A stretch of 35,115 nucleotides of DNA from Candidatus Omnitrophica bacterium CG1_02_40_15 (GTDB taxonomy: Bacteria; Omnitrophota; Gorgyraeia; Gorgyraeales; Gorgyraeaceae), in contig MNVP01000085.1 in assembly GCA_001871815.1 (NCBI GenBank), positions 1 through 35,115 of the forward strand, written 5' to 3'. The position numbers were made by a program, and so were the translations under genes. The notes beneath the pieces were generated by a model that had not been told where the DNA came from, made no database searches, and worked only from the letters and a program-made list of their open reading frames with translations. Below, piece by piece: positions 1-35,115 of the stretch; within the stretch, counting starts at the first letter, position 1; every line of letters begins with the position of its first letter.

Positions 1-101
1 ACAGTAAGGCCTGTTTCCAGGTACCCTTCCAGCCTGTACCTGTCCCTTTCAGTTAGATGTTTATATTTACCGGCTTTAGTGGTACAATTTACCTGCTCCA
101 T
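1..101 (-). CDS. IS30-family transposase, N-terminal fragment (runs off window start)
   Basis: Hand translation from ATG at 101: MEQVNCTTKAGKYKHLTERDRYRLEGYLETGLT. Resembles the IS30 N-terminal HTH (YxHLTxxERxxIE). SD GAAGGAGAG upstream. Not in the ORF track because it is truncated. Confidence 0.65.
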   Translation of the reverse strand, partial: MEQVNCTTKAGKYKHLTERDRYRLEGYLETGLT

Positions 102-210
102 AGACTCTCCTTCTGTTTTTTTTGTTGGTTTTATCACCTTACAAAATAACAGATTTTAAGAGCTATGGGGCATTTTTATTTAATTATTTTTCGCACTTAC
201 GATTACAATC
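1..210 (-). mobile_element. IS30-like element, left end
   Basis: Transposase start at 101. Candidate terminal IR GATTGTAATCGTAAGTGCGAAA (minus strand, ~189-210); the other end is not visible. Confidence 0.5.
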
Positions 211-234
211 TACTCTACCCCACAACGATATCCT

Positions 235-263
235 GTAGGGACAGGACAATGTCCTGTCCCTAC
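235..263. repeat. GTAG-type REP palindrome, overlaps greA stop
   Basis: GTAGGGACAGGACA-A-TGTCCTGTCCCTAC, perfect 14-bp arms beginning GTAG. The greA TAG (260-262) lies in it. Confidence 0.85.
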
Positions 264-733
264 CTTGATATTTCTAGTATCTTATATTTCAATACACCCG
301 CAGGAACCCTGATATTGGCTATATCCCCAATTTTACAGCCTAAAAGGGCTTTTCCTACAGGAGAAGAAATAGAAATCTTGCCCTTTTCGTAATCAGCCTC
401 ATCTTCGGTTACCAGCATATAAACTACCTCTTCTTTTGAATCTATATCCACTAATTTTAATTTAGCTCCGATGTACGCCTTATCCGAAGATATATTTTCA
501 TTATCCAGGATCCTGGCTGTCAGGATCTTCTCCTCAAGTTCCCTTATCCTTTTTTCATTTATTGCCTGCGACTGCTTCGCAGAATCATATTCTGCGTTTT
601 CGCTTAGATCGCCCATTTGCCTTGCCTTTTCAAGGGCATTTGCTATTTCCTTGCGTTTTACGGTTTTCAGTATTTTTAATTCCTCTTTAAGTTTGTTACA
701 GCCATCTTTTGTCAAAAAAGTGCCTTCAGACAT
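260..733 (-). CDS. greA: Transcription elongation factor GreA
   Basis: GDLSENAEYDSAK motif, C-terminal ISISSPVGKALLG. ATG 733 has a GGGAGGG SD; the track starts at 745. Confidence 0.97.
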   Translation of the reverse strand: MSEGTFLTKDGCNKLKEELKILKTVKRKEIANALEKARQMGDLSENAEYDSAKQSQAINEKRIRELEEKILTARILDNENISSDKAYIGAKLKLVDIDSKEEVVYMLVTEDEADYEKGKISISSPVGKALLGCKIGDIANIRVPAGVLKYKILEISR

Positions 734-742
734 ATTCCCTCC

Positions 743-806
743 CAAATTTTGCGAAGCAAAATTTGATCCCGAGCCGCCTTAGTTTTTACTATCGAGCGGC
801 GAGGGA
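743..806. repeat. Two adjacent hairpins: GCGAAGC-capped palindrome and a tandem-GA hairpin overlapping alr 3' end
   Basis: CAAATTTTGC-GAA-GCAAAATTTG (743-765); TCCC-GA-GCCGC...GCGGC-GA-GGGA (767-806), which contains the alr stop. Confidence 0.8.
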
Positions 807-1919
807 CCTTTTATAAATCCTTGGAACGCGGTGGCCTATATTGCATAACACCTCGTAAGGTATCGTATTTATAAGCCTGGCCAGTTCTTCCGCTCTTATG
901 ATCTCATCACCCTGGCTGCCTATGAGAACCACCTCATCGCCTACTCTTACATTTTCTAAATGCCCCACATCTACCATGCACATATCCATACAGACCCTGC
1001 CCACTATTGGACAACGACTTCCACGTATTAAAACTTGAGCTTTATTTGAAAAATGCCTTGAATACCCATCGCCATAACCAACAGGTATTGTAGCTATCTT
1101 TGTAAGCTTAGAGGTCATATAAGTCATGCCATAACTTATACTGCGGCCCTTTGGCATTGATTTCAGATAAGTGATCTTTGTTTTTAAAGCGAGGGCCGGC
1201 TTTAAAAGTATATTTTTCATGAGGCTTTCTTTAGGGTATATGCCGTACATCATAAGGCCTGGCCTGACCATATTCATATGGCTATCTTTAAAATTTATAA
1301 GGGCAATGCTATTTGCAGTATGTTTTATAGGTATATATATGTTATTATCCCATAGCTTTTCTATAAGCCGCTTAAAATTCCCTATCTGGTTATAGGTGAA
1401 AACCTTGTCAGCCTCCGCATTTGGAAAATGCGTAAAAATCCCATCTATAATAATATTTTTTAACCCGGCTATTTTTTTTATAAATCCTATTGCCTCCTCG
1501 TGCCAGAATCCAAGACGGCCCATGCCCGTATCTATCTTCACGTGCACCTTTACTTTTTTATTCCTGGACTGGGCAAGCTTGGAAAGCCTCCTAGGGATAT
1601 CCATGTCAGAAACTGTCTGGATTACGTTGAACCTAAGAACGCCTTCTATTTCTTCGGGCAAAATAGCGCCTATGACAAGTATCGGTTTTTGTATCCCTAT
1701 CCTGCGCAATATAGCTGCTTCATCAAGAGATGCAACGCCAAAATAATCAATATAATCCTCAATTGTCTTTGAGACTTCCTTTATCCCATGGCCGTAAGCA
1801 TCTGCTTTTACGACCCCGAGTATCTGGGTATCGCTCTTAACAATATGTCCGACTATCTCCAGATTATGGCGGATGGCATCGAGATCTATTTCTGCAAATG
1901 TAGGCCTGTAGTATTTCAT
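789..1919 (-). CDS. alr: Alanine racemase
   Basis: VVKADAYGHG PLP-lysine motif, KIDTGMGRLG, PVGYGDGY, GRVCMD, TIPYE. Confidence 0.97.
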   Translation of the reverse strand: MKYYRPTFAEIDLDAIRHNLEIVGHIVKSDTQILGVVKADAYGHGIKEVSKTIEDYIDYFGVASLDEAAILRRIGIQKPILVIGAILPEEIEGVLRFNVIQTVSDMDIPRRLSKLAQSRNKKVKVHVKIDTGMGRLGFWHEEAIGFIKKIAGLKNIIIDGIFTHFPNAEADKVFTYNQIGNFKRLIEKLWDNNIYIPIKHTANSIALINFKDSHMNMVRPGLMMYGIYPKESLMKNILLKPALALKTKITYLKSMPKGRSISYGMTYMTSKLTKIATIPVGYGDGYSRHFSNKAQVLIRGSRCPIVGRVCMDMCMVDVGHLENVRVGDEVVLIGSQGDEIIRAEELARLINTIPYEVLCNIGHRVPRIYKRSLAAR

Positions 1920-1935
1920 GTTTATAGCATTGTTT

Positions 1936-1988
1936 TAGCATATAGCGTTTAGCGTATAGAGAAACTAAACGCTATACGCTATCCGCTA
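1936..1988. repeat. Family A heptamer-array hairpin (TAGCGNN)n/(NNCGCTA)n
   Basis: tagcata tagcgtt tagcgta tag-agaaa-cta aacgcta tacgcta tccgcta. Encodes the tsaB end (SG*). Confidence 0.9.
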
Positions 1989-2809
1989 TATTTTACTTGA
2001 CAATCTTCTGGATACAGATATAAAGGACTGAGTTTATCCAGATTTGTTTTTTTAGCTTTTTTGATACTTCGACGGCGCCAAACCGCAGTCTTTAGGCCGC
2101 GAACAGAAGCGCCGCTCAGTATCAACCCTGAGCCTGTCGAAAGGTTGATTTTCGAGAAACCAAGCTTTATAAGATTCCCAGCTCCTGGATACCAGTATTC
2201 TTCAAGCAAAAATGCCGACTGGCGTTTATTTTTTGCCTGCCTGCCGGCAGGCAGGCTTAATTCCGCAAAGGCTTTTACGGAATCTTGATTAATATAATTT
2301 GCTATTTTGTCTCCATAAAGACTTAGCCCATCCCCTAGAAAAACAGAATCTCTTTTTACTTTCTTCAAAAACTTTTCTATGGGCAATAGCAAATAATCTG
2401 ATAACCTCGCTACCTTGCTGCCTTTTCTCCTGTAAATAGCAGCATAAACCTGGCCCCTTTTTGCATCTATTATAGGAATAATATATCTGTCTTTTCCCTG
2501 GGCATTACAAGCAATGGAATCCATGCTAGCCACGCCGATGCATGGCTTCCCTGAGGCTATGCCAAAACCTTTTATCGTGCTGACACCTATCCTTAGCCCG
2601 GTAAATGAGCCTGGGCCAAGGCCTATTATAAAAGCGCCTATCTTATTTATAGGCGTTCTGGATTTTTTTAGGAGCTCTTTTACCTTTGGCACCAGCTGGC
2701 TGGCTTGCCTTCTATCAAGTAAATGAGATTCTTCTCTTATTATATCTTCATCTTCGCTCAATGCAATGCTCAGAAATTTTGAACTTGTATCAATGCCTAA
2801 GATCTTCAA
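1979..2809 (-). CDS. tsaB: tRNA threonylcarbamoyladenosine biosynthesis protein TsaB, with two palindromic in-frame inserts
   Basis: MKILGIDTS, GPGSFTGLRIG, IDAKRGQVY, PLYL. 276 aa, longer than usual; adjacent to tsaE. Confidence 0.93.
   Translation of the reverse strand: MKILGIDTSSKFLSIALSEDEDIIREESHLLDRRQASQLVPKVKELLKKSRTPINKIGAFIIGLGPGSFTGLRIGVSTIKGFGIASGKPCIGVASMDSIACNAQGKDRYIIPIIDAKRGQVYAAIYRRKGSKVARLSDYLLLPIEKFLKKVKRDSVFLGDGLSLYGDKIANYINQDSVKAFAELSLPAGRQAKNKRQSAFLLEEYWYPGAGNLIKLGFSKINLSTGSGLILSGASVRGLKTAVWRRRSIKKAKKTNLDKLSPLYLYPEDCQVKYSG
2061..2149. repeat. In-frame REP-like doublet inside tsaB
   Basis: TTGATAC-TTCG-ACGGCGC...GCGCCG-CTCA-GTATCAA followed by ATCAACCC-TGAG-CCTGT-CGAA-AGGTTGAT. 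Read as INLSTGSGLILSGASVRGLKTAVWRRRSIK. Confidence 0.85.
2235..2292. repeat. Second in-frame palindromic insert inside tsaB
   Basis: Perfect 22-bp palindrome GCCTGCCTGCCGGCAGGCAGGC (2235-2256) plus hairpin ATTCCG-CAAAGGCTTTTA-CGGAAT. Read as INQDSVKAFAELSLPAGRQA. Confidence 0.8.
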
Positions 2810-3209
2810 TGATTACCTTTCTCTTGTTATCGCCTTTTATCTTTAATCTCACAGATATATGCTTTTCTGGCAAAATGGATTTTATCTTTTCCGCCCATTC
2901 TATTACAGTAACGCCGTTTCCATAAATATATTCTTCTATGGCCAGATTTTCTATTTCCTTTAAATCATCCAGCCTGTATAAATCAAGATGGTATAGCGGA
3001 ATTCTTCCATTGTATTCCTTTATCAAAACAAATGTTGGGCTATTTATGCGCTTAGGATCTTTCACGCCAAGGCCTTTTCCAATGCCTTTTGTAAAAGTAG
3101 TCTTGCCGCTTCCCAGATCGCCTGAAAGCGCAATTATATCCCCTGGTCTCAGTTTCCTTGCCAGCTTCTCGCCAATTAACATTGTTTCCTTAGCGCTATT
3201 CGTTATCAT
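2790..3209 (-). CDS. tsaE: tRNA t6A biosynthesis ATPase TsaE
   Basis: GDLGSGKTT Walker A, SPTF, HLDLYRL, IEWAE. Confidence 0.96.
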   Translation of the reverse strand: MITNSAKETMLIGEKLARKLRPGDIIALSGDLGSGKTTFTKGIGKGLGVKDPKRINSPTFVLIKEYNGRIPLYHLDLYRLDDLKEIENLAIEEYIYGNGVTVIEWAEKIKSILPEKHISVRLKIKGDNKRKVIIEDLRH

Positions 3210-3223
3210 GCTTCAATATCATT

Positions 3224-3299
3224 CTTCTCGAATTCGCTCGAAGAATAATATTGTTCGAGCGAATATCCTGACTATACATGTAAGCCCAGTCGAGAACTA
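3224..3299. repeat. Family C element (CTTCTCGA..CGCTCGAAGAATAATATTGTTCGAGCG..AGTCGAGAAC)
   Basis: Core identical to the copy at 23496-23598; the left arm is minimal. Confidence 0.88.
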
Positions 3300-4202
3300 T
3301 TAGAAATGAGTAAACCCACTAGGTTTAATTTTCTCTAATTTCCCATTCTTTCTTGCAAGAAAAAACCCTTTATGTATATCGCGTATTTGACCAATTCTAG
3401 AAAGCCTTGTTTCAAACGGCCATATATCCTCCAACCTATCTGCATGCTTCTCAGGTAATGTGAAAATTAATTCGAAGTCTTCGCCATCCCTCATAGCTGA
3501 ATTAAAATCTATGGCATCCTTAGAAACAGGCATTGTTTTTTCATAGATCACTGCGCCTTTATCGCTTTCTTCTAATATATGCCCCAGGTCAGCTAAAAGG
3601 CCGTCGGATATATCTATCATTGAATTAATCTTAAAATTTTTTACTAAAAACCTCGCTTCTTCAAGCCTAGGAGTAAAATTAAGGTGCTTAAGCTTTATTG
3701 AACCGCCTATATTTCCGGTAACAAATATAGCGTCTTTTTCCTTAGCCTTGCTTCTTAACGTTAAATTTTTTATTTCTACTTCTCCGATAAGCGCAATATT
3801 AATAATTATCTTGTTAGAACCAACTGTATCCCCGCCTACTAAATCAACGCTAAACCTGTCTGCAACTTTTCTTATACCCCTATATATCTCATCAGCGTAT
3901 TTTAAATCCAGAGACCCTGGAAAACCTATTGAAATAACTGCAAATTTAGGTATGCCTCCCATTGCTGCAATGTCGCTTATATTTGAAGAAAGGGCTTTTT
4001 TCCCCACCAATCTAGCCGAAGAACCTTTATAAAAATGTTTCCCCTCTAAGAGCATATCTGTTGTAAAAAGCAGGTATTTATCTTTTGTATATTTTAAAAC
4101 AGCTGCATCATCGCCTATGCCTTTTACAACCCGGTTGGACAATCTTATTGCCTTGCTTATCCTGTTTATAAAATTAAATTCTCCTAAATCTTTTAATCTC
4201 AT
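3300..4202 (-). CDS. thiL: Thiamine-monophosphate kinase
   Basis: GIGDDAA, NISDIAAMGG, GGDT, IDISDGL, GEDFEL. Confidence 0.95.
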   Translation of the reverse strand: MRLKDLGEFNFINRISKAIRLSNRVVKGIGDDAAVLKYTKDKYLLFTTDMLLEGKHFYKGSSARLVGKKALSSNISDIAAMGGIPKFAVISIGFPGSLDLKYADEIYRGIRKVADRFSVDLVGGDTVGSNKIIINIALIGEVEIKNLTLRSKAKEKDAIFVTGNIGGSIKLKHLNFTPRLEEARFLVKNFKINSMIDISDGLLADLGHILEESDKGAVIYEKTMPVSKDAIDFNSAMRDGEDFELIFTLPEKHADRLEDIWPFETRLSRIGQIRDIHKGFFLARKNGKLEKIKPSGFTHF

Positions 4203-5277
4203 AAATGCCTTTTTCAGTTATTATGCCGGAGATCAAGCTGTGAGGAGTAACATCAAACGCGGGATTATAAACCTTTGAATCGATCGGCGCAGTCTGTTTT
4301 GAACCTGTATAAATAATCTCATCTCTATTCCTTTCTTCAATCGGAATATCCTTTCCTGATTTTATATCCTTATCTATAGTAGAGCTCGGGGCTGCTACAT
4401 AAAAAGGGATGCCGTGGTACTTTGCAAGAACTGCAAGGCCATATGTGCCTATTTTATTAGCAGCGTCTCCGTTCCTGGCAATCCTGTCTGCGCCCACTAT
4501 AATTTTTGTAACGCCTTTATTTTTTATGGCGCTGGCTGCCATATCATCGCATATGAGAGTAGCGTCTATGCGCTTCTGGATTAATTCCCACATGGTAAGG
4601 CGCGAACCCTGCATGAGAGGCCTTGTCTCATCAGCGTAAACCTTGAATCTTTTACCCTGTTTCTTAGCTTCATAGATTATTGAAAGAGCTGTGCCCTGTC
4701 CAGCTGTAGCCAGTATCCCGGCATTACAATGTGTTAATATTACATCTCCGTTTTTTATTAATTTGGCGCCGTTTTTTCCTATGGCAACGCACATCAATTT
4801 ATCTTCTTTTAAAATATCCAATGCCTCTTTTAAAATAGCTTTCTTGATTTGCGCTATTGCGTTCCTATATTCTCGACTAGCTTCGTTCACTCGAACAACA
4901 TGTCCCGAGTGAAGTCGAGGGATATTCTTCGAGCGAGGCCAAAGGCCAAGTCGAGAAGTATCAAACCTTTTCTCCATCCTATCCAGAGCCCAGAATAGAT
5001 TTACTGCCGTAGGCCTTGTAGCTCTTAATTTCAAAGAAGCCCTGGCTAAATCTTTTTTAAAACCTCTGAATGTTTTTTCTTTTGAATTAATACCAGCTAA
5101 TGCATATCCCAGGCCAACTGCCACTCCTATTAGAGGAGCGCCTCTTATCTTGAGTTTTTTTATTGCCCCGCATAATGTGTCAATATCCCTGCATTTCACA
5201 TACTTAAGTTTTACAGGAAGCTGTGTCTGGTCTATAAAAACTATATTATTATCTTTCCATTTAATGGGTTCTATCAT
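4174..5277 (-). CDS. mtnA: S-methyl-5-thioribose-1-phosphate isomerase, with ~30-aa palindromic insert
   Basis: IRGAPLIG, RPTAVNL, LTHCNAG, ETRP..QGSRLT, GADRI, NKIGTY, NPAFDVTP. Confidence 0.93.
   Translation of the reverse strand: MIEPIKWKDNNIVFIDQTQLPVKLKYVKCRDIDTLCGAIKKLKIRGAPLIGVAVGLGYALAGINSKEKTFRGFKKDLARASLKLRATRPTAVNLFWALDRMEKRFDTSRLGLWPRSKNIPRLHSGHVVRVNEASREYRNAIAQIKKAILKEALDILKEDKLMCVAIGKNGAKLIKNGDVILTHCNAGILATAGQGTALSIIYEAKKQGKRFKVYADETRPLMQGSRLTMWELIQKRIDATLICDDMAASAIKNKGVTKIIVGADRIARNGDAANKIGTYGLAVLAKYHGIPFYVAAPSSTIDKDIKSGKDIPIEERNRDEIIYTGSKQTAPIDSKVYNPAFDVTPHSLISGIITEKGIYEIKRFRRI
4870..4960. repeat. Family C element in frame inside mtnA
   Basis: TTCTCGACT..CTCGAACAA..[TCCCGAGTGAAGTCGAGGGA]..TATTCTTCGAGCG..AGTCGAGAAGTA, same orientation as 28977-29096. 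Read as TSRLGLWPRSKNIPRLHSGHVVRVNEASRE. Confidence 0.88.
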
Positions 5278-6377
5278 AATCCAAAAACCTTTGCTAAAAA
5301 ATTACGCTTCAATTCTATTGCCTTATGCGGACAAACCTCATGACAGCACATGCACTTGATGCATTTTTTCAAATCTATGCTTGAGTTTTTAGGCTCTATA
5401 GTTATAGCTAGAACTGGACAGCTGTCTTGGCATATCATGCATTTTTTGCAGAGTCCTTTATCTATATGCGGCCCAAATTTTATAAATCTTGCTGCAAATT
5501 TAGCGCAAGGCCCAAGAATGGTTATTAATCCATTCTTTCCTGGAATCTCAAAATCTTTTATTAAATTCTCTTTTACGCTTTCTCCTAATATCTCAATATT
5601 TTTTAAATCAGCTTCTCCAAGTTTTTTTGCATAAGCTTCTCTTGTTGTAATGATACTAAGAGGTTCTATGCCTGCGAGTCTCGCAAAAACAGCATCAATG
5701 GTTACGCTGTCTTCTCCTGCTATTAAAAGTCCTGGATTCCTCAATCTCCCTGAAGAAGGGCCATCCTGATCCATGGCAACTATACCATCCATTAAAACAA
5801 GGTTAGGTTTTACTATCTTAAAAGTATCTATTAAAACCTTTACAAACTCTTCCGGGCTGGGAAATTTTTTATGAAGTTCGCTTTTATGAAGCCCTGCCAC
5901 TGCGCCATACATATTCTTAATAGCTCCTGTGAGCCCCATCAGGATGTGGGTTTTCATCTTGGGTAAACTTATAATCTTATCGCATTCAAAAAAATAGTTT
6001 GCTATTGGGATACCATTAACTACTTTTATACCCTTTACATCTTTCAGCTCTACCCCAATTTCCTTTGCAAGAGACAAAATGCCGGAACCTTCATATGCTT
6101 TGGCAGGGCTAAGCGAACCGCCTGGATTATCGCCTATACAAGGCACAGCCCCGCAATCCCTGACTGATTTAACAACAGCTCTTATCACTTCGAGATGCGT
6201 GCATATCCCATCTTCAGGCAAGCGGGCTGAAAGCATATTAGGCTTAATGAGCACTTTTTCGCTTCTTTTTATAAAAGCATCCATCCCTCCTAAAAGATCG
6301 AAAGCTTTTTTTACAGCCTGCTCAACTTTAACTCTTTCATAATCCTTGCATTTTACAATCGCGATTTTTGTCTTCAT
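5274..6377 (-). CDS. DUF362-domain iron-sulfur protein with C-terminal 2x[4Fe-4S] ferredoxin domain
   Basis: KVLIKPN, LPKMKTH, TGAIKN, GPSSG; two CxxCxxCxxxCP motifs. ATG 6377 preferred over TTG 6398. Confidence 0.85.
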   Translation of the reverse strand: MKTKIAIVKCKDYERVKVEQAVKKAFDLLGGMDAFIKRSEKVLIKPNMLSARLPEDGICTHLEVIRAVVKSVRDCGAVPCIGDNPGGSLSPAKAYEGSGILSLAKEIGVELKDVKGIKVVNGIPIANYFFECDKIISLPKMKTHILMGLTGAIKNMYGAVAGLHKSELHKKFPSPEEFVKVLIDTFKIVKPNLVLMDGIVAMDQDGPSSGRLRNPGLLIAGEDSVTIDAVFARLAGIEPLSIITTREAYAKKLGEADLKNIEILGESVKENLIKDFEIPGKNGLITILGPCAKFAARFIKFGPHIDKGLCKKCMICQDSCPVLAITIEPKNSSIDLKKCIKCMCCHEVCPHKAIELKRNFLAKVFGL

Positions 6378-6393
6378 CTCTTTGCCAAGTTCA

Positions 6394-6434
6394 AACAACT
6401 TTACAAACCAACAATGTCAAAATGTAAAGTTGTT
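6394..6434. repeat. Intergenic inverted repeat overlapping the CPBP stop
   Basis: AACAACTTTACA-N17-TGTAAAGTTGTT, 12-bp arms. Confidence 0.7.
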
Positions 6435-7458
6435 AGCGGAGTAACTCCTTTATAAAGAATACAAAACCTACGATAATTGAATTATGCAATATATGAATAG
6501 ATATAGATGCGATAAGCGAGCCTGTTATTTCGTACAAAAATGCCATTAAAACGCCCAGTATCATTATCGGGAGAAAACCTACGATATTAGTATGCAGCAC
6601 GCTGAATAAAGCGCCGCTCAATAACATTCCAAGAAGCGCTCCAAAGCGCTTTTTTACAGCGTTATATAAAAATCCTCTGAAAAATATCTCCTCTATTATA
6701 GGCCCAAATATAGAAACAAATATTGTCAAAAATAAAATTACACTGCTTCTCTTTTCTTCAAAAAACATATCAAATACAGGTTGCGTTGGAGGTTTATAGC
6801 CTATTGCATCCAGAAACAGCATAGATACTATAAGAACCAAGATTAAAATAGGCATTATGAAGATATACGCGGCAATCCCGGATAAAACATTTTTATAAAA
6901 ACTCTCGAACGCAATCCCAAGACTGGATAGCTTTTCTCTGTATTTTACTAAGACAAAATACAATATCACAGCCCCTGCAATTATATCTATAAAAAATGTG
7001 CCAAACATCATACGCAGGTTAACATCCATATTAAAATGAGGCGGTTTCAAAATAAAAGAGCCTACTGTGCCAAATATATATCCTGAAAATATCACTATAA
7101 TAGCAACCCTGGCTATATCCATGATACCCCATGATACTGATTTTTTTTCTGGAATTTTATTAGGCAGTATTTTCCCCCTGCCAAAAAGGAAAAGAATATT
7201 CATCGCAATGCCCGCCATAAGCATAAGAAATCCCGCAAAAAGGCTATATCTGAAAAATATTGCGCTTGGTTTTTTTGATTCAAAAAATAATCTTATTTTT
7301 CCCTCTGTAACTCCCATATCCTTAAAGGTCATTAACGAAATGGTTTTTTTATCCGGGAGGTCTTTTTTGCGCATATGCCCTATGCTAAGCAAATTGATCC
7401 CAAATATAAAAATAACCATCCAGATATATATTCGTTCGCGTCTAATAAAATCGAGCAT
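6433..7458 (-). CDS. CPBP (Abi/CAAX) family intramembrane metalloprotease
   Basis: Multi-TM; GPIIEEIFFRG, FSVLH, HILHN motifs. Confidence 0.9.
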   Translation of the reverse strand: MLDFIRRERIYIWMVIFIFGINLLSIGHMRKKDLPDKKTISLMTFKDMGVTEGKIRLFFESKKPSAIFFRYSLFAGFLMLMAGIAMNILFLFGRGKILPNKIPEKKSVSWGIMDIARVAIIVIFSGYIFGTVGSFILKPPHFNMDVNLRMMFGTFFIDIIAGAVILYFVLVKYREKLSSLGIAFESFYKNVLSGIAAYIFIMPILILVLIVSMLFLDAIGYKPPTQPVFDMFFEEKRSSVILFLTIFVSIFGPIIEEIFFRGFLYNAVKKRFGALLGMLLSGALFSVLHTNIVGFLPIMILGVLMAFLYEITGSLIASISIHILHNSIIVGFVFFIKELLR

Positions 7459-7465
7459 AATAATA

Positions 7466-7496
7466 TAGCGTATAGCGGATAGCGTTTAGCGTATAG
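7466..7496. repeat. Family A heptamer array, single arm
   Basis: tagcgta tagcgga tagcgtt tagcgta tag; no complementary arm. Confidence 0.85.
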
Positions 7497-7499
7497 AAA

Positions 7500-8264
7500 T
7501 TAAAATTTAAATAGCTTAATTGCATTTTCTGTAGTTATTTTTGCCACTTTTTCAAAGCTAATCCCTTTTATCCTTGCAACTTCTTCTGCAGCATATTTAA
7601 CATACATAGGTTCATTACGTTTCCCCCTGAAATCCTGGGGGGCCAGAAACGGCGCATCTGTCTCAATAAGAAGCCTGCCCATAGGGACCAGTTTTACAAT
7701 TTCCCTGAGCTTATCAGAATTTTTATAAGTGATATTACAGGTAAAAGATATAAAAAATCCCATATCCAAACATGTTTTTAGAAATTTTTCATCTCCTGAA
7801 AAACAGTGCATTACTCCGCTGACTGAACTGCCTATGACATCTTTTAAGATATCAATAATATCCATATGAGCATCGCGATTATGTATTATCAAGGGGAGAT
7901 TTGCGGGTTTTGCAGTTTCAAGAAGCCTGATAAATAGTTTCTTCTGATTTTCGCGAGATGAAATATTTTTATAATAATCAAGCCCGATTTCACCTATTGC
8001 CACAACTTTCGGCTTATTAAGAAACTTCGCGAAAAGTTTAATATCATTTTCGGTTACGCTATCAGCTTCATGGGGATGAATGCCTATAGCCGCATAAATA
8101 AAATCATTCTCCCCAGCAATCCTTATAGACCTAACTGTCCCTTCCATGCTGGAACCAACATTTATGATAAACCTTATGCCGCTGTCTATGGAACGCTTTA
8201 AAACAGTGCCCATATCATCTTTAAAATCCTTAAAGTCCAGATGGCAATGCGTATCTATCAGCAT
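7500..8264 (-). CDS. tatD: TatD-family DNase
   Basis: IDTHCHL, GIHPH, IGEIGLDYY, HNRDA, HCFSG, ETDAP, RNEP. Confidence 0.93.
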   Translation of the reverse strand: MLIDTHCHLDFKDFKDDMGTVLKRSIDSGIRFIINVGSSMEGTVRSIRIAGENDFIYAAIGIHPHEADSVTENDIKLFAKFLNKPKVVAIGEIGLDYYKNISSRENQKKLFIRLLETAKPANLPLIIHNRDAHMDIIDILKDVIGSSVSGVMHCFSGDEKFLKTCLDMGFFISFTCNITYKNSDKLREIVKLVPMGRLLIETDAPFLAPQDFRGKRNEPMYVKYAAEEVARIKGISFEKVAKITTENAIKLFKF

Positions 8265-9415
8265 AGAGGGGACATTTTCCTGAGTTTTTCTACTATAGGC
8301 GGGATTTCAACCAGGCAATAATCTACATCCTCTTCTTGGTTCTCGTAGCCAAAAGAAAATCTCACAGATGCCTGGGCCATATCAGGAGGAACGCCCATTG
8401 CTTGTAACACATGCGATGGTTCAAGGGACCCCGAAGTGCAGGCAGAGCCTGTTGAAGCACATATTCCTTTCATATCAAAATTCAACACCATTGATTCGCC
8501 TTCTACATACCTGAAACTAATATTCAATGTGTTTGAAAGCCGATTCTCAGGGTGTCCGTTAAGATATATCTCTTTTAAACTTTTATTTAGCCCTTCCCAC
8601 ATTTTTTTTGTAAGCTTTTTTAAATGAGAGTCATTCTTTTTCATATCCCTATGAGCTATCTCAACAGCTTTTGCAAAACCAACAATGCCAGGGACATTCT
8701 CTGTGCCTGCCCTTTTATTTCTTTCGTGATGGCCGCCATGTTGAAAAGGAGTTATCTTCACGCCTTTTCTAAGATACAGGGCGCCTATGCCTTTTGGCCC
8801 ATAAACCTTATGGCCTGAAAAAGAACAAAGGTCAATCCCAAGCTCTTCCACATCTATCGGCAGTTTACCCAGGACCTGAACGCTATCTGTATGAAAATAT
8901 ATTTTATTTTCGGCCGCTATTTTAGCAATCTCTTTTATAGGCTGTATAGCGCCAGTCTCATTATTTGCAAACATAATAGATATAAGAACCGTATCCTTTC
9001 TTATGGCATCTTTTAATTTATTAAGGTCTACTATGCCCTGCTTATCTACAGGGAGATATGTGACATCAAAGCCTAATTCTTTTTCTATAAATCTGCATGG
9101 CTCTAAAATTGCCAGATGTTCTATGCTGGATGTTATTACATGCCTTCCTTTATTTAGATTCGCCATTGCAATGCCTTTTATGGCAAAATTATTTGCTTCT
9201 GTGCCGCCCGAAGTAAATATAATATCAGTGGCCTCTGTGCCTAGCGCATCCCCTATCACTTCTCTTGCCTCATCTATTGCATGCCTCGCTTTCTGGCCCA
9301 TGGAATACACGCTTGAGGCATTTCCATAATCTTGTGTAAAATACGGCATCATTGCTTCTAATACTTCTTTGCGAACAGGTGTCGTGGCATTATGGTCAAG
9401 ATATATTTGTTTCAT
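8258..9415 (-). CDS. iscS: Cysteine desulfurase (NifS/IscS type)
   Basis: YLDHNATTP, TSGGTEANN, SGHKVYGPKG, STGSACTSG. Confidence 0.92.
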   Translation of the reverse strand: MKQIYLDHNATTPVRKEVLEAMMPYFTQDYGNASSVYSMGQKARHAIDEAREVIGDALGTEATDIIFTSGGTEANNFAIKGIAMANLNKGRHVITSSIEHLAILEPCRFIEKELGFDVTYLPVDKQGIVDLNKLKDAIRKDTVLISIMFANNETGAIQPIKEIAKIAAENKIYFHTDSVQVLGKLPIDVEELGIDLCSFSGHKVYGPKGIGALYLRKGVKITPFQHGGHHERNKRAGTENVPGIVGFAKAVEIAHRDMKKNDSHLKKLTKKMWEGLNKSLKEIYLNGHPENRLSNTLNISFRYVEGESMVLNFDMKGICASTGSACTSGSLEPSHVLQAMGVPPDMAQASVRFSFGYENQEEDVDYCLVEIPPIVEKLRKMSPLC

Positions 9416-9430
9416 ATTTTGCTCCTCCTT

Positions 9431-10963
9431 CTATCCGATTCGAGGGAACAACGGCGTTCCCTTGTTAATCTTCGTGCCTGGTTTCAATAAACCCCATTTT
9501 AAATCGCTGAAATTCCTCTTTTCTGTATTCTCAAGGCCAAGCTGCCCTGCTATCTTAACGGATGTATCCGGCATGAACGGCATCAATGCTACTGACACCA
9601 TCCTCAAGATTTCGCAAAGGTCGTACATCATATCTTTTAAATCATCCTGCTTATCTTCCTTTGATAGTTTCCACGGCGCTTTCTGCTCTATGAATTTATT
9701 TGCCATATTTATTAGGTCCCATATGCTGTTTAGGCCATAGCTGAAATCTATGCTATCCATGCCTTTTTTGATTTCAGAATCAAGGCCGCAAGCTTTATCA
9801 ATAAGCGCCTTAGTAATTTCGCCGGAATACTTTAAATCCCTTCTTTTAGGCACAAACCCAGCGAAATATTTTTCTACCATTGTCAAAGTCCTGTGCAAAA
9901 GATTGCCCAGGTCATTTGCGAGATCGCTATTAATCCTAGCGATCAGCGCTTCTTCTGAAAACGACCCATCTACGCCAAACTGCGCCTCTTTTAGAAGGAA
10001 GAATCTATAAGCATCCACGCCGAACATGGAAACCATATCTCTAGGGTCTACAACATTGCCTTTTGACTTGGACATCTTGTCTCCACCCACCTTCCACCAT
10101 CCATGGGCAAACACTGTCATGGGCGGCTCCAGGCCTATTGCATGAAGCATTATGGGCCAGTAAACAGTATGCGGCCTAAGAATATCTTTACCTATCATAT
10201 GCATATCAGCTGGCCAGAATTTTTTAAATTTTCCAGGATTATCTTTATAACCGCAAACGCTTATATAATTTATCAGGGCGTCAAACCATACATATGTAAC
10301 ATGATCTTTGCTGAACGGGATATCAATGCCCCATGAAAGCCTTGAGGCCGGCCTGGATATGCACAGATCGTTCAAAGGATTTTTAAGAAAACTCAGCATC
10401 TCGTTTTTCCTTATAGCAGGTTTTATAAAATCCTCATGCGAATTTATATAATCTATAAGCCAGTTCTGGTACTTGGAAAGCCTGAAAAAGAAATTCTTTT
10501 CTTTTATCTCTTCTACCTTGCGCTTGCAATCAGGGCATAGATCATCTGCTAACTGGGCCTTTGTCCAGAAACTTTCGCATGGCGTGCAATACCAGCCGCT
10601 GTATTCGCCTCCATAAAGATCCCCCTTTTTGTAAAGTATATTAAGGATATCCTTTACTACATCTTCGTGCCTTTTTTCCGTAGTGCGGATAAAATCATCA
10701 TAGGATATATCCAATCTTTTCCAGAGGTCTTTAAATATAGGCACAACGCTGTCCACAAATGCCTTGGGCTCCATGGCTTTTGATTCAGCTACATCTTTTA
10801 TCTTCTGGCCATGCTCATCAGTGCCTGTAGTAAATAAAACTTCATAGCCCATAAGCCGTTTATATCTTGCAAGGGTATCGCAGGCTATGTTTGTATAAGA
10901 ATGCCCTATGTGAGGCGTGCTATTTACATAATATAATGGCGTAGTAATGTAAAATTTATCCAT
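9431..10963 (-). CDS. metG: Methionine--tRNA ligase (short form, no C-terminal OB domain)
   Basis: YITTPLYY, HIGH, GTDEHG, YVWFDAL, KMSKS; ends LFPRI. Confidence 0.97.
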   Translation of the reverse strand: MDKFYITTPLYYVNSTPHIGHSYTNIACDTLARYKRLMGYEVLFTTGTDEHGQKIKDVAESKAMEPKAFVDSVVPIFKDLWKRLDISYDDFIRTTEKRHEDVVKDILNILYKKGDLYGGEYSGWYCTPCESFWTKAQLADDLCPDCKRKVEEIKEKNFFFRLSKYQNWLIDYINSHEDFIKPAIRKNEMLSFLKNPLNDLCISRPASRLSWGIDIPFSKDHVTYVWFDALINYISVCGYKDNPGKFKKFWPADMHMIGKDILRPHTVYWPIMLHAIGLEPPMTVFAHGWWKVGGDKMSKSKGNVVDPRDMVSMFGVDAYRFFLLKEAQFGVDGSFSEEALIARINSDLANDLGNLLHRTLTMVEKYFAGFVPKRRDLKYSGEITKALIDKACGLDSEIKKGMDSIDFSYGLNSIWDLINMANKFIEQKAPWKLSKEDKQDDLKDMMYDLCEILRMVSVALMPFMPDTSVKIAGQLGLENTEKRNFSDLKWGLLKPGTKINKGTPLFPRIG

Positions 10964-10971
10964 TTCTTTGG

Positions 10972-11019
10972 CAAGACCAGGTCTTGGTCACAGTTTACTG
11001 TGCTCAAGACCTGGTCTTG
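10972..11019. repeat. Palindrome of palindromes between PSP1 gene and metG
   Basis: CAAGACCAGGTCTTG-gt-CACAG-ttta-CTGTG-ct-CAAGACCTGGTCTTG. Each 15-mer is a self-hairpin and the two are mutually complementary. Confidence 0.85.
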
Positions 11020-11022
11020 ATC

Positions 11023-11808
11023 TCACTTGTTGTAATCTAGTTCTATATGTTTTCCTTCTTCTAATTCAATGGTAACCTTTCGCTTCAATGCATTTACGCT
11101 TATGACCTTGCCTTTGCCTTCAGGTAAAGTTATTTTTTCGCCTTCTCTCGGCAGGCCTTTCAAATATTTCTTATAATTTTCATATTCGTAAGAGAGGCAG
11201 CACATGAGCCTGCCGCATACGCCAGAAATCTTAGTGGGGTTCAGAGACAGATTCTGTTCCTTTGCCATTCTGATGGTCACTGCGTCAAAACCTTTCAAAA
11301 AACTGGCGCAGCAGAGAGGCCTTCCGCAATGCCCGAATCCCCCAAGCATCCTTGCCTCGTCTCTCACGCCTATTTGTTTCAGCTCTATCCTGACTTTGAA
11401 GATATGCGCAAGGTCTTTTACCAGCTCCCTGAAATCAACCCTGTCCTCAGAAATGAAATAAAAAATAAGCTTTGTTCCATCAAATGAATACTCGGCGTCG
11501 ATAAGTTTCATATCCAGCTTCCGTTCCTGTATTTTTTTAACGCATATCTGGAACGCGTCTTTAGTGCGCTTTTTATTTCCCATTATCTGATTTATATCTT
11601 CCTGAGTAGCGACGCGTATAATCTTTTTTAAAGGCTTCTTAAGCTCTTCATCGGGAACCTTTTCAGGCATACTTATAACCTGCGCATAGTCCTGGCCTCT
11701 TTCAGCGTCTATTATCACATAATCGCCTACCTTGGCTTCCAGGCCATTCGCATCATACAAGGCTATATTGCCTGATTCCCTTATCCTCAATTCTATAATT
11801 CCATGCAT
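11023..11808 (-). CDS. ricT: PSP1-domain protein (YaaT/RicT family)
   Basis: RVDFRELVKDL, QIGVRDEA, CGRPLCC, ISGVCGRLMCCL; located between holB and metG. ATG 11808 with SD preferred over 11838. Confidence 0.9.
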   Translation of the reverse strand: MHGIIELRIRESGNIALYDANGLEAKVGDYVIIDAERGQDYAQVISMPEKVPDEELKKPLKKIIRVATQEDINQIMGNKKRTKDAFQICVKKIQERKLDMKLIDAEYSFDGTKLIFYFISEDRVDFRELVKDLAHIFKVRIELKQIGVRDEARMLGGFGHCGRPLCCASFLKGFDAVTIRMAKEQNLSLNPTKISGVCGRLMCCLSYEYENYKKYLKGLPREGEKITLPEGKGKVISVNALKRKVTIELEEGKHIELDYNK

Positions 11809-11823
11809 ATCTATTGCCTTTCT

Positions 11824-11963
11824 AACTGAAACCACCAATGCATTTTAACATATCGAGAGTGGTTTCAGTTACCCCGAGCAAGCGAAGCGCGTCGAGGGGT
11901 TACCCTTCGACTACGCTCAGGGTAAATGCGCCATATGTTAAAGTGCAATTGTGGGCGCATTTA
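11824..11963. repeat. Composite of four hairpins including a tandem-GA doublet
   Basis: AACTGAAACCAC/GTGGTTTCAGTT; ACCC-CGAG-CAAGCGAAGCGCGT-CGAG-GGGT; TTACCC-TTCG-ACTACG-CTCA-GGGTAA; TAAATGCGCC/GGCGCATTTA spanning the holB stop. Confidence 0.85.
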
Positions 11964-12921
11964 ACTCAAGCGCCATATTGAAAAGCGCCATCTTTGGGTT
12001 TATATTTCTCCTTACATAATTTATAGTATTCATGACACTGGAGATATCCCTCCCTAGCTTATCTGCGGAAAACCTGGCAGAATAAGAAAATATCTCCTCC
12101 ATCCTGTCCACATTCAGAAAAAGGGCTTCCTCTTCTGTAAATTTTGCCACAAGTAAATCCCTGTACCAGAATAAAAGCATCTGGAGAGATTCTTCCATGT
12201 CAGAGTATTTTTTATCATCGCAAACTTCTTCCCTAAAGATGGCCCTCTTTCTGAAGAAAAAATCATTCAACATTCTGTCCCTTTCTCTGATCCTATCCTT
12301 ATCTTTAAAGGCTATGGCCCTGCCATGGCTTCCAAGCGCCATATGCGAAAATAAGACAGCTTCACTTTCATTAAAACCATGCCTTTTAATGAGAAGCTCC
12401 TGAATCTGAGCCTGCCCTAAAAGATTGAATTTCACTGCCTTACACCTGGAAATAACAGTCGGCAAAATTCCGGAAACGGCCGAAGTAGTCAATATAAATA
12501 CCTGGTTTTCGCGAGGCTCTTCCAGAATCTTTAAAAGGGCATTCTGGGATTCTTCATTCATGTCCTCTGCTTCAGTTATTATAAAAATCTTTTTCCTGGC
12601 TTCATACGGTTTCAGGCTCGCCTGATAAATTATATCCCTTATTCTATCTATCTTAATGAAACTGGATTCTTTTTCTTTCTGGATAACAAAGAGATCCGGA
12701 TGGTTCAAAGATTTTATTTTTCTGCACGAAATACATTCTTCGCACGCATCCAACCCTTTCTTTTCGCAATTAATAGCCTTGGCAAATTCTATGCTTACAG
12801 CCTGTTTTCCAACGCCCATGGGGCCGACAAAAAGATATGAACCATTAACCTCATCTTTTCTTATCATGCCCTGCAATAATCTTATTGCCCTGTCTTGGCC
12901 TACAATATTTTTTAATGACAT
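11938..12921 (-). CDS. holB: DNA polymerase III delta' subunit
   Basis: GPMGVGK, CEECISC, HPD, NALLKILEEP, LPTVISRC; downstream of tmk. Confidence 0.93.
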   Translation of the reverse strand: MSLKNIVGQDRAIRLLQGMIRKDEVNGSYLFVGPMGVGKQAVSIEFAKAINCEKKGLDACEECISCRKIKSLNHPDLFVIQKEKESSFIKIDRIRDIIYQASLKPYEARKKIFIITEAEDMNEESQNALLKILEEPRENQVFILTTSAVSGILPTVISRCKAVKFNLLGQAQIQELLIKRHGFNESEAVLFSHMALGSHGRAIAFKDKDRIRERDRMLNDFFFRKRAIFREEVCDDKKYSDMEESLQMLLFWYRDLLVAKFTEEEALFLNVDRMEEIFSYSARFSADKLGRDISSVMNTINYVRRNINPKMALFNMALELNAPTIAL

Positions 12922-13532
12922 ATTTTTAAAGCAGCTTTTCTTATTTCTTTTTGTACCTGTCCTATTTCGCCGGTTGAAGACAAAACTTTTACTCTTTTGG
13001 GCTCTTTTTTTGCAATAGAAAGATAACCGTTTCTTACCTTATTGTGATAGAGAATTGATTTGCGCTCCATCCTGTCTTTGGACCTGCCAGCCCTTAAAAG
13101 CCCTTGCTTGGCGTCTATATCAAGTAAAAAGGTTATGTCAGGCTTCAAGCCTTTTGTAACAATGCTTGTTATGTTATCTATAACCTTCAGATCCATACCT
13201 CCGGCATATCCCTGGTAAGCAAGAGTGGCGTCGGTAAATCTATCGCATATGACAATCTTCTTTTGTCCAAGGCTAGGCAAAATCTTTTGTTTTACTATCT
13301 GCGCTCTGGCTGCCATATATAAGAGCATCTCACAGCCTACATCCATGCCTTTATTCTTTGGGTCCAATAGGATATTGCGTATCTTTTCGTTGATCAGAGT
13401 GCCGCCTGGTTCGCGCGTATGTAAAACTTTAAAGCCCTTTTTACGCAAAAACCCGCACAACAGTTTAGAATGCGTTGTCTTTCCGCTTCCTTCCGGGCCT
13501 TCGAATGTTATGAATAATCCGCGTTTTAGCAT
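12912..13532 (-). CDS. tmk: Thymidylate kinase
   Basis: FITFEGPEGSGKTT, TREPGG, DRF, AYQG. ATG 13532 preferred; the track start at 13565 lies inside a hairpin. Confidence 0.96.
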   Translation of the reverse strand: MLKRGLFITFEGPEGSGKTTHSKLLCGFLRKKGFKVLHTREPGGTLINEKIRNILLDPKNKGMDVGCEMLLYMAARAQIVKQKILPSLGQKKIVICDRFTDATLAYQGYAGGMDLKVIDNITSIVTKGLKPDITFLLDIDAKQGLLRAGRSKDRMERKSILYHNKVRNGYLSIAKKEPKRVKVLSSTGEIGQVQKEIRKAALKICH

Positions 13533-13542
13533 AATATCTGAT

Positions 13543-13723
13543 TTTGTGCTGGGGCCATTCGGCACAGAGATGGTTTCGCCGTGCGCTACGGTTTACGGTT
13601 CGTTTTTTATACTGTAGGTAGCCTTGACAGTATAAAAAACTTCGCCGTAACCCCTTGCGCACCTATATTTAAAGAATCCATTATGCCGAAACCTCTCAAA
13701 TGTGCCTCAGGCCCCAGCGCAAA
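13543..13723. repeat. 181-bp nested imperfect inverted repeat between cysS and tmk
   Basis: Nested stems: TTTGTGCTGGGGCC/GGCCCCAGCGCAAA, TTCG-GCACA/TGTGC-CTCA, GGTTTCG/CGAAACC, GTGCGC/GCGCAC, TTACGG/CCGTAA, TTTTTTATACTGT/ACAGTATAAAAAA. Confidence 0.85.
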
Positions 13724-13725
13724 GC

Positions 13726-15132
13726 CTATCTCCTTCTCCATGTTGTTCCATTTTTTGTATCTTCTAAGATAATCCCTTTTTCTTCTAATTCTTTTCTGAT
13801 CCTGTCAGCCTCTTTAAAATCTCTATTTTTCCTAGCCATATTTCTTGAATTAATCATATTTTCTATTTCTACTTCCTTCGACGAATCTATGCCGCTAACC
13901 TTTTGCTCAAACAAACCAAACACATTGCCCAACTCCATCAAAACATCTTTTGCATTATTTAAATCTATTTCTGTAAAATTTTTGTTAATATACGTAACTA
14001 AATCGAACAGCGCTGCAAGCGCTTCGGGCATATTAAAATTATCATCCATTGCTTCTTCAAATTTTTTGCGAAATTCTCCTATTTCTTTTTTATTTGTCTC
14101 TTTTAACTTTTCACCTTTAACCTTAAACCTTAAACCATCTATTTTCTGTAAAAGTATACTAAACCTCTCCCACGCCTTTTTTACCTCATCCATCTTTTCC
14201 CACGAAAAATCAACTGGATGCGAATAGTGCGTTTGCAAAAATAATATTTTAAGGGCATCGGCAGGATATTTTGCCAAAATATCCTCAATAGCAATAAAAT
14301 TCCCCAGACTTTTGGCCATCTTTTCTTTATTAATAGTCAAAAGGCCGTTATGTATCCAATAACGGGCAAATTTCTTTCCTGCGCCTTCTGACTGGGCTAC
14401 CTCATTTTCGTGATGCGGAAAAACAAGGTCTATCCCGCCTCCATGTATGTCAAATTCATCCCCTAAAATATCAGAGCTCATAACAGAACATTCTATATGC
14501 CAGCCAGGCCTGCCATTTCCCCAAGGGCTAGGCCATGAGGGTTCATCTGGTTTTACTGATTTCCATAAAGCAAAATCTAGAGGGTCAATTTTATTTTCTC
14601 CCTGGATAACCCTTGCGCCTGATCCCAGCATTTCAAAACTTTGATTGGACAATTTCCCATAACCATTGGCTTTCCGCACATTAAAATATACATCGCCGGC
14701 CGATGCATAAGCCACTCCGGCCTGTATCAATATTTTTATAAAATTTTCCATCTCCTCTATATATTCTGTGGCCTTTGGCTCTTTATCAGGCTGCATAATG
14801 CCAAGCTTTTCCATGTATTCATGATAAATTTTAAGATATTTATCTGAAATATCCTTTACTGCGATATTTAAATCTTCCCCTTTAAATTCCTCTTTTGCCT
14901 TATTGATTATTTTATCGTCAACATCTGTAACATTTCTGACAAACTTAACTTTATAATCTTTATATATAAAATAACGGCGGATAACATCGAATGCGTAAGC
15001 GCTCCTTGCATGGCCTATATGAGGCGCATCATAAACAGTAGGCCCGCATACATATATCCCAACATTGCCTTCTTTTAGAGGCTTAAATTCTTCTTTTTTT
15101 CTTGTAAGGGTATTGTATATTTTTAAGCTCAT
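13726..15132 (-). CDS. cysS: Cysteine--tRNA ligase
   Basis: YVCGPTVYD, HIGH, GRPGWHIECS, HGGGIDLVFPHHENE, KMAKS. ATG 15132 overlaps the ispF stop. Confidence 0.97.
   Translation of the reverse strand: MSLKIYNTLTRKKEEFKPLKEGNVGIYVCGPTVYDAPHIGHARSAYAFDVIRRYFIYKDYKVKFVRNVTDVDDKIINKAKEEFKGEDLNIAVKDISDKYLKIYHEYMEKLGIMQPDKEPKATEYIEEMENFIKILIQAGVAYASAGDVYFNVRKANGYGKLSNQSFEMLGSGARVIQGENKIDPLDFALWKSVKPDEPSWPSPWGNGRPGWHIECSVMSSDILGDEFDIHGGGIDLVFPHHENEVAQSEGAGKKFARYWIHNGLLTINKEKMAKSLGNFIAIEDILAKYPADALKILFLQTHYSHPVDFSWEKMDEVKKAWERFSILLQKIDGLRFKVKGEKLKETNKKEIGEFRKKFEEAMDDNFNMPEALAALFDLVTYINKNFTEIDLNNAKDVLMELGNVFGLFEQKVSGIDSSKEVEIENMINSRNMARKNRDFKEADRIRKELEEKGIILEDTKNGTTWRRR
14103..14137. repeat. Degenerate heptamer array inside cysS
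   Basis: ttaactt ttcacct ttaacct taaacct taaacca (5x7 nt), read as GLRFKVKGEKLK. Confidence 0.65.
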
Positions 15133-15599
15133 GCTGTTAAACACGCAATCGCGTATGCCGCAAGCGCTTCGCCTCTTCCGATTGCTCCAATGCCTTCCTG
15201 CGTTGTAGCCTTTACGCTTACGCTATCCATAGCTATGCCTAGCGTTGCTGATATTTCTCTTCTCATTCTGTCTTTGAAAGGCGCTATCTTCGGCTCTTCC
15301 AGTATAATCACAGAATCCACGTATTCCACCTTGAAGCCTTTTTTCTGTATCTTTTTTGAAACCTCTTTTAAAAGTTCTGCGCTGGATATATTCAGGTACC
15401 TGTCATCATTCACTGGAAATTGATGGCCTATATCATCCATGCCTCCTGCCCCTAAAATCGCATCGCATATTGCATGAAGAAGCGCATCTCCGTCAGAATG
15501 GCCTTCCAGGCCTTTTATATGAGGGATTTCAACGCCTCCCAGCATAAGAGGTTTTCCTTCTACGAACCTGTGAATGTCATAACCAATGCCAACTCGCAT
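15129..15599 (-). CDS. ispF: 2-C-methyl-D-erythritol 2,4-cyclodiphosphate synthase
   Basis: MRVGIGYDIH, GHSDGD, HAICDA, DIG, KATT. Confidence 0.96.
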   Translation of the reverse strand: MRVGIGYDIHRFVEGKPLMLGGVEIPHIKGLEGHSDGDALLHAICDAILGAGGMDDIGHQFPVNDDRYLNISSAELLKEVSKKIQKKGFKVEYVDSVIILEEPKIAPFKDRMRREISATLGIAMDSVSVKATTQEGIGAIGRGEALAAYAIACLTA

Positions 15600-15626
15600 A
15601 TGTACCTCCACTAGAACAGCATGTTA

Positions 15627-15710
15627 TAGCGAATAGCGTATAGCGGATAGCGGATAGGTCTTTTTGCATGGAATTTTTTCTATACGCTATCCGCTCTACG
15701 CTAAACGCTA
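15627..15710. repeat. Family A heptamer-array hairpin with 22-nt spacer
   Basis: tagcgaa tagcgta tagcgga tagcgga tag-GTCTTTTTGCATGGAATTTTTT-cta tacgcta tccgctc tacgcta aacgcta. Supplies the ispD end (SV*). Confidence 0.9.
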
Positions 15711-16405
15711 TAACACTTATTTCTTCTTTTTTCAATAAGTATCTTTGCTAACTCTAAATCTTCTCTTGTCGTAATTTTTATATTGCTGTAAGAACCCATT
15801 ACAATCTTTGGTTTCACCCCGATTCTTTCTACAAGGCTAGAATCATCTGTTGCAATAATTTTTTTCTTCCTGGCAATTTTATACGCCTTTTCTATCAGAT
15901 CCTTTTTGAAAACCTGAGGCGTCTGAGCTTCCCAAAAATATTTCCTTAAAGGGGTATTTTTGATAAAACCATCTTTGCCTACAAATTTCAAAGTAGGCTT
16001 CACAGGAACAGCTGCTACCGCAGCCCTGAACATGGACGCCTCTCTTAATAACGTTTCGATAAGTTCATTTGTAATAAAAGGCCTTATGCCGTCATGGATT
16101 AAAACATAATCTATATTTCCTGAAACAGCCCTTAGCGCGTTGTAAACAGAATCGCTGCGTTCCTTGCCTCCGATCACAAGCCTTGCCTTTTTAATATTAT
16201 ACTTCTCGATTATTTCTTTCCGGGCTTTATTTAATTTATCTTTTCCTACGCTGACCCATATCTCGGCTATATCTTTGTTTTTGGAAAGCGCTATTAAGGT
16301 GCGAGCAAGTATGGGTTTATCGCCAAGAGTTATGTAAGGTTTTTGTATCCTTGATCTTAATCTGGCGCCTGTACCTGCGCTCGGGACAATAGCTGCTACT
16401 CTCAT
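15701..16405 (-). CDS. ispD: 2-C-methyl-D-erythritol 4-phosphate cytidylyltransferase
   Basis: AGTGARL, GGKERSDSV, HDGIRP, QTPQVF, TDD, NIKITT. Confidence 0.95.
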   Translation of the reverse strand: MRVAAIVPSAGTGARLRSRIQKPYITLGDKPILARTLIALSKNKDIAEIWVSVGKDKLNKARKEIIEKYNIKKARLVIGGKERSDSVYNALRAVSGNIDYVLIHDGIRPFITNELIETLLREASMFRAAVAAVPVKPTLKFVGKDGFIKNTPLRKYFWEAQTPQVFKKDLIEKAYKIARKKKIIATDDSSLVERIGVKPKIVMGSYSNIKITTREDLELAKILIEKRRNKCYSV

Positions 16406-16414
16406 AAATTCAAA

Positions 16415-16475
16415 AAGCTATAAGCCGTAAGCTATAAGTTTTAAGCTTAAAACTTATAGCTTATAACTTAAAGCT
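16415..16475. repeat. Family A' heptamer-array palindrome (AAGCTNT type)
   Basis: aagctat aagccgt aagctat aagtttt aagctt aaaactt atagctt ataactt aaagct. 16428-16463 is a perfect 36-bp palindrome. Confidence 0.88.
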
Positions 16476-16490
16476 AAATTTTTTGACTTT

Positions 16491-17504
16491 TTACTTCCTT
16501 GCGTTTTCCAAAAGTTTTGCAAAAATCATCCTGCCTGCTGCTGTCTGAAGCACGCTGCCTACAACCACATTCACGTTTTGGCCTATTAATCTCCTGCCGT
16601 TATCCACGACTATCATTGTCCCATCTTCCAGATACCCAACTCCCTGATTATACTCCTTGCCTTCTTTAATAAGCCTTGTTTCAAGCATCTCCCCTGGCAA
16701 AACCACAGGCCTCAAGGCATTGCTAAGTTCATTTATATTCAATACCCTTATGCCCTGTATCTCTGAAACCTTATTCAGATTATAATCATTGGTAAATATT
16801 TTTGCGTCAAGCACCTTGGCCAGTTTTACGAGTTTCAGGTCAACCTCTTTTATATCCGCAAAATCTTCATTGTGTATTTTAATATCGATATTTTGGCTCT
16901 TCTGAAGTTTCCCAAGTATATCTAGGCCTCTTCTCCCCCGCTCGCGTTTCAGGGAATCAGAAGAGTCGGCTATCTGCTGCAATTCCTTTAACACAAAACG
17001 CGGCACTATAAATTTTCCGTCTAAGAAACCTGTTTTACACACATCAGCAATTCTGCCGTCTATGATAACGCTTGTATCCAAAAGTATCATTTCATCCTTC
17101 TGATCCTGCCTTGAAAATTTAACATAGGGCACTATTATATTAAATTCATCCCTGCCGCGCATTGCCATGATCATGCCAAGATAACAGAATATAAGCGTAA
17201 GGATAACGCGCAGAGAATACACCAGATTCTTGTCCATAGAAATAAGCGCCATGGTATCAGATACCAGTTTCGCCATTATAAGCCCGAACAATAACCCGAA
17301 AACAGCTGACGAAAGGCCTCTTACAGACACCTTTCTCATGGTAAATTCAAAAATAATTATGAGTACAGCTGCTAAAAAACCTATCGAAGCGCCCAATACG
17401 CTGAAATCAGAAGAACCTATCTGCGCAAACGACCCTACCTGAAAGCCTATTATCATGCTAAGTATCACAAAAAATATCCGTATAAATATTAAGGTCATAT
17501 ACAA
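16491..17504 (-). CDS. Membrane PIN/TRAM-domain protein (YacL family)
   Basis: Four N-terminal TMs, LDTSVIIDGRI, RGRRGLDIL, TNDYNLNKV, GYLEDGTM, QTAAGRMIF; upstream of ispD. Confidence 0.92.
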   Translation of the reverse strand: MYMTLIFIRIFFVILSMIIGFQVGSFAQIGSSDFSVLGASIGFLAAVLIIIFEFTMRKVSVRGLSSAVFGLLFGLIMAKLVSDTMALISMDKNLVYSLRVILTLIFCYLGMIMAMRGRDEFNIIVPYVKFSRQDQKDEMILLDTSVIIDGRIADVCKTGFLDGKFIVPRFVLKELQQIADSSDSLKRERGRRGLDILGKLQKSQNIDIKIHNEDFADIKEVDLKLVKLAKVLDAKIFTNDYNLNKVSEIQGIRVLNINELSNALRPVVLPGEMLETRLIKEGKEYNQGVGYLEDGTMIVVDNGRRLIGQNVNVVVGSVLQTAAGRMIFAKLLENARK

Positions 17505-17525
17505 AGCTCCCTTCTATGGTATAAC

Positions 17526-17578
17526 AGCTGGAAGTTTTAAGCTGTAAGCTTTAAGCTTATGGCTTATAACTTAAAGCT
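17526..17578. repeat. Family A' heptamer-array palindrome, second copy
   Basis: agctgg aagtttt aagctgt aagcttt aagctt atggctt ataactt aaagct; same AAGCTT centre and ataactt aaagct tail as the first copy. Confidence 0.85.
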
Positions 17579-17583
17579 GATTT

Positions 17584-18315
17584 TTATTTCTTTTTCTTGC
17601 TCTCCCTAGGCTTCGGTGGTTTAAACAAAAGCTTCCACGGATTCTGTTTAATATCCAATATCATTTCGTCAATATGATTGTACAGCGTGTCATCAGACAT
17701 AAGCCTTCCGATTGTGCCCTTACCCTGCTTGGCATAAGATAAAAAATCCCTTAGGTCTCCGCTCAACGCCTCCATATTATTAACTGTATTTTTTAAAGAC
17801 ACTCTTAAACTATCGTCTCCTACAATCTTATTCACGGATTCTGTAAGAGCGCCTATTTTCCCTATAAGTTCCTTAGTGGACCTGGCAATTTCTTCTGTTG
17901 ATATAGGGTCACATCCTCTAAGAGTGTCTCCTTTTTGCAGAAGCCTTGCGTCCCTGGTGCCAGGGGAAATTTCCAGATATTTTTCTCCCAGAAGCCCCAG
18001 CGTATTAATAGATGCCTTTGCGTTTTCATTAATCCATGTATTCTGAGATACCCACACAGTTAGCTTAACAAAGGGCTTATTTTCCTTTTCATCAAAATAA
18101 ATATTTATCTCCTGCACCTCGCCCACCTGAACCCCTGAATAACGCACAGGCGCGCCTATGCCTATGCCATTTGCAAAGCTGAAGACTACATTAAGGGTAT
18201 ATCCGCGCTTGACGCTGTAAAAATTTCCTATAGAAAATATTATTACGGACAATATAACTATCCCTATGAAAATAAATATACCCACTTTCAGCTCAAAATT
18301 CATGCGTGTAAACAT
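17584..18315 (-). CDS. mlaD: MCE/MlaD family protein
   Basis: N-terminal TM, GIGAPVRYSGVQVGEV, GLLGEKYLEI, helical C-terminal region. Confidence 0.88.
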   Translation of the reverse strand: MFTRMNFELKVGIFIFIGIVILSVIIFSIGNFYSVKRGYTLNVVFSFANGIGIGAPVRYSGVQVGEVQEINIYFDEKENKPFVKLTVWVSQNTWINENAKASINTLGLLGEKYLEISPGTRDARLLQKGDTLRGCDPISTEEIARSTKELIGKIGALTESVNKIVGDDSLRVSLKNTVNNMEALSGDLRDFLSYAKQGKGTIGRLMSDDTLYNHIDEMILDIKQNPWKLLFKPPKPRESKKKK

Positions 18316-18341
18316 TTTACCCCCTTTATATTACATGCTAT

Positions 18342-18456
18342 CGCTGAACTACGCAGAACTTAACGCGGAATTACGCTGAAACTACATGCTAATTTCCGCG
18401 TTTTTCCGCGTCTGCTCCGAGTAAAACTAGGAGCAGCTTCTGCGTTATTCCGCGAT
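18342..18456. repeat. Family D decamer-array hairpin (ACGCNGAA units)
   Basis: Four (A)CGC[TAG]GAA units, then four TTC[CT]GCG units with inserted hairpin CTGCTCC-GAGTAAAACTA-GGAGCAG. Matches 31040-31180. Confidence 0.87.
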
Positions 18457-18458
18457 TA

Positions 18459-19208
18459 TTACGCGTCTTCTGTAATCGGCCCTTTTGCCGCTCCTGTTAT
18501 AAACTGTTTTACTATCGGATCTTTTGTATTCTTAATTTCATCAGGCGTCCCAATAGTTATAATCTTCCCTTTATATAACATCGCTATCCTGTCAGCTATT
18601 TTAAAAGCGCTGACCATGTCATGAGTTACAACTATGGATGTTACGTTCAATTTATTATTCAAATCTACGATAAGGCCATTTATCGCATCAGCCATTATTG
18701 GATCTAATCCTGTAGTCGGCTCATCGTATAATATAATCTTTGGGTTATTGCAGATCGCTCGCGCAAGCCCTACCCTTTTTTTCATCCCTCCGCTTAGCTC
18801 GCTAGGCATCAGATTCTCTATGCCCTTTAAACCCACAAGCTCCAGAGCATCTGCAACTTTTTTCCGAATCTCTGAGCCTGAAATAACAGTATGCTCTCTT
18901 AATTTAAATCCTACATTCTCTCCCACTGTCATTGAATCAAATAAAGCAGCGCCCTGGAAAAGCATTCCGAAGCTAAGCCTAAGCTTATCCATCTCGTATT
19001 CTTCAAGCCTTGTCATATCGTTCCCATCTATAATAACCTGGCCCATATCAGGTTTTATAAGCCCTATTATATGCTTTAATAGCACGCTTTTCCCGCAGCC
19101 TGAACGGCCTATTATAACAATTCTCTCGCTTGAATTTATAATAAGATTCAGATTATCTAATACCTTTGAGCTAGTGAATGATTTGGAAAGATTTATGATT
19201 TCTATCAT
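18459..19208 (-). CDS. mlaF: ABC ATPase of Mla/MCE system
   Basis: GRSGCGKS, FQGAALFDS, LSGGMKKRV, YDEPTTGLDP, VTHD; adjacent to mlaD. Confidence 0.9.
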   Translation of the reverse strand: MIEIINLSKSFTSSKVLDNLNLIINSSERIVIIGRSGCGKSVLLKHIIGLIKPDMGQVIIDGNDMTRLEEYEMDKLRLSFGMLFQGAALFDSMTVGENVGFKLREHTVISGSEIRKKVADALELVGLKGIENLMPSELSGGMKKRVGLARAICNNPKIILYDEPTTGLDPIMADAINGLIVDLNNKLNVTSIVVTHDMVSAFKIADRIAMLYKGKIITIGTPDEIKNTKDPIVKQFITGAAKGPITEDA

Positions 19209-19213
19209 ATTCT

Positions 19214-19290
19214 TAGCGTAGAGCGTTTAGCGTATAGCGTATAGGGATAATAGCTATTATTATCCGCTATACGCTCTACGCTATCCGCTA
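19214..19290. repeat. Family A heptamer-array hairpin
   Basis: tagcgta gagcgtt tagcgta tagcgta tag, palindromic spacer ATAATAGCTATTAT, then tccgcta tacgctc tacgcta tccgcta. Last CTA is the ruvB stop. Confidence 0.9.
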
Positions 19291-20328
19291 AAACAACTCT
19301 TTCTGCGCTTCCTTTTTATACGGCACCTTTAAATGATCGTATGCCAGTTTTGTAACTTCCCTGCCCCTTGGCGTCCGCTTAAGAAATCCTATTTTCAATA
19401 AAAACGGCTCCACGACATCTACTATGGTATCGCTCTCTTCATTCAGGGTTGCGGCAAGCGATTCTATGCCCACCGGCCCACCGTCATAAAAATCAATTAT
19501 TGCTTTCATGACTTTTCTATCTATGTCATCCAGGCCCGCGTTATCTATCCTGTGCGACGCAAGGCCGGCAATAGCAATCTCCTTGTCTACCTTCTTATTG
19601 CCTTTTACTTCGCTGTAATCCCTTACTCTTCTTAAGAGCCTGTTGGCTACGCGGGGCGTGCCGCGCGAACGGCTCGCAATCTCAATAGCTGCGTCTTCAT
19701 TAAGAGGTATATTTAAAAGTTCTGCGGACCGCTCTATTATTTTTACCAGGTCATCCGCCTCATAAAATTCAAGGTGGTAAAACATGCCGAACCTGCTTCT
19801 TAAAGGCGCGCTCAATAATCCTGCGCGGGTTGTAGCGCCGATAAGCGTAAATCTTTTTAAATTGAACTTTATGGTCTTTGCGTAAGGCCCTTTATCTATA
19901 AGAAAATCTATCTGAAAATTTTCCATAGCAGGGTATATAAATTCTTCTACAACCTTTGACAGCCTGTGAATCTCATCGATAAAAAGTATATCTCTCTCGC
20001 CAAGATTAGTAAGAATCCCTATAAGATCTCCTGCCCTTTCTATAGCGGGCCCTGAGGTAGCGGTAATCTTGGCTCCCATCTCGCGGCTTATGATATGGGC
20101 AAGCGTTGTCTTTCCCAACCCAGGGGGGCCTGAAAGCAGAATATGCTCAAGGCCTTCTTTTCTTTTTTTTGCCGCCTTTATTGCGATATTTACATTTTCG
20201 ATTACATGCTTCTGGCCTATAAAATTCTTGAAACTGTCAGGCCTCAAGGAAATATTACATACTGCCTCTTCCTCTGCTTCCTGGCCGGTAATCAGTCGTT
20301 CGCGATCGTCTTTATTATTTTCTATCAT
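19288..20328 (-). CDS. ruvB: Holliday junction branch migration helicase RuvB
   Basis: SLRP, GPPGLGKTT, FIDEIHR, GATTRAG, RGTPR, RTPRGR. Confidence 0.97.
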   Translation of the reverse strand: MIENNKDDRERLITGQEAEEEAVCNISLRPDSFKNFIGQKHVIENVNIAIKAAKKRKEGLEHILLSGPPGLGKTTLAHIISREMGAKITATSGPAIERAGDLIGILTNLGERDILFIDEIHRLSKVVEEFIYPAMENFQIDFLIDKGPYAKTIKFNLKRFTLIGATTRAGLLSAPLRSRFGMFYHLEFYEADDLVKIIERSAELLNIPLNEDAAIEIASRSRGTPRVANRLLRRVRDYSEVKGNKKVDKEIAIAGLASHRIDNAGLDDIDRKVMKAIIDFYDGGPVGIESLAATLNEESDTIVDVVEPFLLKIGFLKRTPRGREVTKLAYDHLKVPYKKEAQKELF

Positions 20329-20338
20329 ATACCTTTAT

Positions 20339-20415
20339 TAGCGTATAGCGTAGAGCGTTTAGCGGATAGGTCTTTTTGCATGGAATTTTTTTTATACGCT
20401 CTACGCTAAACGCTA
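20339..20415. repeat. Family A heptamer-array hairpin with the same spacer as the 15627 copy
   Basis: tagcgta tagcgta gagcgtt tagcgga tag-GTCTTTTTGCATGGAATTTTTTT-ta tacgctc tacgcta aacgcta. Last CTA is the ruvA stop. Confidence 0.9.
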
Positions 20416-21042
20416 TTTTTTAGACTTCTGTTTGTACACCTCATTCAGAAGATCCTCTGCTGTCTTTATCTCCGGATTGCGTTTTAATGCTTCATCCAGC
20501 ATATTTTTGGCTTCGAATTTTTTATACTGTAGCTGCAATAAAACGCCCATTGCCTCTTCTTCTATCCCATGCTTGAGCGTAAAGGCTCTAGCTCCATTTC
20601 TAGTATCCTGGATAAGCCCGAATTTTCCCACCTTACCCTGAAGTTTTGCCACAATCTCTCTTGCTCTCTGCTCTCCAATGCCGGGCAGGGACTTTAAAAA
20701 AGGCACATCGGCCGTATCGATTGCCTGGGCAATCATGGATATAGGCATCTTCAATGCCCTTACAGCAGCCTTTGGCCCGATACCTGACACTGTTATAAAC
20801 TTTTCAAAAAATTCTTTTTCTATTTCATTCAGAAAACCTATCAGGCATTGGAACCCTTTGGATGGTTCCAGCTGAAAATAATGGTATGTGATAAGAGAAA
20901 TAACCCCATCCGGTTGTACGCTATTTTCAAGGCATTGCATCACAGCGCCTGGAATAAATACTTCATAACACATCCCATTTACATCCAGCAATATTGACTC
21001 TTCTTTTTTTTCTAATAACTTACCTGTAATTCTGCAAATCAT
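20413..21042 (-). CDS. ruvA: Holliday junction DNA-binding protein RuvA
   Basis: MICRITG start, VSGIGPK and LPGIG HhH motifs; between ruvC and ruvB. Confidence 0.92.
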   Translation of the reverse strand: MICRITGKLLEKKEESILLDVNGMCYEVFIPGAVMQCLENSVQPDGVISLITYHYFQLEPSKGFQCLIGFLNEIEKEFFEKFITVSGIGPKAAVRALKMPISMIAQAIDTADVPFLKSLPGIGEQRAREIVAKLQGKVGKFGLIQDTRNGARAFTLKHGIEEEAMGVLLQLQYKKFEAKNMLDEALKRNPEIKTAEDLLNEVYKQKSKK

Positions 21043-21520
21043 TTCTATGCCCCCATATATTGGCATGCGTAATTGCAAGAGCCAGAGCATCTGTAACATC
21101 AACTGGTTCAGGTGGATTCTTTAACCCCAATAAACTTGTAACAGTTCTCTGCACCTGTTCTTTTGAAGCTCTGCCGCGTCCAGTAATCGCTTTTTTTATC
21201 TTCGTAGTAGGGTAATTCACAAGCAAGACATCCTGATGCTCAACTGCAAGGCATATCGCGCCCCGCGCGTGAGCCATCAGTATGGAAGTCTTCGGATGTT
21301 TGTAATGAGAATACAGCTCTTCCAAAACCACTGCCTCAGGCAATGTATCTTTTATTAAGTTCATGACTTTTTTATAAATACTGGCCAGTCTTTTTTCCAT
21401 CTTATCTTTTGCATTAGACCTTATAATGCCAGCTTCCATCAATTTGACATTATTGCCGCATGCATCTATGAGGCCGTAACCTGTAATTCCAAGACCTGGA
21501 TCTATCCCCAGAATTCTCAT
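21020..21520 (-). CDS. ruvC: Crossover junction endodeoxyribonuclease RuvC
   Basis: ILGIDPG, KKAITGRGRASKEQV, DVTDALALA. Confidence 0.95.
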   Translation of the reverse strand: MRILGIDPGLGITGYGLIDACGNNVKLMEAGIIRSNAKDKMEKRLASIYKKVMNLIKDTLPEAVVLEELYSHYKHPKTSILMAHARGAICLAVEHQDVLLVNYPTTKIKKAITGRGRASKEQVQRTVTSLLGLKNPPEPVDVTDALALAITHANIWGHRNDLQNYR

Positions 21521-21528
21521 TATGCCTT

Positions 21529-22311
21529 TTACGGAAATATAAAATAAAATAGCGCGGTGAAAAGACAGTCAGCCGCGATTATTAAAATAAACGAAATAAC
21601 AACAGAGCGGGTTGTGGCCTTTCCTACTCCCTCGGCCCCGCCCTCTGTAATAAAACCTTCATAGCATGAAACTATGCATATAATTATTGCGAATATAAGC
21701 GACTTAAAAAGCCCTGTGAATAAATCCTTGAACGCAAGCGTATCGAATGTCATTTTCCAGTATATGGTAGAACCTATCAGAAGCTTATAAACTCCTATCA
21801 TATATCCGCCTATTATACCTATAAAATCTGCGTAAACTGTAAGCAAGGGGAGCATAATACATAGCGCGAGAAACCGCGGCACAACAAGGTATTTCACGGG
21901 ATTTGCGGCAAGGGTCTTCAAAGCATCTATTTGCTCGCTCACCTTCATTGTCCCGAGTTCTGCAGTGATACTGGCCCCTACCCTGCCCGCAATAACAAGC
22001 GCTGTCAAAACAGGCCCGAGTTCCCTGAGCATAGAAAGCGCCACAAGGCTTGATATATACATCTGAGCGTTCATTTTTGTCAACTGATACGCGCTCTGAA
22101 GCGCCAGCACCATTCCTGTGAATAGCGCAACCATAAAAACTATAGGAAAACTCATGACGCCTATCTTGTGCATCTGTATAATCCATTCTTTTTTTCTGAA
22201 AGGCAGGACAAATACCTGAAATATCGTGCCGACCATCAGAGTAAATGTGCCGCCTATATAAATAAAAAAATTCAGCGCTTTTTTACCCAGATTATTTATC
22301 CACTCTTTCAT
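21529..22311 (-). CDS. mlaE: MlaE-family ABC permease
   Basis: RELGPVLTAL, AGRVG, AELGTMKVSEQIDAL, GGAEGVGKATT. Confidence 0.93.
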   Translation of the reverse strand: MKEWINNLGKKALNFFIYIGGTFTLMVGTIFQVFVLPFRKKEWIIQMHKIGVMSFPIVFMVALFTGMVLALQSAYQLTKMNAQMYISSLVALSMLRELGPVLTALVIAGRVGASITAELGTMKVSEQIDALKTLAANPVKYLVVPRFLALCIMLPLLTVYADFIGIIGGYMIGVYKLLIGSTIYWKMTFDTLAFKDLFTGLFKSLIFAIIICIVSCYEGFITEGGAEGVGKATTRSVVISFILIIAADCLFTALFYFIFP

Positions 22312-22315
22312 AATT

Positions 22316-22490
22316 AATGAGCGCTTGACTTATGGAGCGAGTAAAACGAGCGAACATAAGTCAATGCGCGAATTAATCCCGCCCTTTTGAATAGCAAGCT
22401 GAGAAACCTTGCTAAAAGGGCGGGATAAGTTCGGACAAATAAGTTACGTCACATACTTCTTGGAATAGGGCTCCGTAACTTATGTCCTCA
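22316..22490. repeat. Family B three-hairpin element, copy 1
   Basis: AATGAG..TTGACTTATG/CATAAGTCAA..CGAATT, then ATCCCGCCCTTTT..AAAAGGGCGGGAT, then TTCGGAC..ATAAGTTACG/CGTAACTTAT..GTCCTCA. Confidence 0.92.
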
Positions 22491-22491
22491 C

Positions 22492-23484
22492 TTAAAATCT
22501 CTTTTTATGCTCTATGCCAAAAAATTCTTCATTTTCTTTTAATTTCATCTGAAATACCTGGCCATTATCCAGCTTGTATTCCAGGCTCATCTCGTCCAGA
22601 TTGTCCCTTTTTTTATAAGGGGGCAATTCTTCTCTAGCGAATGTCTTAAACCCAACTGATACCTTGTCGCCGATATCCTTAACCATCTTAAGGCTATCGT
22701 AGCCATCTTTACTTATATCCCAGCCGTCCCATACTATTGTTTTCATATCAGACTTCAGTTTTATGTAACTCAGGAGATCAGAGCCCACAACATTTCTCAG
22801 GTCTATATAACCTTCCATTGTAAAAGTAGCCTGAGCCTGCTTGATCCTGGAAGCCACTATGTTGATTATAGGCCCTATGCCCTGTATTCTTATATCAGCG
22901 GAATCATACCATATAGGGCCTATCTTCCCAGATCTAGAGCTTATAAAACCGCTTGATTGGAGGTTATTGAGCGGGCCTTTTATATTGAAAAGTCCGTTCA
23001 TGACGCCAGTCACAACGCCTGGCCTTTTTGCCTTTGTCATTATTGCAATATCTTTTAAGTTCGCCCTGAGTATTTCAAAATATATATTTGTTTCAAACTG
23101 CTTTTTTAATCTTACAGTGCCTTTTAAACGATATGCATTTCCAAAATTCAGAGAATAGGCCTCAAACTTATCTTTTGTAAGCTTGAAGAATACCTTTAAA
23201 TCCGGCAACGCGCTTGAATTTATGGTCATATTGCTGGAATAAAGTTTCCCAGTCAGGCCATTATCTTTTAACACCTTGGCCTTTAAAATAAAATTGCCGG
23301 ATAGGATCGCGCCTTTAATATCCAGATTGTCTATTTTTAATTCTGAAACCAACTCTTTATTGTCAAAGAGATAAAGATTCAGAGAAACTGCTTTATCGAT
23401 TCCTAAATCTATCGCTCTGGCGCTGGCTGTAACAACAAAGATTGAGCTTGCAGCCAATGCTATGATCTTTAAATTATATTTCAT
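22492..23484 (-). CDS. Exported beta-rich hypothetical protein (possibly AsmA/TamB-like)
   Basis: 330-aa ORF in operon orientation; signal peptide-like N-terminus (ASARA); alternating hydrophobic/Gly beta pattern; C-terminal Phe. Family assignment is inference. Confidence 0.7.
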   Translation of the reverse strand: MKYNLKIIALAASSIFVVTASARAIDLGIDKAVSLNLYLFDNKELVSELKIDNLDIKGAILSGNFILKAKVLKDNGLTGKLYSSNMTINSSALPDLKVFFKLTKDKFEAYSLNFGNAYRLKGTVRLKKQFETNIYFEILRANLKDIAIMTKAKRPGVVTGVMNGLFNIKGPLNNLQSSGFISSRSGKIGPIWYDSADIRIQGIGPIINIVASRIKQAQATFTMEGYIDLRNVVGSDLLSYIKLKSDMKTIVWDGWDISKDGYDSLKMVKDIGDKVSVGFKTFAREELPPYKKRDNLDEMSLEYKLDNGQVFQMKLKENEEFFGIEHKKRF

Positions 23485-23495
23485 ATATAAACATG

Positions 23496-23598
23496 TACTT
23501 CTCGACTCTGCTCTCTTGATATGCTATCGTGACCGCTCGAAGAATAATATTGTTCGAGCGGACGTCATTGCCATACTTGTAAGTTCAGTCGAGAACTA
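23496..23598. repeat. Family C element
   Basis: TACTTCTCGACT-arm1-CGCTCGAAGAATAATATTGTTCGAGCG-arm2-AGTCGAGAACTA. Confidence 0.9.
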
Positions 23599-23605
23599 TC
23601 TGTAA

Positions 23606-26062
23606 TTATTTTAATACAAGCTTCCCGTTCTCTGCAGTCACCTTTACAGGTTTCCCTTTTTCAAAACGTTTTGAGATAATTTCCTCTGCCAAAGGATCTT
23701 CCAGAAATCTTTGTATAGTACGCTTCAAAGGCCTTACGCCAAAAATAGGGTCAAAACCTTTCTCTATCAAAAAGTCTTTTGCCGACTGGTCAAGGCTTAT
23801 ATCCACAGACTGCTCTTTCAGCCTGGCCTTAACCTCTTCCATCTCTATTTCTATAATCTTATAGAGATCCTCTTTTGTAAGCGGATGGAATACTATTATA
23901 TCGTCAATCCTGTTTAAAAATTCAGGTTTAAATGTTTTTTTAACCTGATCCAGAAGCCTTTCTTTCATATCCTTGTAAGTGACTTCCTGGGATTCTGATT
24001 TAAAACCAAGGGAACCCTGTTTCCTGAATATCTCTGCTCCAACATTGGATGTCATGATAAGTATTGTATTTCTAAAGTCCACTTTTCTGCCGAAACTATC
24101 TGTAAGGCGCCCGTCTTCCAGAACCTGAAGCAGTATATTAAACACATCAGGGTGAGCCTTTTCTATTTCATCCAAAAGTACGACTGAGTAAGGCCTGCGC
24201 CTGACTTTTTCTGTAAGCTGTCCGCCTTCTTCATAGCCTACATATCCGGGAGGCGCTCCTACAAGCCTCGACACATTAAATTTTTCCATGTACTCAGACA
24301 TATCAAGTTGTATGAGCGCATCTTCATTGCCGAACATGAATTCTGCAAGGACTCGCCCCAAATGGGTTTTGCCTACGCCTGTAGGCCCAAGGAATATAAA
24401 AGAGCCTATCGGCTTCTTTGGATCCTTTATGCCCGCGCGCGAACGCCTGACTGCATGGGCAATAGCGCTTATAGGCTCATCCTGGCCAATTACCCTATTG
24501 TGCAGCTCTTCTTCCATCTTCATAAGCCTTTCAGACTCTTTTTCTTCAAGCCTGAAAATGGGTATGCCTGTCCATTTTGAAACTATATTGGCGATCATTT
24601 CTTCGTCAACCTTTGGCCTGGCTTCCATCCTGGATTTTTTCCATTCCTCGCGCGTCTTGTCTAGCCTTAGCCTGGCTTTCTTCTCCTCATCCCTCAGATT
24701 AGCGGCTTTTTCAAAATCCTGGTTTTTTATCGCAGAATCTTTTTCTTTATGGATATTCTCTATCTCGCTCTCCATATCCTTTATTTCCTTAGGAGCAGTC
24801 ATAATGGAAAGCCTGGCCTTTGCGCCTGCTTCATCTATCAAGTCTATAGCCTTGTCAGGTAAAAACCTTCCTGCGATATACCTGTCCGAAAATTTGGCTG
24901 CAGCATCTACCGCAGAATCCGTAATCTCAACTCTATGATGAGCTTCATACCTGTCCCTGAGGCCTTTTAGTATTTCCACTGTTTCATTGACACTGGGAGG
25001 TTCAACCATAATTGTCTGAAAACGCCTTTCAAGCGCAGCGTCTTTTTCTATGTGTTTTCTGTACTCATCCAAGGTAGTTGCTCCTATACACTGTATCTCG
25101 CCTCTTGAAAGAGCGGGTTTCAGTATATTTGAAGCGTCTATTGCGCCTTCTGCGCCTCCGGCCCCAACCAGAGTGTGTAATTCATCAATAAAAATAATCA
25201 CATTTTCAGACCTCTTTATCTCATCCATTACTGCTTTTATTCTCTCTTCAAACTGGCCTCTATATTTTGTGCCAGCTACCATAAGCGCAAGATCCAGGAT
25301 TATCACCTTTTTATCCTTTAATATTTCAGGCACATCGCCTTTCACTATATTTTGCGCAAGGCCCTCTACTATTGCTGTTTTCCCGACACCTGCCTCGCCT
25401 AAGAGCACTGGATTATTTTTTGTGCGCCTTGAAAGTATCTGGATAACCCTTTCTATTTCGTTCTCTCTCCCTATTACAGGGTCTAATTTATTGTCGCGCG
25501 CAAGTTGAGTCAGGTTTCTGCCAAACGCGTCAAGCGCAGGAGTTCTAGAGCCTGTTCTCTGCTGCGAAGCATGGCCTGCTACTTGAGCCTGTCCTTGCTG
25601 ATGGCCTCCGAAACCAGGCTGCATGTTAGAGCCTAAAAGCTCTGCTATCTCTTCTCTAACTTTATTCAGATCAAGCCCAAGATTTACCAGCACCTGAGAC
25701 GCAACGCCTTCACCCTCTCTTATAAGGCCTAATAAAATATGCTCTGTGCCTATATAGTTATGGCCGAGAGACCTTGCCTCTTCGCTTGAAAGCTCTATGA
25801 CTTTTTTAGCTGTAGGAGTGAAAGGTATGTCCCCTGAGACAACTGTAGGCGGGCCTGGTTTCACAATCTTTTCTATCTCCATCCTTATCTGCTGTAGATT
25901 TAGGCCCATTTTTTGAAGCACGACTGCAGCCACGCCTTCCCCTTCTCTTAAAAGCCCAAGCAATATATGCTCAGTGCCTATATAATCGTGATTAAACCTC
26001 TTCGCCTCTTCTTTTGCTAAAAGTATGACTTTCCTCGCGCGTTCTGTGAATCTGTTGAACAT
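23606..26062 (-). CDS. clpC: ATP-dependent Clp protease ATPase ClpC
   Basis: [10 protein letters not shown], two Clp-N repeats, GEAGVGKT and [11 protein letters not shown] middle domain, [12 protein letters not shown] loop; AAGGAGGG SD. Confidence 0.97.
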
Positions 26063-26078
26063 GATCAAACCCTCCTTA

Positions 26079-26138
26079 TAGCGTTTAGCGTATAGCGGAT
26101 AGGAAAACTATACGCTAAACGCTATACGCTATCCGCTA
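26079..26138. repeat. Family A heptamer-array hairpin
   Basis: tagcgtt tagcgta tagcgga tag-gaaaa-cta tacgcta aacgcta tacgcta tccgcta. Confidence 0.9.
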
Positions 26139-26146
26139 ATCATTTA

Positions 26147-27196
26147 TTACTTCCCCAACTTCTCCCTGATTATCTCCGCCCTTTTAACGTCTCTTTGATT
26201 AGGGCTGAGTTTTTTCTTTTCCAGTTTTTGAAGGTGCGCAGGCTGAGTTATCACAAAAAGTTCATTAATAAGAGTCCTGTCTGCCTGTTTTATTACGCCT
26301 AAATCAACTCCCAGCCTTGCAAGCGAAAGAAGATTTATGGTCTCTGTGCTTGTTATTATATGGGCGCTTTTCAATGTCCCATATGCCCTCCATATCCTGT
26401 CTTCCAAGGCTTCTCTATTTTGCGAAAGAAGCGTTTCTCTAGCGCTTTGTTCGTGATCGACTATCTGTTTTATAATCCTATCTATGTTATCGATTATATC
26501 GTCCTCTTTAGGGCCCAGAGAAACCTGGTTTGATATCTGGAAAAAATTACCGCTCGCCTCCGTACCCTCCCCGTATAGGCCGCGCGCAGTCAGACTTAAT
26601 TTTGTAATAGCCTGCAGCACTTTTCCGATCTGTTTCGTCATTACAAGCGACGGCAAATGCAGCATTACAGATGCCCTCATGCCGGTCCCTGTATTTGTAG
26701 GGCAGGCTGTGAGGTAGCCGAAATCCATGGAATACGCAAAATCCAGGGAATTCCCTAATTCAGTATCTATGTCATTTATTATCTGCCATGCATCTTTTAA
26801 ATTAAAACCTGATTTCATGACCTGCATGCGCAGGTGGTCTTCTTCATTGATCATTATGCTGATGACTTCATCCTGGCCCACAGACAGGCCTTTATTTTCC
26901 GCGTCTATCATATGTTCCTTGCTCATAAGATGCCTTTCCACAAGAAATTGCTTATCTATAGAGTCCAGCTTTCCTATTTCCACAAATAATGAGTCTTTTA
27001 ATTTTTTGAGCGACAAAATACTTTCTTTTGAAGTCCAAAGGACTGCCTCCTGTTCTTTCTTGCTTGCCCAGTGAGAAAAAGGATAATTCGCAAGATTTCT
27101 TGCCAGCCTTACGCGCGAAGACATCACTATATCACAGACAGGGCCTGTGCACCTGATCCACTCGCCGGTATTATTTAAAAGATCGTCTAAGGTCAT
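26147..27196 (-). CDS. mcsB: Protein-arginine kinase McsB
   Basis: SSRVRLARN, INEEDHLR, GYLTACPTNTGTG, RGLYGEG, QPAHLQ; between mcsA and clpC. Confidence 0.95.
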   Translation of the reverse strand: MTLDDLLNNTGEWIRCTGPVCDIVMSSRVRLARNLANYPFSHWASKKEQEAVLWTSKESILSLKKLKDSLFVEIGKLDSIDKQFLVERHLMSKEHMIDAENKGLSVGQDEVISIMINEEDHLRMQVMKSGFNLKDAWQIINDIDTELGNSLDFAYSMDFGYLTACPTNTGTGMRASVMLHLPSLVMTKQIGKVLQAITKLSLTARGLYGEGTEASGNFFQISNQVSLGPKEDDIIDNIDRIIKQIVDHEQSARETLLSQNREALEDRIWRAYGTLKSAHIITSTETINLLSLARLGVDLGVIKQADRTLINELFVITQPAHLQKLEKKKLSPNQRDVKRAEIIREKLGK

Positions 27197-27208
27197 GAAT
27201 CCTCCTTC

Positions 27209-27376
27209 AATGAGCACTTGACTTACGGAACAAGCATAGCGAGTGAACGTAAGTCAATGCGCGAATTGAATCCCGCCCTTTTGAATAGCAAGTTGAGAAA
27301 AATTGCTAAAAGGGCGGGATAAATTCGGACAAATCACTTACGGAAACCATAGGTTTCCGTAAGTGATGTCCTTATT
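27209..27376. repeat. Family B element, copy 2
   Basis: Same architecture; third hairpin ATCACTTACGGAAACC-ATA-GGTTTCCGTAAGTGAT; abuts the mcsA stop. Confidence 0.92.
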
Positions 27377-27872
27377 TATTATTCTTCTTCTCTAATTCTC
27401 TTATCTTATCCCGCAGTTTCGCTGCTTCTTCAAAATCCTCTTTCTGTATTGCCTTCTGAAGTTTTTCCTTCAAGGCATCGAATTCATTCTTTGCCTTGAC
27501 TATCTTGACTATTTTTTTAGGGGATTTGCCATAGTGCTGCGTGGACCCGTGTATCCTTTTTAAAAGAGGGGCGAGCGCTTCTTTAAAAGCATTATAGCAT
27601 TCGCCGCAGCCAAGCCTTCCCACCTTTTTAAAATCTTCATAGGTAAGCCCACACTTAGGGCATTTAAGCTTAGGCTCTGTTTTTGTTTTATTGAACTGCG
27701 TGCCAAGATCAGCGAGGCCTGCCAAAAGATCAGAAAGCCCGAAATGGCTTTCCATTTGGGCGCCTTTTTTCTGAGCGCATTCTTCGCACAGATGCAGCTC
27801 TGTTATTTGTTCATCTATTATTTCTGTAAGATGCACTGTAGCCTGGCTCTTGCCGCATATATTGCAAACCAT
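27372..27872 (-). CDS. mcsA: McsA (UvrB/UvrC-motif zinc-binding activator of McsB)
   Basis: Four CxxC motifs, GRLGC, IHG..H.GK, EDFEEAAKLRD; ATG 27872 with AAGGAGG SD. Confidence 0.94.
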   Translation of the reverse strand: MVCNICGKSQATVHLTEIIDEQITELHLCEECAQKKGAQMESHFGLSDLLAGLADLGTQFNKTKTEPKLKCPKCGLTYEDFKKVGRLGCGECYNAFKEALAPLLKRIHGSTQHYGKSPKKIVKIVKAKNEFDALKEKLQKAIQKEDFEEAAKLRDKIRELEKKNNK

Positions 27873-27885
27873 TATTTCCTCCTTC

Positions 27886-28091
27886 AATGAGCACTTGACT
27901 TACGGAACAAGCATAGCGAGTGAACGTAAGTCAATGCGCGAATTGAATCCCGCCCTTTTGAATAGCAAGCTGAGAAAAATTGCTAAAAGGGCGGGATAAA
28001 TTCGGACAAATCACCCAGCACCTTTTTAATATTCAGCATCTTTTCTTTAAAAACTTTAAATACATAAAAGGTGCTGGGTGATGTCCTCATT
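27886..28091. repeat. Family B element, copy 3
   Basis: One mismatch to copy 2 over the shared part; third hairpin ATCACCCAGCACCTTTT..AT-rich loop..AAAAGGTGCTGGGTGAT. Confidence 0.92.
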
Positions 28092-28963
28092 TAATATTTT
28101 ATGCCATCCGTCTTTGTTAATTTTCTGAATTCCTTCATCAGATTTAATGTAATTTTCCCTGGTTTTCCGTCTCCGATAACCCTTTTGTCCACGCGCACAA
28201 CAGGTATGATCTCTGCCGCAGTGCCTGTAAGAAAACACTCGCTAGCCGTAAAAATATTATGCCTTGTAATTACTTCTTCTTTTACTGCCATGCCAATCTT
28301 CTTTGCAATATCCATCACGCACGCCCTTGTAATGCCTTTAAGTATCCCGAGATAAGCAGGCGGAGTGATCAGGTTATTATCTTTTATAATAAAAATATTA
28401 TCTCCTGTGCATTCTGCCACATATCCATGGGCGGTAAACATTAATGCCTCTTCATATCCGCAGTTTAATGCCTCTATTTTTGCAAGAATATTGTTAAGGT
28501 AATTCAGAGATTTAATCTGAGGATTTAATGCCTCTGGTATATTCCTTGGCGTAGGCACTGTAATAATGCTCAATCCTTCCTTGTACATCTTTTCAGGATA
28601 AAGCTTTATGTTATCTGTAATGATAATAATAGAAGCGGACTTGCACTTCCTTGGATCCAGGCCCAGATCCCCTATGCCTCTTGTAACAATAAGCCTGATA
28701 TAGGCATTGTCCAGCTGATTTAATTTAAGCGTTTCCACGATTGCCTTTATCATGTCTTCTTTGGAAAGCGAAATATTTAGCATGATGCCTTGACTAGACT
28801 CGTAAAGCCTGTCTATATGCTCCTTTAATTTAAAAATAAGCCCAGCATATGAGCGGATGCCTTCAAACACTCCGTCGCCGTACAAAAGCCCGTGGTCAAA
28901 AACAGAAATCTTTGCCTCGTTTTTCTCAAAATATTCACCATTAATATAAACCTTTAATCCCAT
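28091..28963 (-). CDS. ilvE: Branched-chain amino acid aminotransferase
   Basis: DHGLLYGDGVFEG, KSLNY, LKGITR, FLTGTAAE, GKPG. Confidence 0.94.
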   Translation of the reverse strand: MGLKVYINGEYFEKNEAKISVFDHGLLYGDGVFEGIRSYAGLIFKLKEHIDRLYESSQGIMLNISLSKEDMIKAIVETLKLNQLDNAYIRLIVTRGIGDLGLDPRKCKSASIIIITDNIKLYPEKMYKEGLSIITVPTPRNIPEALNPQIKSLNYLNNILAKIEALNCGYEEALMFTAHGYVAECTGDNIFIIKDNNLITPPAYLGILKGITRACVMDIAKKIGMAVKEEVITRHNIFTASECFLTGTAAEIIPVVRVDKRVIGDGKPGKITLNLMKEFRKLTKTDGIKY

Positions 28964-28976
28964 ATCTCCTCCTAAT

Positions 28977-29096
28977 GTTCTCGACTCGCTTCGTACATTC
29001 GCTTCGCTCAGTACTTCTTTCGGTCGCTCGCTCGAACAATATTAATATTCTTCGAGCGGTCACGAGAGCATATCAAGAGAGTAGAGTCGAGAAGTA
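28977..29096. repeat. Family C element, inverted relative to 23496
   Basis: Arm GTCACGAGAGCATATCAAGAGAGTAG is the near reverse complement of arm1 at 23508-23533. The other arm contains a nested TTCG-CTTCG-CTCA unit. Confidence 0.9.
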
Positions 29097-29098
29097 AA

Positions 29099-29773
29099 TT
29101 ATATTATTCTCCCATCCTTCATTTCTACAATTCTATCCGCTCTTCGCGCTATTTCTTTATCGTGAGTAACAATCACAATCGCTGTTTTATTCTTTTTATT
29201 AAGATTAAACAATATATTCAATATCTCCAGGCCCATTTCAGAATCCAGGTTACCTGTAGGCTCATCGCACAAGAGCACCTTTGGATTATTTATCAAGCCC
29301 CTTGCTATAGCAACTCTCTGCTGCTCTCCTCCTGAAAGTTCGCTCGGCCTGTGGCGCATTCTTTTCCCAAGCCCTACATCTTCCAGTAAAACCTCAGCTC
29401 TATTTTTCGTCGTTCGTCGTTCGTCGTTCGTGTTTCGTATGCCTATCAGACTAGGCAGCATTACATTTTCCAATGCTGTAAAATCAGGGAGCAGGTAATA
29501 AAATTGAAATACAAATCCTATTTTTTGATTTCTAAACCTGGCTCTTTTAATATCATCCAGGCTGTAAAAATCAGAGTTGTCCAGAAATACTTTACCCGAG
29601 CTTGGCTTATCTATGCCGCCCAATATATGCAAAAGCGTTGACTTACCGGCTCCTGAAGGCCCTACAATTGTAATTACTTCATCTTTTCTTAATTCTAAGC
29701 TAACCCCCCTTAAAACATGCAGCTCTCTTTTGCCATCTTTATATATCTTATGTACATTATCAGCTCGTAACAT
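29099..29773 (-). CDS. lolD: Lipoprotein-releasing ABC ATPase LolD
   Basis: GPSGAGKS, IGFVFQF, LSGGEQQRV, DEPTGNLD, VTHD; downstream of lolC/E. Confidence 0.88.
   Translation of the reverse strand: MLRADNVHKIYKDGKRELHVLRGVSLELRKDEVITIVGPSGAGKSTLLHILGGIDKPSSGKVFLDNSDFYSLDDIKRARFRNQKIGFVFQFYYLLPDFTALENVMLPSLIGIRNTNDERRTTKNRAEVLLEDVGLGKRMRHRPSELSGGEQQRVAIARGLINNPKVLLCDEPTGNLDSEMGLEILNILFNLNKKNKTAIVIVTHDKEIARRADRIVEMKDGRII
29406..29440. repeat. Heptamer array inside lolD
   Basis: ttcgtcg ttcgtcg ttcgtcg ttcgtgt ttcgtat (5x7 nt), read as IRNTNDERRTTK. Confidence 0.85.
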
Positions 29774-29778
29774 AATAT

Positions 29779-29831
29779 TAGCGGATAGCGGATAGAAAAA
29801 CTATACGCTATACGCTCTACGCTAAACGCTA
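29779..29831. repeat. Family A heptamer-array hairpin
   Basis: tagcgga tagcgga tag-aaaaa-cta tacgcta tacgctc tacgcta aacgcta. Confidence 0.9.
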
Positions 29832-29835
29832 TCTT

Positions 29836-31017
29836 TTACTCATATCTCAGAGCTTCCACTGGCTCCATCTTAGCTGCCTGCCATGACGGATAAAGCGTTG
29901 ATAATAAACTTATCAGTATTGCCGCAGCTATTACAATTATTGAATCCGACAGCTCCAGATTAACAGGCAGCCTGTCTATGTAATAAATGTCTTTTGGCAA
30001 TTTTATAAATTGATATGTCTTTAATAAGTAACATAGGCCAAAACCTCCTATGGCGCCAATAATCGTTCCTGCGAAACCTATCAGAAAACCATCCAGCATA
30101 AATATCTTTCTTATGCTTTTATTATTAGCTCCTATTGATTTAAGGATGCCTATATCTTTTGTCTTTTCCATAACCATCATGATGAGAGCGCTGGCTATAT
30201 TAAAGCACGCCACAACCACAATGAGCGCAAGTATTATGAACATGGTTATTTTCTCTAGTTTCAGGGCGCTGAATAGATTTTTATTCAACTCTGACCAGCT
30301 TCTTACCCAGTAATTAAACCCTATCTGCTTCTGAACATCTTTTTTTATGCGGTCTGCGCTGTTTACATCATCCACCCGCACGCCTATGCCGCCTGCTACA
30401 TTGCCGGTAGCATAAAAATTCTGGGCGCCTTCAAGATTTGTAAATATAAGGCTCATGTCATATTCAAACATGCCTGAATTAAAGACACCCGCTACTTTAA
30501 AAAGCTTTGGTTTAGGATCCGCGGCAGATATCAGGGAAATTGTATCTCCTATCCTTAAACCCAGCCTAGAAGAAAGCTCTTTTCCTATCAAGACTGTATC
30601 CTTTTTAAGATTGAGCGTTCCTGATTCCATGTATTTTTGTATATTAGTGACATCTTTTTCTCTCGCAGAGTCTATGCCTCTTAATATTACGCCAAGGACT
30701 TGTTCGTCCTGCCTTATTAGGGCCTGGCCGTTCAGAAAAGGAGAGCTTGCTTTTACGTGCTGTATCTTATTTATCTCGTTCACAAGGCCGTTATAATCAG
30801 GGATGCCGCCTTCTTTTTCAATTATTATATGCGAATTTGTGCCGACTATCTTTTCACGAAGGTCTTTGTCAAAGCCGCTCATAACAGCCAACACCACAAT
30901 AAGGGCTGTTACACCCACAGCCACGCCCATTATCGAGATAAAACTTATAATGGAGATAAATTTTTCTTTGCGCTTCGAGACTAGATATCTAAAACTAATC
31001 CACAATTCGTATGGCAT
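29836..31017 (-). CDS. lolE: Lipoprotein-releasing ABC permease LolC/E
   Basis: ISFRYL, AVMSGF, VACFNI, EKTKDIGILK, PVEALRYE; lysS-lolC/E-lolD order. ATG 31017 preferred; the track start lies in a repeat. Confidence 0.88.
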   Translation of the reverse strand: MPYELWISFRYLVSKRKEKFISIISFISIMGVAVGVTALIVVLAVMSGFDKDLREKIVGTNSHIIIEKEGGIPDYNGLVNEINKIQHVKASSPFLNGQALIRQDEQVLGVILRGIDSAREKDVTNIQKYMESGTLNLKKDTVLIGKELSSRLGLRIGDTISLISAADPKPKLFKVAGVFNSGMFEYDMSLIFTNLEGAQNFYATGNVAGGIGVRVDDVNSADRIKKDVQKQIGFNYWVRSWSELNKNLFSALKLEKITMFIILALIVVVACFNIASALIMMVMEKTKDIGILKSIGANNKSIRKIFMLDGFLIGFAGTIIGAIGGFGLCYLLKTYQFIKLPKDIYYIDRLPVNLELSDSIIVIAAAILISLLSTLYPSWQAAKMEPVEALRYE

Positions 31018-31039
31018 CTTATAGTTAGCTTCCGTGTTT

Positions 31040-31180
31040 AATCGCGGAACCACGCGGAAGCTGGCCTTCACTTCGTTCAGGCCAGACGCTGAACTACGCG
31101 GAAATTCGAGTTCAGTTTCCGCGTTTTTCCGCGTCAGTTGCGAGTGAAACGAGCAACTGCTTCTGCGTATTTCCGCGATT
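31040..31180. repeat. Family D decamer-array hairpin, full symmetric copy
   Basis: AATCGCGGAA..ACGCGGAA[CTGGCCT-TC-AC-TTC-GT-TC-AGGCCAG]ACGCTGAA..ACGCGGAA / TTCCGCGT..TTCCGCGT[CAGTTGC-GA-GT-GAA-AC-GA-GCAACTG]TTCTGCGT..TTCCGCGATT. Confidence 0.9.
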
Positions 31181-32623
31181 TCATGCTTCTGGTTTTAATT
31201 GCGGGAACAAAATCACATCCCGTATAGACGGCTGGTTTGCAAAAAGCATTACCATCCTGTCTATCCCTATACCAAGCCCGCCCGCGGGCGGCATTCCGTA
31301 TTCCATGGCCCTTACAAAATCCTCATCTATTTTCTTTACGCCTTCCTGGCCCACTAACTGTTCTTCAAATCTTTTTTTCTGCTCTATTGGGTCATTGAGC
31401 TCTGAATAAGCGTTTGCAATCTCCATGCCTCCCATGAAAAGTTCAAATCTGTCTGTTAAAAGAGGATTGTCTTTTTTCCTTTTTGCGAGAGGGCATAACT
31501 CTGCGAATAAGTCTATTACAAAAATAGGCCTATCGCCTGTCTCAGGCTCAAGCATTTCTGTTATGATATTGGCTATCTGCGAACGTGTAATGTCCTTGGC
31601 TTTAAAATCCACGCCTTTAGCATGAAGCTTTTCGATCCATTCCTTGGAAGAGTCATCAGGGTTAATGTCAAATCTCTTTTTGATCTCTTCTGCAAATGAC
31701 CATCTCGGCCATGGCGGAGTCAAGTCTATAACCACATCTGCGAATTTTATCTTATTAGTCCCCAGGACTTCGTTCGCAACAAAATTAAAAATCTCTTCTG
31801 TAAGCTGCATCATGCCCTGGCAGTCAGAATAAGCTTCATATATTTCTATCATTGTAAATTCAGGATTATGCCTTATTGAAATGCCTTCGTTCCTGAAATT
31901 CCTATTAAGCTCATAAACTTTATCAAATCCGCCAACTAATAATCTTTTTAAATATAATTCCGGCGCAAGGCGCAGAAATAAATCAATACTAAGAGCATTA
32001 TGATGCGTCTTAAAAGGCTCTCCTGCTGCACCTCCTGCCATTGATTGCATCATAGGGGTTTCAACTTCCAAAAATCCCTTTTTATCTAAAAGCTCTCTTA
32101 TTTTTGAGATGATGCGGCTTCGAACCTGGAAAACCTTGCGCACATCTTCATTTACTATCAAATCCACATATCTCTGCCTGTATCTTGTATCCACATCTTT
32201 CAAGCCATGCCATTTTTCAGGTAAAGGCCTTAGGCCTTTGCTTAGAATTGTAATCTTTTCTGCGTTTATAGTTATCTCGCCAGTATGTGTTTTAAAAATC
32301 TTTCCCTCAACACCTAATATATCTCCTATATCTAGTCTTTTAAATATATTAGCATATATATCCTTGCTTATAATATCTGCCTTAATATATACCTGAATCC
32401 TGGAACTTGCGTCTCTTAAATCAAAAAAACTAGATTTCCCATGTTCTCTTAATGCAGTGATGCGGCCTGCTGTCTGGACAGAATCGCCTTCTTTGGCATT
32501 CTTAAGCATTGTTTCTATACTGCAATGCTTATCAAATCTTCTCCCATACGGCTCAATGCCTATCTCTTTGAGAGCATTTAACTTATCAATGCGTTGTTTC
32601 ATGAATTCATTCATCTCTTCCAT
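31181..32623 (-). CDS. lysS: Lysine--tRNA ligase (class II)
   Basis: LPEKWHGL, RYRQRYVDL, EVETP, FRNEG, HNPEF, YGMPPAGGLGIGIDR. Confidence 0.98.
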   Translation of the reverse strand: MEEMNEFMKQRIDKLNALKEIGIEPYGRRFDKHCSIETMLKNAKEGDSVQTAGRITALREHGKSSFFDLRDASSRIQVYIKADIISKDIYANIFKRLDIGDILGVEGKIFKTHTGEITINAEKITILSKGLRPLPEKWHGLKDVDTRYRQRYVDLIVNEDVRKVFQVRSRIISKIRELLDKKGFLEVETPMMQSMAGGAAGEPFKTHHNALSIDLFLRLAPELYLKRLLVGGFDKVYELNRNFRNEGISIRHNPEFTMIEIYEAYSDCQGMMQLTEEIFNFVANEVLGTNKIKFADVVIDLTPPWPRWSFAEEIKKRFDINPDDSSKEWIEKLHAKGVDFKAKDITRSQIANIITEMLEPETGDRPIFVIDLFAELCPLAKRKKDNPLLTDRFELFMGGMEIANAYSELNDPIEQKKRFEEQLVGQEGVKKIDEDFVRAMEYGMPPAGGLGIGIDRMVMLFANQPSIRDVILFPQLKPEA

Positions 32624-32625
32624 AG

Positions 32626-32680
32626 AGATCCTTCGTCGCGGAGTTTACACTGAGCGAAGCGAATGTGCTCCTCAGGATGA
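32626..32680. repeat. AGATCCTTCG..CTCAGGATGA tandem-GA element with nested unit, directly upstream of lysS ATG
   Basis: ATCC-TTCG...CTCA-GGAT enclosing CAC-TGAG-CGAAG-CGAA-TGTG, which contains GCGAAGC. Confidence 0.82.
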
Positions 32681-32792
32681 GCAGCCGACATTACAAGAAA
32701 ATCGCTTTCAGCGATAACCCTAATATACGATTTTCAGTGGTTAGGAAAGTGTTTTATACTTTCCTATACCATAAAAACTCCTCAACTCCTCA

Positions 32793-32822
32793 ATTATATA
32801 TTATTATGCTATATAGTGTCAA
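32793..32822 (-). promoter_or_regulatory. Sigma70-type promoter of the lysS gene block
   Basis: Minus strand TTGACA (32822-32817)-18 nt-TATAAT (32798-32793); both hexamers are exact consensus. Confidence 0.8.
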
Positions 32823-32846
32823 TAGAAATAGGGTAAAAATAGGGCG

Positions 32847-32979
32847 AGATCCTTCAGATGCTCCTGTTCGTCGCATCTTCAGGATTAATTCGCACTTATC
32901 AGTTACGGATTTCAAAGAAACCCGTAACTGATGTGCTCATTAAAAAACCGCGTAGGCACCACATACATCCTATGCGGTT
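32847..32979. repeat. Three adjacent hairpin elements, including a solo family-B half unit
   Basis: AGATCCTTC-AGATGC..GCATCT-TCAGGAT; AATTCGCAC..ATCAGTTACGG/CCGTAACTGAT-GTGCTCATT; AACCGCGTAGG/CCTATGCGGTT. Confidence 0.8.
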
Positions 32980-33000
32980 AGAATAATTAGAATAATGGAT

Positions 33001-33252
33001 TTAACGATACGCCTCTTTCCTATGCTCAATTCTATATATAAAAATCTCTTTTATTTTATCATTTATTCTATACAAAACTTTATAATCCTCTATTTTAATA
33101 CGATACCCTTCTTCATTGCTAAGTTTGATAGCGCCATAGGGCCTTGGATTTTTAGAGAGATTGATAATTTCGTTTTTTATCTTAGCAAAAATCCTATCTT
33201 CCAGTTGGTCTAAGTCTTTTTGAGCATGAGGAATTATTTTTATTTTATACAT
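33001..33252 (-). CDS. Type II toxin, RelE/ParE family
   Basis: 83 aa; AQKDL, NPRPYGAIKL, YRIKIEDYKVLY, HRKEAYR; TAATG overlap with the upstream gene. Confidence 0.9.
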   Translation of the reverse strand: MYKIKIIPHAQKDLDQLEDRIFAKIKNEIINLSKNPRPYGAIKLSNEEGYRIKIEDYKVLYRINDKIKEIFIYRIEHRKEAYR

Positions 33253-33479
33253 TAACCTGTTCTTTTCTTCAGATATGCCTCAAAACTAATAGCATTGTCT
33301 TCCTGGGAATGTAGATCCTTAAAATCAAGCAAGTCCTCCTTAAGCTCTTCTTTTTCCAATTTCTCGCGCAATGCCTTTTCTACAAAAAAACCCTGCTTCA
33401 AGCCATGCCCTATACAATATTCTTTCACTTTATTTATAAGGCGAGGATCTACTTTTACTGCATAAGATATCTTATTCAT
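33252..33479 (-). CDS. Putative antitoxin (ribbon-helix-helix-like)
   Basis: 75 aa from ATG 33479 with AAGGAGG SD; beta-helix-helix N-terminus, acidic C-terminus; translationally coupled to the toxin. Confidence 0.8.
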   Translation of the reverse strand: MNKISYAVKVDPRLINKVKEYCIGHGLKQGFFVEKALREKLEKEELKEDLLDFKDLHSQEDNAISFEAYLKKRTG

Positions 33480-33499
33480 ATTCTTATCCCTCCTTTTAA

Positions 33500-33528
33500 A
33501 ATATATCACATCCTATTATTCATGTCAA
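33500..33528 (-). promoter_or_regulatory. Sigma70-type promoter of the TA operon
   Basis: TTGACA-17 nt-TATATT with extended TG. Confidence 0.7.
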
Positions 33529-33635
33529 GAAATAAGTTTAAAAAAGTAAACTTTTGTTTTAACCGCGTAGGTCGAGAATAGGATTTAGCATTGTTTTACT
33601 CTGCATGGGCACTGTTTGGGCACTAGAATAATGGG

Positions 33636-33668
33636 CTTCTAACCTGGCAAATCTAACCAGGTTAGAAG
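33636..33668. repeat. Inverted repeat downstream of the LMW-PTP-like ORF
   Basis: CTTCTAACCTGG-N9-CCAGGTTAGAAG. Confidence 0.7.
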
Positions 33669-33683
33669 TGAAAGAAAAGGCTA

Positions 33684-34253
33684 TTATATTTGGGTTCCAG
33701 TCTTCCTTTTGGTTCTGCGAGTATCATCTATGGGATGAGTATTTTGTATTTTTAAGACACATTCTGAAATAATAAGATAGAGAATCTGGTATGCATGTTC
33801 AGTAACCCTATTTTCAAATCTAACATATGCTTCGCGGCCTACGCCATCTGTATTTAAATTTTGGCCTTGCACAACCATCCTGACTTTCTGTCTGCCGCTA
33901 TGGTCAAAAGGGAATTTATCCTGAACTGTTTTCATCTGGCCTTCTGTCATTGTTAGGATCAGGTCTGCTATTGGAATGCCCTCAGGAATCTCGTTAGGAA
34001 TATGCCCTGGTATAGATACATTAACATAATCGCTGGTTGAATCCAGCCCATAACTTTCAATTTCAAAATATGATCGTAAATCTTTTGGAATATACTCTTT
34101 AATAACAGCTGCAACAATAGGGCTTCTTTCTCTATTCTCATTGCATATAACCCAGATTGTAAAAAATGGTTCTTTAAGCCTGCTTCTGGAAATCAATGTC
34201 CTAAGCTGTGAAAATTTCTCTTCTAATGCTAACGCGGAAAATCTGCGATAATG
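33684..34253 (-). pseudogene. LMW-PTP/arsenate reductase-fold ORF, probably 5'-truncated by IS3
   Basis: WVICNENRERSP (CX5RS P-loop), IESYG, ADLILTM. The frame stays open without ATG from 34196 up to a TGA at 34254-34256, just inside the inferred IS end. Confidence 0.6.
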
Positions 34254-34323
34254 TCATAAAAGGATAAAAGGAGTTGTGTTGAAATCCTCCCTCGTTTAGA
34301 ATAGAAAGGAAGGGGGAAATAAA

Positions 34324-34665
34324 ATGGAAGGATTAGGCACAATAGATAATAATAGTATTGGGAGGCGGCGAAAAAAATTAACCGCCATGGAAAAATTCCA
34401 GCTATATCAGGAGACAAGCGCCAAGGATGCCCCTATCGGCGAAATACTGCGCAGGCATGGGCTTTATTCTTCAGAGCTTACCAAGATACGTAAACAGGTG
34501 GAAGAAGGCGCCCTTAAAGAGCTTGGGCGGAGAAGATACTCCAGGAAGCCTGAAACAGTATCGTATGAAGAGTATGCGAGGTTAAAAACAGAACTGTCCA
34601 ATAAAGAAAAAGCCCTTGCTCAGATGGGCGAGGAGTATCTTATTTTAAAAAAAAAGACGGATTAG
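34324..34665 (+). CDS. IS3 transposase OrfA
   Basis: HTH (GEILRRHGLYSSELTKIRK), coiled coil, ends ILKKK. Confidence 0.88.
   Translation: MEGLGTIDNNSIGRRRKKLTAMEKFQLYQETSAKDAPIGEILRRHGLYSSELTKIRKQVEEGALKELGRRRYSRKPETVSYEEYARLKTELSNKEKALAQMGEEYLILKKKTD
34650..34656 (+). promoter_or_regulatory. Programmed -1 ribosomal frameshift site
   Basis: A AAA AAG in the orfA frame; the -1 frame is open to the window end. Confidence 0.82.
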
Positions 34666-35115
34666 GCTTAAGAGGCGAGTTATCGTATAAAAAGATAACC
34701 GAATCCGCACAGAACGAGCTAATCAACATGATGAAGAGCTTGAAAGAATTAACAATACAAAAAGGATGCGAGGTCTTAAGGCTTAAGGTAAGGCGCTATT
34801 ACCGCTGGTGTAACAAAAAGCCTGTTATGAAGAAAATAGCATGGAACAAGATAACCCCGGATGAAGAAGACGCTATTCTTAAAGCCGCCAAAGACGAATC
34901 CCTGTCTGATTTTAGGGCGGCTGAGCTTATGGTATACGGCCATGAGAGTAAGGAGTTTTACTCTAGCGTCTCAACTATCCAGCGAGTATTAAAAAGAAAT
35001 GAACTACAGGCTCCTTACGATATACCCAGAAGAAAACGCCCTAAAAAGCCTGATATCAGGCATCTCATGAGTGAGCCCAAGAGAATCTTCAGCTATGACG
35101 CAACAGACTTTTACC
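34653..35115 (+). CDS. IS3 transposase OrfB, partial
   Basis: Hand translation of the -1 frame: KDGLGLRGE...GCEVLRLKVRRYYRW...SVSTIQRVLKRNEL...PKRIFSYDATDFY (first DDE Asp region); no stop. Confidence 0.85.

Follow-up and report, generated by a model that had tools for sequence, protein, structure and literature searches.

About ten unrelated families of non-autonomous, hairpin-forming mobile DNA probably fill the gene junctions of the housekeeping block described here, having spread mostly after the split from the closest sister species. The block lies in the window, that is the whole stretch of 35,115 nucleotides analysed (contig MNVP01000085.1 of Candidatus Omnitrophica bacterium CG1_02_40_15), and is an extreme multi-family case of known kinds of element, of which the heptamer-palindrome variant is new.

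Gene block and repeat census

The source organism is a small member of the Omnitrophota from groundwater with a genome size of about 1.4 Mb; its MAG has 92 contigs, is 79.9% complete and is about 92% covered by ORFs. From greA (260-745) to lysS (31181-32623), every gene of the 32-gene block lies on the minus strand. Under the longest-ORF gene models on which the junction count rests, nine of the 31 junctions (numbered from greA, J1 to J31) are overlaps or gaps of 15 bp or less and the other 22 are larger, at 34-203 bp, as counted in an earlier sequence-only reading. Its statement that all 22 contain a palindromic element holds with one qualification, since J8 (7459-7499) has only half an element, a lone heptamer arm with no palindrome and no hairpin.

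A self-BLAST census of the whole MAG, in which a segment was counted if it had at least five other copies, gave 457 repeat segments (2.7% of 1,169,003 bases), and such a segment is present in 21 of the 22 spacious junctions. The exception is J12 (11839-11937), whose 141-nt element occurs at only two places in the MAG. Genome-wide, 262 of 560 co-directional gaps above 15 bp hold a census repeat under a crude ORF model, so that repeats are denser in the window than in the genome at large (binomial P 1.4e-6). Families were defined by Louvain clustering of the repeat segments and reproduced the tally of the earlier reading: F4 in seven junctions, F5 in two, F0 in three, F2 in three, F7 in two, and one each of F3, F6, F11, F12 and the 141-nt element. 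The families are dispersed and not single-locus, with 10-82 segments each (82, 61, 59, 32, 29, 29, 25, 19 and so on), and each junction element matches 2-44 places in the MAG. Further elements do lie beyond the block, namely an F1 REP past greA and, upstream of lysS, F13 and an F2-like hairpin.

Elements of the window

The families had been taken for one multi-family repeat system, which did not survive the analysis, since REP-like (at least F1, F3 and F12), MITE-like (F0, F2, F7) and heptamer (F4, F5) families differ. The REP-like elements appear as short hairpins; the MITE-like kind, to which F11 and the 141-nt single would also belong, has 90-200 nt, inverted ends and inner hairpins; and F4 and F5 are best read as palindromes of about 4+4 heptamer units, of the STRR kind. 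The REP-like, F6, F11, F13 and 141-nt elements are as follows.

233-264, unstranded: F1 REP of GTAGGGACAGGACATTGTCCTGTCCCTAC type, downstream of greA, outside the block (census segment)
744-809 (approximate), minus strand: J1, alr to greA, F11 element (empty-site alignment, fold z -2.5)
6393-6434, unstranded: J7, F3 hairpin of AACAACTTGACA type (census, family, fold z -3.5)
10972-11021, unstranded: J11, ricT to metG, F12 doublet (inverted repeat, fold z -8.8)
11823-11963, unstranded: J12, holB to ricT, 141-nt element with 31-nt inverted ends (fold z -7.1)
13548-13725, minus strand: J14, cysS to tmk, F6 element (census, relatives, fold z -7.0)
32728-32777, unstranded: F13 repeat upstream of lysS, outside the block (census, family)

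At J1, which is empty in the alignment for G011, G005, G004 and G001, the F11 element supplies the alr stop codon and ends with TTTGGGAGG just before the greA ATG. The F12 doublet of J11 is also present in G011. The 141-nt element sits in a former 28-nt gene overlap, the C-terminus of holB being remodelled, and may have an (A/G)TTA duplication. F6 at J14 was found in all five genus relatives compared there and, as judged from this distribution, is an old, genus-wide insertion, so that not every insertion is recent.

The heptamer palindromes are the following.

1936-1991, unstranded: J2, tsaB to alr, F4 palindrome (inverted repeat, fold z -6.9)
7465-7496, unstranded: J8, tatD to CPBP, single F4 arm, half element (fold z +0.28)
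15622-15715, unstranded: J16, ispD to ispF, F4 palindrome with a 23-nt loop insert (fold z -9.0)
16413-16481, unstranded: J17, PIN/TRAM to ispD, F5 palindrome of TAAGyyN units (fold z -6.8)
17532-17579, unstranded: J18, mlaD to PIN/TRAM, F5 palindrome (fold z -2.9)
19213-19291, unstranded: J20, ruvB to mlaF, F4 palindrome (inverted repeat, fold z -6.3)
20339-20415, unstranded: J21, ruvA to ruvB, F4 palindrome with a 23-nt loop insert (fold z -5.4)
26077-26139, unstranded: J26, mcsB to clpC, F4 palindrome (inverted repeat, alignment, fold z -5.1)
29779-29832, unstranded: J30, F4 palindrome of 4+2 units (alignment with relatives)

The end of tsaB at J2 is now a TAG within the first F4 arm, and F4 at J26 is placed between the TAA stop and AGGAGG. 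At J30, G004 has the identical unit order with 3+4 units and G009 has F0. A heptamer array was also seen inside a coding loop at 29406-29432.

The F0, F2 and F7 elements complete the list.

3224-3299, minus strand: J4, thiL to tsaE, F0 element, TTCTCGACT ... TTCGAGAAG (census, family, fold)
4870-4957, minus strand: F0 copy within the mtnA ORF (alignment)
18339-18458, minus strand: J19, mlaF to mlaD, F7 element (census, family, fold z -7.6)
22316-22491, minus strand: J24, F2 three-hairpin element (census, alignment, fold z -7.5)
23496-23598, minus strand: J25, clpC to the next gene, F0 element with 9-nt inverted ends (fold z -4.0, independent contigs)
27209-27371, minus strand: J27, mcsA-like to mcsB, F2 element (alignment, census, fold z -9.2)
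27886-28090, minus strand: J28, F2 element with its left hairpin swapped for another (inverted repeat, census)
28978-29093, minus strand: J29, F0 element (alignment, fold z about -1.6)
31016-31180, minus strand: J31, lysS to permease, F7 element (census, alignment, fold z -3.1)

F0 has 51 full copies with the ends TTCTCGA(C/G) and (C/G)TCGAGAA, and its copy in mtnA is translated in frame, giving about 28 more residues than in G011. F2 has a modular build in which the outer hairpins are conserved and the central one is exchangeable; at J24, G011 and G007 carry F2 at the same site with a different central module. In F7 at J19, CGCGGAA 11-mer arrays flank an inner hairpin, and F7 at J31 extends into the next ORF, whose GTG start is over-called; in relatives this junction is tight (1-2 nt from the stop to the aligned ATG, or a 49-nt overlap under the extrapolated start).

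Folding and fit to the junction space

Folding was compared with shuffles for 20 of the 22 junction elements (all except J28 and J30), of which 18 beat their shuffles with z from -2.5 to -9.2; the exceptions are J8 and J29 (28964-29098), the latter with z -1.55 despite an 18-nt inner palindrome. Predicted fold energies range from -14 to -64 kcal/mol. Terminator-like sites are not enriched (24 vs 16.2 +/- 5.2 in shuffles), and on the sense strand no junction element overlaps one; the junction elements are not intrinsic terminators. The Rfam search gave no match at the gathering score, only generic hairpins below threshold.

The repeat begins at most 9 nt from the upstream stop codon, or overlaps it, in 21 of the 22 junctions, and in the alignments of J1, J2 and J12 the ORF ends fall inside the element. 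Stops in all three frames occur within 32 nt of the element end in 38/38 strand-ends of F5 and 20/38 of F4, compared with 1.9% of random genomic 32-mers, and all eight F11 core copies are followed by GAGG or GGAGG and then a start codon. This upstream placement of F11, together with the stop-bearing ends, suggests adaptation to junctions. F11 and F0 are oriented as their flanking genes (11 vs 0 and 34 vs 7 copies respectively), which could reflect function or a filter alike, and F2, F3 and F7 have no significant orientation bias relative to genes. The proposal that the elements target stop-to-RBS junctions stands in so far as they hug that space, while targeting and a selection filter cannot be told apart in a genome so densely covered by ORFs.

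Comparison with relatives

The block is syntenic in 10 relatives, where most of the 22 junctions are overlaps or below 20 bp. In a 12-protein tree, the sister group of the window is (G011, G005), with an amino-acid identity of 94-95%. Positive gaps of the block sum to 2209 bp in the window vs 990 in G011 and 835 in G005. Fifteen of the 22 filled junctions are private to the species, the family being absent at that junction in the 10 relatives, and the insertions are clean in alignments with empty sites; junction sequences are unconserved among relatives. The occupant also changes with the species, J21 holding F4, F1 or F3, J19 holding F7 or F11 and J8 holding F4 or F0. Private insertions and different families at one junction argue for mobile insertions and not for conserved regulatory hairpins.

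The F4 pattern has 45 matches in the source genome and none in G004, G011 or G009, while three other families of the class gave 60, 14 and 13 matches; the pattern is present in 17 of 151 genomes, with 0 for the reversed-pattern control. F5 has 44 matches in the source genome and one in G004, the remaining 11 genus genomes having none; across the class, 5 of 151 genomes contain it. With about 20-25 dispersed copies each, F4 and F5 show a burst in this species only. F0 was found in 12 of 31 genomes and is patchy within the genus; in G004, as seen from ORF starts only, it occupies consecutive junctions of apparent cell-wall/division and mre clusters. Unit order varies among F4 copies, which are thus not simple copies of one master; of 94 pairs of variable triplets from the two arms, 13 match vs 0.19 expected by chance. 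Heptamer palindromes of the same build were found at J28 of G017 (AGCTCAT units) and in G024, G162 and G043 (TAAGTyG units).

Transposase search

PF01797 matches only two genes in the genome, on contigs C3 and C63, and the window therefore has no Y1 transposase gene. For both genes, the sole NCBIfam hit is the REP-associated tyrosine transposase, with 56 and 63 bits where the cut-off is 80. The RAYT-like gene on C3 stands between F12 halves, and F12 is also beside a Y1 gene on C3 of G011; F1 (61 segments; 103 genome-wide matches to GTAGGG..CCCTAC) adjoins the gene on C63; and F3 adjoins Y1 genes at 7 of 30 Y1 loci examined, in seven genus genomes. The earlier statement that no RAYT is encoded is thus true of the window only.

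This association does not extend to the other families. F0 and F7 are absent from the 30 own-genome and genus Y1 loci, where F2 gave only two weak hits near the C63 gene, and no F4/F5 array lies within about +/-1.5 kb at 47 Y1 loci, a set that leaves out seven further Y1 matches without a locus. In G140 (76% complete) the F4 pattern matches 14 times and PF01797 not at all. Across the Y1 loci and the assembled genome, no mobiliser was found for F0, F2, F4, F5, F7 or F11; the assembly has no multi-copy insertion sequence and none that shares the MITE-like ends, and target-site duplications were not established in the alignments of F0, F2 and F4.

Comparison with known repeat systems

F1 and F9 resemble the REP/REPIN elements with RAYT of E. 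coli and Pseudomonas, being GTAG...CTAC hairpins of about 30 nt, and the likeness extends to the Y1 HUH genes adjoining F1, F12 and F3 and to the several families in one genome. A GTAG-tagged super-family of REP elements with RAYT is described in excerpts of PMC3733652 and PMC3116915. According to the first of these, flanking ORFs can take their TAG stop codons from REP ends and certain REP copies lie inside genes, both of which apply to window elements. The differences are the Omnitrophota host with its genome of about 1.4 Mb, the scores of the Y1 proteins below the RAYT cut-off and the lack of a visible GTAG tag in F3 and F12; REP-like families also account for only two of the 22 junction elements, plus the one beyond greA.

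Bacterial MITEs include Correia/NEMIS in Neisseria, RUP/BOX in S. pneumoniae and ERIC. F0, F2, F7 and the 141-nt single share with them a non-coding length of 90-200 nt, inverted ends and inner hairpins, and the first three are intergenic, in tens of dispersed copies and presumably co-transcribed with their neighbours. They differ from MITEs in that no parent insertion sequence and no clear target-site duplication were found for F0, F2 and F7, and in the modularity of F2. MIRUs of Mycobacterium tuberculosis lie in operon intergenic junctions and interact with the neighbouring stop and start codons, as window elements do, and RPEs of Rickettsia are in-frame insertions within genes, to which the F0 copy in mtnA is a parallel; neither the hosts nor the sequences are related, and MIRUs are direct-repeat minisatellites and not palindromes.

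F4 and F5 appear closest to the STRR hairpins of cyanobacteria. Small dispersed repeats nested within cyanobacterial heptamer repeats were reportedly described by Elhai et al. in 2008, and the small insert in a few F4 loops is similar. STRR heptamers of heterocyst-forming cyanobacteria include a hupS-hupL hairpin, and as far as the excerpt of PMC2670836 describes them they share with F4 and F5 tandem 7-bp units able to form a hairpin between operon genes, while the regular 4+4 build, the private bursts and the stop in each unit would set F4 and F5 apart. The units (AGCG+TAT/GAT/TAG/TTT in F4) and the phylum also differ. Six F4 strings had no match in the full-text literature; the earlier view that the system is undescribed thus applies to sequences and not to kinds of element, REP, MITE and STRR being known.

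Alternative explanations

The hairpins could be host-selected operon punctuation, RNA elements that mobility only delivers and that would stabilise upstream mRNA, set where it is processed, or adjust or uncouple the translation of the gene that follows. The near saturation of the window relative to the genome, the co-orientation of F0 and F11, the invariable position of F11 directly ahead of GGAGG and a start codon, the strong predicted folds and the consecutive F0 junctions of G004 are consistent with this, and operon-junction STRR hairpins were proposed to make transcripts more stable or to couple translation in the excerpt of PMC2670836. We nevertheless consider such roles unlikely, because the sisters overlap or have less than 20 bp at 15 of these junctions and run the same genes without hairpins, which are therefore not needed; unrelated families holding one junction in different species, the non-significant bias of F2, F3 and F7 and the Rfam result also argue against them.

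F4 and F5 might instead have arisen in place from A+T-rich junctions, by slippage and hairpin-templated repair yielding convergent units. The shuffled unit order, arms that are non-complementary at variable positions, whole-unit differences between orthologous J30 copies, similar builds in other genomes and the array in the coding loop fit such growth. It is somewhat less probable still, since empty sites of sister species hold no seed heptamers, the build of about 4+4 units around an A/T loop is fixed throughout the copies, sub-lineages share arm order (C1:11530, C71:17086, C87:19212), four unit types recur patchily and burst-like in distant genomes, and only in one species did some 20-25 scattered copies of either family arise. 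That assembly or binning wrongly placed the repeats in the junctions is highly improbable: the MAG is fragmented and incomplete, palindromes are hard for short-read assemblers and Logan contigs break within many elements, but Logan contigs from runs of two studies have 0 differences to the window and one (22568-23861) spans J25, so that the elements are not a binning artefact. Flanking reading frames are also intact and syntenic with 10 other genomes, and related elements occupy other junctions of independently assembled sister genomes.

Proposed mechanism

Mobile insertion being preferred, F1, F3 and F12 were probably moved via single-stranded DNA by the RAYT-like HUH Y1 transposases that they flank, and the MITE-like elements presumably in trans by transposases absent from the 80%-complete assembly. 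Because the genome is gene-dense, an insertion would survive only where it falls between a stop codon and the ribosome-binding site that follows, a space to which the junction elements seem suited as they begin at, or provide, the upstream stop codon. With a stop in every heptamer unit, three units cover all three frames, and F11 has a Shine-Dalgarno sequence at its end; even formerly overlapping genes can thus be split, as at J1, J2 and J12. Transcription probably still runs through the co-directional block, most junctions now having a stable hairpin.

Junction elements of the greA-lysS block

The genome to which the window belongs as an entire contig (C87) is a metagenome-assembled genome (MAG) of 1,169,003 bases in 92 contigs, with 39.6% G+C, a completeness of 79.9% and a contamination of 0.1%, and the public sequencing runs containing the window sequence are labelled as groundwater metagenomes, with no RNA run among those listed. 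All genes from greA to lysS lie on the minus strand.

260-745, minus strand, greA
31181-32623, minus strand, lysS

Genes of the block in the order of transcription
lysS, MacB/FtsX-type permease, ABC ATPase, class-IV aminotransferase
McsA-like UVR protein, McsB, ClpC, protein without family
MlaE, RuvC, RuvA, RuvB, MlaF, MlaD, PIN/TRAM-like protein
IspD, IspF, CysS, Tmk, HolB, RicT, MetG, NifS, TatD
CPBP protease, Fe-S protein, MtnA, ThiL, TsaE, TsaB, Alr, GreA

With longest-ORF gene models, 9 of the 31 junctions measure 15 bp or less and 22 measure 34-203 bp. Repeats were taken from a self-BLAST census of the MAG, in which a segment had at least five other copies; 457 segments were found, representing 2.7% of the DNA and about 16 families of 7-82 segments each, so that the families are multi-copy and not confined to a single locus. 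A sequence-only reading had proposed a palindromic element in every spacious junction. Repeat segments are present in 21 of the 22, and the last one, holB-ricT, holds a 141-nt element with inverted ends of 31 nt that occurs at two places; the proposal fails for 7459-7499, which folding reveals as a lone heptamer arm with no hairpin. The family tally of that reading was reproduced as F4 in seven junctions, F0 and F2 in three each, F5 and F7 in two each and five single elements. Among the 20 junction elements that were folded, 18 fold better than their shuffles (z -2.5 to -9.2), and the fold of 28964-29098 is weak overall. Genome-wide, repeats occupy 262 of 560 co-directional gaps of more than 15 bp, as counted over the whole MAG with a crude ORF model, and the window (21/22) is denser than this rate (P 1.4e-6).

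Intrinsic terminators were considered and rejected as an identity for the elements, as 24 sites were predicted against 16.2 +/- 5.2 in shuffles and no junction element coincides with one on the sense (minus) strand. A promoter and terminator scan displayed no enrichment at elements, and no tRNA gene was found in the window. The promoter of the block is likely a perfect sigma-70 consensus (TTGACA, 18 nt, TATAAT; 32793-32822, minus strand) situated some 170 nt upstream of lysS.

Filled and empty junctions among relatives

The block is syntenic in 10 relatives, seven of them other species of the genus and three from the family; in a tree built from 12 proteins, the window species is sister to the pair G011 and G005, with an amino-acid identity of 94-95%. 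Most junctions in those relatives are overlaps or shorter than 20 bp, the positive gaps summing to 990 bp in G011 and 835 bp in G005 versus 2209 bp in the window. Fifteen of the 22 filled junctions hold a family that none of the 10 relatives has at the same junction, and the other seven are common to at least one relative.

Filled junctions whose family is also found in relatives (junctions numbered from J1, alr-greA, to J31, lysS-permease)
J30, J19: also in G004 (same genus)
J28, J24: also in G011 and G007
J11: also in G011
J7: also in G005
J14: also in all five genus relatives compared there

The occupant of one junction also differs between species: J30 holds F4 in the window species and in G004 and F0 in G009, another species of the genus; J21 is occupied by F4, F1 or F3, J19 by F7 or F11, J8 by F4 or F0 and J17 by F5 or F12. 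At mcsB-clpC, the alignment reveals a clean insertion with the element placed between the stop codon and AGGAGG. The empty and filled junctions expected of the sister alignment were thus seen and, together with the different families at one junction, they refute fixed orthologous regulatory structures. The pattern is one of mobile DNA undergoing turnover.

F0 copies occupy one junction after another in further gene clusters of G004 (loci L199 on contig C11, L200 on C3 and L201 on C33) which, judged from ORF starts only, resemble cell-wall/division (mur/fts-like) and mreB/C/D-like clusters; the greA-lysS block is thus not alone in having its junctions filled. Family-level relatives have differing periodic palindromes of their own, for example with AGCTCAT heptamers, at J28 (locus L030) and J30 in G017 and at J11 in G013, and the palindrome architecture is apparently recurrent with other sequences in these relatives.

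Remodelling of gene ends

Several ancestral junctions consist of overlapping or abutting genes, and the start of the repeat overlaps the upstream stop codon or lies within 9 nt of it in 21 of the 22 filled junctions. In the alr-greA ancestor, the TAG within TAGGAGG serves at once as stop codon and as a piece of the ribosome-binding site; here, F11 precedes the TAGGAGG site and ends in TTTGGGAGG, seven bases 5' of the greA ATG, and alr extends six or seven codons into F11 to a new TAG. The ancestral ATGA overlap of tsaB-alr has been opened, the tsaB stop now being the TAG in the first F4 arm, and at holB-ricT, where the ancestral overlap was of 28 nt, the 141-nt element lies within the former holB tail. 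At lysS-permease, a stop is created at the element boundary and the true ATG of the next gene is about 55 nt inside an over-called ORF.

Two repeats lie inside genes. An 88-nt F0 copy with both inverted ends (4870-4957, minus strand) is read through within mtnA (4174-5277) as residues ~107-136, MtnA being 367 aa long in the window against 339 codons in G011; it is an in-frame intragenic insertion, as in RPEs. In the ABC ATPase gene (29099-29773), a 27-nt (ACGAACG)n array (29406-29432) of family F8, which has 17 segments in the genome, codes for a variable surface loop, IRNTNDERRTTKN, in the place of which relatives have an unrelated stretch of equal length.

Heptamer palindromes

Families F4 and F5, one or the other of which is found in nine window junctions, are made of tandem 7-bp units that are hairpin-capable (fold z -5 to -9) and intergenic in the operon. 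The typical F4 element consists of four AGCG+triplet units, an A/T loop and four inverted units, and F5 is built alike from TAAGyyN units. In 21 F4 doublets, one of the triplets TAT, GAT, TTT and TAG is carried by 82 of the 100 units in left arms and by 85 of the 98 in right arms, and the order of units varies among copies, with common arm orders in sub-lineages. Since 13 of 94 triplet pairs agree between the two arms, against an expected fraction of 0.19, the stems always contain mismatches. Each unit of both families carries a stop codon and, a unit length of 7 not being divisible by 3, stops fall in all three frames: within 32 nt, they are present in 38 of 38 strand-ends of F5 and 20 of 38 of F4, the figures being 1.9% for 32-mers taken at random from the genome and 0-4% for the other families.

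The F4 palindrome pattern gave 45 overlapping matches in this genome and none in three sister species sampled, with 60, 14 and 13 matches in three other families of the class; in all, 17 of 151 genomes contain it and the reversed-pattern control gave 0. For F5, there are 44 matches here, one in G004, none in the other 11 genus genomes and presence in 5 of 151 class genomes. Among the matches listed, F4-type palindromes come from several contigs labelled Omnitrophota and one labelled Parcubacteria, and single F4 arms from contigs labelled Atribacterota; the scan of the whole collection for F4 arms returned at least 120 stretches, which include unrelated tandem arrays of many phyla and are no measure of distribution.

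In two F4 copies (15612-15700 and 20329-20412), some 23 nt (AAAAAATTCCATGCAAAAAGACC) are inserted in the loop; similar inserts, with AAAATCCATGG, occupy the loops of one F5 copy and of a third kind of heptamer palindrome, which has TGTAAAG units. These similar inserts lie at two places in the genome.

G000:C70:5804-5896, similar loop insert
G000:C66, near 6748, similar loop insert

REP-like families and Y1 transposase genes

F1 and F9 are GTAG...CTAC hairpins of about 30 nt, and the pattern GTAGGG-N14-26-CCCTAC has 103 matches genome-wide. F1 (61 segments on 36 contigs) has the characters of a REP, namely an imperfect palindrome of 20-40 nt, a terminal GTAG, a high copy number and a mostly extragenic location. 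The genome encodes two Y1 (PF01797) transposases, scoring 39.7 and 29.1 bits, above the PF01797 cut-off, and their sole NCBIfam match is REP_Tyr_transpos at 56 and 63 bits, under the cut-off of 80. The gene on contig C3 has inverted F12 halves on both sides, as has its counterpart in G011 (contig C3), and that on C63 has F1 just upstream and one F1 copy within it; the latter copy (G000:C63:2604-2635, locus L002) is translated in frame (...VRTEQCSVPT...). Of the 30 genus Y1 loci examined, 7 have F3 on one side of the gene, which there belongs to a third class of Y1 genes.

With about 1.5 kb of flank scanned per locus, in MAGs and with 7 Y1 matches without a locus, no F4 or F5 array was found in the flanks of 47 Y1 loci, F4-rich genomes included, F0 and F7 gave no match in 30 own-genome and genus loci and F2 gave only 2 weak ones in the same 30. 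The search for REP-associated transposases (RAYTs) suggested by the sequence-only reading gave candidate, RAYT-like genes beside F1 and F12 in the genome and none beside F4, F5, F0 and F7, and its idea of one multi-family system is not supported, the families being of different kinds (REP-like, heptamer palindromes and others). A GIY-YIG mobiliser was set aside: a small gene of this type lies among F0 copies in G004 (contig C33), but no repeat segment lies within 700 nt of the two small genes of this genome.

MITE-like families, F11 and F6

F0 has 51 full copies with terminal inverted repeats TTCTCGA(C/G) ... (C/G)TCGAGAA, an interior of 50-170 nt and an inner palindrome. Its orientation, scored against the direction of transcription alone, is with the genes in 34 cases and against them in 7, and its distribution in the genus is patchy, with at least 32-37 matches in G000 (this genome), G003, G004 and G006, compared with 0-8 in the nearest sister species and in most of the other genomes. 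In most F0 copies, TAG adjoins the left end and G(T/A)(T/A) the right, a pattern that falls short of a clean target-site duplication, and alignments of filled and empty sites gave no unambiguous duplication for F0 or F2; the 141-nt element may have an (A/G)TTA duplication. F2 consists of three hairpins, of which the outer pair is conserved and the central one swapped between copies, and F7 of CGCGGAA 11-mers around an inner hairpin. No long multi-copy repeat was found in this incomplete assembly, nor any repeat of over 300 nt with F0, F2 or F7 ends that could be a transposase-encoding parent element, and the F0 clusters of G004, G003 and G005, also incomplete assemblies, are flanked by ordinary genes only.

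All eight F11 core copies end in CAAAATTTG, directly followed by GAGG or GGAGG and the start codon.

744-809 of the window, F11 core copy
Contigs C7, C13, C66, C69 and C91 of this genome, one F11 core copy each
Contig C44 of this genome, two F11 core copies

The upstream stop is at or just before the start of F11 in 6 of the 8 core copies and inside the element in the window copy. F11 is co-oriented with genes in 11 of 11 cases, again as scored against transcription alone, and one of its copies stands before an EF-Tu-like gene (start MAKEKFERKK). F11 would either carry or target the ribosome-binding site.

F6 occupies cysS-tmk (13548-13725) and is found at this junction in all five genus relatives compared (G011, G005, G004, G001 and G009). 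It is multi-copy (25 segments) with no Rfam match, and at cysS-tmk it would represent an insertion of old date or else a structured RNA that has been conserved.

Comparison with known systems

MITEs are an already described kind of element. The nearest described thing to F4 and F5 are the heptamer repeats (STRRs) of cyanobacteria, the units of which are CCCCAGT, TTGGTCA and CAACAGT; F4 and F5 differ from them by their AGCGnnn and TAAGyyN units and their Omnitrophota host, and would work like STRRs but are not members of them. Small repeats nested within heptamer arrays were reportedly seen by Elhai et al. in 2008. The STRR hairpin of filamentous cyanobacteria, known for example between hupS and hupL, has a proposed role as transcript stabiliser or translation coupler (PMC2670836). 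REPs with RAYTs, several REP families per genome, TAG stops from REP ends and intragenic REPs have all been described before (PMC3733652, PMC3116915).

Rfam 15 gave no match in the window at gathering score, and the five matches at E<=1 (four microRNA-precursor models and sok) are far under it. Six F4 strings had no match in the full text of the literature and no Omnitrophota repeats were among the literature matches listed, supplementary files being outside the scope of both searches. What is new is the host phylum and the regular, stop-laden, species-private heptamer palindromes with no identifiable transposase; the degree and recency of junction saturation are unusual in a genome of ~1.4 Mb.

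Origin of the junction elements

The junction elements are probably explained by mixed, non-autonomous hairpin elements which would have expanded in this lineage, selection confining them to the sole permissive space of a dense genome and their ends, with stop codons and in F11 also a Shine-Dalgarno sequence, aiding their survival. Selection by the host for operon punctuation, in favour of which the orientation bias and F11 can be cited, is unlikely in view of the junctions left empty in sister species, and growth of the heptamer arrays in place is judged very unlikely. An artefact of assembly is hardly credible; the window sequence recurs in independently assembled Logan contigs of sequencing runs from two studies, one of these contigs crossing the clpC junction. 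Of 184 contig ends, 16 are within 60 nt of a repeat segment against ~9 expected, and assembly breaks are thus not mainly at repeats. Contigs of four DNA runs compared with the window gave no join across an element as an empty allele and only joints between copies of the same family (e.g. 18381->31114, two F7 copies); they are short and break in palindromes, and consequently this comparison is silent on excision.

It is also conceivable, if doubtful, that F4, F5 and their look-alikes are an undescribed, RAYT-independent mobile 'junction cassette' which would be spread by trans-acting machinery recognising its build, cross phyla and rewrite junctions. This build would be ~4+4 seven-base units, each with a stop codon, around an A/T loop, and it would define the class in place of sequence, new sequence families being born and bursting within single species. 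The crossing of phyla would be drawn from the F4-type arrays in Parcubacteria- and Atribacterota-labelled contigs. Together with F11-type elements, which supply a Shine-Dalgarno sequence themselves, such cassettes would turn translationally coupled, overlapping genes into hairpin-separated ones in a very short evolutionary time.

Omnitrophota are uncultured bacteria with small cells and small genomes, usually regarded as streamlined, the relatives sampled here having 0.9-2.8 Mb. In the window species, at least 15 insertions were gained in 31 core housekeeping junctions versus ~5% protein divergence from the sisters, overlapping gene pairs being split and gene ends rewritten. The block would thus offer a natural, dated experiment in the invasion of operons by hairpins, in tolerated remodelling of junctions in essential operons and in later co-option, and a comparison of its filled with its empty junctions over the 11 syntenic genomes locates the insertion boundaries exactly, which is seldom feasible for REP-type elements. 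The heptamer palindromes take the STRR phenomenon outside cyanobacteria, and their single-species bursts provide a handle on the long-open question of how heptamer arrays originate and move.

Other features of the contig

Beyond lysS, 33001-34665 contains four ORFs (83, 85, 170 and 113 aa) with no NCBIfam match at E<=1e-6. At the other contig end (1-101, minus strand), an ORF starting MEQVNCTTKAGKYKHLTERDRYRLEGYL... leaves the contig just past an F1 REP and, as a guess, its start resembles a transposase N-terminus.

Follow-up and report, generated by a model that had tools for sequence, protein, structure and literature searches.

Tandem G·A mismatches recur in mobile palindromic repeats at gene junctions of an Omnitrophota genome

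Hairpins between the genes of a 35,115-nt stretch of DNA from Candidatus Omnitrophica bacterium CG1_02_40_15 (contig MNVP01000085.1; hereafter the window) interrupt their stems with tandem GA mismatches, which raises the question of whether these form a common motif, and whether that motif folds in DNA or in RNA. A first-pass annotation had proposed that families with unrelated stems share it, and had read its occurrence on both strands as recognition of single-stranded DNA (ssDNA) or cruciforms by a structure-specific enzyme rather than as an mRNA function. The assembly of this genome (G000) is 80% complete, and genes are the longest-ORF calls made in this analysis.

We observed that Watson-Crick hairpins with a 2x2 GA/GA loop (TC/TC on the opposite strand) occurred 80 times genome-wide compared to ~6 in shuffled sequence. 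In the shuffle comparison that the annotation had suggested, the strands were alike (GA/GA, 40 versus 3.3; TC/TC, 40 versus 3.1; 20 dinucleotide shuffles, maximum 7). Raising the loop limit to 85 nt gave 118 GA hairpins versus 13-26. The excess persisted when copies were collapsed into families, where GA/GA made up 5 of the 18 context clusters with at least 3 copies. At least four contexts with unrelated flanking stems carried the motif (TCCC-GA-GC, CAGC-GA-GTTT, TACG-GA-GTCC and WART-GA-GS), as had been claimed, and most GA/GA matches came from one superfamily, so some of the recurrence may reflect shared ancestry or module exchange. The mini-module NGAN-stem-GNA-stem-NGAN was found 63 times (8-18 in shuffles), with Y-GA-R on the 5' arm in 43, and YGAGYGNARCGAR occurred three times in the window compared to 0.04 expected. 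GAA loops were a weaker feature than proposed. GCGAAGC does occur at 751, 11882 and 32654, but the heptamer by itself was not enriched (8 versus 5.1; 8 was reached in 17 of 100 shuffles), and C-GAA-G triloops showed a modest excess (29 versus 7.8), below that of CaatG (71 versus 12.9) and CcagG (52 versus 6.1).

Within the window, the motif was located on most of the stretches where it had been reported. A perfect 10-bp hairpin with a GAA triloop (743-765, + strand; GCGAAGC at 751-757), part of a G000-specific insertion, precedes an F2 unit, TCCC-GA-GCCGC...GCGGC-GA-GGGA (767-806, +), whose GA strand is antisense to genes. The loop of this F2 unit contains the upstream gene's stop codon. On the stretch 2061-2149, a hairpin with T-GA-G/C-GA-A (2061-2125, -) has its opposite-strand partner in the small hairpin CAACC-C-T-GA-G...C-GA-A-A-GGTTG (2123-2147, +). 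Two GA units adjoin on the stretch 11871-11925 (11872-11899, +, with GCGAAGC at 11882; 11900-11925, -), inside a ~140-nt insertion with TTA direct repeats on both sides. Two arms of the D family, on the stretch 31061-31159, end in mini-hairpins, C-T-GA-A-C-GAA-G-T-GA-A-G on the sense strand (31061-31085, -) and C-GA-G-T-GAA-A-C-GA-G on the antisense strand (31135-31159, +). The motif reported at 32626-32680 was seen in the mini-module CAC-T-GA-G-C-GAA-G-C-GA-A-(T)-GTG with one bulged T (32648-32667, +). That at 32887-32941 lies in the second of two abutting same-strand hairpins (32849-32885 and 32885-32943, both -), ATCCT-GA-AGATGC...GCATCT-GA-AGGAT and TTAAT-GA-GCAC...GTGC-GA-ATTAA.

Other assignments needed correction. 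The 165-nt E element (13551-13715, -) has a purine loop near 13558/13706, but this outer loop is an asymmetric TGA/GAAT and not a clean 2x2; other copies of the element have a central C-GA-G/C-GA-G loop. The motif had been attributed to all C copies, but CTCGA/TCGAG at 3235 and 23534 pair as Watson-Crick, and the GA module GTAC-T-GA-G-C-GAA-G-C-GA-A-T-GTAC (28993-29014, -) is found only in the copy at 28975-29100. All three B copies have GA/GA units, as stated, but the unit at 27320-27378 is AA/GA. The sub-unit C-GA-GT-RAA-AC-GA-G was confirmed in B (A unit 22314-22376) and D (31135-31159), with a GA/TA variant in the D-family mini-module C-GA-G-T-AAA-A-C-TA-G (18414-18434, +). The commonest family of the window, the heptamer-periodic hairpins, lacks the GA motif.

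In the main family, two hairpin units form an inverted doublet. The start of an S unit (TAAGTGAGG...CCGAACTTA) coincides with the stop codon; next come a central hairpin that varies and, at the end of the composite, an inverted A unit (on the opposite strand, TTAATGAGC...GCGAATTAA), so that each DNA strand carries one purine-mismatch unit. Units start with TAAGTGAG or TTAATGAG, are 58-97 nt long and have a nested build that includes further GA loops and GNA tips. The stop codon occupied nt 1-3 in 16 of 26 S-type rows and nt 5-7 in 6. In the window, the first composite consists of an A unit TTAAT-GA-GCGC...GCGC-GA-ATTAA with the tip C-GA-G-T-AAA-A-C-GA-G (22314-22376, +, GA strand antisense), a GC-rich central hairpin whose content differs among genomes (22377-22425) and an S unit TAAGT-GA-GGAC...GTCC-GA-ACTTA (22426-22494, -, GA strand sense). 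The upstream gene's stop codon is the first TAA of this S unit. A second composite (27207-27378), missing in the relatives G005, G011 and G001, has an A unit at 27207-27269 (+), its centre at 27271-27319 and the AA/GA variant S unit (-); a third (27884-28093) has an A unit at 27884-27946 (+), its centre at 27948-27996 and a long S unit at 27997-28093 (-). The proposed pairing of one GA with one TC unit per element was borne out, as 18 of 21 pairs of adjacent GA hairpins had one member on each strand, and in 16 the unit with GA on the sense strand came first. This two-strand symmetry follows from the inverted doublets (compare BIMEs, REPINs and terminal inverted repeats). Taken alone, it does not argue for an enzyme.

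Among 41 relatives across the class, the A pattern was present in 21 and the S pattern in 18, compared to none for reversed-pattern controls, and MAG records titled Omnitrophota held more than 111 loci of the family. When the mismatch positions were left free, 68 S loci tallied by hand were GA/GA in 62 cases, AA/GA in 4, GA/TA in 1, GA/GG in 1 and Watson-Crick in 0. We observed that 99% of alignment cells paired, with compensatory changes in 10 of 23 pairs (values reached in 0 of 500 shuffles), conservation of the outer 9-11 nt being partly circular because search patterns set these positions. In the 2+2 bp tip helix, all four pairs covaried around an invariant tandem GA; such tips are hardly expected to form from the pyrimidine strand.

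The carriers of the motif are mobile DNA insertions. At 19 of the 30 gene junctions in the window, G000 has an insertion that is absent from the close relative G005, the reverse holds at 1 and the two are alike at 10. Aligned pieces of the two genomes are 86-96% identical, which dates the burst as very recent. Insertions lie after the stop codon and before the next ribosome-binding site. The orthologous site of 22312-22491 was empty in 7 of 10 same-genus genomes, with 9-15 nt from stop to ATG, while two genomes besides G000 held S..A composites with different centres and one an unrelated element. In runs X1 and X2, a contig from a relative joins 22311 to 22491. Direct repeats flanked two insertions (TTA and TTAAG), and other junctions were without clear duplication. 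Composites are mosaics with exchangeable centres, one IS has inserted within an A unit, and high-copy short imperfect palindromes lie in extragenic space (703 intergenic regions, median 114 nt). On balance, we favour the joint reading that these are small non-autonomous palindromic elements of REP/BIME/REPIN or MITE type that recently colonised junctions between stop codons and ribosome-binding sites, and that GA/GA loops and GNA triloops are genuine, selected features of several such families.

Bacterial MITEs such as Correia-type elements are small insertions that do not move autonomously and that have inverted ends, short target direct repeats and presence/absence differences. The present elements share small size, polymorphism at orthologous sites and inverted ends; short direct repeats at the target were clear at two sites only. 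Unlike in MITEs, internal stems covary and no matching autonomous IS was found in G000. The d(GCGNAGC) hairpin and tandem sheared G·A pairs in Py-GA-Pu context have been known as physico-chemical motifs in phage origins and in promoters. Equal sequence rules apply here (C-GNA-G triloops and Y-GA-R tandem mismatches), but the motifs recur as parts from which mobile repeats of the chromosome are built. One report gives d(GCGAAGC) as far stabler than models predict, and the DNA form as stabler than the RNA (PMC13037366).

Two accounts describe a conserved 2x2 stem mismatch in Escherichia coli REPs that is required for strand-specific ssDNA binding by TnpA-REP (PMC3479197, PMC8266576). The elements resemble REPs and BIMEs in being many short imperfect palindromes just after genes, in alternating-orientation mosaics, with a 2x2 mismatch that makes the strands unequal. 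They differ in that the mismatch is tandem G·A instead of AA/GC, there is no GTAG tag, and the units are longer and nested. Pseudomonas REPINs are extragenic inverted REP doublets with compensatory changes (PMC3116915); the likely unit here is likewise an extragenic inverted doublet of REP-like units plus a spacer, with compensatory changes. Unlike in REPINs, each unit is a long hairpin, and doublet polarity is fixed to genes. The ssDNA hairpins of IS200/IS605 ends and integron attC sites are read by HUH or tyrosine recombinases. There, irregularities in the folded single strand set strand choice (PMC8266576). The hairpins of both IS200/IS605 ends are on the same strand, whereas the GA units of a composite are on opposite strands, and the flanking genes here are housekeeping genes in conserved synteny, unlike attC cassettes.

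Relative to genes, the GA strand followed no overall transcribed-strand rule (35 sense, 50 antisense, 26 undetermined); a strict confinement to that strand was the pattern the first-pass annotation had named as pointing to RNA. Every family nevertheless kept a fixed orientation to genes, with the GA strand antisense in 28 of 29 A units and 12 of 12 F2 units and sense in 20 of 20 S units (A units at loci from other MAG records, 53 antisense versus 9, 56 undetermined). With 94% of coding bases on one strand per contig, these orientations confound transcription with replication direction. A role in RNA, in which co-transcribed hairpins act in mRNA (for example by protecting 3' ends, or by controlling decay, or translation at the stop codon) with G·A as an RNA motif on sense units and antisense copies as doublet by-products, is possible but rather unlikely. 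S units begin at the stop codon, occupy the mRNA strand and would fold as RNA too, and the GA strand is the stabler by ~3 kcal/mol per unit under RNA parameters (6-7 kcal/mol in window units), compared to a strand difference of at most 1.6 kcal/mol under DNA parameters. Elements also lie inside co-directional gene strings without terminator-like tails, and REPs are known as 3'UTR regulators according to a preprint (bioRxiv 10.64898/2026.03.23.713779). This role does not account for the antisense A and F2 units, nor for the tip helix that covaries around GA on the antisense strand. G·U pairs in helices showed no strand bias (66 versus 76), and Rfam gave no family at gathering score, with sub-threshold miRNA-like hairpin matches only (E up to 1). 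By reading of the sequences, a kink-turn was rejected, as GA loops are symmetric 2x2 between Watson-Crick helices, with no bulge beside G·A. Intrinsic terminators were likewise rejected (21 terminator-like sites versus 14.1 ± 4.3 in shuffles, one within a unit). Covariation around GA, the lack of G·U bias, antisense GA strands and mobile carriers make a DNA-level single-strand fold the better reading, and we infer that the fold acts in ssDNA rather than as an mRNA motif.

Shared ancestry without selection on GA, in which a few modules (TGAGCGAAGCGAA and TWARTGAG...CGAAYTWA ends) were copied and nested and the pattern hitch-hiked with its founders, is unlikely. It would fit the biggest context cluster (63 of the 118 GA hairpins), an identical 13-mer in a C copy, at 32651 and in A units of another genome, the mosaic composites and the IS inside an A unit. 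It does not explain the unrelated flanking stems, the covarying closing pairs and neighbouring stems around a fixed GA, the purine-purine restriction of mismatch variants, or the compensated variants of the mini-module (e.g. CGAATGAAATGAG and CGAACGAAGTGAG). These data suggest that the GA mismatch pair common to several hairpin families probably stabilises and orients a folded single strand. Under the selected, DNA-level reading, tandem G·A and the related GNA triloop with its G·A closure would both keep the hairpin stable in one single strand while interrupting the perfect palindrome, and would so make the two strands unequal. The fold may then be read or needed at an ssDNA stage (mobilisation or replication) and not in mRNA.

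The DNA-level part of the annotation's proposal therefore stands as the better reading, but no structure-specific or mobilising enzyme for the GA elements was found among the RAYT-like, PF01609, PF13358 and PF07282 families covered. RAYT Y1 transposases were the obvious candidates and were rejected, because RAYT-like genes of G000 and its relatives, in contrast to those of E. coli, are flanked by other, perfect palindromes. GTAGGG...CCCTAC palindromes flanked 6 of 6 C63-type loci, and C3-type orthologues are flanked by the perfect palindrome CTCAAGACCWGGTCTTGAG. GA hairpins lay near 1 of 20 C3-type loci (a 25-nt one, in L159) and, among the six C63-type loci, only at G000's own L009 (two hairpins). 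The two RAYT-like proteins of G000 scored 63 and 56 bits, below the NCBIfam RAYT cut-off of 80 bits. The elements differ from REPINs in having no cognate RAYT found. The GTAG (or CGTC) tag of REPs is missing from the foot of GA units, and GTAG occurs on a separate perfect palindrome family (window 235-263). Neither PF13358 nor PF07282 turned up in the 80% complete G000, nor did TnpB, unlike in IS200/IS605. G000 encodes three PF01609 transposases whose ends differ from GA unit ends. Double-strand MITEs of a DDE transposase (S/A outer arms as terminal inverted repeats, TTA/TAA as target-site duplications, inner arms as subterminal binding sites, and GA/TC only marking inner versus outer in duplex) would suit the two-fold symmetric ends, the TTA and TTAAG repeats and these PF01609 genes, but are very unlikely, as duplications were clean at two sites only, no autonomous element with GA unit ends was found at the three PF01609 loci compared, PF01609 occurred in 6 of 41 relatives and was not found in the unit-rich G007, G011 and G022, and internal-stem covariation and the 2+2 bp GA tips are left unexplained. 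A bolder and tentative idea, to which we give a small chance, is that tandem sheared G·A and GNA triloops form the recognition code of an ssDNA-reading mobilisation machinery other than RAYTs, serving a phylum-wide Omnitrophota "hairpin mobilome" whose targets are stop-codon/Shine-Dalgarno junctions and which can occupy the majority of a genome's operon junctions within congeneric divergence time.

REP-, BIME- and MITE-like repeats are already known, as is the use of stem irregularity for strand choice. We found no report, in the open-access literature searched, of a conserved tandem G·A/GNA block common to several mobile hairpin families. The class-wide family, from an uncultured phylum, offers a natural setting in which to test how motifs outside Watson-Crick pairing make palindrome strands unequal. 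It also affects annotation, as the elements provide stop codons, extend ORFs and break assemblies.

We confirmed by reading and folding that a symmetric 2×2 loop in which 5'-GA-3' faces 5'-GA-3' (GA/GA; TC/TC on the other strand) interrupts Watson-Crick helices at most of the places named in the first-pass annotation. Such hairpins lie at 767–806 (+), at 2061–2125 (−) with a partner at 2123–2147 (+), in the adjacent units 11872–11899 (+) and 11900–11925 (−), at 31061–31085 (−) and 31135–31159 (+), and at 32849–32885 and 32885–32943 (both −). Six more, two per composite, belong to the three 'B' composites (each an S unit, a variable centre and an inverted A unit), and a module at 32648–32667 (+) has one bulged T. 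GCGAAGC was indeed present at 751, 11882 and 32654. At 13551–13715, where the same motif had been proposed, the loop is not a clean 2×2 GA loop; it is an asymmetric TGA/GAAT. The claim that all copies of the 'C' repeat family carry the motif held for one GA module (28993–29014), but in the other two of the three copies the CTCGA/TCGAG strings pair with each other. The commonest family of the window, the heptamer-periodic hairpins, is without the GA motif. Its arms are perfectly complementary and built of 7-nt units in tandem, (TAGCGNA)n and (TAAGCTN)n, at 1929–1990, 7462–7499, 15622–15715, 19213–19296, 20337–20416, 26072–26140 and 29778–29835, and at 16409–16478 and 17526–17581.

We performed a hairpin census of the whole genome (1.17 Mb, 92 contigs, roughly 80% complete; an incomplete assembly broken up at repeats), counting hairpins with two non-pairs between helices of 4 or more Watson-Crick pairs each and with a loop of 3–40 nt, and leaving out G·T pairs and bulges. 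The census returned 866 hairpins compared to 590 ± 25 in 20 dinucleotide shuffles. GA/GA and its complement TC/TC were the two commonest loop types (40 each, compared to 3.3 and 3.1 in the shuffles, maximum 7), which bears out the predicted enrichment; GA/AA and AA/GA with their complements came next. With loops of up to 85 nt allowed, GA hairpins on either strand numbered 118 compared to 13–26 in shuffles. Because the shuffles were of whole contigs and did not model repeats, the family-level count matters, and because a repeat's copies do not count as independent hits, they were collapsed by 10-nt local context (a first single-linkage clustering by shared 11-mers lumped 517 of the 866 hits and was discarded). 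GA/GA made up 5 of the 18 contexts with three or more copies and 8 of the 44 with two or more, compared to a share of ~1% in shuffles. The five are WART-GA-GSAC, TCCC-GA-GCNN, CAGC-GA-GTTT, TGGT-GA-GTTC and TACG-GA-GTCC; the third and fourth are one family, so that about four contexts are independent. Mini-modules (N-GA-N, 1–3 bp, GNA, 1–3 bp, N-GA-N) numbered 63 compared to 8–18 in shuffles, with Y-GA-R on the 5' arm in 43. Enrichment of GNA triloops as such was modest (C-GAA-G, 29 compared to 7.8; all C-GNA-G, 57 compared to 15–31), and two other triloops, from perfect-palindrome repeats, were more enriched. The bare heptamer GCGAAGC was not enriched in the window.

We observed that the internal helices vary widely among copies yet remain complementary. 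In a set of 17 A units, each 63 nt long and taken from different records, paired cells made up 99%, compared to 24–36% in slid controls, and both partners had changed in 10 of 23 pairs. The tip helix, 2+2 bp around an invariant G·A/A·G, covaries at every one of its four pairs (7, 1, 8 and 8 of 17), values attained in 0 of 500 shuffles, and a wider set of 23 sequences gave the same picture. Leaving the S pattern's four mismatch positions free gave 68 distinct loci: 62 GA/GA, 4 AA/GA, 1 GA/TA, 1 GA/GG and 0 Watson-Crick by hand count; the search pattern fixes the outer bases of such collected sets, the bases flanking the mismatch included, so this count shows only that the mismatch stays unrepaired. 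Of 41 relatives from across the class, 21 had the A pattern and 18 the S pattern, the latter within the family and order; these relatives are not independent, and reversed-pattern controls gave 0. Titles of the named public records that carry the repeats are almost all Candidatus Omnitrophota.

Neighbouring, non-nested GA hairpins within 200 nt lay on opposite strands in 18 of 21 pairs, as the first-pass annotation had proposed, and the sense-GA unit came first in 16 of those 18. Over all outermost hairpins, with gene positions taken from greedy longest-ORF calls without a gene finder, the GA strand was the sense strand in 35 and the antisense strand in 50, with 26 undetermined. GA thus occurs on both strands and is not confined to the transcribed strand; such confinement would have pointed to an RNA motif. 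Orientation is fixed within each family: S units were sense in 20 of 20, A units antisense in 28 of 29 and the TCCC-GA-GC family antisense in 12 of 12. In loci of other genomes, A units were antisense in 53 and sense in 9 (56 undetermined). The gene-strand bias of this genome is extreme, and GC skew matches the majority gene strand in 91 of 92 contigs. Since 94% of coding bases are on their contig's majority strand and only one unit lies among minority-strand genes, orientation to replication and to transcription are not separable here.

These data bear on whether the fold acts in DNA or in RNA. In favour of RNA, S units lie on the mRNA strand, and RNA nearest-neighbour parameters favour the GA strand by 6–7 kcal/mol; DNA parameters hardly tell the strands apart. 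We draw no conclusion from these energies, because such models miss the stability of the mini-hairpin, whose DNA form is the more stable, according to a review (PMC13037366). In the predicted helices of 116 A units, there were 66 G·U pairs for the GA strand and 76 for its complement. Wobble asymmetry was therefore dropped as a strand test, and the bias expected from an RNA-selected fold is absent. The covarying GA tip of A units lies on the strand antisense to genes. No Rfam model matched, a permissive threshold giving generic hairpin hits only; the GA loops lack an adjacent bulge and so are not kink-turns; T tracts were not found after the units, and a promoter and terminator scan showed no excess. 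Weighing these results against the S units and the RNA energies, we prefer, though not strongly, a role for the GA fold in single-stranded DNA. In one metatranscriptome run, 5% of the words were present, and a single contig fell on part of a gene only, which says nothing about the elements.

A structure-specific enzyme had been proposed to read the motif; we found none among the RAYT, PF01609, PF13358 and PF07282 candidates. TnpB (PF07282) and IS630-type (PF13358) genes were not found in this genome, and neither family matched the unit ends or distribution. PF01609 (DDE) transposases occurred in 6 of 41 relatives and not in unit-rich genomes, and their ends in this genome differ from unit ends. 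At three contig ends, IS110-like fragments fall short of the cut-off and adjoin AAAGGAG, not GA units. This IS110-like element has at least three copies running off contig ends (C91:8670–8920, C16:5410–5656 and C21:1–230), each starting right after a gene end, at AAAGGAGATACA. Two Y1 HUH proteins are encoded, both with the REP-associated tyrosine transposase (RAYT) model as best match and both below its cut-off. PF01797 was found in 37 of 41 relatives, and its presence is therefore not discriminating. Their flanks led us to reject RAYTs as readers of the GA units, since these flanks are other, perfect palindromes: GTAG-tagged ones flank the C63-type RAYT at 6 of 6 loci from six genomes, and CTCAAGACCWGGTCTTGAG palindromes flank the C3-type RAYT and its 92%-identical orthologue in the same-genus genome G011. 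A GA hairpin, and a small one, was nearby in only 1 of 20 RAYT-like loci. Besides the flanking copies, the C63-type reading frame itself contains a GTAG-tagged palindrome, intact or decayed, at 6 of 6 loci (1672–1700 of L002, the locus on contig C63, and the equivalent place in L010–L014).

Contigs of three same-genus genomes show synteny with the window. Compared to G005 (aligned pieces 86–96% identical), 19 of 30 gene junctions were at least 35 nt longer in our genome, 1 was longer in G005 and 10 were alike. At these 19, a repeat is present in our genome and absent from G005 (for example 29774–29835, 26069–26146, 23485–23605, 18316–18458 and 3210–3299). In the relatives, the same junctions have stop codon, Shine-Dalgarno and ATG within 2–19 nt, or the genes overlap. 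On this sequence comparison, repeat insertion is a very recent, genome-wide burst. By our own reading of the junctions, about a third of the 19 insertions contain the GA motif. The site of 22312–22491 is empty in 7 of 10 same-genus genomes, and a relative's contig in sequencing runs X1 and X2 joins across the element. G011 and G007 have S..A composites there, like our genome, but the central parts differ, and one same-genus genome has an unrelated repeat. Direct repeats were TTA around insertion 11839–11937 and TTAAG around the G007 composite at the site of 22312–22491; none were seen at other compared junctions.

S units open with the stop codon of the upstream gene (as TAA at nt 1–3 in 16 and as TGA at nt 5–7 in 6 of 26 S-type rows). 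Genome-wide, several unrelated repeat families also start exactly there (in the window at 22492–22494, 3297–3299 and 20410–20412); among 1025 gene ends, the counts were 15 for TAGTTCTCG, 12 for TAAGTGAGG, 9 for TAGGGACAG, 7 for TAGCGTATA and 6 for TAATCGCGG. Some elements supply a new stop and extend the ORF, for example by 6 codons at 789–806. Long A units (C66:7863–7943 and C58:4703–4783, for example) have a purine tract such as AAGGAGGTTG in sense orientation, and in a few an ATG follows it, so that a mini-ORF closing with the unit's terminal TAA is possible. At C40:4670–6200, a PF01609 insertion sequence lies within a long A unit in which a TCCCGCCCTTTT-type hairpin has taken the place of the inner one, showing that elements nest. 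The 'E' hairpin element (170 nt; 13548–13718) matches many G007 and G011 copies at 87–96% identity, with a different centre in the window copy. Syntenic genes of G007 are only 74–87% identical, and this higher conservation of the element suggests either recent spread between genomes or strong constraint.

The nearest known kinds are REP, BIME and REPIN elements, which share with these repeats high-copy extragenic palindromes, inverted doublets, compensatory changes and a 2×2 stem mismatch. The mismatch of E. coli REP is needed for strand-specific recognition of folded single-stranded DNA (PMC3479197, PMC8266576), and REPINs are inverted REP doublets with compensatory changes (PMC3116915). Two features that we tested set the GA units apart from these kinds: they have no GTAG tag and no cognate flanking RAYT. 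Like MITEs they are mobile, but no autonomous partner was found, and direct repeats of the target-duplication sort occur at only the two sites (TTA, TTAAG). In our judgement, the elements are probably a variant within the REP/BIME/REPIN-like kinds. In a limited literature set, covered in part, neither repeats in Omnitrophota nor tandem G·A motifs in repeat elements of bacteria were described.

The window spans all 35,115 nt of contig C87. Its genes lie nearly all on the − strand and have housekeeping roles: GreA, alanine racemase, TsaB, Met-, Cys- and Lys-tRNA ligases, a ClpB/C-type ATPase and an FtsX-type permease. At 33001–33509 (−), an 85-aa ORF that matches no Pfam family and a ParE-family toxin ORF (83 aa) overlap, likely a toxin-antitoxin pair. 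A perfect TTGACA-18-TATAAT match (12/12) lies at 32793–32822 (−), upstream of the Lys-tRNA ligase gene and just downstream of the GA hairpins at 32849–32943.

Follow-up and report, generated by a model that had tools for sequence, protein, structure and literature searches.

What are the short hairpins, built from seven-base units in an order that differs from copy to copy, which lie between the genes of the window (the whole 35,115-nt stretch of Candidatus Omnitrophica bacterium CG1_02_40_15 DNA that was analysed)? The initial annotation listed seven such sites, here called Family A, and suggested either that their units are added or shuffled from a small alphabet rather than copied whole, or that the arrays are iterated binding sites for a protein. 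Heptamer repeats are known from cyanobacteria as STRR sequences, and the likeness of Family A to these is a resemblance only. An account of Family A may help to explain seven-base repeat arrays between bacterial genes.

All seven copies are present where the initial annotation had placed them. The pattern AGCGNNNAGCG (AGCG-N3-AGCG) has 34 matches in the window, against 0.93 +/- 0.93 expected from 100 shuffles, and 32 of the 34 fall in the Family A sites, which comprise six hairpins and one solo arm (Table 1). The other two, at 9938 and 18206, have two units each and are chance hits unrelated to Family A. No match to an rRNA or any other Rfam family was obtained anywhere in the window.

Table 1. 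Family A copies in the window, with arm coordinates, gene context and predicted RNA fold
Position (strand)	Form	Arms	Neighbouring genes	Fold (kcal/mol)	Overlapping or adjoining signal
1937..1988 (.)	truncated hairpin	left degenerate (one core-changed unit plus two units); right three units	between tsaB (1979-2809, minus) and alr (789-1919, minus)	-20.8 (z -7.0)	tsaB stop TAG (1979-1981) within hairpin
7466..7496 (+)	solo arm, without inverted partner	four heptamers + TAG	tatD (7500-8264, minus) and CAAX-protease-like gene (6433-7458, minus)		
15627..15710 (.)	full 4+4 hairpin	15628-15655 and 15682-15709	ispD/ispF junction	-40.8	ispD stop TAG (15701-15703) within arm
19214..19290 (.)	full 4+4 hairpin, loop enlarged	19215-19242 and 19262-19289	between ruvB and MlaF-like ABC ATPase gene	-40.1	outermost TAG (19288-19290) is ruvB stop codon
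20339..20415 (.)	4+3 hairpin	20340-20367 and 20394-20414	ruvA/ruvB junction		outermost TAG (20413-20415) is ruvA stop codon
26079..26138 (.)	3+4 hairpin	26080-26100 and 26110-26137	mcsB/clpC junction	-29.7	clpC ribosome-binding site directly after element
29779..29831 (.)	2+4 hairpin	29780-29793 and 29803-29830	between MacB/FtsX-type permease gene and ABC ATPase gene	-16.6	

Across the source assembly (G000, 80% complete), Family A amounts to 49 arms with 193 units, arranged as 21 hairpins plus solo arms. The canonical element of ~67 nt has two inverted arms of four heptamers, each heptamer being AGCG plus three variable bases, and each complete arm is four heptamers followed by TAG, or 31 nt. 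The near-constant AGCG core with variable flanks (tagcgTA, GA, TT or AA, and some gagcg) was thus described correctly: over the 193 units, departures from the consensus amount to 0-0.5% in the core columns and to 19-32% in the three variable ones. The alphabet is indeed restricted, with TAT, GAT, TTT or TAG making up 178 of the 193 units, and the same four dominate in genomes of the class's other families (37 of the 42 listed units in G022). Single changes from TAT comprise 116 transversions versus 3 transitions. The arms are not exact mirrors, as had been observed; in the 21 hairpins, mirrored units are identical in just 7 of 77 cases. Because the core is fixed, the variable positions take few, lineage-specific values (a four-type alphabet with an excess of transversions) and pairing between arms is not kept, free point mutation of one ancestor is an unlikely fit.

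The proposal that units are shuffled or added, and not copied whole, holds only in part. The small alphabet stands, but free shuffling is contradicted by position preferences, a fixed length and recurring whole words. One arm has the consensus GAT TAG TAT GAT and the other TAG TTT TAT/TTT TAT. Nor does the number of units vary freely, since exactly four are found in 42 of the 49 arms; the two- and three-unit copies in the window are truncated versions of the 4+4 design. The 36 complete arms comprise 29 distinct four-unit words, and neighbouring units are the same in 19 of 118 cases, where 28 would be expected. Some whole arm words recur among the copies in the assembly (those of the element at 19214 are the same as in a copy at C1:11533), and therefore whole-element copying also occurs. 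The initial annotation described two copies as sharing a spacer yet differing in heptamer order; those at 15627 and 20339 do have a 22-nt spacer in common (15658-15679 in the first, 20370-20391 in the second), while several units differ between their arms, solely at variable positions and by one whole-unit deletion. A homogeneous heptamer tandem repeat of the STRR or TAACTGA type is ruled out by the mixed units within arms. All 21 doublets in the assembly have predicted RNA folds of about -17 to -47 kcal/mol on both strands, with z scores of -4 to -10.7 against mononucleotide shuffles.

The age of the window copies can be judged from two sister genomes, G005 and G011, in which contigs C37 and C38, respectively, are syntenic with the window and the flanks are 86-98% identical. 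Neither genome has an element at any of the seven Family A sites, and the two sites of a second heptamer family in the window are likewise empty. At the ispD/ispF junction, both carry a different palindrome instead of the 15627 element; at the empty ruvA/ruvB site, the same RuvA C-terminus is encoded, ending in TAA. The four-unit AGCG arm pattern had no match in 10 of the 12 other genomes of the genus that were searched. G004, from the same genus, has three Family A arms, and the two matches in G010 are a homogeneous AGCGACG repeat. Because the window copies are missing at the same sites in the syntenic genomes, they are, as judged by sequence comparison, evidently recent insertions that belong to a lineage-specific burst. 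They occupy very short spacers between presumably co-transcribed housekeeping genes, with the downstream start codon 3-14 nt past the element. No target-site duplication could be recognised at the strongly diverged junctions, where a TA duplication fits sites 20339 and 29779 but does not clearly fit the rest. The inverted termini and the presence or absence of copies between close relatives, with nine of nine window sites empty, are features also seen in MITEs.

What was inserted is suggested by genes that carry similar arms. Genes of the PF05635 family, which encode the Avd-like protein of 23S rRNA intervening sequences, occur in 21 of 41 related genomes, and a lag-7 array, scored above the 99th percentile of shuffles, lies on at least one side of 24 of the 32 PF05635 loci examined and on both sides of 18; each of these cassettes has its own heptamer. 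For example, the PF05635 gene of the source assembly (C68:28740-29102) is bracketed not by AGCG arms but by arms of the second heptamer family, which also forms 25 gene-less hairpins there. A metagenome scan for at least three AGCG units, followed by 335-365 nt and then inverted units, returned at least 116 loci. Among the matches listed, an IVP-type ORF of 116-131 aa lies between the AGCG arms at 53 of 116 loci and the ORF motif is absent from 63; six of the motif-less loci, when read, were composites of other repeats, two neighbouring hairpins, or one without a clear ORF. One metagenome ORF that was checked against Pfam belongs to PF05635 (E 2.7e-37). The stop codon of the ORF is inside the 3' arm at 45 of the 53 gene-bearing loci among the matches listed, at the same offset in 36, and a co-directional upstream frame ends -8 to +24 of the 5' arm at 36 of the 41 listed loci with enough flank. 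At one metagenome locus (L236), seven of the eight arm units are the same as in the element at C69:11183 of the source assembly. In a quick tree, 39 of 48 AGCG-armed PF05635 proteins fall in one clade.

Since the same arms bracket a PF05635 gene in metagenomes, we consider it likely that Family A represents a small palindromic cassette of the 23S rRNA intervening sequence (IVS) type, which has recently multiplied in this lineage as copies that lack the gene. No ORF was found inside the seven window copies or the 21 hairpins of the assembly, and these are therefore filed as gene-less relatives and not as full members of the IVS cassettes. Neither the source assembly nor the inspected IVP genes of G022, G030, G035 and G039 yielded a PF05635 gene with AGCG arms, so that the gene-less copies have no cognate gene in view. 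The long loops of gene-less copies resembled the cassette interior no more than shuffled controls did, and the gene could alternatively be cargo added to a hairpin, rather than something lost by deletion.

On our preferred reading of Family A, the complete cassette would have two inverted arms of about four heptamers each around a PF05635 gene of 116-131 aa, the product of which would be an S23p/Avd-like four-helix-bundle protein. The window copies would retain the arms and a short loop. Such insertions may be tolerated because the arms can provide a stop for the upstream gene, because the next start codon stays close behind the element, and because the arms, when transcribed, probably pair into an imperfect stem of ~30 bp, which, by analogy with rRNA IVSs, could be cleaved by RNase III; an RNase III gene is present in the assembly (C62:1367-1750). 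The genome's ~50 arms most likely exchange units by gene conversion and in-register recombination, which together with slippage would account for the variation. A further constraint may have been inherited from the gene-bearing form, because the last codons and the stop of its gene sit inside the 3' arm.

Intervening sequences in rRNA and S23p genes have been known since the 1990s, and we know of no function or way of spreading for either; nor do we know of an explanation for the groups of some four heptamers that are scattered between genes in Geobacter, Beggiatoa and cyanobacteria. The design of Family A, a heptamer-built inverted stem that multiplies between ordinary genes of a free-living lineage, whether or not it holds a PF05635 gene, links these two puzzles. 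Going by excerpts of the cited papers, the closest published relative of Family A is the 23S rRNA IVS of Coxiella burnetii. The termini of this IVS pair into a 28-bp stem that RNase III cuts in the middle, and its S23p ORF has three heptamers and one degenerate heptamer before the ATG, with a unit number that varies by strain; homologues are named in Leptospira, Brucella and Xanthomonas, and the IVS is regarded as a selfish element (PMC4990558). Family A has in common with it inverted repeats able to form a stem of ~28 bp, arms of about four heptamers and a variable unit number, and in its gene-bearing relatives the PF05635 gene follows straight after the repeats in exactly the same layout. 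However, Family A lies between protein-coding genes and not in helix 25 or 45 of 23S rRNA, has dozens of copies per genome with no ORF in those of the window, and mixes unit variants within arms such that mirrored units mostly mismatch. RNase III excision was shown for the rRNA IVS (PMC4990558, as excerpted), whereas for Family A, known from DNA alone, it is inferred. We found no published description of a link between heptamer arms and PF05635 outside rRNA.

Two other systems show similar arrays. Geobacter metallireducens has 49 elements of four tandem heptanucleotides, as well as "class 3" paired sites of five heptanucleotides on opposite strands (PMC2700814). These sets of four to five heptamers, often in inverted pairs at variable distance and dispersed between and within genes, resemble Family A but have another heptamer sequence, and the authors took them for regulatory RNAs or for sites where regulators bind; a PF05635 link is not reported in the excerpted text of that paper. 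The TAACTGA direct repeats of Beggiatoaceae, cyanobacteria and Bacteroidetes (PMC4679880) likewise place two to six heptamers just past stops or before starts, with stops in all three frames, and their patchy phylogenetic distribution was taken to suggest horizontal transfer. In contrast to Family A, they are direct repeats of one identical unit with a single inverted set reported, and the excerpts describe neither a hairpin nor an associated gene.

The other half of the initial proposal, that the arms are iterated protein-binding sites, would make the copies regulators of translation or mRNA stability of the flanking housekeeping genes and not merely tolerated selfish DNA, the protein being a host regulator or the pentameric PF05635 protein. 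The invariant core and strict period would suit such sites, as would the four AGCG cores and fifth TAG per arm. According to the excerpted sources, both S23p and Avd form pentamers, and the Avd barrel is positively charged and binds RNA. The closest solved homologue entry has five chains, arm type follows the PF05635 phylogeny in the quick tree, and comparable heptamer sets were taken as regulator sites (PMC2700814, PMC4679880; excerpts). We nevertheless think this explanation unlikely. All seven window copies are absent from sister species with the same operons, so the flanking genes do not need them; these genes have no functional theme in common, unrelated hairpins occupy the same junctions in other genera, and the tree pattern is explained by co-inheritance alone. 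The ruvA-ruvB junction, with its different heptamer hairpins across genera, might instead point to a mutational habit of the lineage, in which replication slippage and hairpin-templated synthesis would generate the arrays where they stand, at the borders of genes. Unit number does shift by whole units, and many phyla commonly have homogeneous tandem arrays of heptamers, but an origin in place is quite improbable when complete 4+4 elements with the same core, loop type and arm words stand at unrelated sites, two copies have a unique 22-nt spacer in common, a conserved gene is bracketed by the same arms in metagenomes, and the sister sites in G005 and G011 are cleanly empty, with no shorter precursors.

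Family A is also like REP/REPIN-RAYT systems and MITEs in being short, non-coding, palindromic, intergenic and multicopy, with presence or absence among close relatives, and in having a gene-bearing form beside many gene-less forms with the same ends. The assembly has two Y1_Tnp-type genes, and inverted doublets with occasional singlets recall REPIN and REP. However, AGCG arms are missing within 600 nt of both Y1 genes; the RAYT genes flank another repeat, a different palindrome in the case of the gene on C3. A single Family A arm is a tandem heptamer array, which is not itself palindromic and is no unique terminal repeat, and the associated PF05635 gene is not a known transposase, no transposase-like activity being known to us for PF05635 proteins. 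Mobilisation of the copies as REP/REPIN elements by a RAYT (Y1 HUH transposase) is accordingly a very remote prospect. We give just as little credence to intrinsic terminators or attenuators of host operons, which the stable predicted hairpins between genes might bring to mind: the 19 sites with a terminator-like pattern (stem plus T-run) include none of the five elements in 15000-30500, the elements lie within operons directly before start codons and are absent in sister species, and Rfam recognised none in the window.

One further reading is put forward tentatively, although we think it unlikely. In it, the heptamer arms would serve as an address, written in sequence, by which the cassette's own Avd-like pentamer finds the element. 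Five sites at even spacing would be available on every arm, the four AGCG cores and the terminal TAG; each protein lineage would recognise its own heptamer and use it in copying or inserting the element, possibly by way of an RNA or single-strand intermediate. Avd, an accessory protein of diversity-generating retroelements, is pentameric and binds RNA (bioRxiv 10.1101/2023.10.23.563531; PMC10053308; both as excerpted), and the cassette protein belongs to a homologous four-helix-bundle fold family; the match between bAvd (PF22296) and the cassette protein is weak, with an E of 6.5e-6 that is below the curated cut-off. Unlike the retroelements, the cassettes have no reverse transcriptase, template repeat or variable repeat seen near them. 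No reverse transcriptase was found in the source assembly, and the unit variation in Family A is not adenine-specific. If true, the address would define a new class of mobile element, centred on a protein that is not a transposase, and its footprints would be the heptamer groups, of about four units each, in Geobacter, Beggiatoa, cyanobacteria (STRR) and rRNA IVSs. Experiments could draw on matched copies with and without the gene, on a defined arm grammar and on a candidate Avd-related partner protein.

The elements also matter for annotation, as they supply stop codons and overlie start regions, and they also interrupt the assembly of metagenomes. In the direction of the loop, the arms present a TAG triplet every 7 bases; therefore a run of units closes two or all three frames, and the element can replace the stop codon of the upstream gene, which four of the seven window copies supply. 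All three frames are closed in 25 of 44 Family A arms and two in the other 19, whereas 7% of shuffles close three. In the second heptamer family, all three are closed in 49 of 49 arms. Frame closure is not universal, with 14 of 30 other cassettes closing all three frames, against 25% of shuffles.

Seven copies of Family A (hairpins whose two inverted arms are built of heptamers, each AGCG plus three variable bases) had been claimed for the window by the initial annotation, and a pattern search bears this out. The pattern AGCGNNNAGCG has 34 matches, compared with 0.93 ± 0.93 expected from 100 dinucleotide-preserving shuffles, and 32 of the 34 sit at those seven places; the other two, at 9938 and 18206, are chance pairs that stand alone. 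Six of the copies have both arms, inverted relative to each other, and that at 7466 has only one. The genes of the window all lie on the minus strand and are all ordinary housekeeping genes (alr, tsaB/tsaE, metG, cysS, ispD/ispF, ruvABC, mcsB-clpC, lysS and parts of an Mla-type transporter). In four of the seven copies the element supplies the stop codon of the upstream gene, and the next start codon lies 3–14 nt from the element end.

The genome that includes the window as contig C87, G000 (1.17 Mb in 92 contigs, 39.6% G+C, ~80% complete), has a total of 49 Family A arms and 193 units, arranged as 21 hairpins plus solo arms. The canonical element, ~67 nt in length, consists of T, four AGCG-plus-three-base units, AG, a loop of about five A/T bases and the inverted arm. 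Since 42 of the 49 arms have exactly four units, copies in the window with only two or three represent truncated forms. Each of the 21 hairpins is predicted to fold strongly as RNA, whichever strand is read, at -17 to -47 kcal/mol (z of -4 to -10.7 relative to mononucleotide shuffles).

The four core columns of the units are non-consensus in 0–0.5% of cases, and the three variable columns in 32%, 20% and 19%. The variable bases are mostly TAT (65 of 193 units), GAT (48, or 50 with a slightly different arm filter), TTT (33, or 32 with such a filter) and TAG (31), and this four-type alphabet covers 178 of the 193 units. Single changes from TAT comprise 116 transversions against 3 transitions. 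The small alphabet predicted from the sequence was thus found, and the variation does not match free point mutation from a single ancestor. The further proposal that units are shuffled holds only in part: the 36 complete arms comprise 29 distinct four-unit words, but units have position preferences and some of these words recur, up to three times. Next to the loop, one arm has GAT (14/21) and the other TAT (20/21), and TAG occupies one inner position in 10 of 19 arms. Similarly, copies had been said to differ in both the order and the number of their units; the words do vary, whereas the number is mostly fixed at four.

Family A arms are common to a gene-bearing cassette of the intervening-sequence (IVS) type, in which the arms bracket a gene for PF05635, the 23S-rRNA IVS protein (S23p/Avd-like). 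PF05635 is found in 21 of 41 related genomes. The flanks of 32 of the ~55 PF05635 gene matches were surveyed for lag-7 arrays scoring above the 99th percentile of shuffles: 24 genes have such an array on one side or both, including 18 with arrays on both, and others have a period of 6, 8 or 9. The heptamer arrays abut the start and stop codons in inverted orientation, with a separate heptamer for each cassette. The sole PF05635 gene of G000 is bracketed by arms of a second family of the same design (G000 has at least these two), whose units have the core TAAG followed by three variable bases and which numbers 25 hairpins and 6 solo arms; no AGCG-armed PF05635 gene was found in this ~80% complete genome. 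AGCG-armed cassettes came from a scan of metagenome contigs for three AGCG units, a gap of 335–365 nt and three inverted units, which gave at least 116 loci. An ORF with the PF05635-family N-terminal motif is present in 53 of the 116 loci listed, with a length of at least 110 aa in 48 of the 53, and the one cassette ORF that was run through Pfam matched PF05635 (E 2.7e-37). For example, the metagenome locus L236 has 7/8 arm units in common with a G000 hairpin on contig C69. The motif is absent from 63 of the 116 loci listed. Among six of these that were inspected, three are composites of other repeats, one consists of two adjacent hairpins that flank a short piece of host DNA, and one may contain the PF05635 gene in reversed, broken form. 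In a quick version of a tree of AGCG-armed and other PF05635 proteins, 39 of 48 AGCG-armed proteins fall in one clade (SH-aLRT 96) and the other-armed proteins lie outside it, so the arm type is inherited with the protein. Such inheritance is compatible with specific recognition and does not prove it.

In the gene-bearing form, the PF05635 start codon lies 0–20 nt after the 5' arm, often as a GTG overlapping the last G of the arm, and the ORF stop falls within the 3' arm in 45 of the 53 loci, in 36 of them at the same offset. At this fixed offset the innermost 3'-arm unit provides an Ile codon, in which TAT and GAT are synonymous, and the next unit, TTT, gives a TAA stop; this accounts for part of the arm asymmetry and of the position preferences. 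At the other end, flanks of at least 150 nt are available for 41 loci, and in 36 of these a co-directional upstream open frame terminates at -8 to +24 relative to the 5' arm. Common end points are +3, +10, +17 and +24, the TAGs of successive units; the period of 7 is not divisible by 3, and the stops of consecutive units therefore fall in consecutive frames. The arms thus carry stops that close reading frames, and the copies occupy the spacers between genes. All three frames are closed by 25 of 44 Family A arms and two frames by the other 19, compared with 7% of shuffles closing three; TAAG-family arms close three frames in 49 of 49 cases. Three-frame closure was rejected as a general rule, as other cassettes show it in 14/30 versus 25% of shuffles, a tendency only. 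In four metagenome cassettes (L246, L302, L300 and L304) the 5' arm and the first ~15 bases of the ORF are repeated in tandem two to three times before an intact PF05635 gene, a pattern suggestive of insertion of one cassette into another, or of recombination between them, at the same point.

The observation that the arms are not exact mirrors was upheld: units at mirrored positions are identical in 7/77 cases, against 20% expected with elements oriented and partner arms permuted. A count this low arose in 2 of 10,000 permutations, which treat related copies as independent and so do not yield a clean probability. Mirrored identity did not depart from chance in the TAAG family (10/94 vs 14.5%) or in the metagenome cassettes (23/179 vs 16%), and compensatory pairing at the variable positions was found in none of the three sets. 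The stem is a series of AGCG/CGCT blocks with mismatches between them, in which the variable positions are not kept paired.

The Family A copies are recent insertions. The window has syntenic counterparts in two same-genus sister genomes, G005 and G011 (RuvB 97% and 95% identical, flanking DNA 86–98% identical), and both lack the element at all seven Family A sites, as they do at the TAAG-family sites of the window; at some sites they have an unrelated palindrome in its place. At the ruvA-ruvB junction, for example, the RuvA C-terminus is the same in all, with a TAA stop in the relatives and the first TAG of the element in G000. A TA duplication fits this site (20339) and that at 29779, and no general target-site rule was established. 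Across 15600-15720, the corresponding loci of the sister genomes (L319-L323) have other palindromes at the same gene junction, and the palindrome at the 16421 site in G011 resembles a repeat flanking a RAYT-like gene on G000 contig C3. The runs containing the G000 sequence are groundwater metagenomes, and their Logan contigs (DNA runs) stop at Family A arms, with no joint across an empty allele among them. A single contig of run X3, at a depth of 3.9, has a version of the 19214 element in the same position whose loop (19245-19260) is shorter by 10 nt, which is weak evidence.

Beyond these genomes, the four-unit AGCG arm pattern had no match in 10 of 12 other same-genus genomes; G004 has 3 Family A arms, and the two matches in G010 are a homogeneous AGCGACG repeat. 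The AGCG family was found in two genomes of other genera of the same family (G022 and G024) and in three of other families (G030, with 86 arms, G035 and G039), and the four-unit alphabet covers 37 of 42 units listed for G022. The 22-nt spacer form was found solely in G000 among the 401 genomes of the phylum searched, with one-mismatch matches in G106 and G186.

By analogy with the rRNA IVS, a transcribed Family A stem would be cut by RNase III, for which G000 has a gene. Units probably change through in-register recombination, conversion and slippage among the ~50 arms. This is suggested by the copies at 15627 and 20339, which, as initially reported, have a 22-nt spacer in common though their arms differ: the cores are identical, the spacer is near-identical, and the differences are four variable-base changes and the deletion of one whole unit. 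If this spacer were the remnant of a gene, it should resemble the cassette leaders; its best score against them is 26, where shuffled spacers have a mean of 26.7 and a maximum of 34, and this reading was rejected. The derivation of gene-less copies from the cassette by deletion is unproven, since the long loops of the TAAG family (10 copies) have no similarity to the interior of the gene-bearing cassette of G000 (z -0.6 to 1.9). A link to RAYT and identity with a terminator or a known RNA family were also rejected for Family A, and no reverse transcriptase was found in G000 (80% complete).

Published accounts describe several comparable systems. In Coxiella, the 23S rRNA contains a 428-nt IVS that carries an S23p ORF, and in this element three heptamers and a degenerate fourth precede the ATG and strains differ in unit number; the same paper cites Xanthomonas S23p as a homopentamer (PMC4990558). 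Among solved structures, the closest homologue to the cassette protein is 2gsc, whose entry has five chains. The Avd protein of diversity-generating retroelements is described as S23-like, a pentameric, positively charged barrel that binds RNA (bioRxiv 10.1101/2023.10.23.563531; PMC10053308). In Geobacter metallireducens, 49 elements consist of four heptanucleotides each, and other sites, of five, occur as opposite-strand pairs; the function of both is given as unknown (PMC2700814). The TAACTGA repeats of Beggiatoaceae and others precede start codons and place a stop in every frame (PMC4679880). No published link between the PF05635 family and heptamer repeats outside rRNA was found in the literature searched, most subscription journals being outside it.

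Coordinates of the heptamer elements and neighbouring features
Feature	Location	Context
Family A hairpin	G000 C69:11183	compared with L236
TAAG-family hairpin	window 16421-16470	between ispD and PIN-domain gene; same grammar as Family A
TAAG-family hairpin	window 17538-17573	between PIN-domain gene and MlaD-like gene; same grammar as Family A
TAAG-family gene-bearing copy	G000 C68:28702-29106	
PF05635 gene	G000 C68:28740-29102	within the gene-bearing copy
Long-loop copies with shared motif	G000 C70:5810, C70:10211, C21:241, C4:16252, C60:5443; window 15658-15679	
CGTTCGT-like heptamer array, five units	window 29404-29438	in frame within the ATPase domain of ABC ATPase gene 29099-29773
16-bp perfect palindrome, 3-nt loop	window 27333-27367	mcsA-like/mcsB spacer
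ParE-type toxin gene (83 aa) after 85-aa ORF	window 33001-33509	

Heptamer designs with other cores are also present. Looser arrays in G000 are built on ACGA and AAGG cores, and the ruvA-ruvB junction of other genera holds different hairpins, several of them made of heptamers with other cores. The CGTTCGT-like array of the ABC ATPase gene is spanned by the alignments of G005 and G011 with no large gap, and a recent insertion is therefore excluded for it. Five contigs of Atribacterota MAGs (L052, L070, L092, L101 and L126) have four-unit TAGCG arms followed by blocks of other heptamers as mosaics, and Family A, or its grammar, therefore extends beyond Omnitrophota. A genome_contigs census gave at least 122 loci, mostly homogeneous heptamer tandem repeats from many phyla, a listing that gives no basis for a distribution. 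Mixed-unit loci are a minority of the matches listed, with Omnitrophota and Atribacterota MAGs among those inspected, and the ORF motif of the IVS-type protein is in none of the 122 loci listed.

The long loops of both heptamer families share the motif AAAAT(T)CCAT, often near AAAAAGAC or AAAAAGG. These loops have no match to the cassette gene, and the motif may represent a further small module, a third one, that lies within them. The palindrome in the mcsA-like/mcsB spacer, which came from a terminator-like scan alone, is unrelated to the heptamer families. The 85-aa ORF before the ParE-type toxin gene has no Pfam match, and the two genes are probably a toxin-antitoxin pair.

Follow-up and report, generated by a model that had tools for sequence, protein, structure and literature searches.

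Three copies of a multi-hairpin repeat lie between genes in a groundwater Omnitrophota genome, and they raise the question of whether they are structured RNAs serving the host or palindromic, mobile DNA. The stretch analysed, hereafter the window, spans 35,115 nucleotides in all. It was found to contain three composites, each built of a hairpin A, a central hairpin X1 (arms CCCGCCCTTTT/AAAAGGGCGGG) and a hairpin B, together with one solo B. In gene sense the order of a composite is stop codon, hairpin A, X1, hairpin B, (RBS), start codon. All elements, the solo unit included, lie where the original prediction had placed them, with the correction that the composites reach slightly past the units given there. 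The features are the following.

22316..22374, minus strand: copy 1 hairpin B, in gene sense TAATTCGCGC-ATTGAC-TTATG...CATAA-GTCAA-GCGCTCATT.
22376..22426, no strand: copy 1 central hairpin X1, 13-nt perfect arms ATCCCGCCCTTTT/AAAAGGGCGGGAT and an asymmetric 25-nt loop.
22427..22493, minus strand: copy 1 hairpin A, in gene sense AAGTGAGGAC-ATAAG-TTACG...CGTAA-CTTAT-tt-GTCCGAACTT.
27209..27267, minus strand: copy 2 hairpin B, followed by GAAGGAGGA (RBS, 27200-27208).
27270..27320, no strand: copy 2 central hairpin X1.
27321..27374, minus strand: copy 2 hairpin A, foot truncated (TAAGGAC in place of TAAGTGAGGAC).
27886..27944, minus strand: copy 3 hairpin B, then GAAGGAGGA and, at 27875-27873, the ATG of an McsA-like gene.
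27947..27997, no strand: copy 3 central hairpin X1.
27998..28092, minus strand: copy 3 hairpin A, foot and 5-bp box ATCAC/GTGAT as in copy 2.
32887..32941, plus strand: solo B-type unit, TTAATTCGCAC-TTATCAG-TTACG...CGTAA-CTGAT-GTGCTCATTAA.

Hairpin A overlaps the upstream stop codon in all three copies: a TAA at 22492-22494, on whose final two bases copy 1 starts; 27372-27374, the adjoining stop of an McsA-like UVR-motif gene; and 28091-28093, which ends a class IV aminotransferase gene. On the other side, copy 1 hairpin B ends 4 nt ahead of the start codon of an MlaE-family permease gene (ATG, 22311-22309), no Shine-Dalgarno intervening, and the RBS of copy 2 precedes the ATG (27196-27194) of an McsB-like guanido phosphotransferase gene. 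The central hairpin is constant, as had been proposed: ATCCCGCCCTTTT occurs six times in the window versus 0.13 expected (0 of 100 shuffles reached six), in inverted pairs at 22376/22414, 27270/27308 and 27947/27985. Units of the AATTCG...CTCATT form number four against 0.37 expected. Stem 1 covaries (TTGACTTATG/CATAAGTCAA in copy 1, TTGACTTACG/CGTAAGTCAA in copies 2 and 3), and the third arm differs in all three copies with its pairing kept, both as predicted. The third-arm apices measure 25, 15 and 63 nt, where the 63 nt are reckoned from the ATCAC/GTGAT box; this copy 3 apex (CCAGCACC...GGTGCTGG) is unlike that of copy 2. Copies 2 and 3 are 99% identical across 138 nt, RBS included (family D3). 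Copy 2 folded into three hairpins as RNA (-81.1 kcal/mol, z -13.5) and reached -51.7 kcal/mol as DNA (z -12.6), with none of 200 shuffles as good in either case. No ORF was found within the window copies, and inspection by eye of the three copies revealed no relation between A box and B box or between box and flank.

Pairing is maintained through double changes, as had been claimed. Of 626 alignment cells in the stems 97.1% were paired, 12 of 22 pairs had changed on both sides, and 0 of 500 shuffles matched the observed value. The 5-bp boxes, of which 26 different ones occur among 55 units, were paired at 96.7% versus 50% in shuffles. Two-sided changes numbered 111 versus 4 one-sided ones. Among 715 stem pairs, 699 were Watson-Crick, 5 were G-T and 7 were A-C; such scarcity of wobble indicates DNA palindromy, not an RNA family. 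The suggested structured-RNA family was not supported: wobble is as rare as A-C, sister species differ in having or lacking the elements, and the whole window gave 0 Rfam matches at the gathering threshold. At E ≤ 1 only chance, miRNA-like hairpin matches below threshold were obtained. If the present reading holds, this calls for caution, as “compensatory” stem changes in repeated DNA do not necessarily denote functional RNA. A hammerhead or K-turn reading of the TGAG...CGAA feet was rejected because the CUGA core and the 3-nt bulge are missing (by eye) and Rfam is silent; a promoter inside X, hinted at by TTGACA-like words, was discarded by eye for poor spacing.

In sister species with flank identities of 83-95%, the same sites were found to be empty or to hold other modules. 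Copy 2 is wholly absent from its junction in nine of nine same-genus genomes. At the copy 1 site no element is present in G005 or G001, and G011 and G007 have a different A box, X and B there. On contig C40, sites E3 and E4 are each empty in three of four relatives. G005, whose flanks are the most similar of any relative, has none of the elements at the five junctions compared (the copy 1 and copy 2 sites, a family A site at 26072-26138, C40 E3 and C40 E4), and its copy 3 site holds a different 132-nt element. That element (TGAGGCAC...GTGCCGAA), considered as a master copy, had no Rfam match. No synteny with the relatives searched was found for the solo B region. At the five filled/empty junctions the native spacer had been lost or replaced and no target-site duplication was seen. 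At C40 E3 the upstream ORF now terminates AAG TGA within hairpin A. Modules (5-bp box, apex, X and B) have been swapped among copies and also across species. Three shared sites were compared (copy 1, the copy 3 site J3 and C40 E3), at which G000 carries X1 throughout and G011 carries a centre with CCTTG..ATTTT arms (X2 type); X2-type arm matches numbered 31 in G011, 10 in G000 and 0 in three other genomes. The window copies are thereby shown to be recent, lineage-specific occupants of stop-to-RBS spacers. DNA contigs from relatives that co-occur are joined across the positions of copies 1 and 2, and no within-strain variants or loop flips appeared among the DNA contigs compared with the window.

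The 1.17-Mb genome of the window holds 43 X1-type hairpins, versus 0-3 per genome in 40 relatives, and about 75 A/B units. Complete A units made up 35 of 41 Omnitrophota-labelled matches versus 4 of 39 others. Throughout the phylum hairpin A has kept its primary sequence, two tandem G.A motifs of the sense strand among it, and A and B have kept their mismatches and bulges. The elements occupy spacers between stop codon and RBS, and in 21 of 23 cases the start of hairpin A falls between -10 and +2 nt relative to the end of the upstream ORF. With gene calls from a crude ORF picker, 67 of 73 units were in the sense of the adjacent gene and 6 in the opposite one (binomial 4e-14); the three window copies are all in the sense of their flanking genes, and unit sense switches with gene strand inside one contig. 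The placement of A at stop codons and B at start codons holds for solo units too. In 26 A-X1-B composites A and B are mutually inverted, and the X1 loop is oriented 13:13 (flip-flop). No sense-strand intrinsic terminator was called on any of the three composites, with one antisense call on copy 2 hairpin A, and the reading as a rho-independent terminator was rejected; without a U-tract in the sense direction, read-through is expected. By hand count, nine B units have the Shine-Dalgarno ahead of the hairpin and the ATG 2-4 nt past CTCATT, four to five have a degenerate spacer and their own downstream Shine-Dalgarno, and three have neither arrangement. The core genes for IF-1, L36 and an S14-like protein start 2 nt past CTCATTA, and their sole Shine-Dalgarno lies ahead of the hairpin.

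What is new is the existence in other Omnitrophota of complete elements with the same X arms, which carry in the central loop a gene for an Slx1/UPF0213-like GIY-YIG nuclease of about 80 aa. The full-length relatives score 58-69 bits against PF01541, and the cargo is related in sequence to bacterial UPF0213 and SLX1 nuclease domains, the nearest solved structures being UPF0213 1ZG2 (1.8e-9) and 1YWL (3.2e-6) and SLX1 6SEH (0.0048). Six of 43 GIY-YIG loci examined in the family proved to be elements of 280-300 nt with perfect arms of 14-20 nt, two of which (L330 and L322) have an A unit on one side and a B unit on the other. When the genomes of 185,579 species were scanned for X1 arms spaced 235-265 nt, six matches emerged; two were GIY-YIG elements with exact X1 arms, one of them between A-like and B-like hairpins in an Omnitrophica MAG. 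Nuclease-bearing elements between A-type and B-type hairpins were thus seen in three cases; four of the eight arm-flanked full-length elements examined had no A or B adjoining. The clades of the nuclease protein track the arm types. The idea that the variable third arm could act as cargo was therefore right in spirit but assigned to the wrong arm: the gene sits in the central hairpin of complete relatives, and the variable arm hosts just swapped or nested small hairpins.

As complete elements with the same arms carry a nuclease gene, the window copies look like miniature derivatives. We consider it somewhat probable that they are gene-less mosaic palindromic DNA elements, with X1 a miniature, MITE-like derivative of a nuclease mini-element, and that the composites spread and are homogenised by recombination or gene conversion (homing-like or by template switch). 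Conversion would replace the native spacer without target duplication, and the same templated process, not RNA selection, may keep the arms perfectly Watson-Crick. The cruciform or four-way-junction shape would be a natural substrate for a structure-specific nuclease. Co-transcription of the elements within operons would let only those in sense orientation survive. Some copies may have been co-opted, A providing stop codons and B variants bringing the Shine-Dalgarno beside the ATG when folded. As the miniature loops have just a few bases in common with the subterminal regions of full-length elements, the derivation rests on arms and position. Against a nuclease acting on the window copies, no arm-flanked GIY-YIG gene was found in the window's genome (80% complete) or in G011 (94% complete, about 16 X2 miniatures). 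The small GIY-YIG genes C79 and C18, considered as flanked masters, had neither flanking arms nor units, and among the best 30 homologues of the C79 type units were nearby at only one locus. It also counts against the favoured explanation that an empty landing pad, with A directly next to B and no centre, had no real case in 38 genomes; ten pattern matches were one unrelated GGCCGAA hairpin locus. In the same 38 genomes no real ORF-bearing A or B unit was present, three pattern matches being neighbouring units.

A bolder reading, which we put forward tentatively as a possibility, is that Omnitrophota contain an undescribed class of bacterial mobile DNA made of cruciform cassettes. Its autonomous form would be two perfect arms around a minimal Slx1-like, structure-specific GIY-YIG gene; nesting with the conserved hairpins A and B would give composites shaped like four-way junctions, the cassettes would overwrite one another in stop-to-RBS spacers through nuclease-triggered gene conversion, and translation starts of core genes would be rewired through hairpin-bridged (split) Shine-Dalgarno sites. 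If this is true, the engine or the cargo of a phylum-wide selfish element is a minimal nuclease of the Slx1 type, a domain that in prokaryotes has until now been taken for a vertically inherited housekeeping one, and DNA shape in place of a transposase provides a new route of DNA mobility. It would also explain the hairpin in nearly every short spacer of these compact genomes and the assembly breaks at those spacers. Start sites and RBSs would then be mis-annotated, since the Shine-Dalgarno can lie 60-70 nt upstream, bridged by the hairpin.

Alternatively, the elements could be RNA punctuation of polycistronic mRNA that serves the host, with mobility incidental: A (and X) would shield the 3' end of the upstream cistron, a cut would fall in or near X, and B would shield or present the downstream cistron's 5' end and start. 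Such a host function in mRNA could equally explain the orientation lock and the rule of A at stops and B at starts, solo units included. The expected read-through, the position of the sole Shine-Dalgarno of IF-1, L36 and the S14-like gene ahead of the hairpin and the phylum-wide conservation of A with its G.A motifs speak for it too. However, the same junctions function element-free in sister species, G005 having five element-free junctions and, at the copy 3 site, a different element; either orientation of the X loop works; and G-U is not in excess over A-C pairs. We regard this explanation as unlikely.

Still less probable is that the palindromes need no enzyme and arise by replication template switching and ectopic gene conversion only, with exchange between short shared feet (TAA...GGAGG, TTACG/CGTAA, ATCC/GGAT) and the GIY-YIG genes as passengers in the loops. 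This agrees with the lack of target duplications, the imprecise ends (copy 2 without the TGAG foot, a shared RBS in copies 2 and 3), the ORF end inside A at C40 E3, module swaps at conserved feet, perfectly Watson-Crick arms, inverted loops and bursts in G000 and G011, two genomes that lack a cognate nuclease gene. The nuclease clades, however, co-vary with arm type as expected of an element and its enzyme, pure self-templating should erase the mismatches and bulges of A and B that are conserved phylum-wide, and 40-60 copies per 1.2 Mb is high for an unaided process.

The repeats are of the BIME/BOX/MITE-like kind. Like REP, BIME and REPIN sequences of Enterobacteria and Pseudomonas, they are short, imperfect, intergenic palindromes in high copy, often inverted pairs around a linker, mosaic and co-transcribed, with several families per genome. 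The differences are that the units are conserved phylum-wide and not species- or genus-wide, that they lie strictly from stop to RBS in gene sense, and that a hairpin serves as the linker, one that in its complete form bears a GIY-YIG gene. Of the BIME/REPIN-like doublet originally proposed, the two inverted hairpin units around a linker hairpin stood; two features that define REP/RAYT systems, the GT[AG]G foot and proximity to a Y1 transposase gene, were missing. The foot, a conserved tetranucleotide at the 5' foot of REP hairpins (PMC6006769), is absent here, where the feet are (A/T)A(G/A)TGAG...CGAA(C/T)TTA and none of 55 parsed units has GTAG. That ordinary REP/BIME elements are mobilised here by a RAYT (TnpA_REP, a Y1 HUH transposase) is highly improbable and largely refuted: two Y1_Tnp proteins do occur in the window's genome (C3, 193 aa; C63, 179 aa), with REP_Tyr_transpos scores of 56 and 63 bits that fall short of the cut-off of 80; a solo unit follows the C63 gene at a distance of 137 nt; and Y1 genes are present in 36 of 38 family genomes, the two without them having 0 and 2 unit matches. 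But no true unit was found within 1.5 kb of 30 Y1 genes (30 family genomes, 89.7 kb), no REPtron, in which a cognate Y1 transposase gene has its own REPs on either side, was seen for the A/B units, G048 has two Y1 genes and no units, and C63 has the subclass 2.4 motifs NHIH, WQ and YIxNNP, with a “double-foot” REP of its own, GTAGGGACAGC, both beside its gene and within it.

The gene-less mosaic elements favoured here were also set beside other families. With MITEs they share lineage-specific bursts, and like MITEs they may be short gene-less derivatives that have the terminal inverted repeats of a longer coding element: the X1 arms are identical in two GIY-YIG elements and similar at six family loci, and the interiors share little. 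Unlike in MITEs, the coding element is a nuclease and not a known transposase, no target-site duplication is made, the arms abut and fold as one hairpin, and other hairpin modules are nested with the copies. The seg genes of phage T4 are an example of free-standing GIY-YIG homing endonuclease genes. The full-length relatives resemble them in having a small nuclease gene between host genes, none of which is broken, and spread by gene conversion would leave what is observed here: flanks converted along with the element, a replaced spacer and no duplicated target. No GIY-YIG gene is present in the window copies, and the nuclease of the relatives is, unlike that of homing genes, a minimal Slx1/UPF0213-type domain without a DNA-binding extension, enclosed by inverted arms and accompanied by dozens of gene-less miniatures at many loci per genome. 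Minimal GIY-YIG proteins of this type are treated as vertically inherited in Dunin-Horkawicz 2006 (PMC1564403).

In the literature on palindromes, repeats or intergenic hairpins of Omnitrophota, no title or abstract concerned such repeats; for mobile or intergenic GIY-YIG genes with inverted repeats, the matches listed dealt mostly with organelle genomes and none with such bacterial elements. The BOX elements of Streptococcus pneumoniae (boxA-boxB(n)-boxC) and the Correia/NEMIS elements of Neisseria are modular, hairpin-forming, transcribed, non-coding intergenic repeats that can alter the expression of neighbouring genes, and Correia elements duplicate TA. The present repeats share the modular hairpin design, a likeness of description. 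They differ, again by description, in their nested hairpins and hypervariable, always-paired 5-bp box, in lacking the target duplication of Correia elements and in having a nuclease-bearing full-length form. Rickettsia palindromic elements (RPE) are likewise palindromic repeats of small genomes that are tolerated at constrained positions; they insert in frame inside genes, whereas the units described here lie between the stop codon and the RBS.

Three composites and one solo unit, as the original prediction had proposed, were present and lay far above chance expectation. In the composite-bearing part of the window the genes are carried by the minus strand and, in gene sense, each composite runs from a stop codon through hairpin A, the central hairpin X1 and hairpin B to a ribosome-binding site (RBS) or ATG.

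22316-22493, minus-strand genes: copy 1, downstream of ClpC, between an unnamed 330-aa ORF and an MlaE-family permease gene
27209-27374, minus-strand genes: copy 2, between the genes for a McsA-like UVR-motif protein and a McsB-like guanido phosphotransferase
27886-28092, minus-strand genes: copy 3, between the class IV aminotransferase gene and the McsA-like UVR-motif gene (operon order)
32887-32941, plus strand: solo B-type unit
Hairpin A, gene sense: (T)AAGTGAG-GAC-[5-bp box]-TTACG-apex-CGTAA-[box']-nn-GTC-CGAACTTA
Central hairpin X1: ATCCCGCCCTTTT-loop-AAAAGGGCGGGAT
Hairpin B, gene sense: TAATTCG-CAC-...-GTG-CTCATTAA

The genome (G000; 1.17 Mb, 39.6% GC, about 80% complete) contains the window as contig C87. 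The ClpC-like protein of the window shares 71-75% identity with its Candidatus Omnitrophota MAG counterparts, and sequence words of the window were present in groundwater metagenomes. Copy 2 folded into three hairpins (z -13.5 as RNA, z -12.6 as DNA), and the minimum-energy fold of the longer composites was a four-way junction with closed outer feet (AATGAG/CTCATT and CGAA/TTCG). The observation is genuine as well as rich; in kind, these are modular palindromic intergenic repeats, already known from other phyla. No paper on these Omnitrophota repeats was found in the literature searched. The new points are the sense lock, the Watson-Crick-only compensation, the 13:13 flip-flop of the central loop, the comparison of filled with empty junctions, which showed no target duplication, the species-specific centres at shared sites and the full-length elements with exact arms and a Slx1-like nuclease.

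The stems had been predicted to covary, in a BIME/REPIN-like element or a structured RNA. Parsing 55 units gave 715 stem pairs, of which 699 were Watson-Crick, 5 G-T and 7 A-C. These units carried 26 different 5-bp boxes. The box was 96.7% paired, versus 50% in 2000 shuffles (maximum 62.5%). An A-type alignment of 29 units, from many Omnitrophota MAGs and G000, was paired in 97.1% of 626 cells (27-36% in slid controls); both sides had changed in 12 of the 22 pairs, and two-sided changes outnumbered one-sided ones by 111 to 4. The covariation score was 0.415 versus 0.129 and was reached by none of 500 shuffles. The covariation stands as real, but the structured-RNA reading does not: G-U was no better tolerated than A-C, contrary to what is expected of RNA under structural selection, and Rfam returned nothing for the composites. 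The stem covariation is genuine and of the DNA kind.

X1-arm hairpins numbered 43 in G000, versus 0-3 in each of 40 relatives, and a deliberately strict pattern counted about 75 A/B units in G000. One strand of both A and B reads TGAG-NNN...NNN-CGAA with two tandem G.A mismatches; this strand is in gene sense in A and antisense in B. Compared with the neighbouring gene, which is the upstream one for A and the downstream one for B, 67 units had the same sense and 6 the opposite (binomial 4e-14), as counted with a crude ORF picker. Since unit sense flips with gene strand inside single contigs, it tracks transcription and not replication. Of 23 A units, 21 started -10 to +2 nt from the end of the ORF; of 44 B units, 27 ended at most 23 nt from the following start, the remainder being mostly ORF-picker artefacts. 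Other centres were an 82-nt ATCCTTGCCATTTTGCG... type (X2) and a 45-nt ATCCCCCCTTCATTC... type, all with ATCC...GGAT feet. The asymmetric loop of X1 faced one way in 13 and the other way in 13 of 26 composites in the A-to-B frame, these being collected by regular expression with two double-strand duplicates taken out; an earlier hand count of 31 had given 13 versus 18. A small CCCCGCCCTTT(G/C)...AAAGGGCGGGAC hairpin was seen nested in A/B apices at C68:25047-25131, C10:9866-9952, C8:4614-4700 and C5:12865-12944, which points to the hairpin tips themselves as insertion or exchange points.

In nine B units with a spacer of about 26 nt (hand count), a Shine-Dalgarno sequence, AGGAGG or GAGG, stood just before the hairpin and ATG 2-4 nt after CTCATT. 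Core genes starting in this way, 2-4 nt after a B hairpin, included those for IF-1, L36 and an S14-like protein (C40:6180-6700, C92, C66, C50, C52 and C5:19121-19194); their only Shine-Dalgarno sequence directly precedes the hairpin, at a distance of 50-70 nt. Judged from the sequence, the B hairpin bridging Shine-Dalgarno and ATG looks like a hairpin-bridged ribosome-binding site. In phage T4 genes, hairpins are known to bring the Shine-Dalgarno sequence next to the ATG. Of the units whose spacer motif was degenerate (AGAAGA), 4-5 had a separate Shine-Dalgarno sequence downstream and 3 had none (hand count), and many spacer-less B units were followed directly by ATG, without a Shine-Dalgarno sequence. 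No terminator signal was found on the sense strand of the composites.

The unit pattern gave 64 matches in G000 and occurred in 36 of 38 family genomes (17 genera), with 42 as the highest count outside G000 and 0-3 in controls. With a stricter A pattern, searched in one genome per species across all prokaryotes, 41 of 80 loci among the matches listed were labelled Omnitrophota. The unit was complete in 35 of these 41, and in 4 of the 39 non-Omnitrophota loci among the matches listed (three 'Planctomycet*' MAGs and one archaeal MAG contig). After every complete A unit came another hairpin, its feet being (A/G)YCC.

Junctions were compared among relatives. In 9 of 9 same-genus genomes the copy 2 junction was TAAG|AGGAGAAGCC|ATG-like, about 10 nt, with flank identities of 80-93%. 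The copy 3 junction was empty in 3 genomes; seven more had other hairpins there, which in G011 and G007 included A units with different centres. The copy 1 junction read as follows.

G005: empty, TGA|AAGGCTTTT|ATG
G001: empty, TAA|GGAGCGTTC|ATG
G000: A with box ATAAG, X1, B3
G011: A with box ATCAT, X2, B with spacer
G007: A with box ATGAC, a fourth centre, B3 with the same CGC-TTGAC box

Four further sites were compared on contig C40. At site E3, G000 and G011 carried an element and 3 other genomes had none; between the two filled sites, B was 100% identical (flanks about 92%), the A box was one compensated pair apart, and apex and centre both differed. Site E4 was filled, among the compared genomes, in G000 only. 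The infA-rpmJ site held B alone in G011, and A, X1 and B in G000. Contigs of co-occurring relatives, from two groundwater runs, joined across copies 1 and 2. No target duplication was found at any junction compared; at filled junctions the native spacer had been replaced, sometimes along with its Shine-Dalgarno sequence. The ends are not fixed: the TGAG foot is missing from copy 2; copies 2 and 3 share 99% identity across 138 nt, RBS included; and the ORF upstream of E3 has come to end within A, as AAG TGA. The dominant centre was species-specific, with 43 X1 hairpins in G000 and 1 in G011, and X2 arm matches numbering 31 in G011, 10 in G000 and 0 in three other genomes.

For the mechanism by which the composites spread, which we infer, the small GIY-YIG nuclease gene of full-length relatives was considered. 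Six of 43 family GIY-YIG loci were 280-300-nt elements, with perfect arms of 14-20 nt around an ORF of about 80 aa. Those at L330 (G041) and L322 (G023) lay exactly between an A unit and a B unit, that at L340 was followed by a B unit, and the arms at L333 and L335 were ATCCCGCACCTTTT, one indel from X1. A search of all species' genomes for pairs of X1 arms separated by 235-265 nt returned 6 matches, four of them by chance; one of the others was a GIY-YIG element with arms CCCCGCCCTTTTGGCG/CGCCAAAAGGGCGGGG that lies, in an Omnitrophica MAG, between A-like and B-like hairpins. Another, at L345 (CAZHYN010000005.1:14915-15441), was a mini-element with X1-type arms in the apparent 3' part of a 23S rRNA gene; it shared the orientation of the rRNA and resembled an intervening sequence. 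By eye, 8 of 8 arm-flanked ORFs were co-oriented with the flanking genes. Nuclease clades matched arm types (identity 62%, 62%, 91% and 50% within types, about 35-45% between types), and the nearest solved proteins were bacterial UPF0213 1ZG2 and 1YWL, then SLX1. By sequence, the nuclease is a minimal Slx1-like lineage, which according to Dunin-Horkawicz et al. (PMC1564403) is stand-alone and mainly vertically inherited. Several results count against it as the mover: G000 and G011 have no arm-flanked nuclease gene, miniature loops and full-length interiors have little in common, half of the full-length elements have neither A nor B, 38 genomes contain no centre-less A-B doublet, and no ORF lies within an A or B unit.

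The small GIY-YIG genes of G000 on C79 and C18, taken as candidate arm-flanked elements, had no flanking arms. Many small GIY-YIG genes of the family genomes directly adjoin tRNA genes and have GGGGCGTG..CCCGTTCCAAA hairpins after them (L334, L336, L338, L339, L341, L342 and, in G000, C18:4323-4562); these sites may be a second habitat of the nuclease genes.

A RAYT (TnpA_REP) as mover of the A/B units fails, no true unit lying within 1.5 kb of 30 family Y1 genes and the C63 enzyme showing the motifs of subclass 2.4 and having a GTAGGGACAGC double-foot REP of its own, which occurs both next to its gene and within it (PMC6006769). G000 encodes two Y1_Tnp proteins, each under the NCBIfam cut-off, whose genes have the upstream word CAGATGTGTCATATA in common. 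At the RAYT-like gene C63:2353-2892 (L032:1417-1956, minus strand), the GTAGGGACAGC...GCTGTCCCTAC REP lies upstream, and a similar REP is embedded in frame within the gene.

Nearly every spacer of the window holds some palindromic element; G005, the closest relative, is without such elements at most junctions compared. One separate family consists of long intergenic palindromes of tandem TAGCGNA heptamers and their complement. G005, with 3 nt at that junction, has no counterpart of the copy at 26072-26138, and a relative's metagenome contig joins across this copy. The families in the window are the following.

1929-2002, 7466-7510, 15627-15703, 19214-19290, 20339-20415, 26072-26138, 29778-29831: TAGCGNA family
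16409-16492, 17526-17595: TAAGCTN-heptamer hairpin repeats
18363-18457, 31086-31180: ACGCGGAA-type hairpin repeats
3235-3307, 23534-23606: CGCTCGAAGAATAATATTGTTCGAGCG-type hairpin repeats

A 132-nt repeat, TGAGGCAC...GTGCCGAA, was observed at C40:10558-10689 (L160) of G000 and about 12 other places, often at contig ends. It has TGAG/CGAA feet as in the A/B units and is nested in an inverted-repeat element of about 270 nt. At E<=1, Rfam gave nothing for it except a chance CRISPR-repeat match. Dozens of copies (80-97% identity) occur in G005 and G011, and in G005 the repeat occupies the copy 3 junction.
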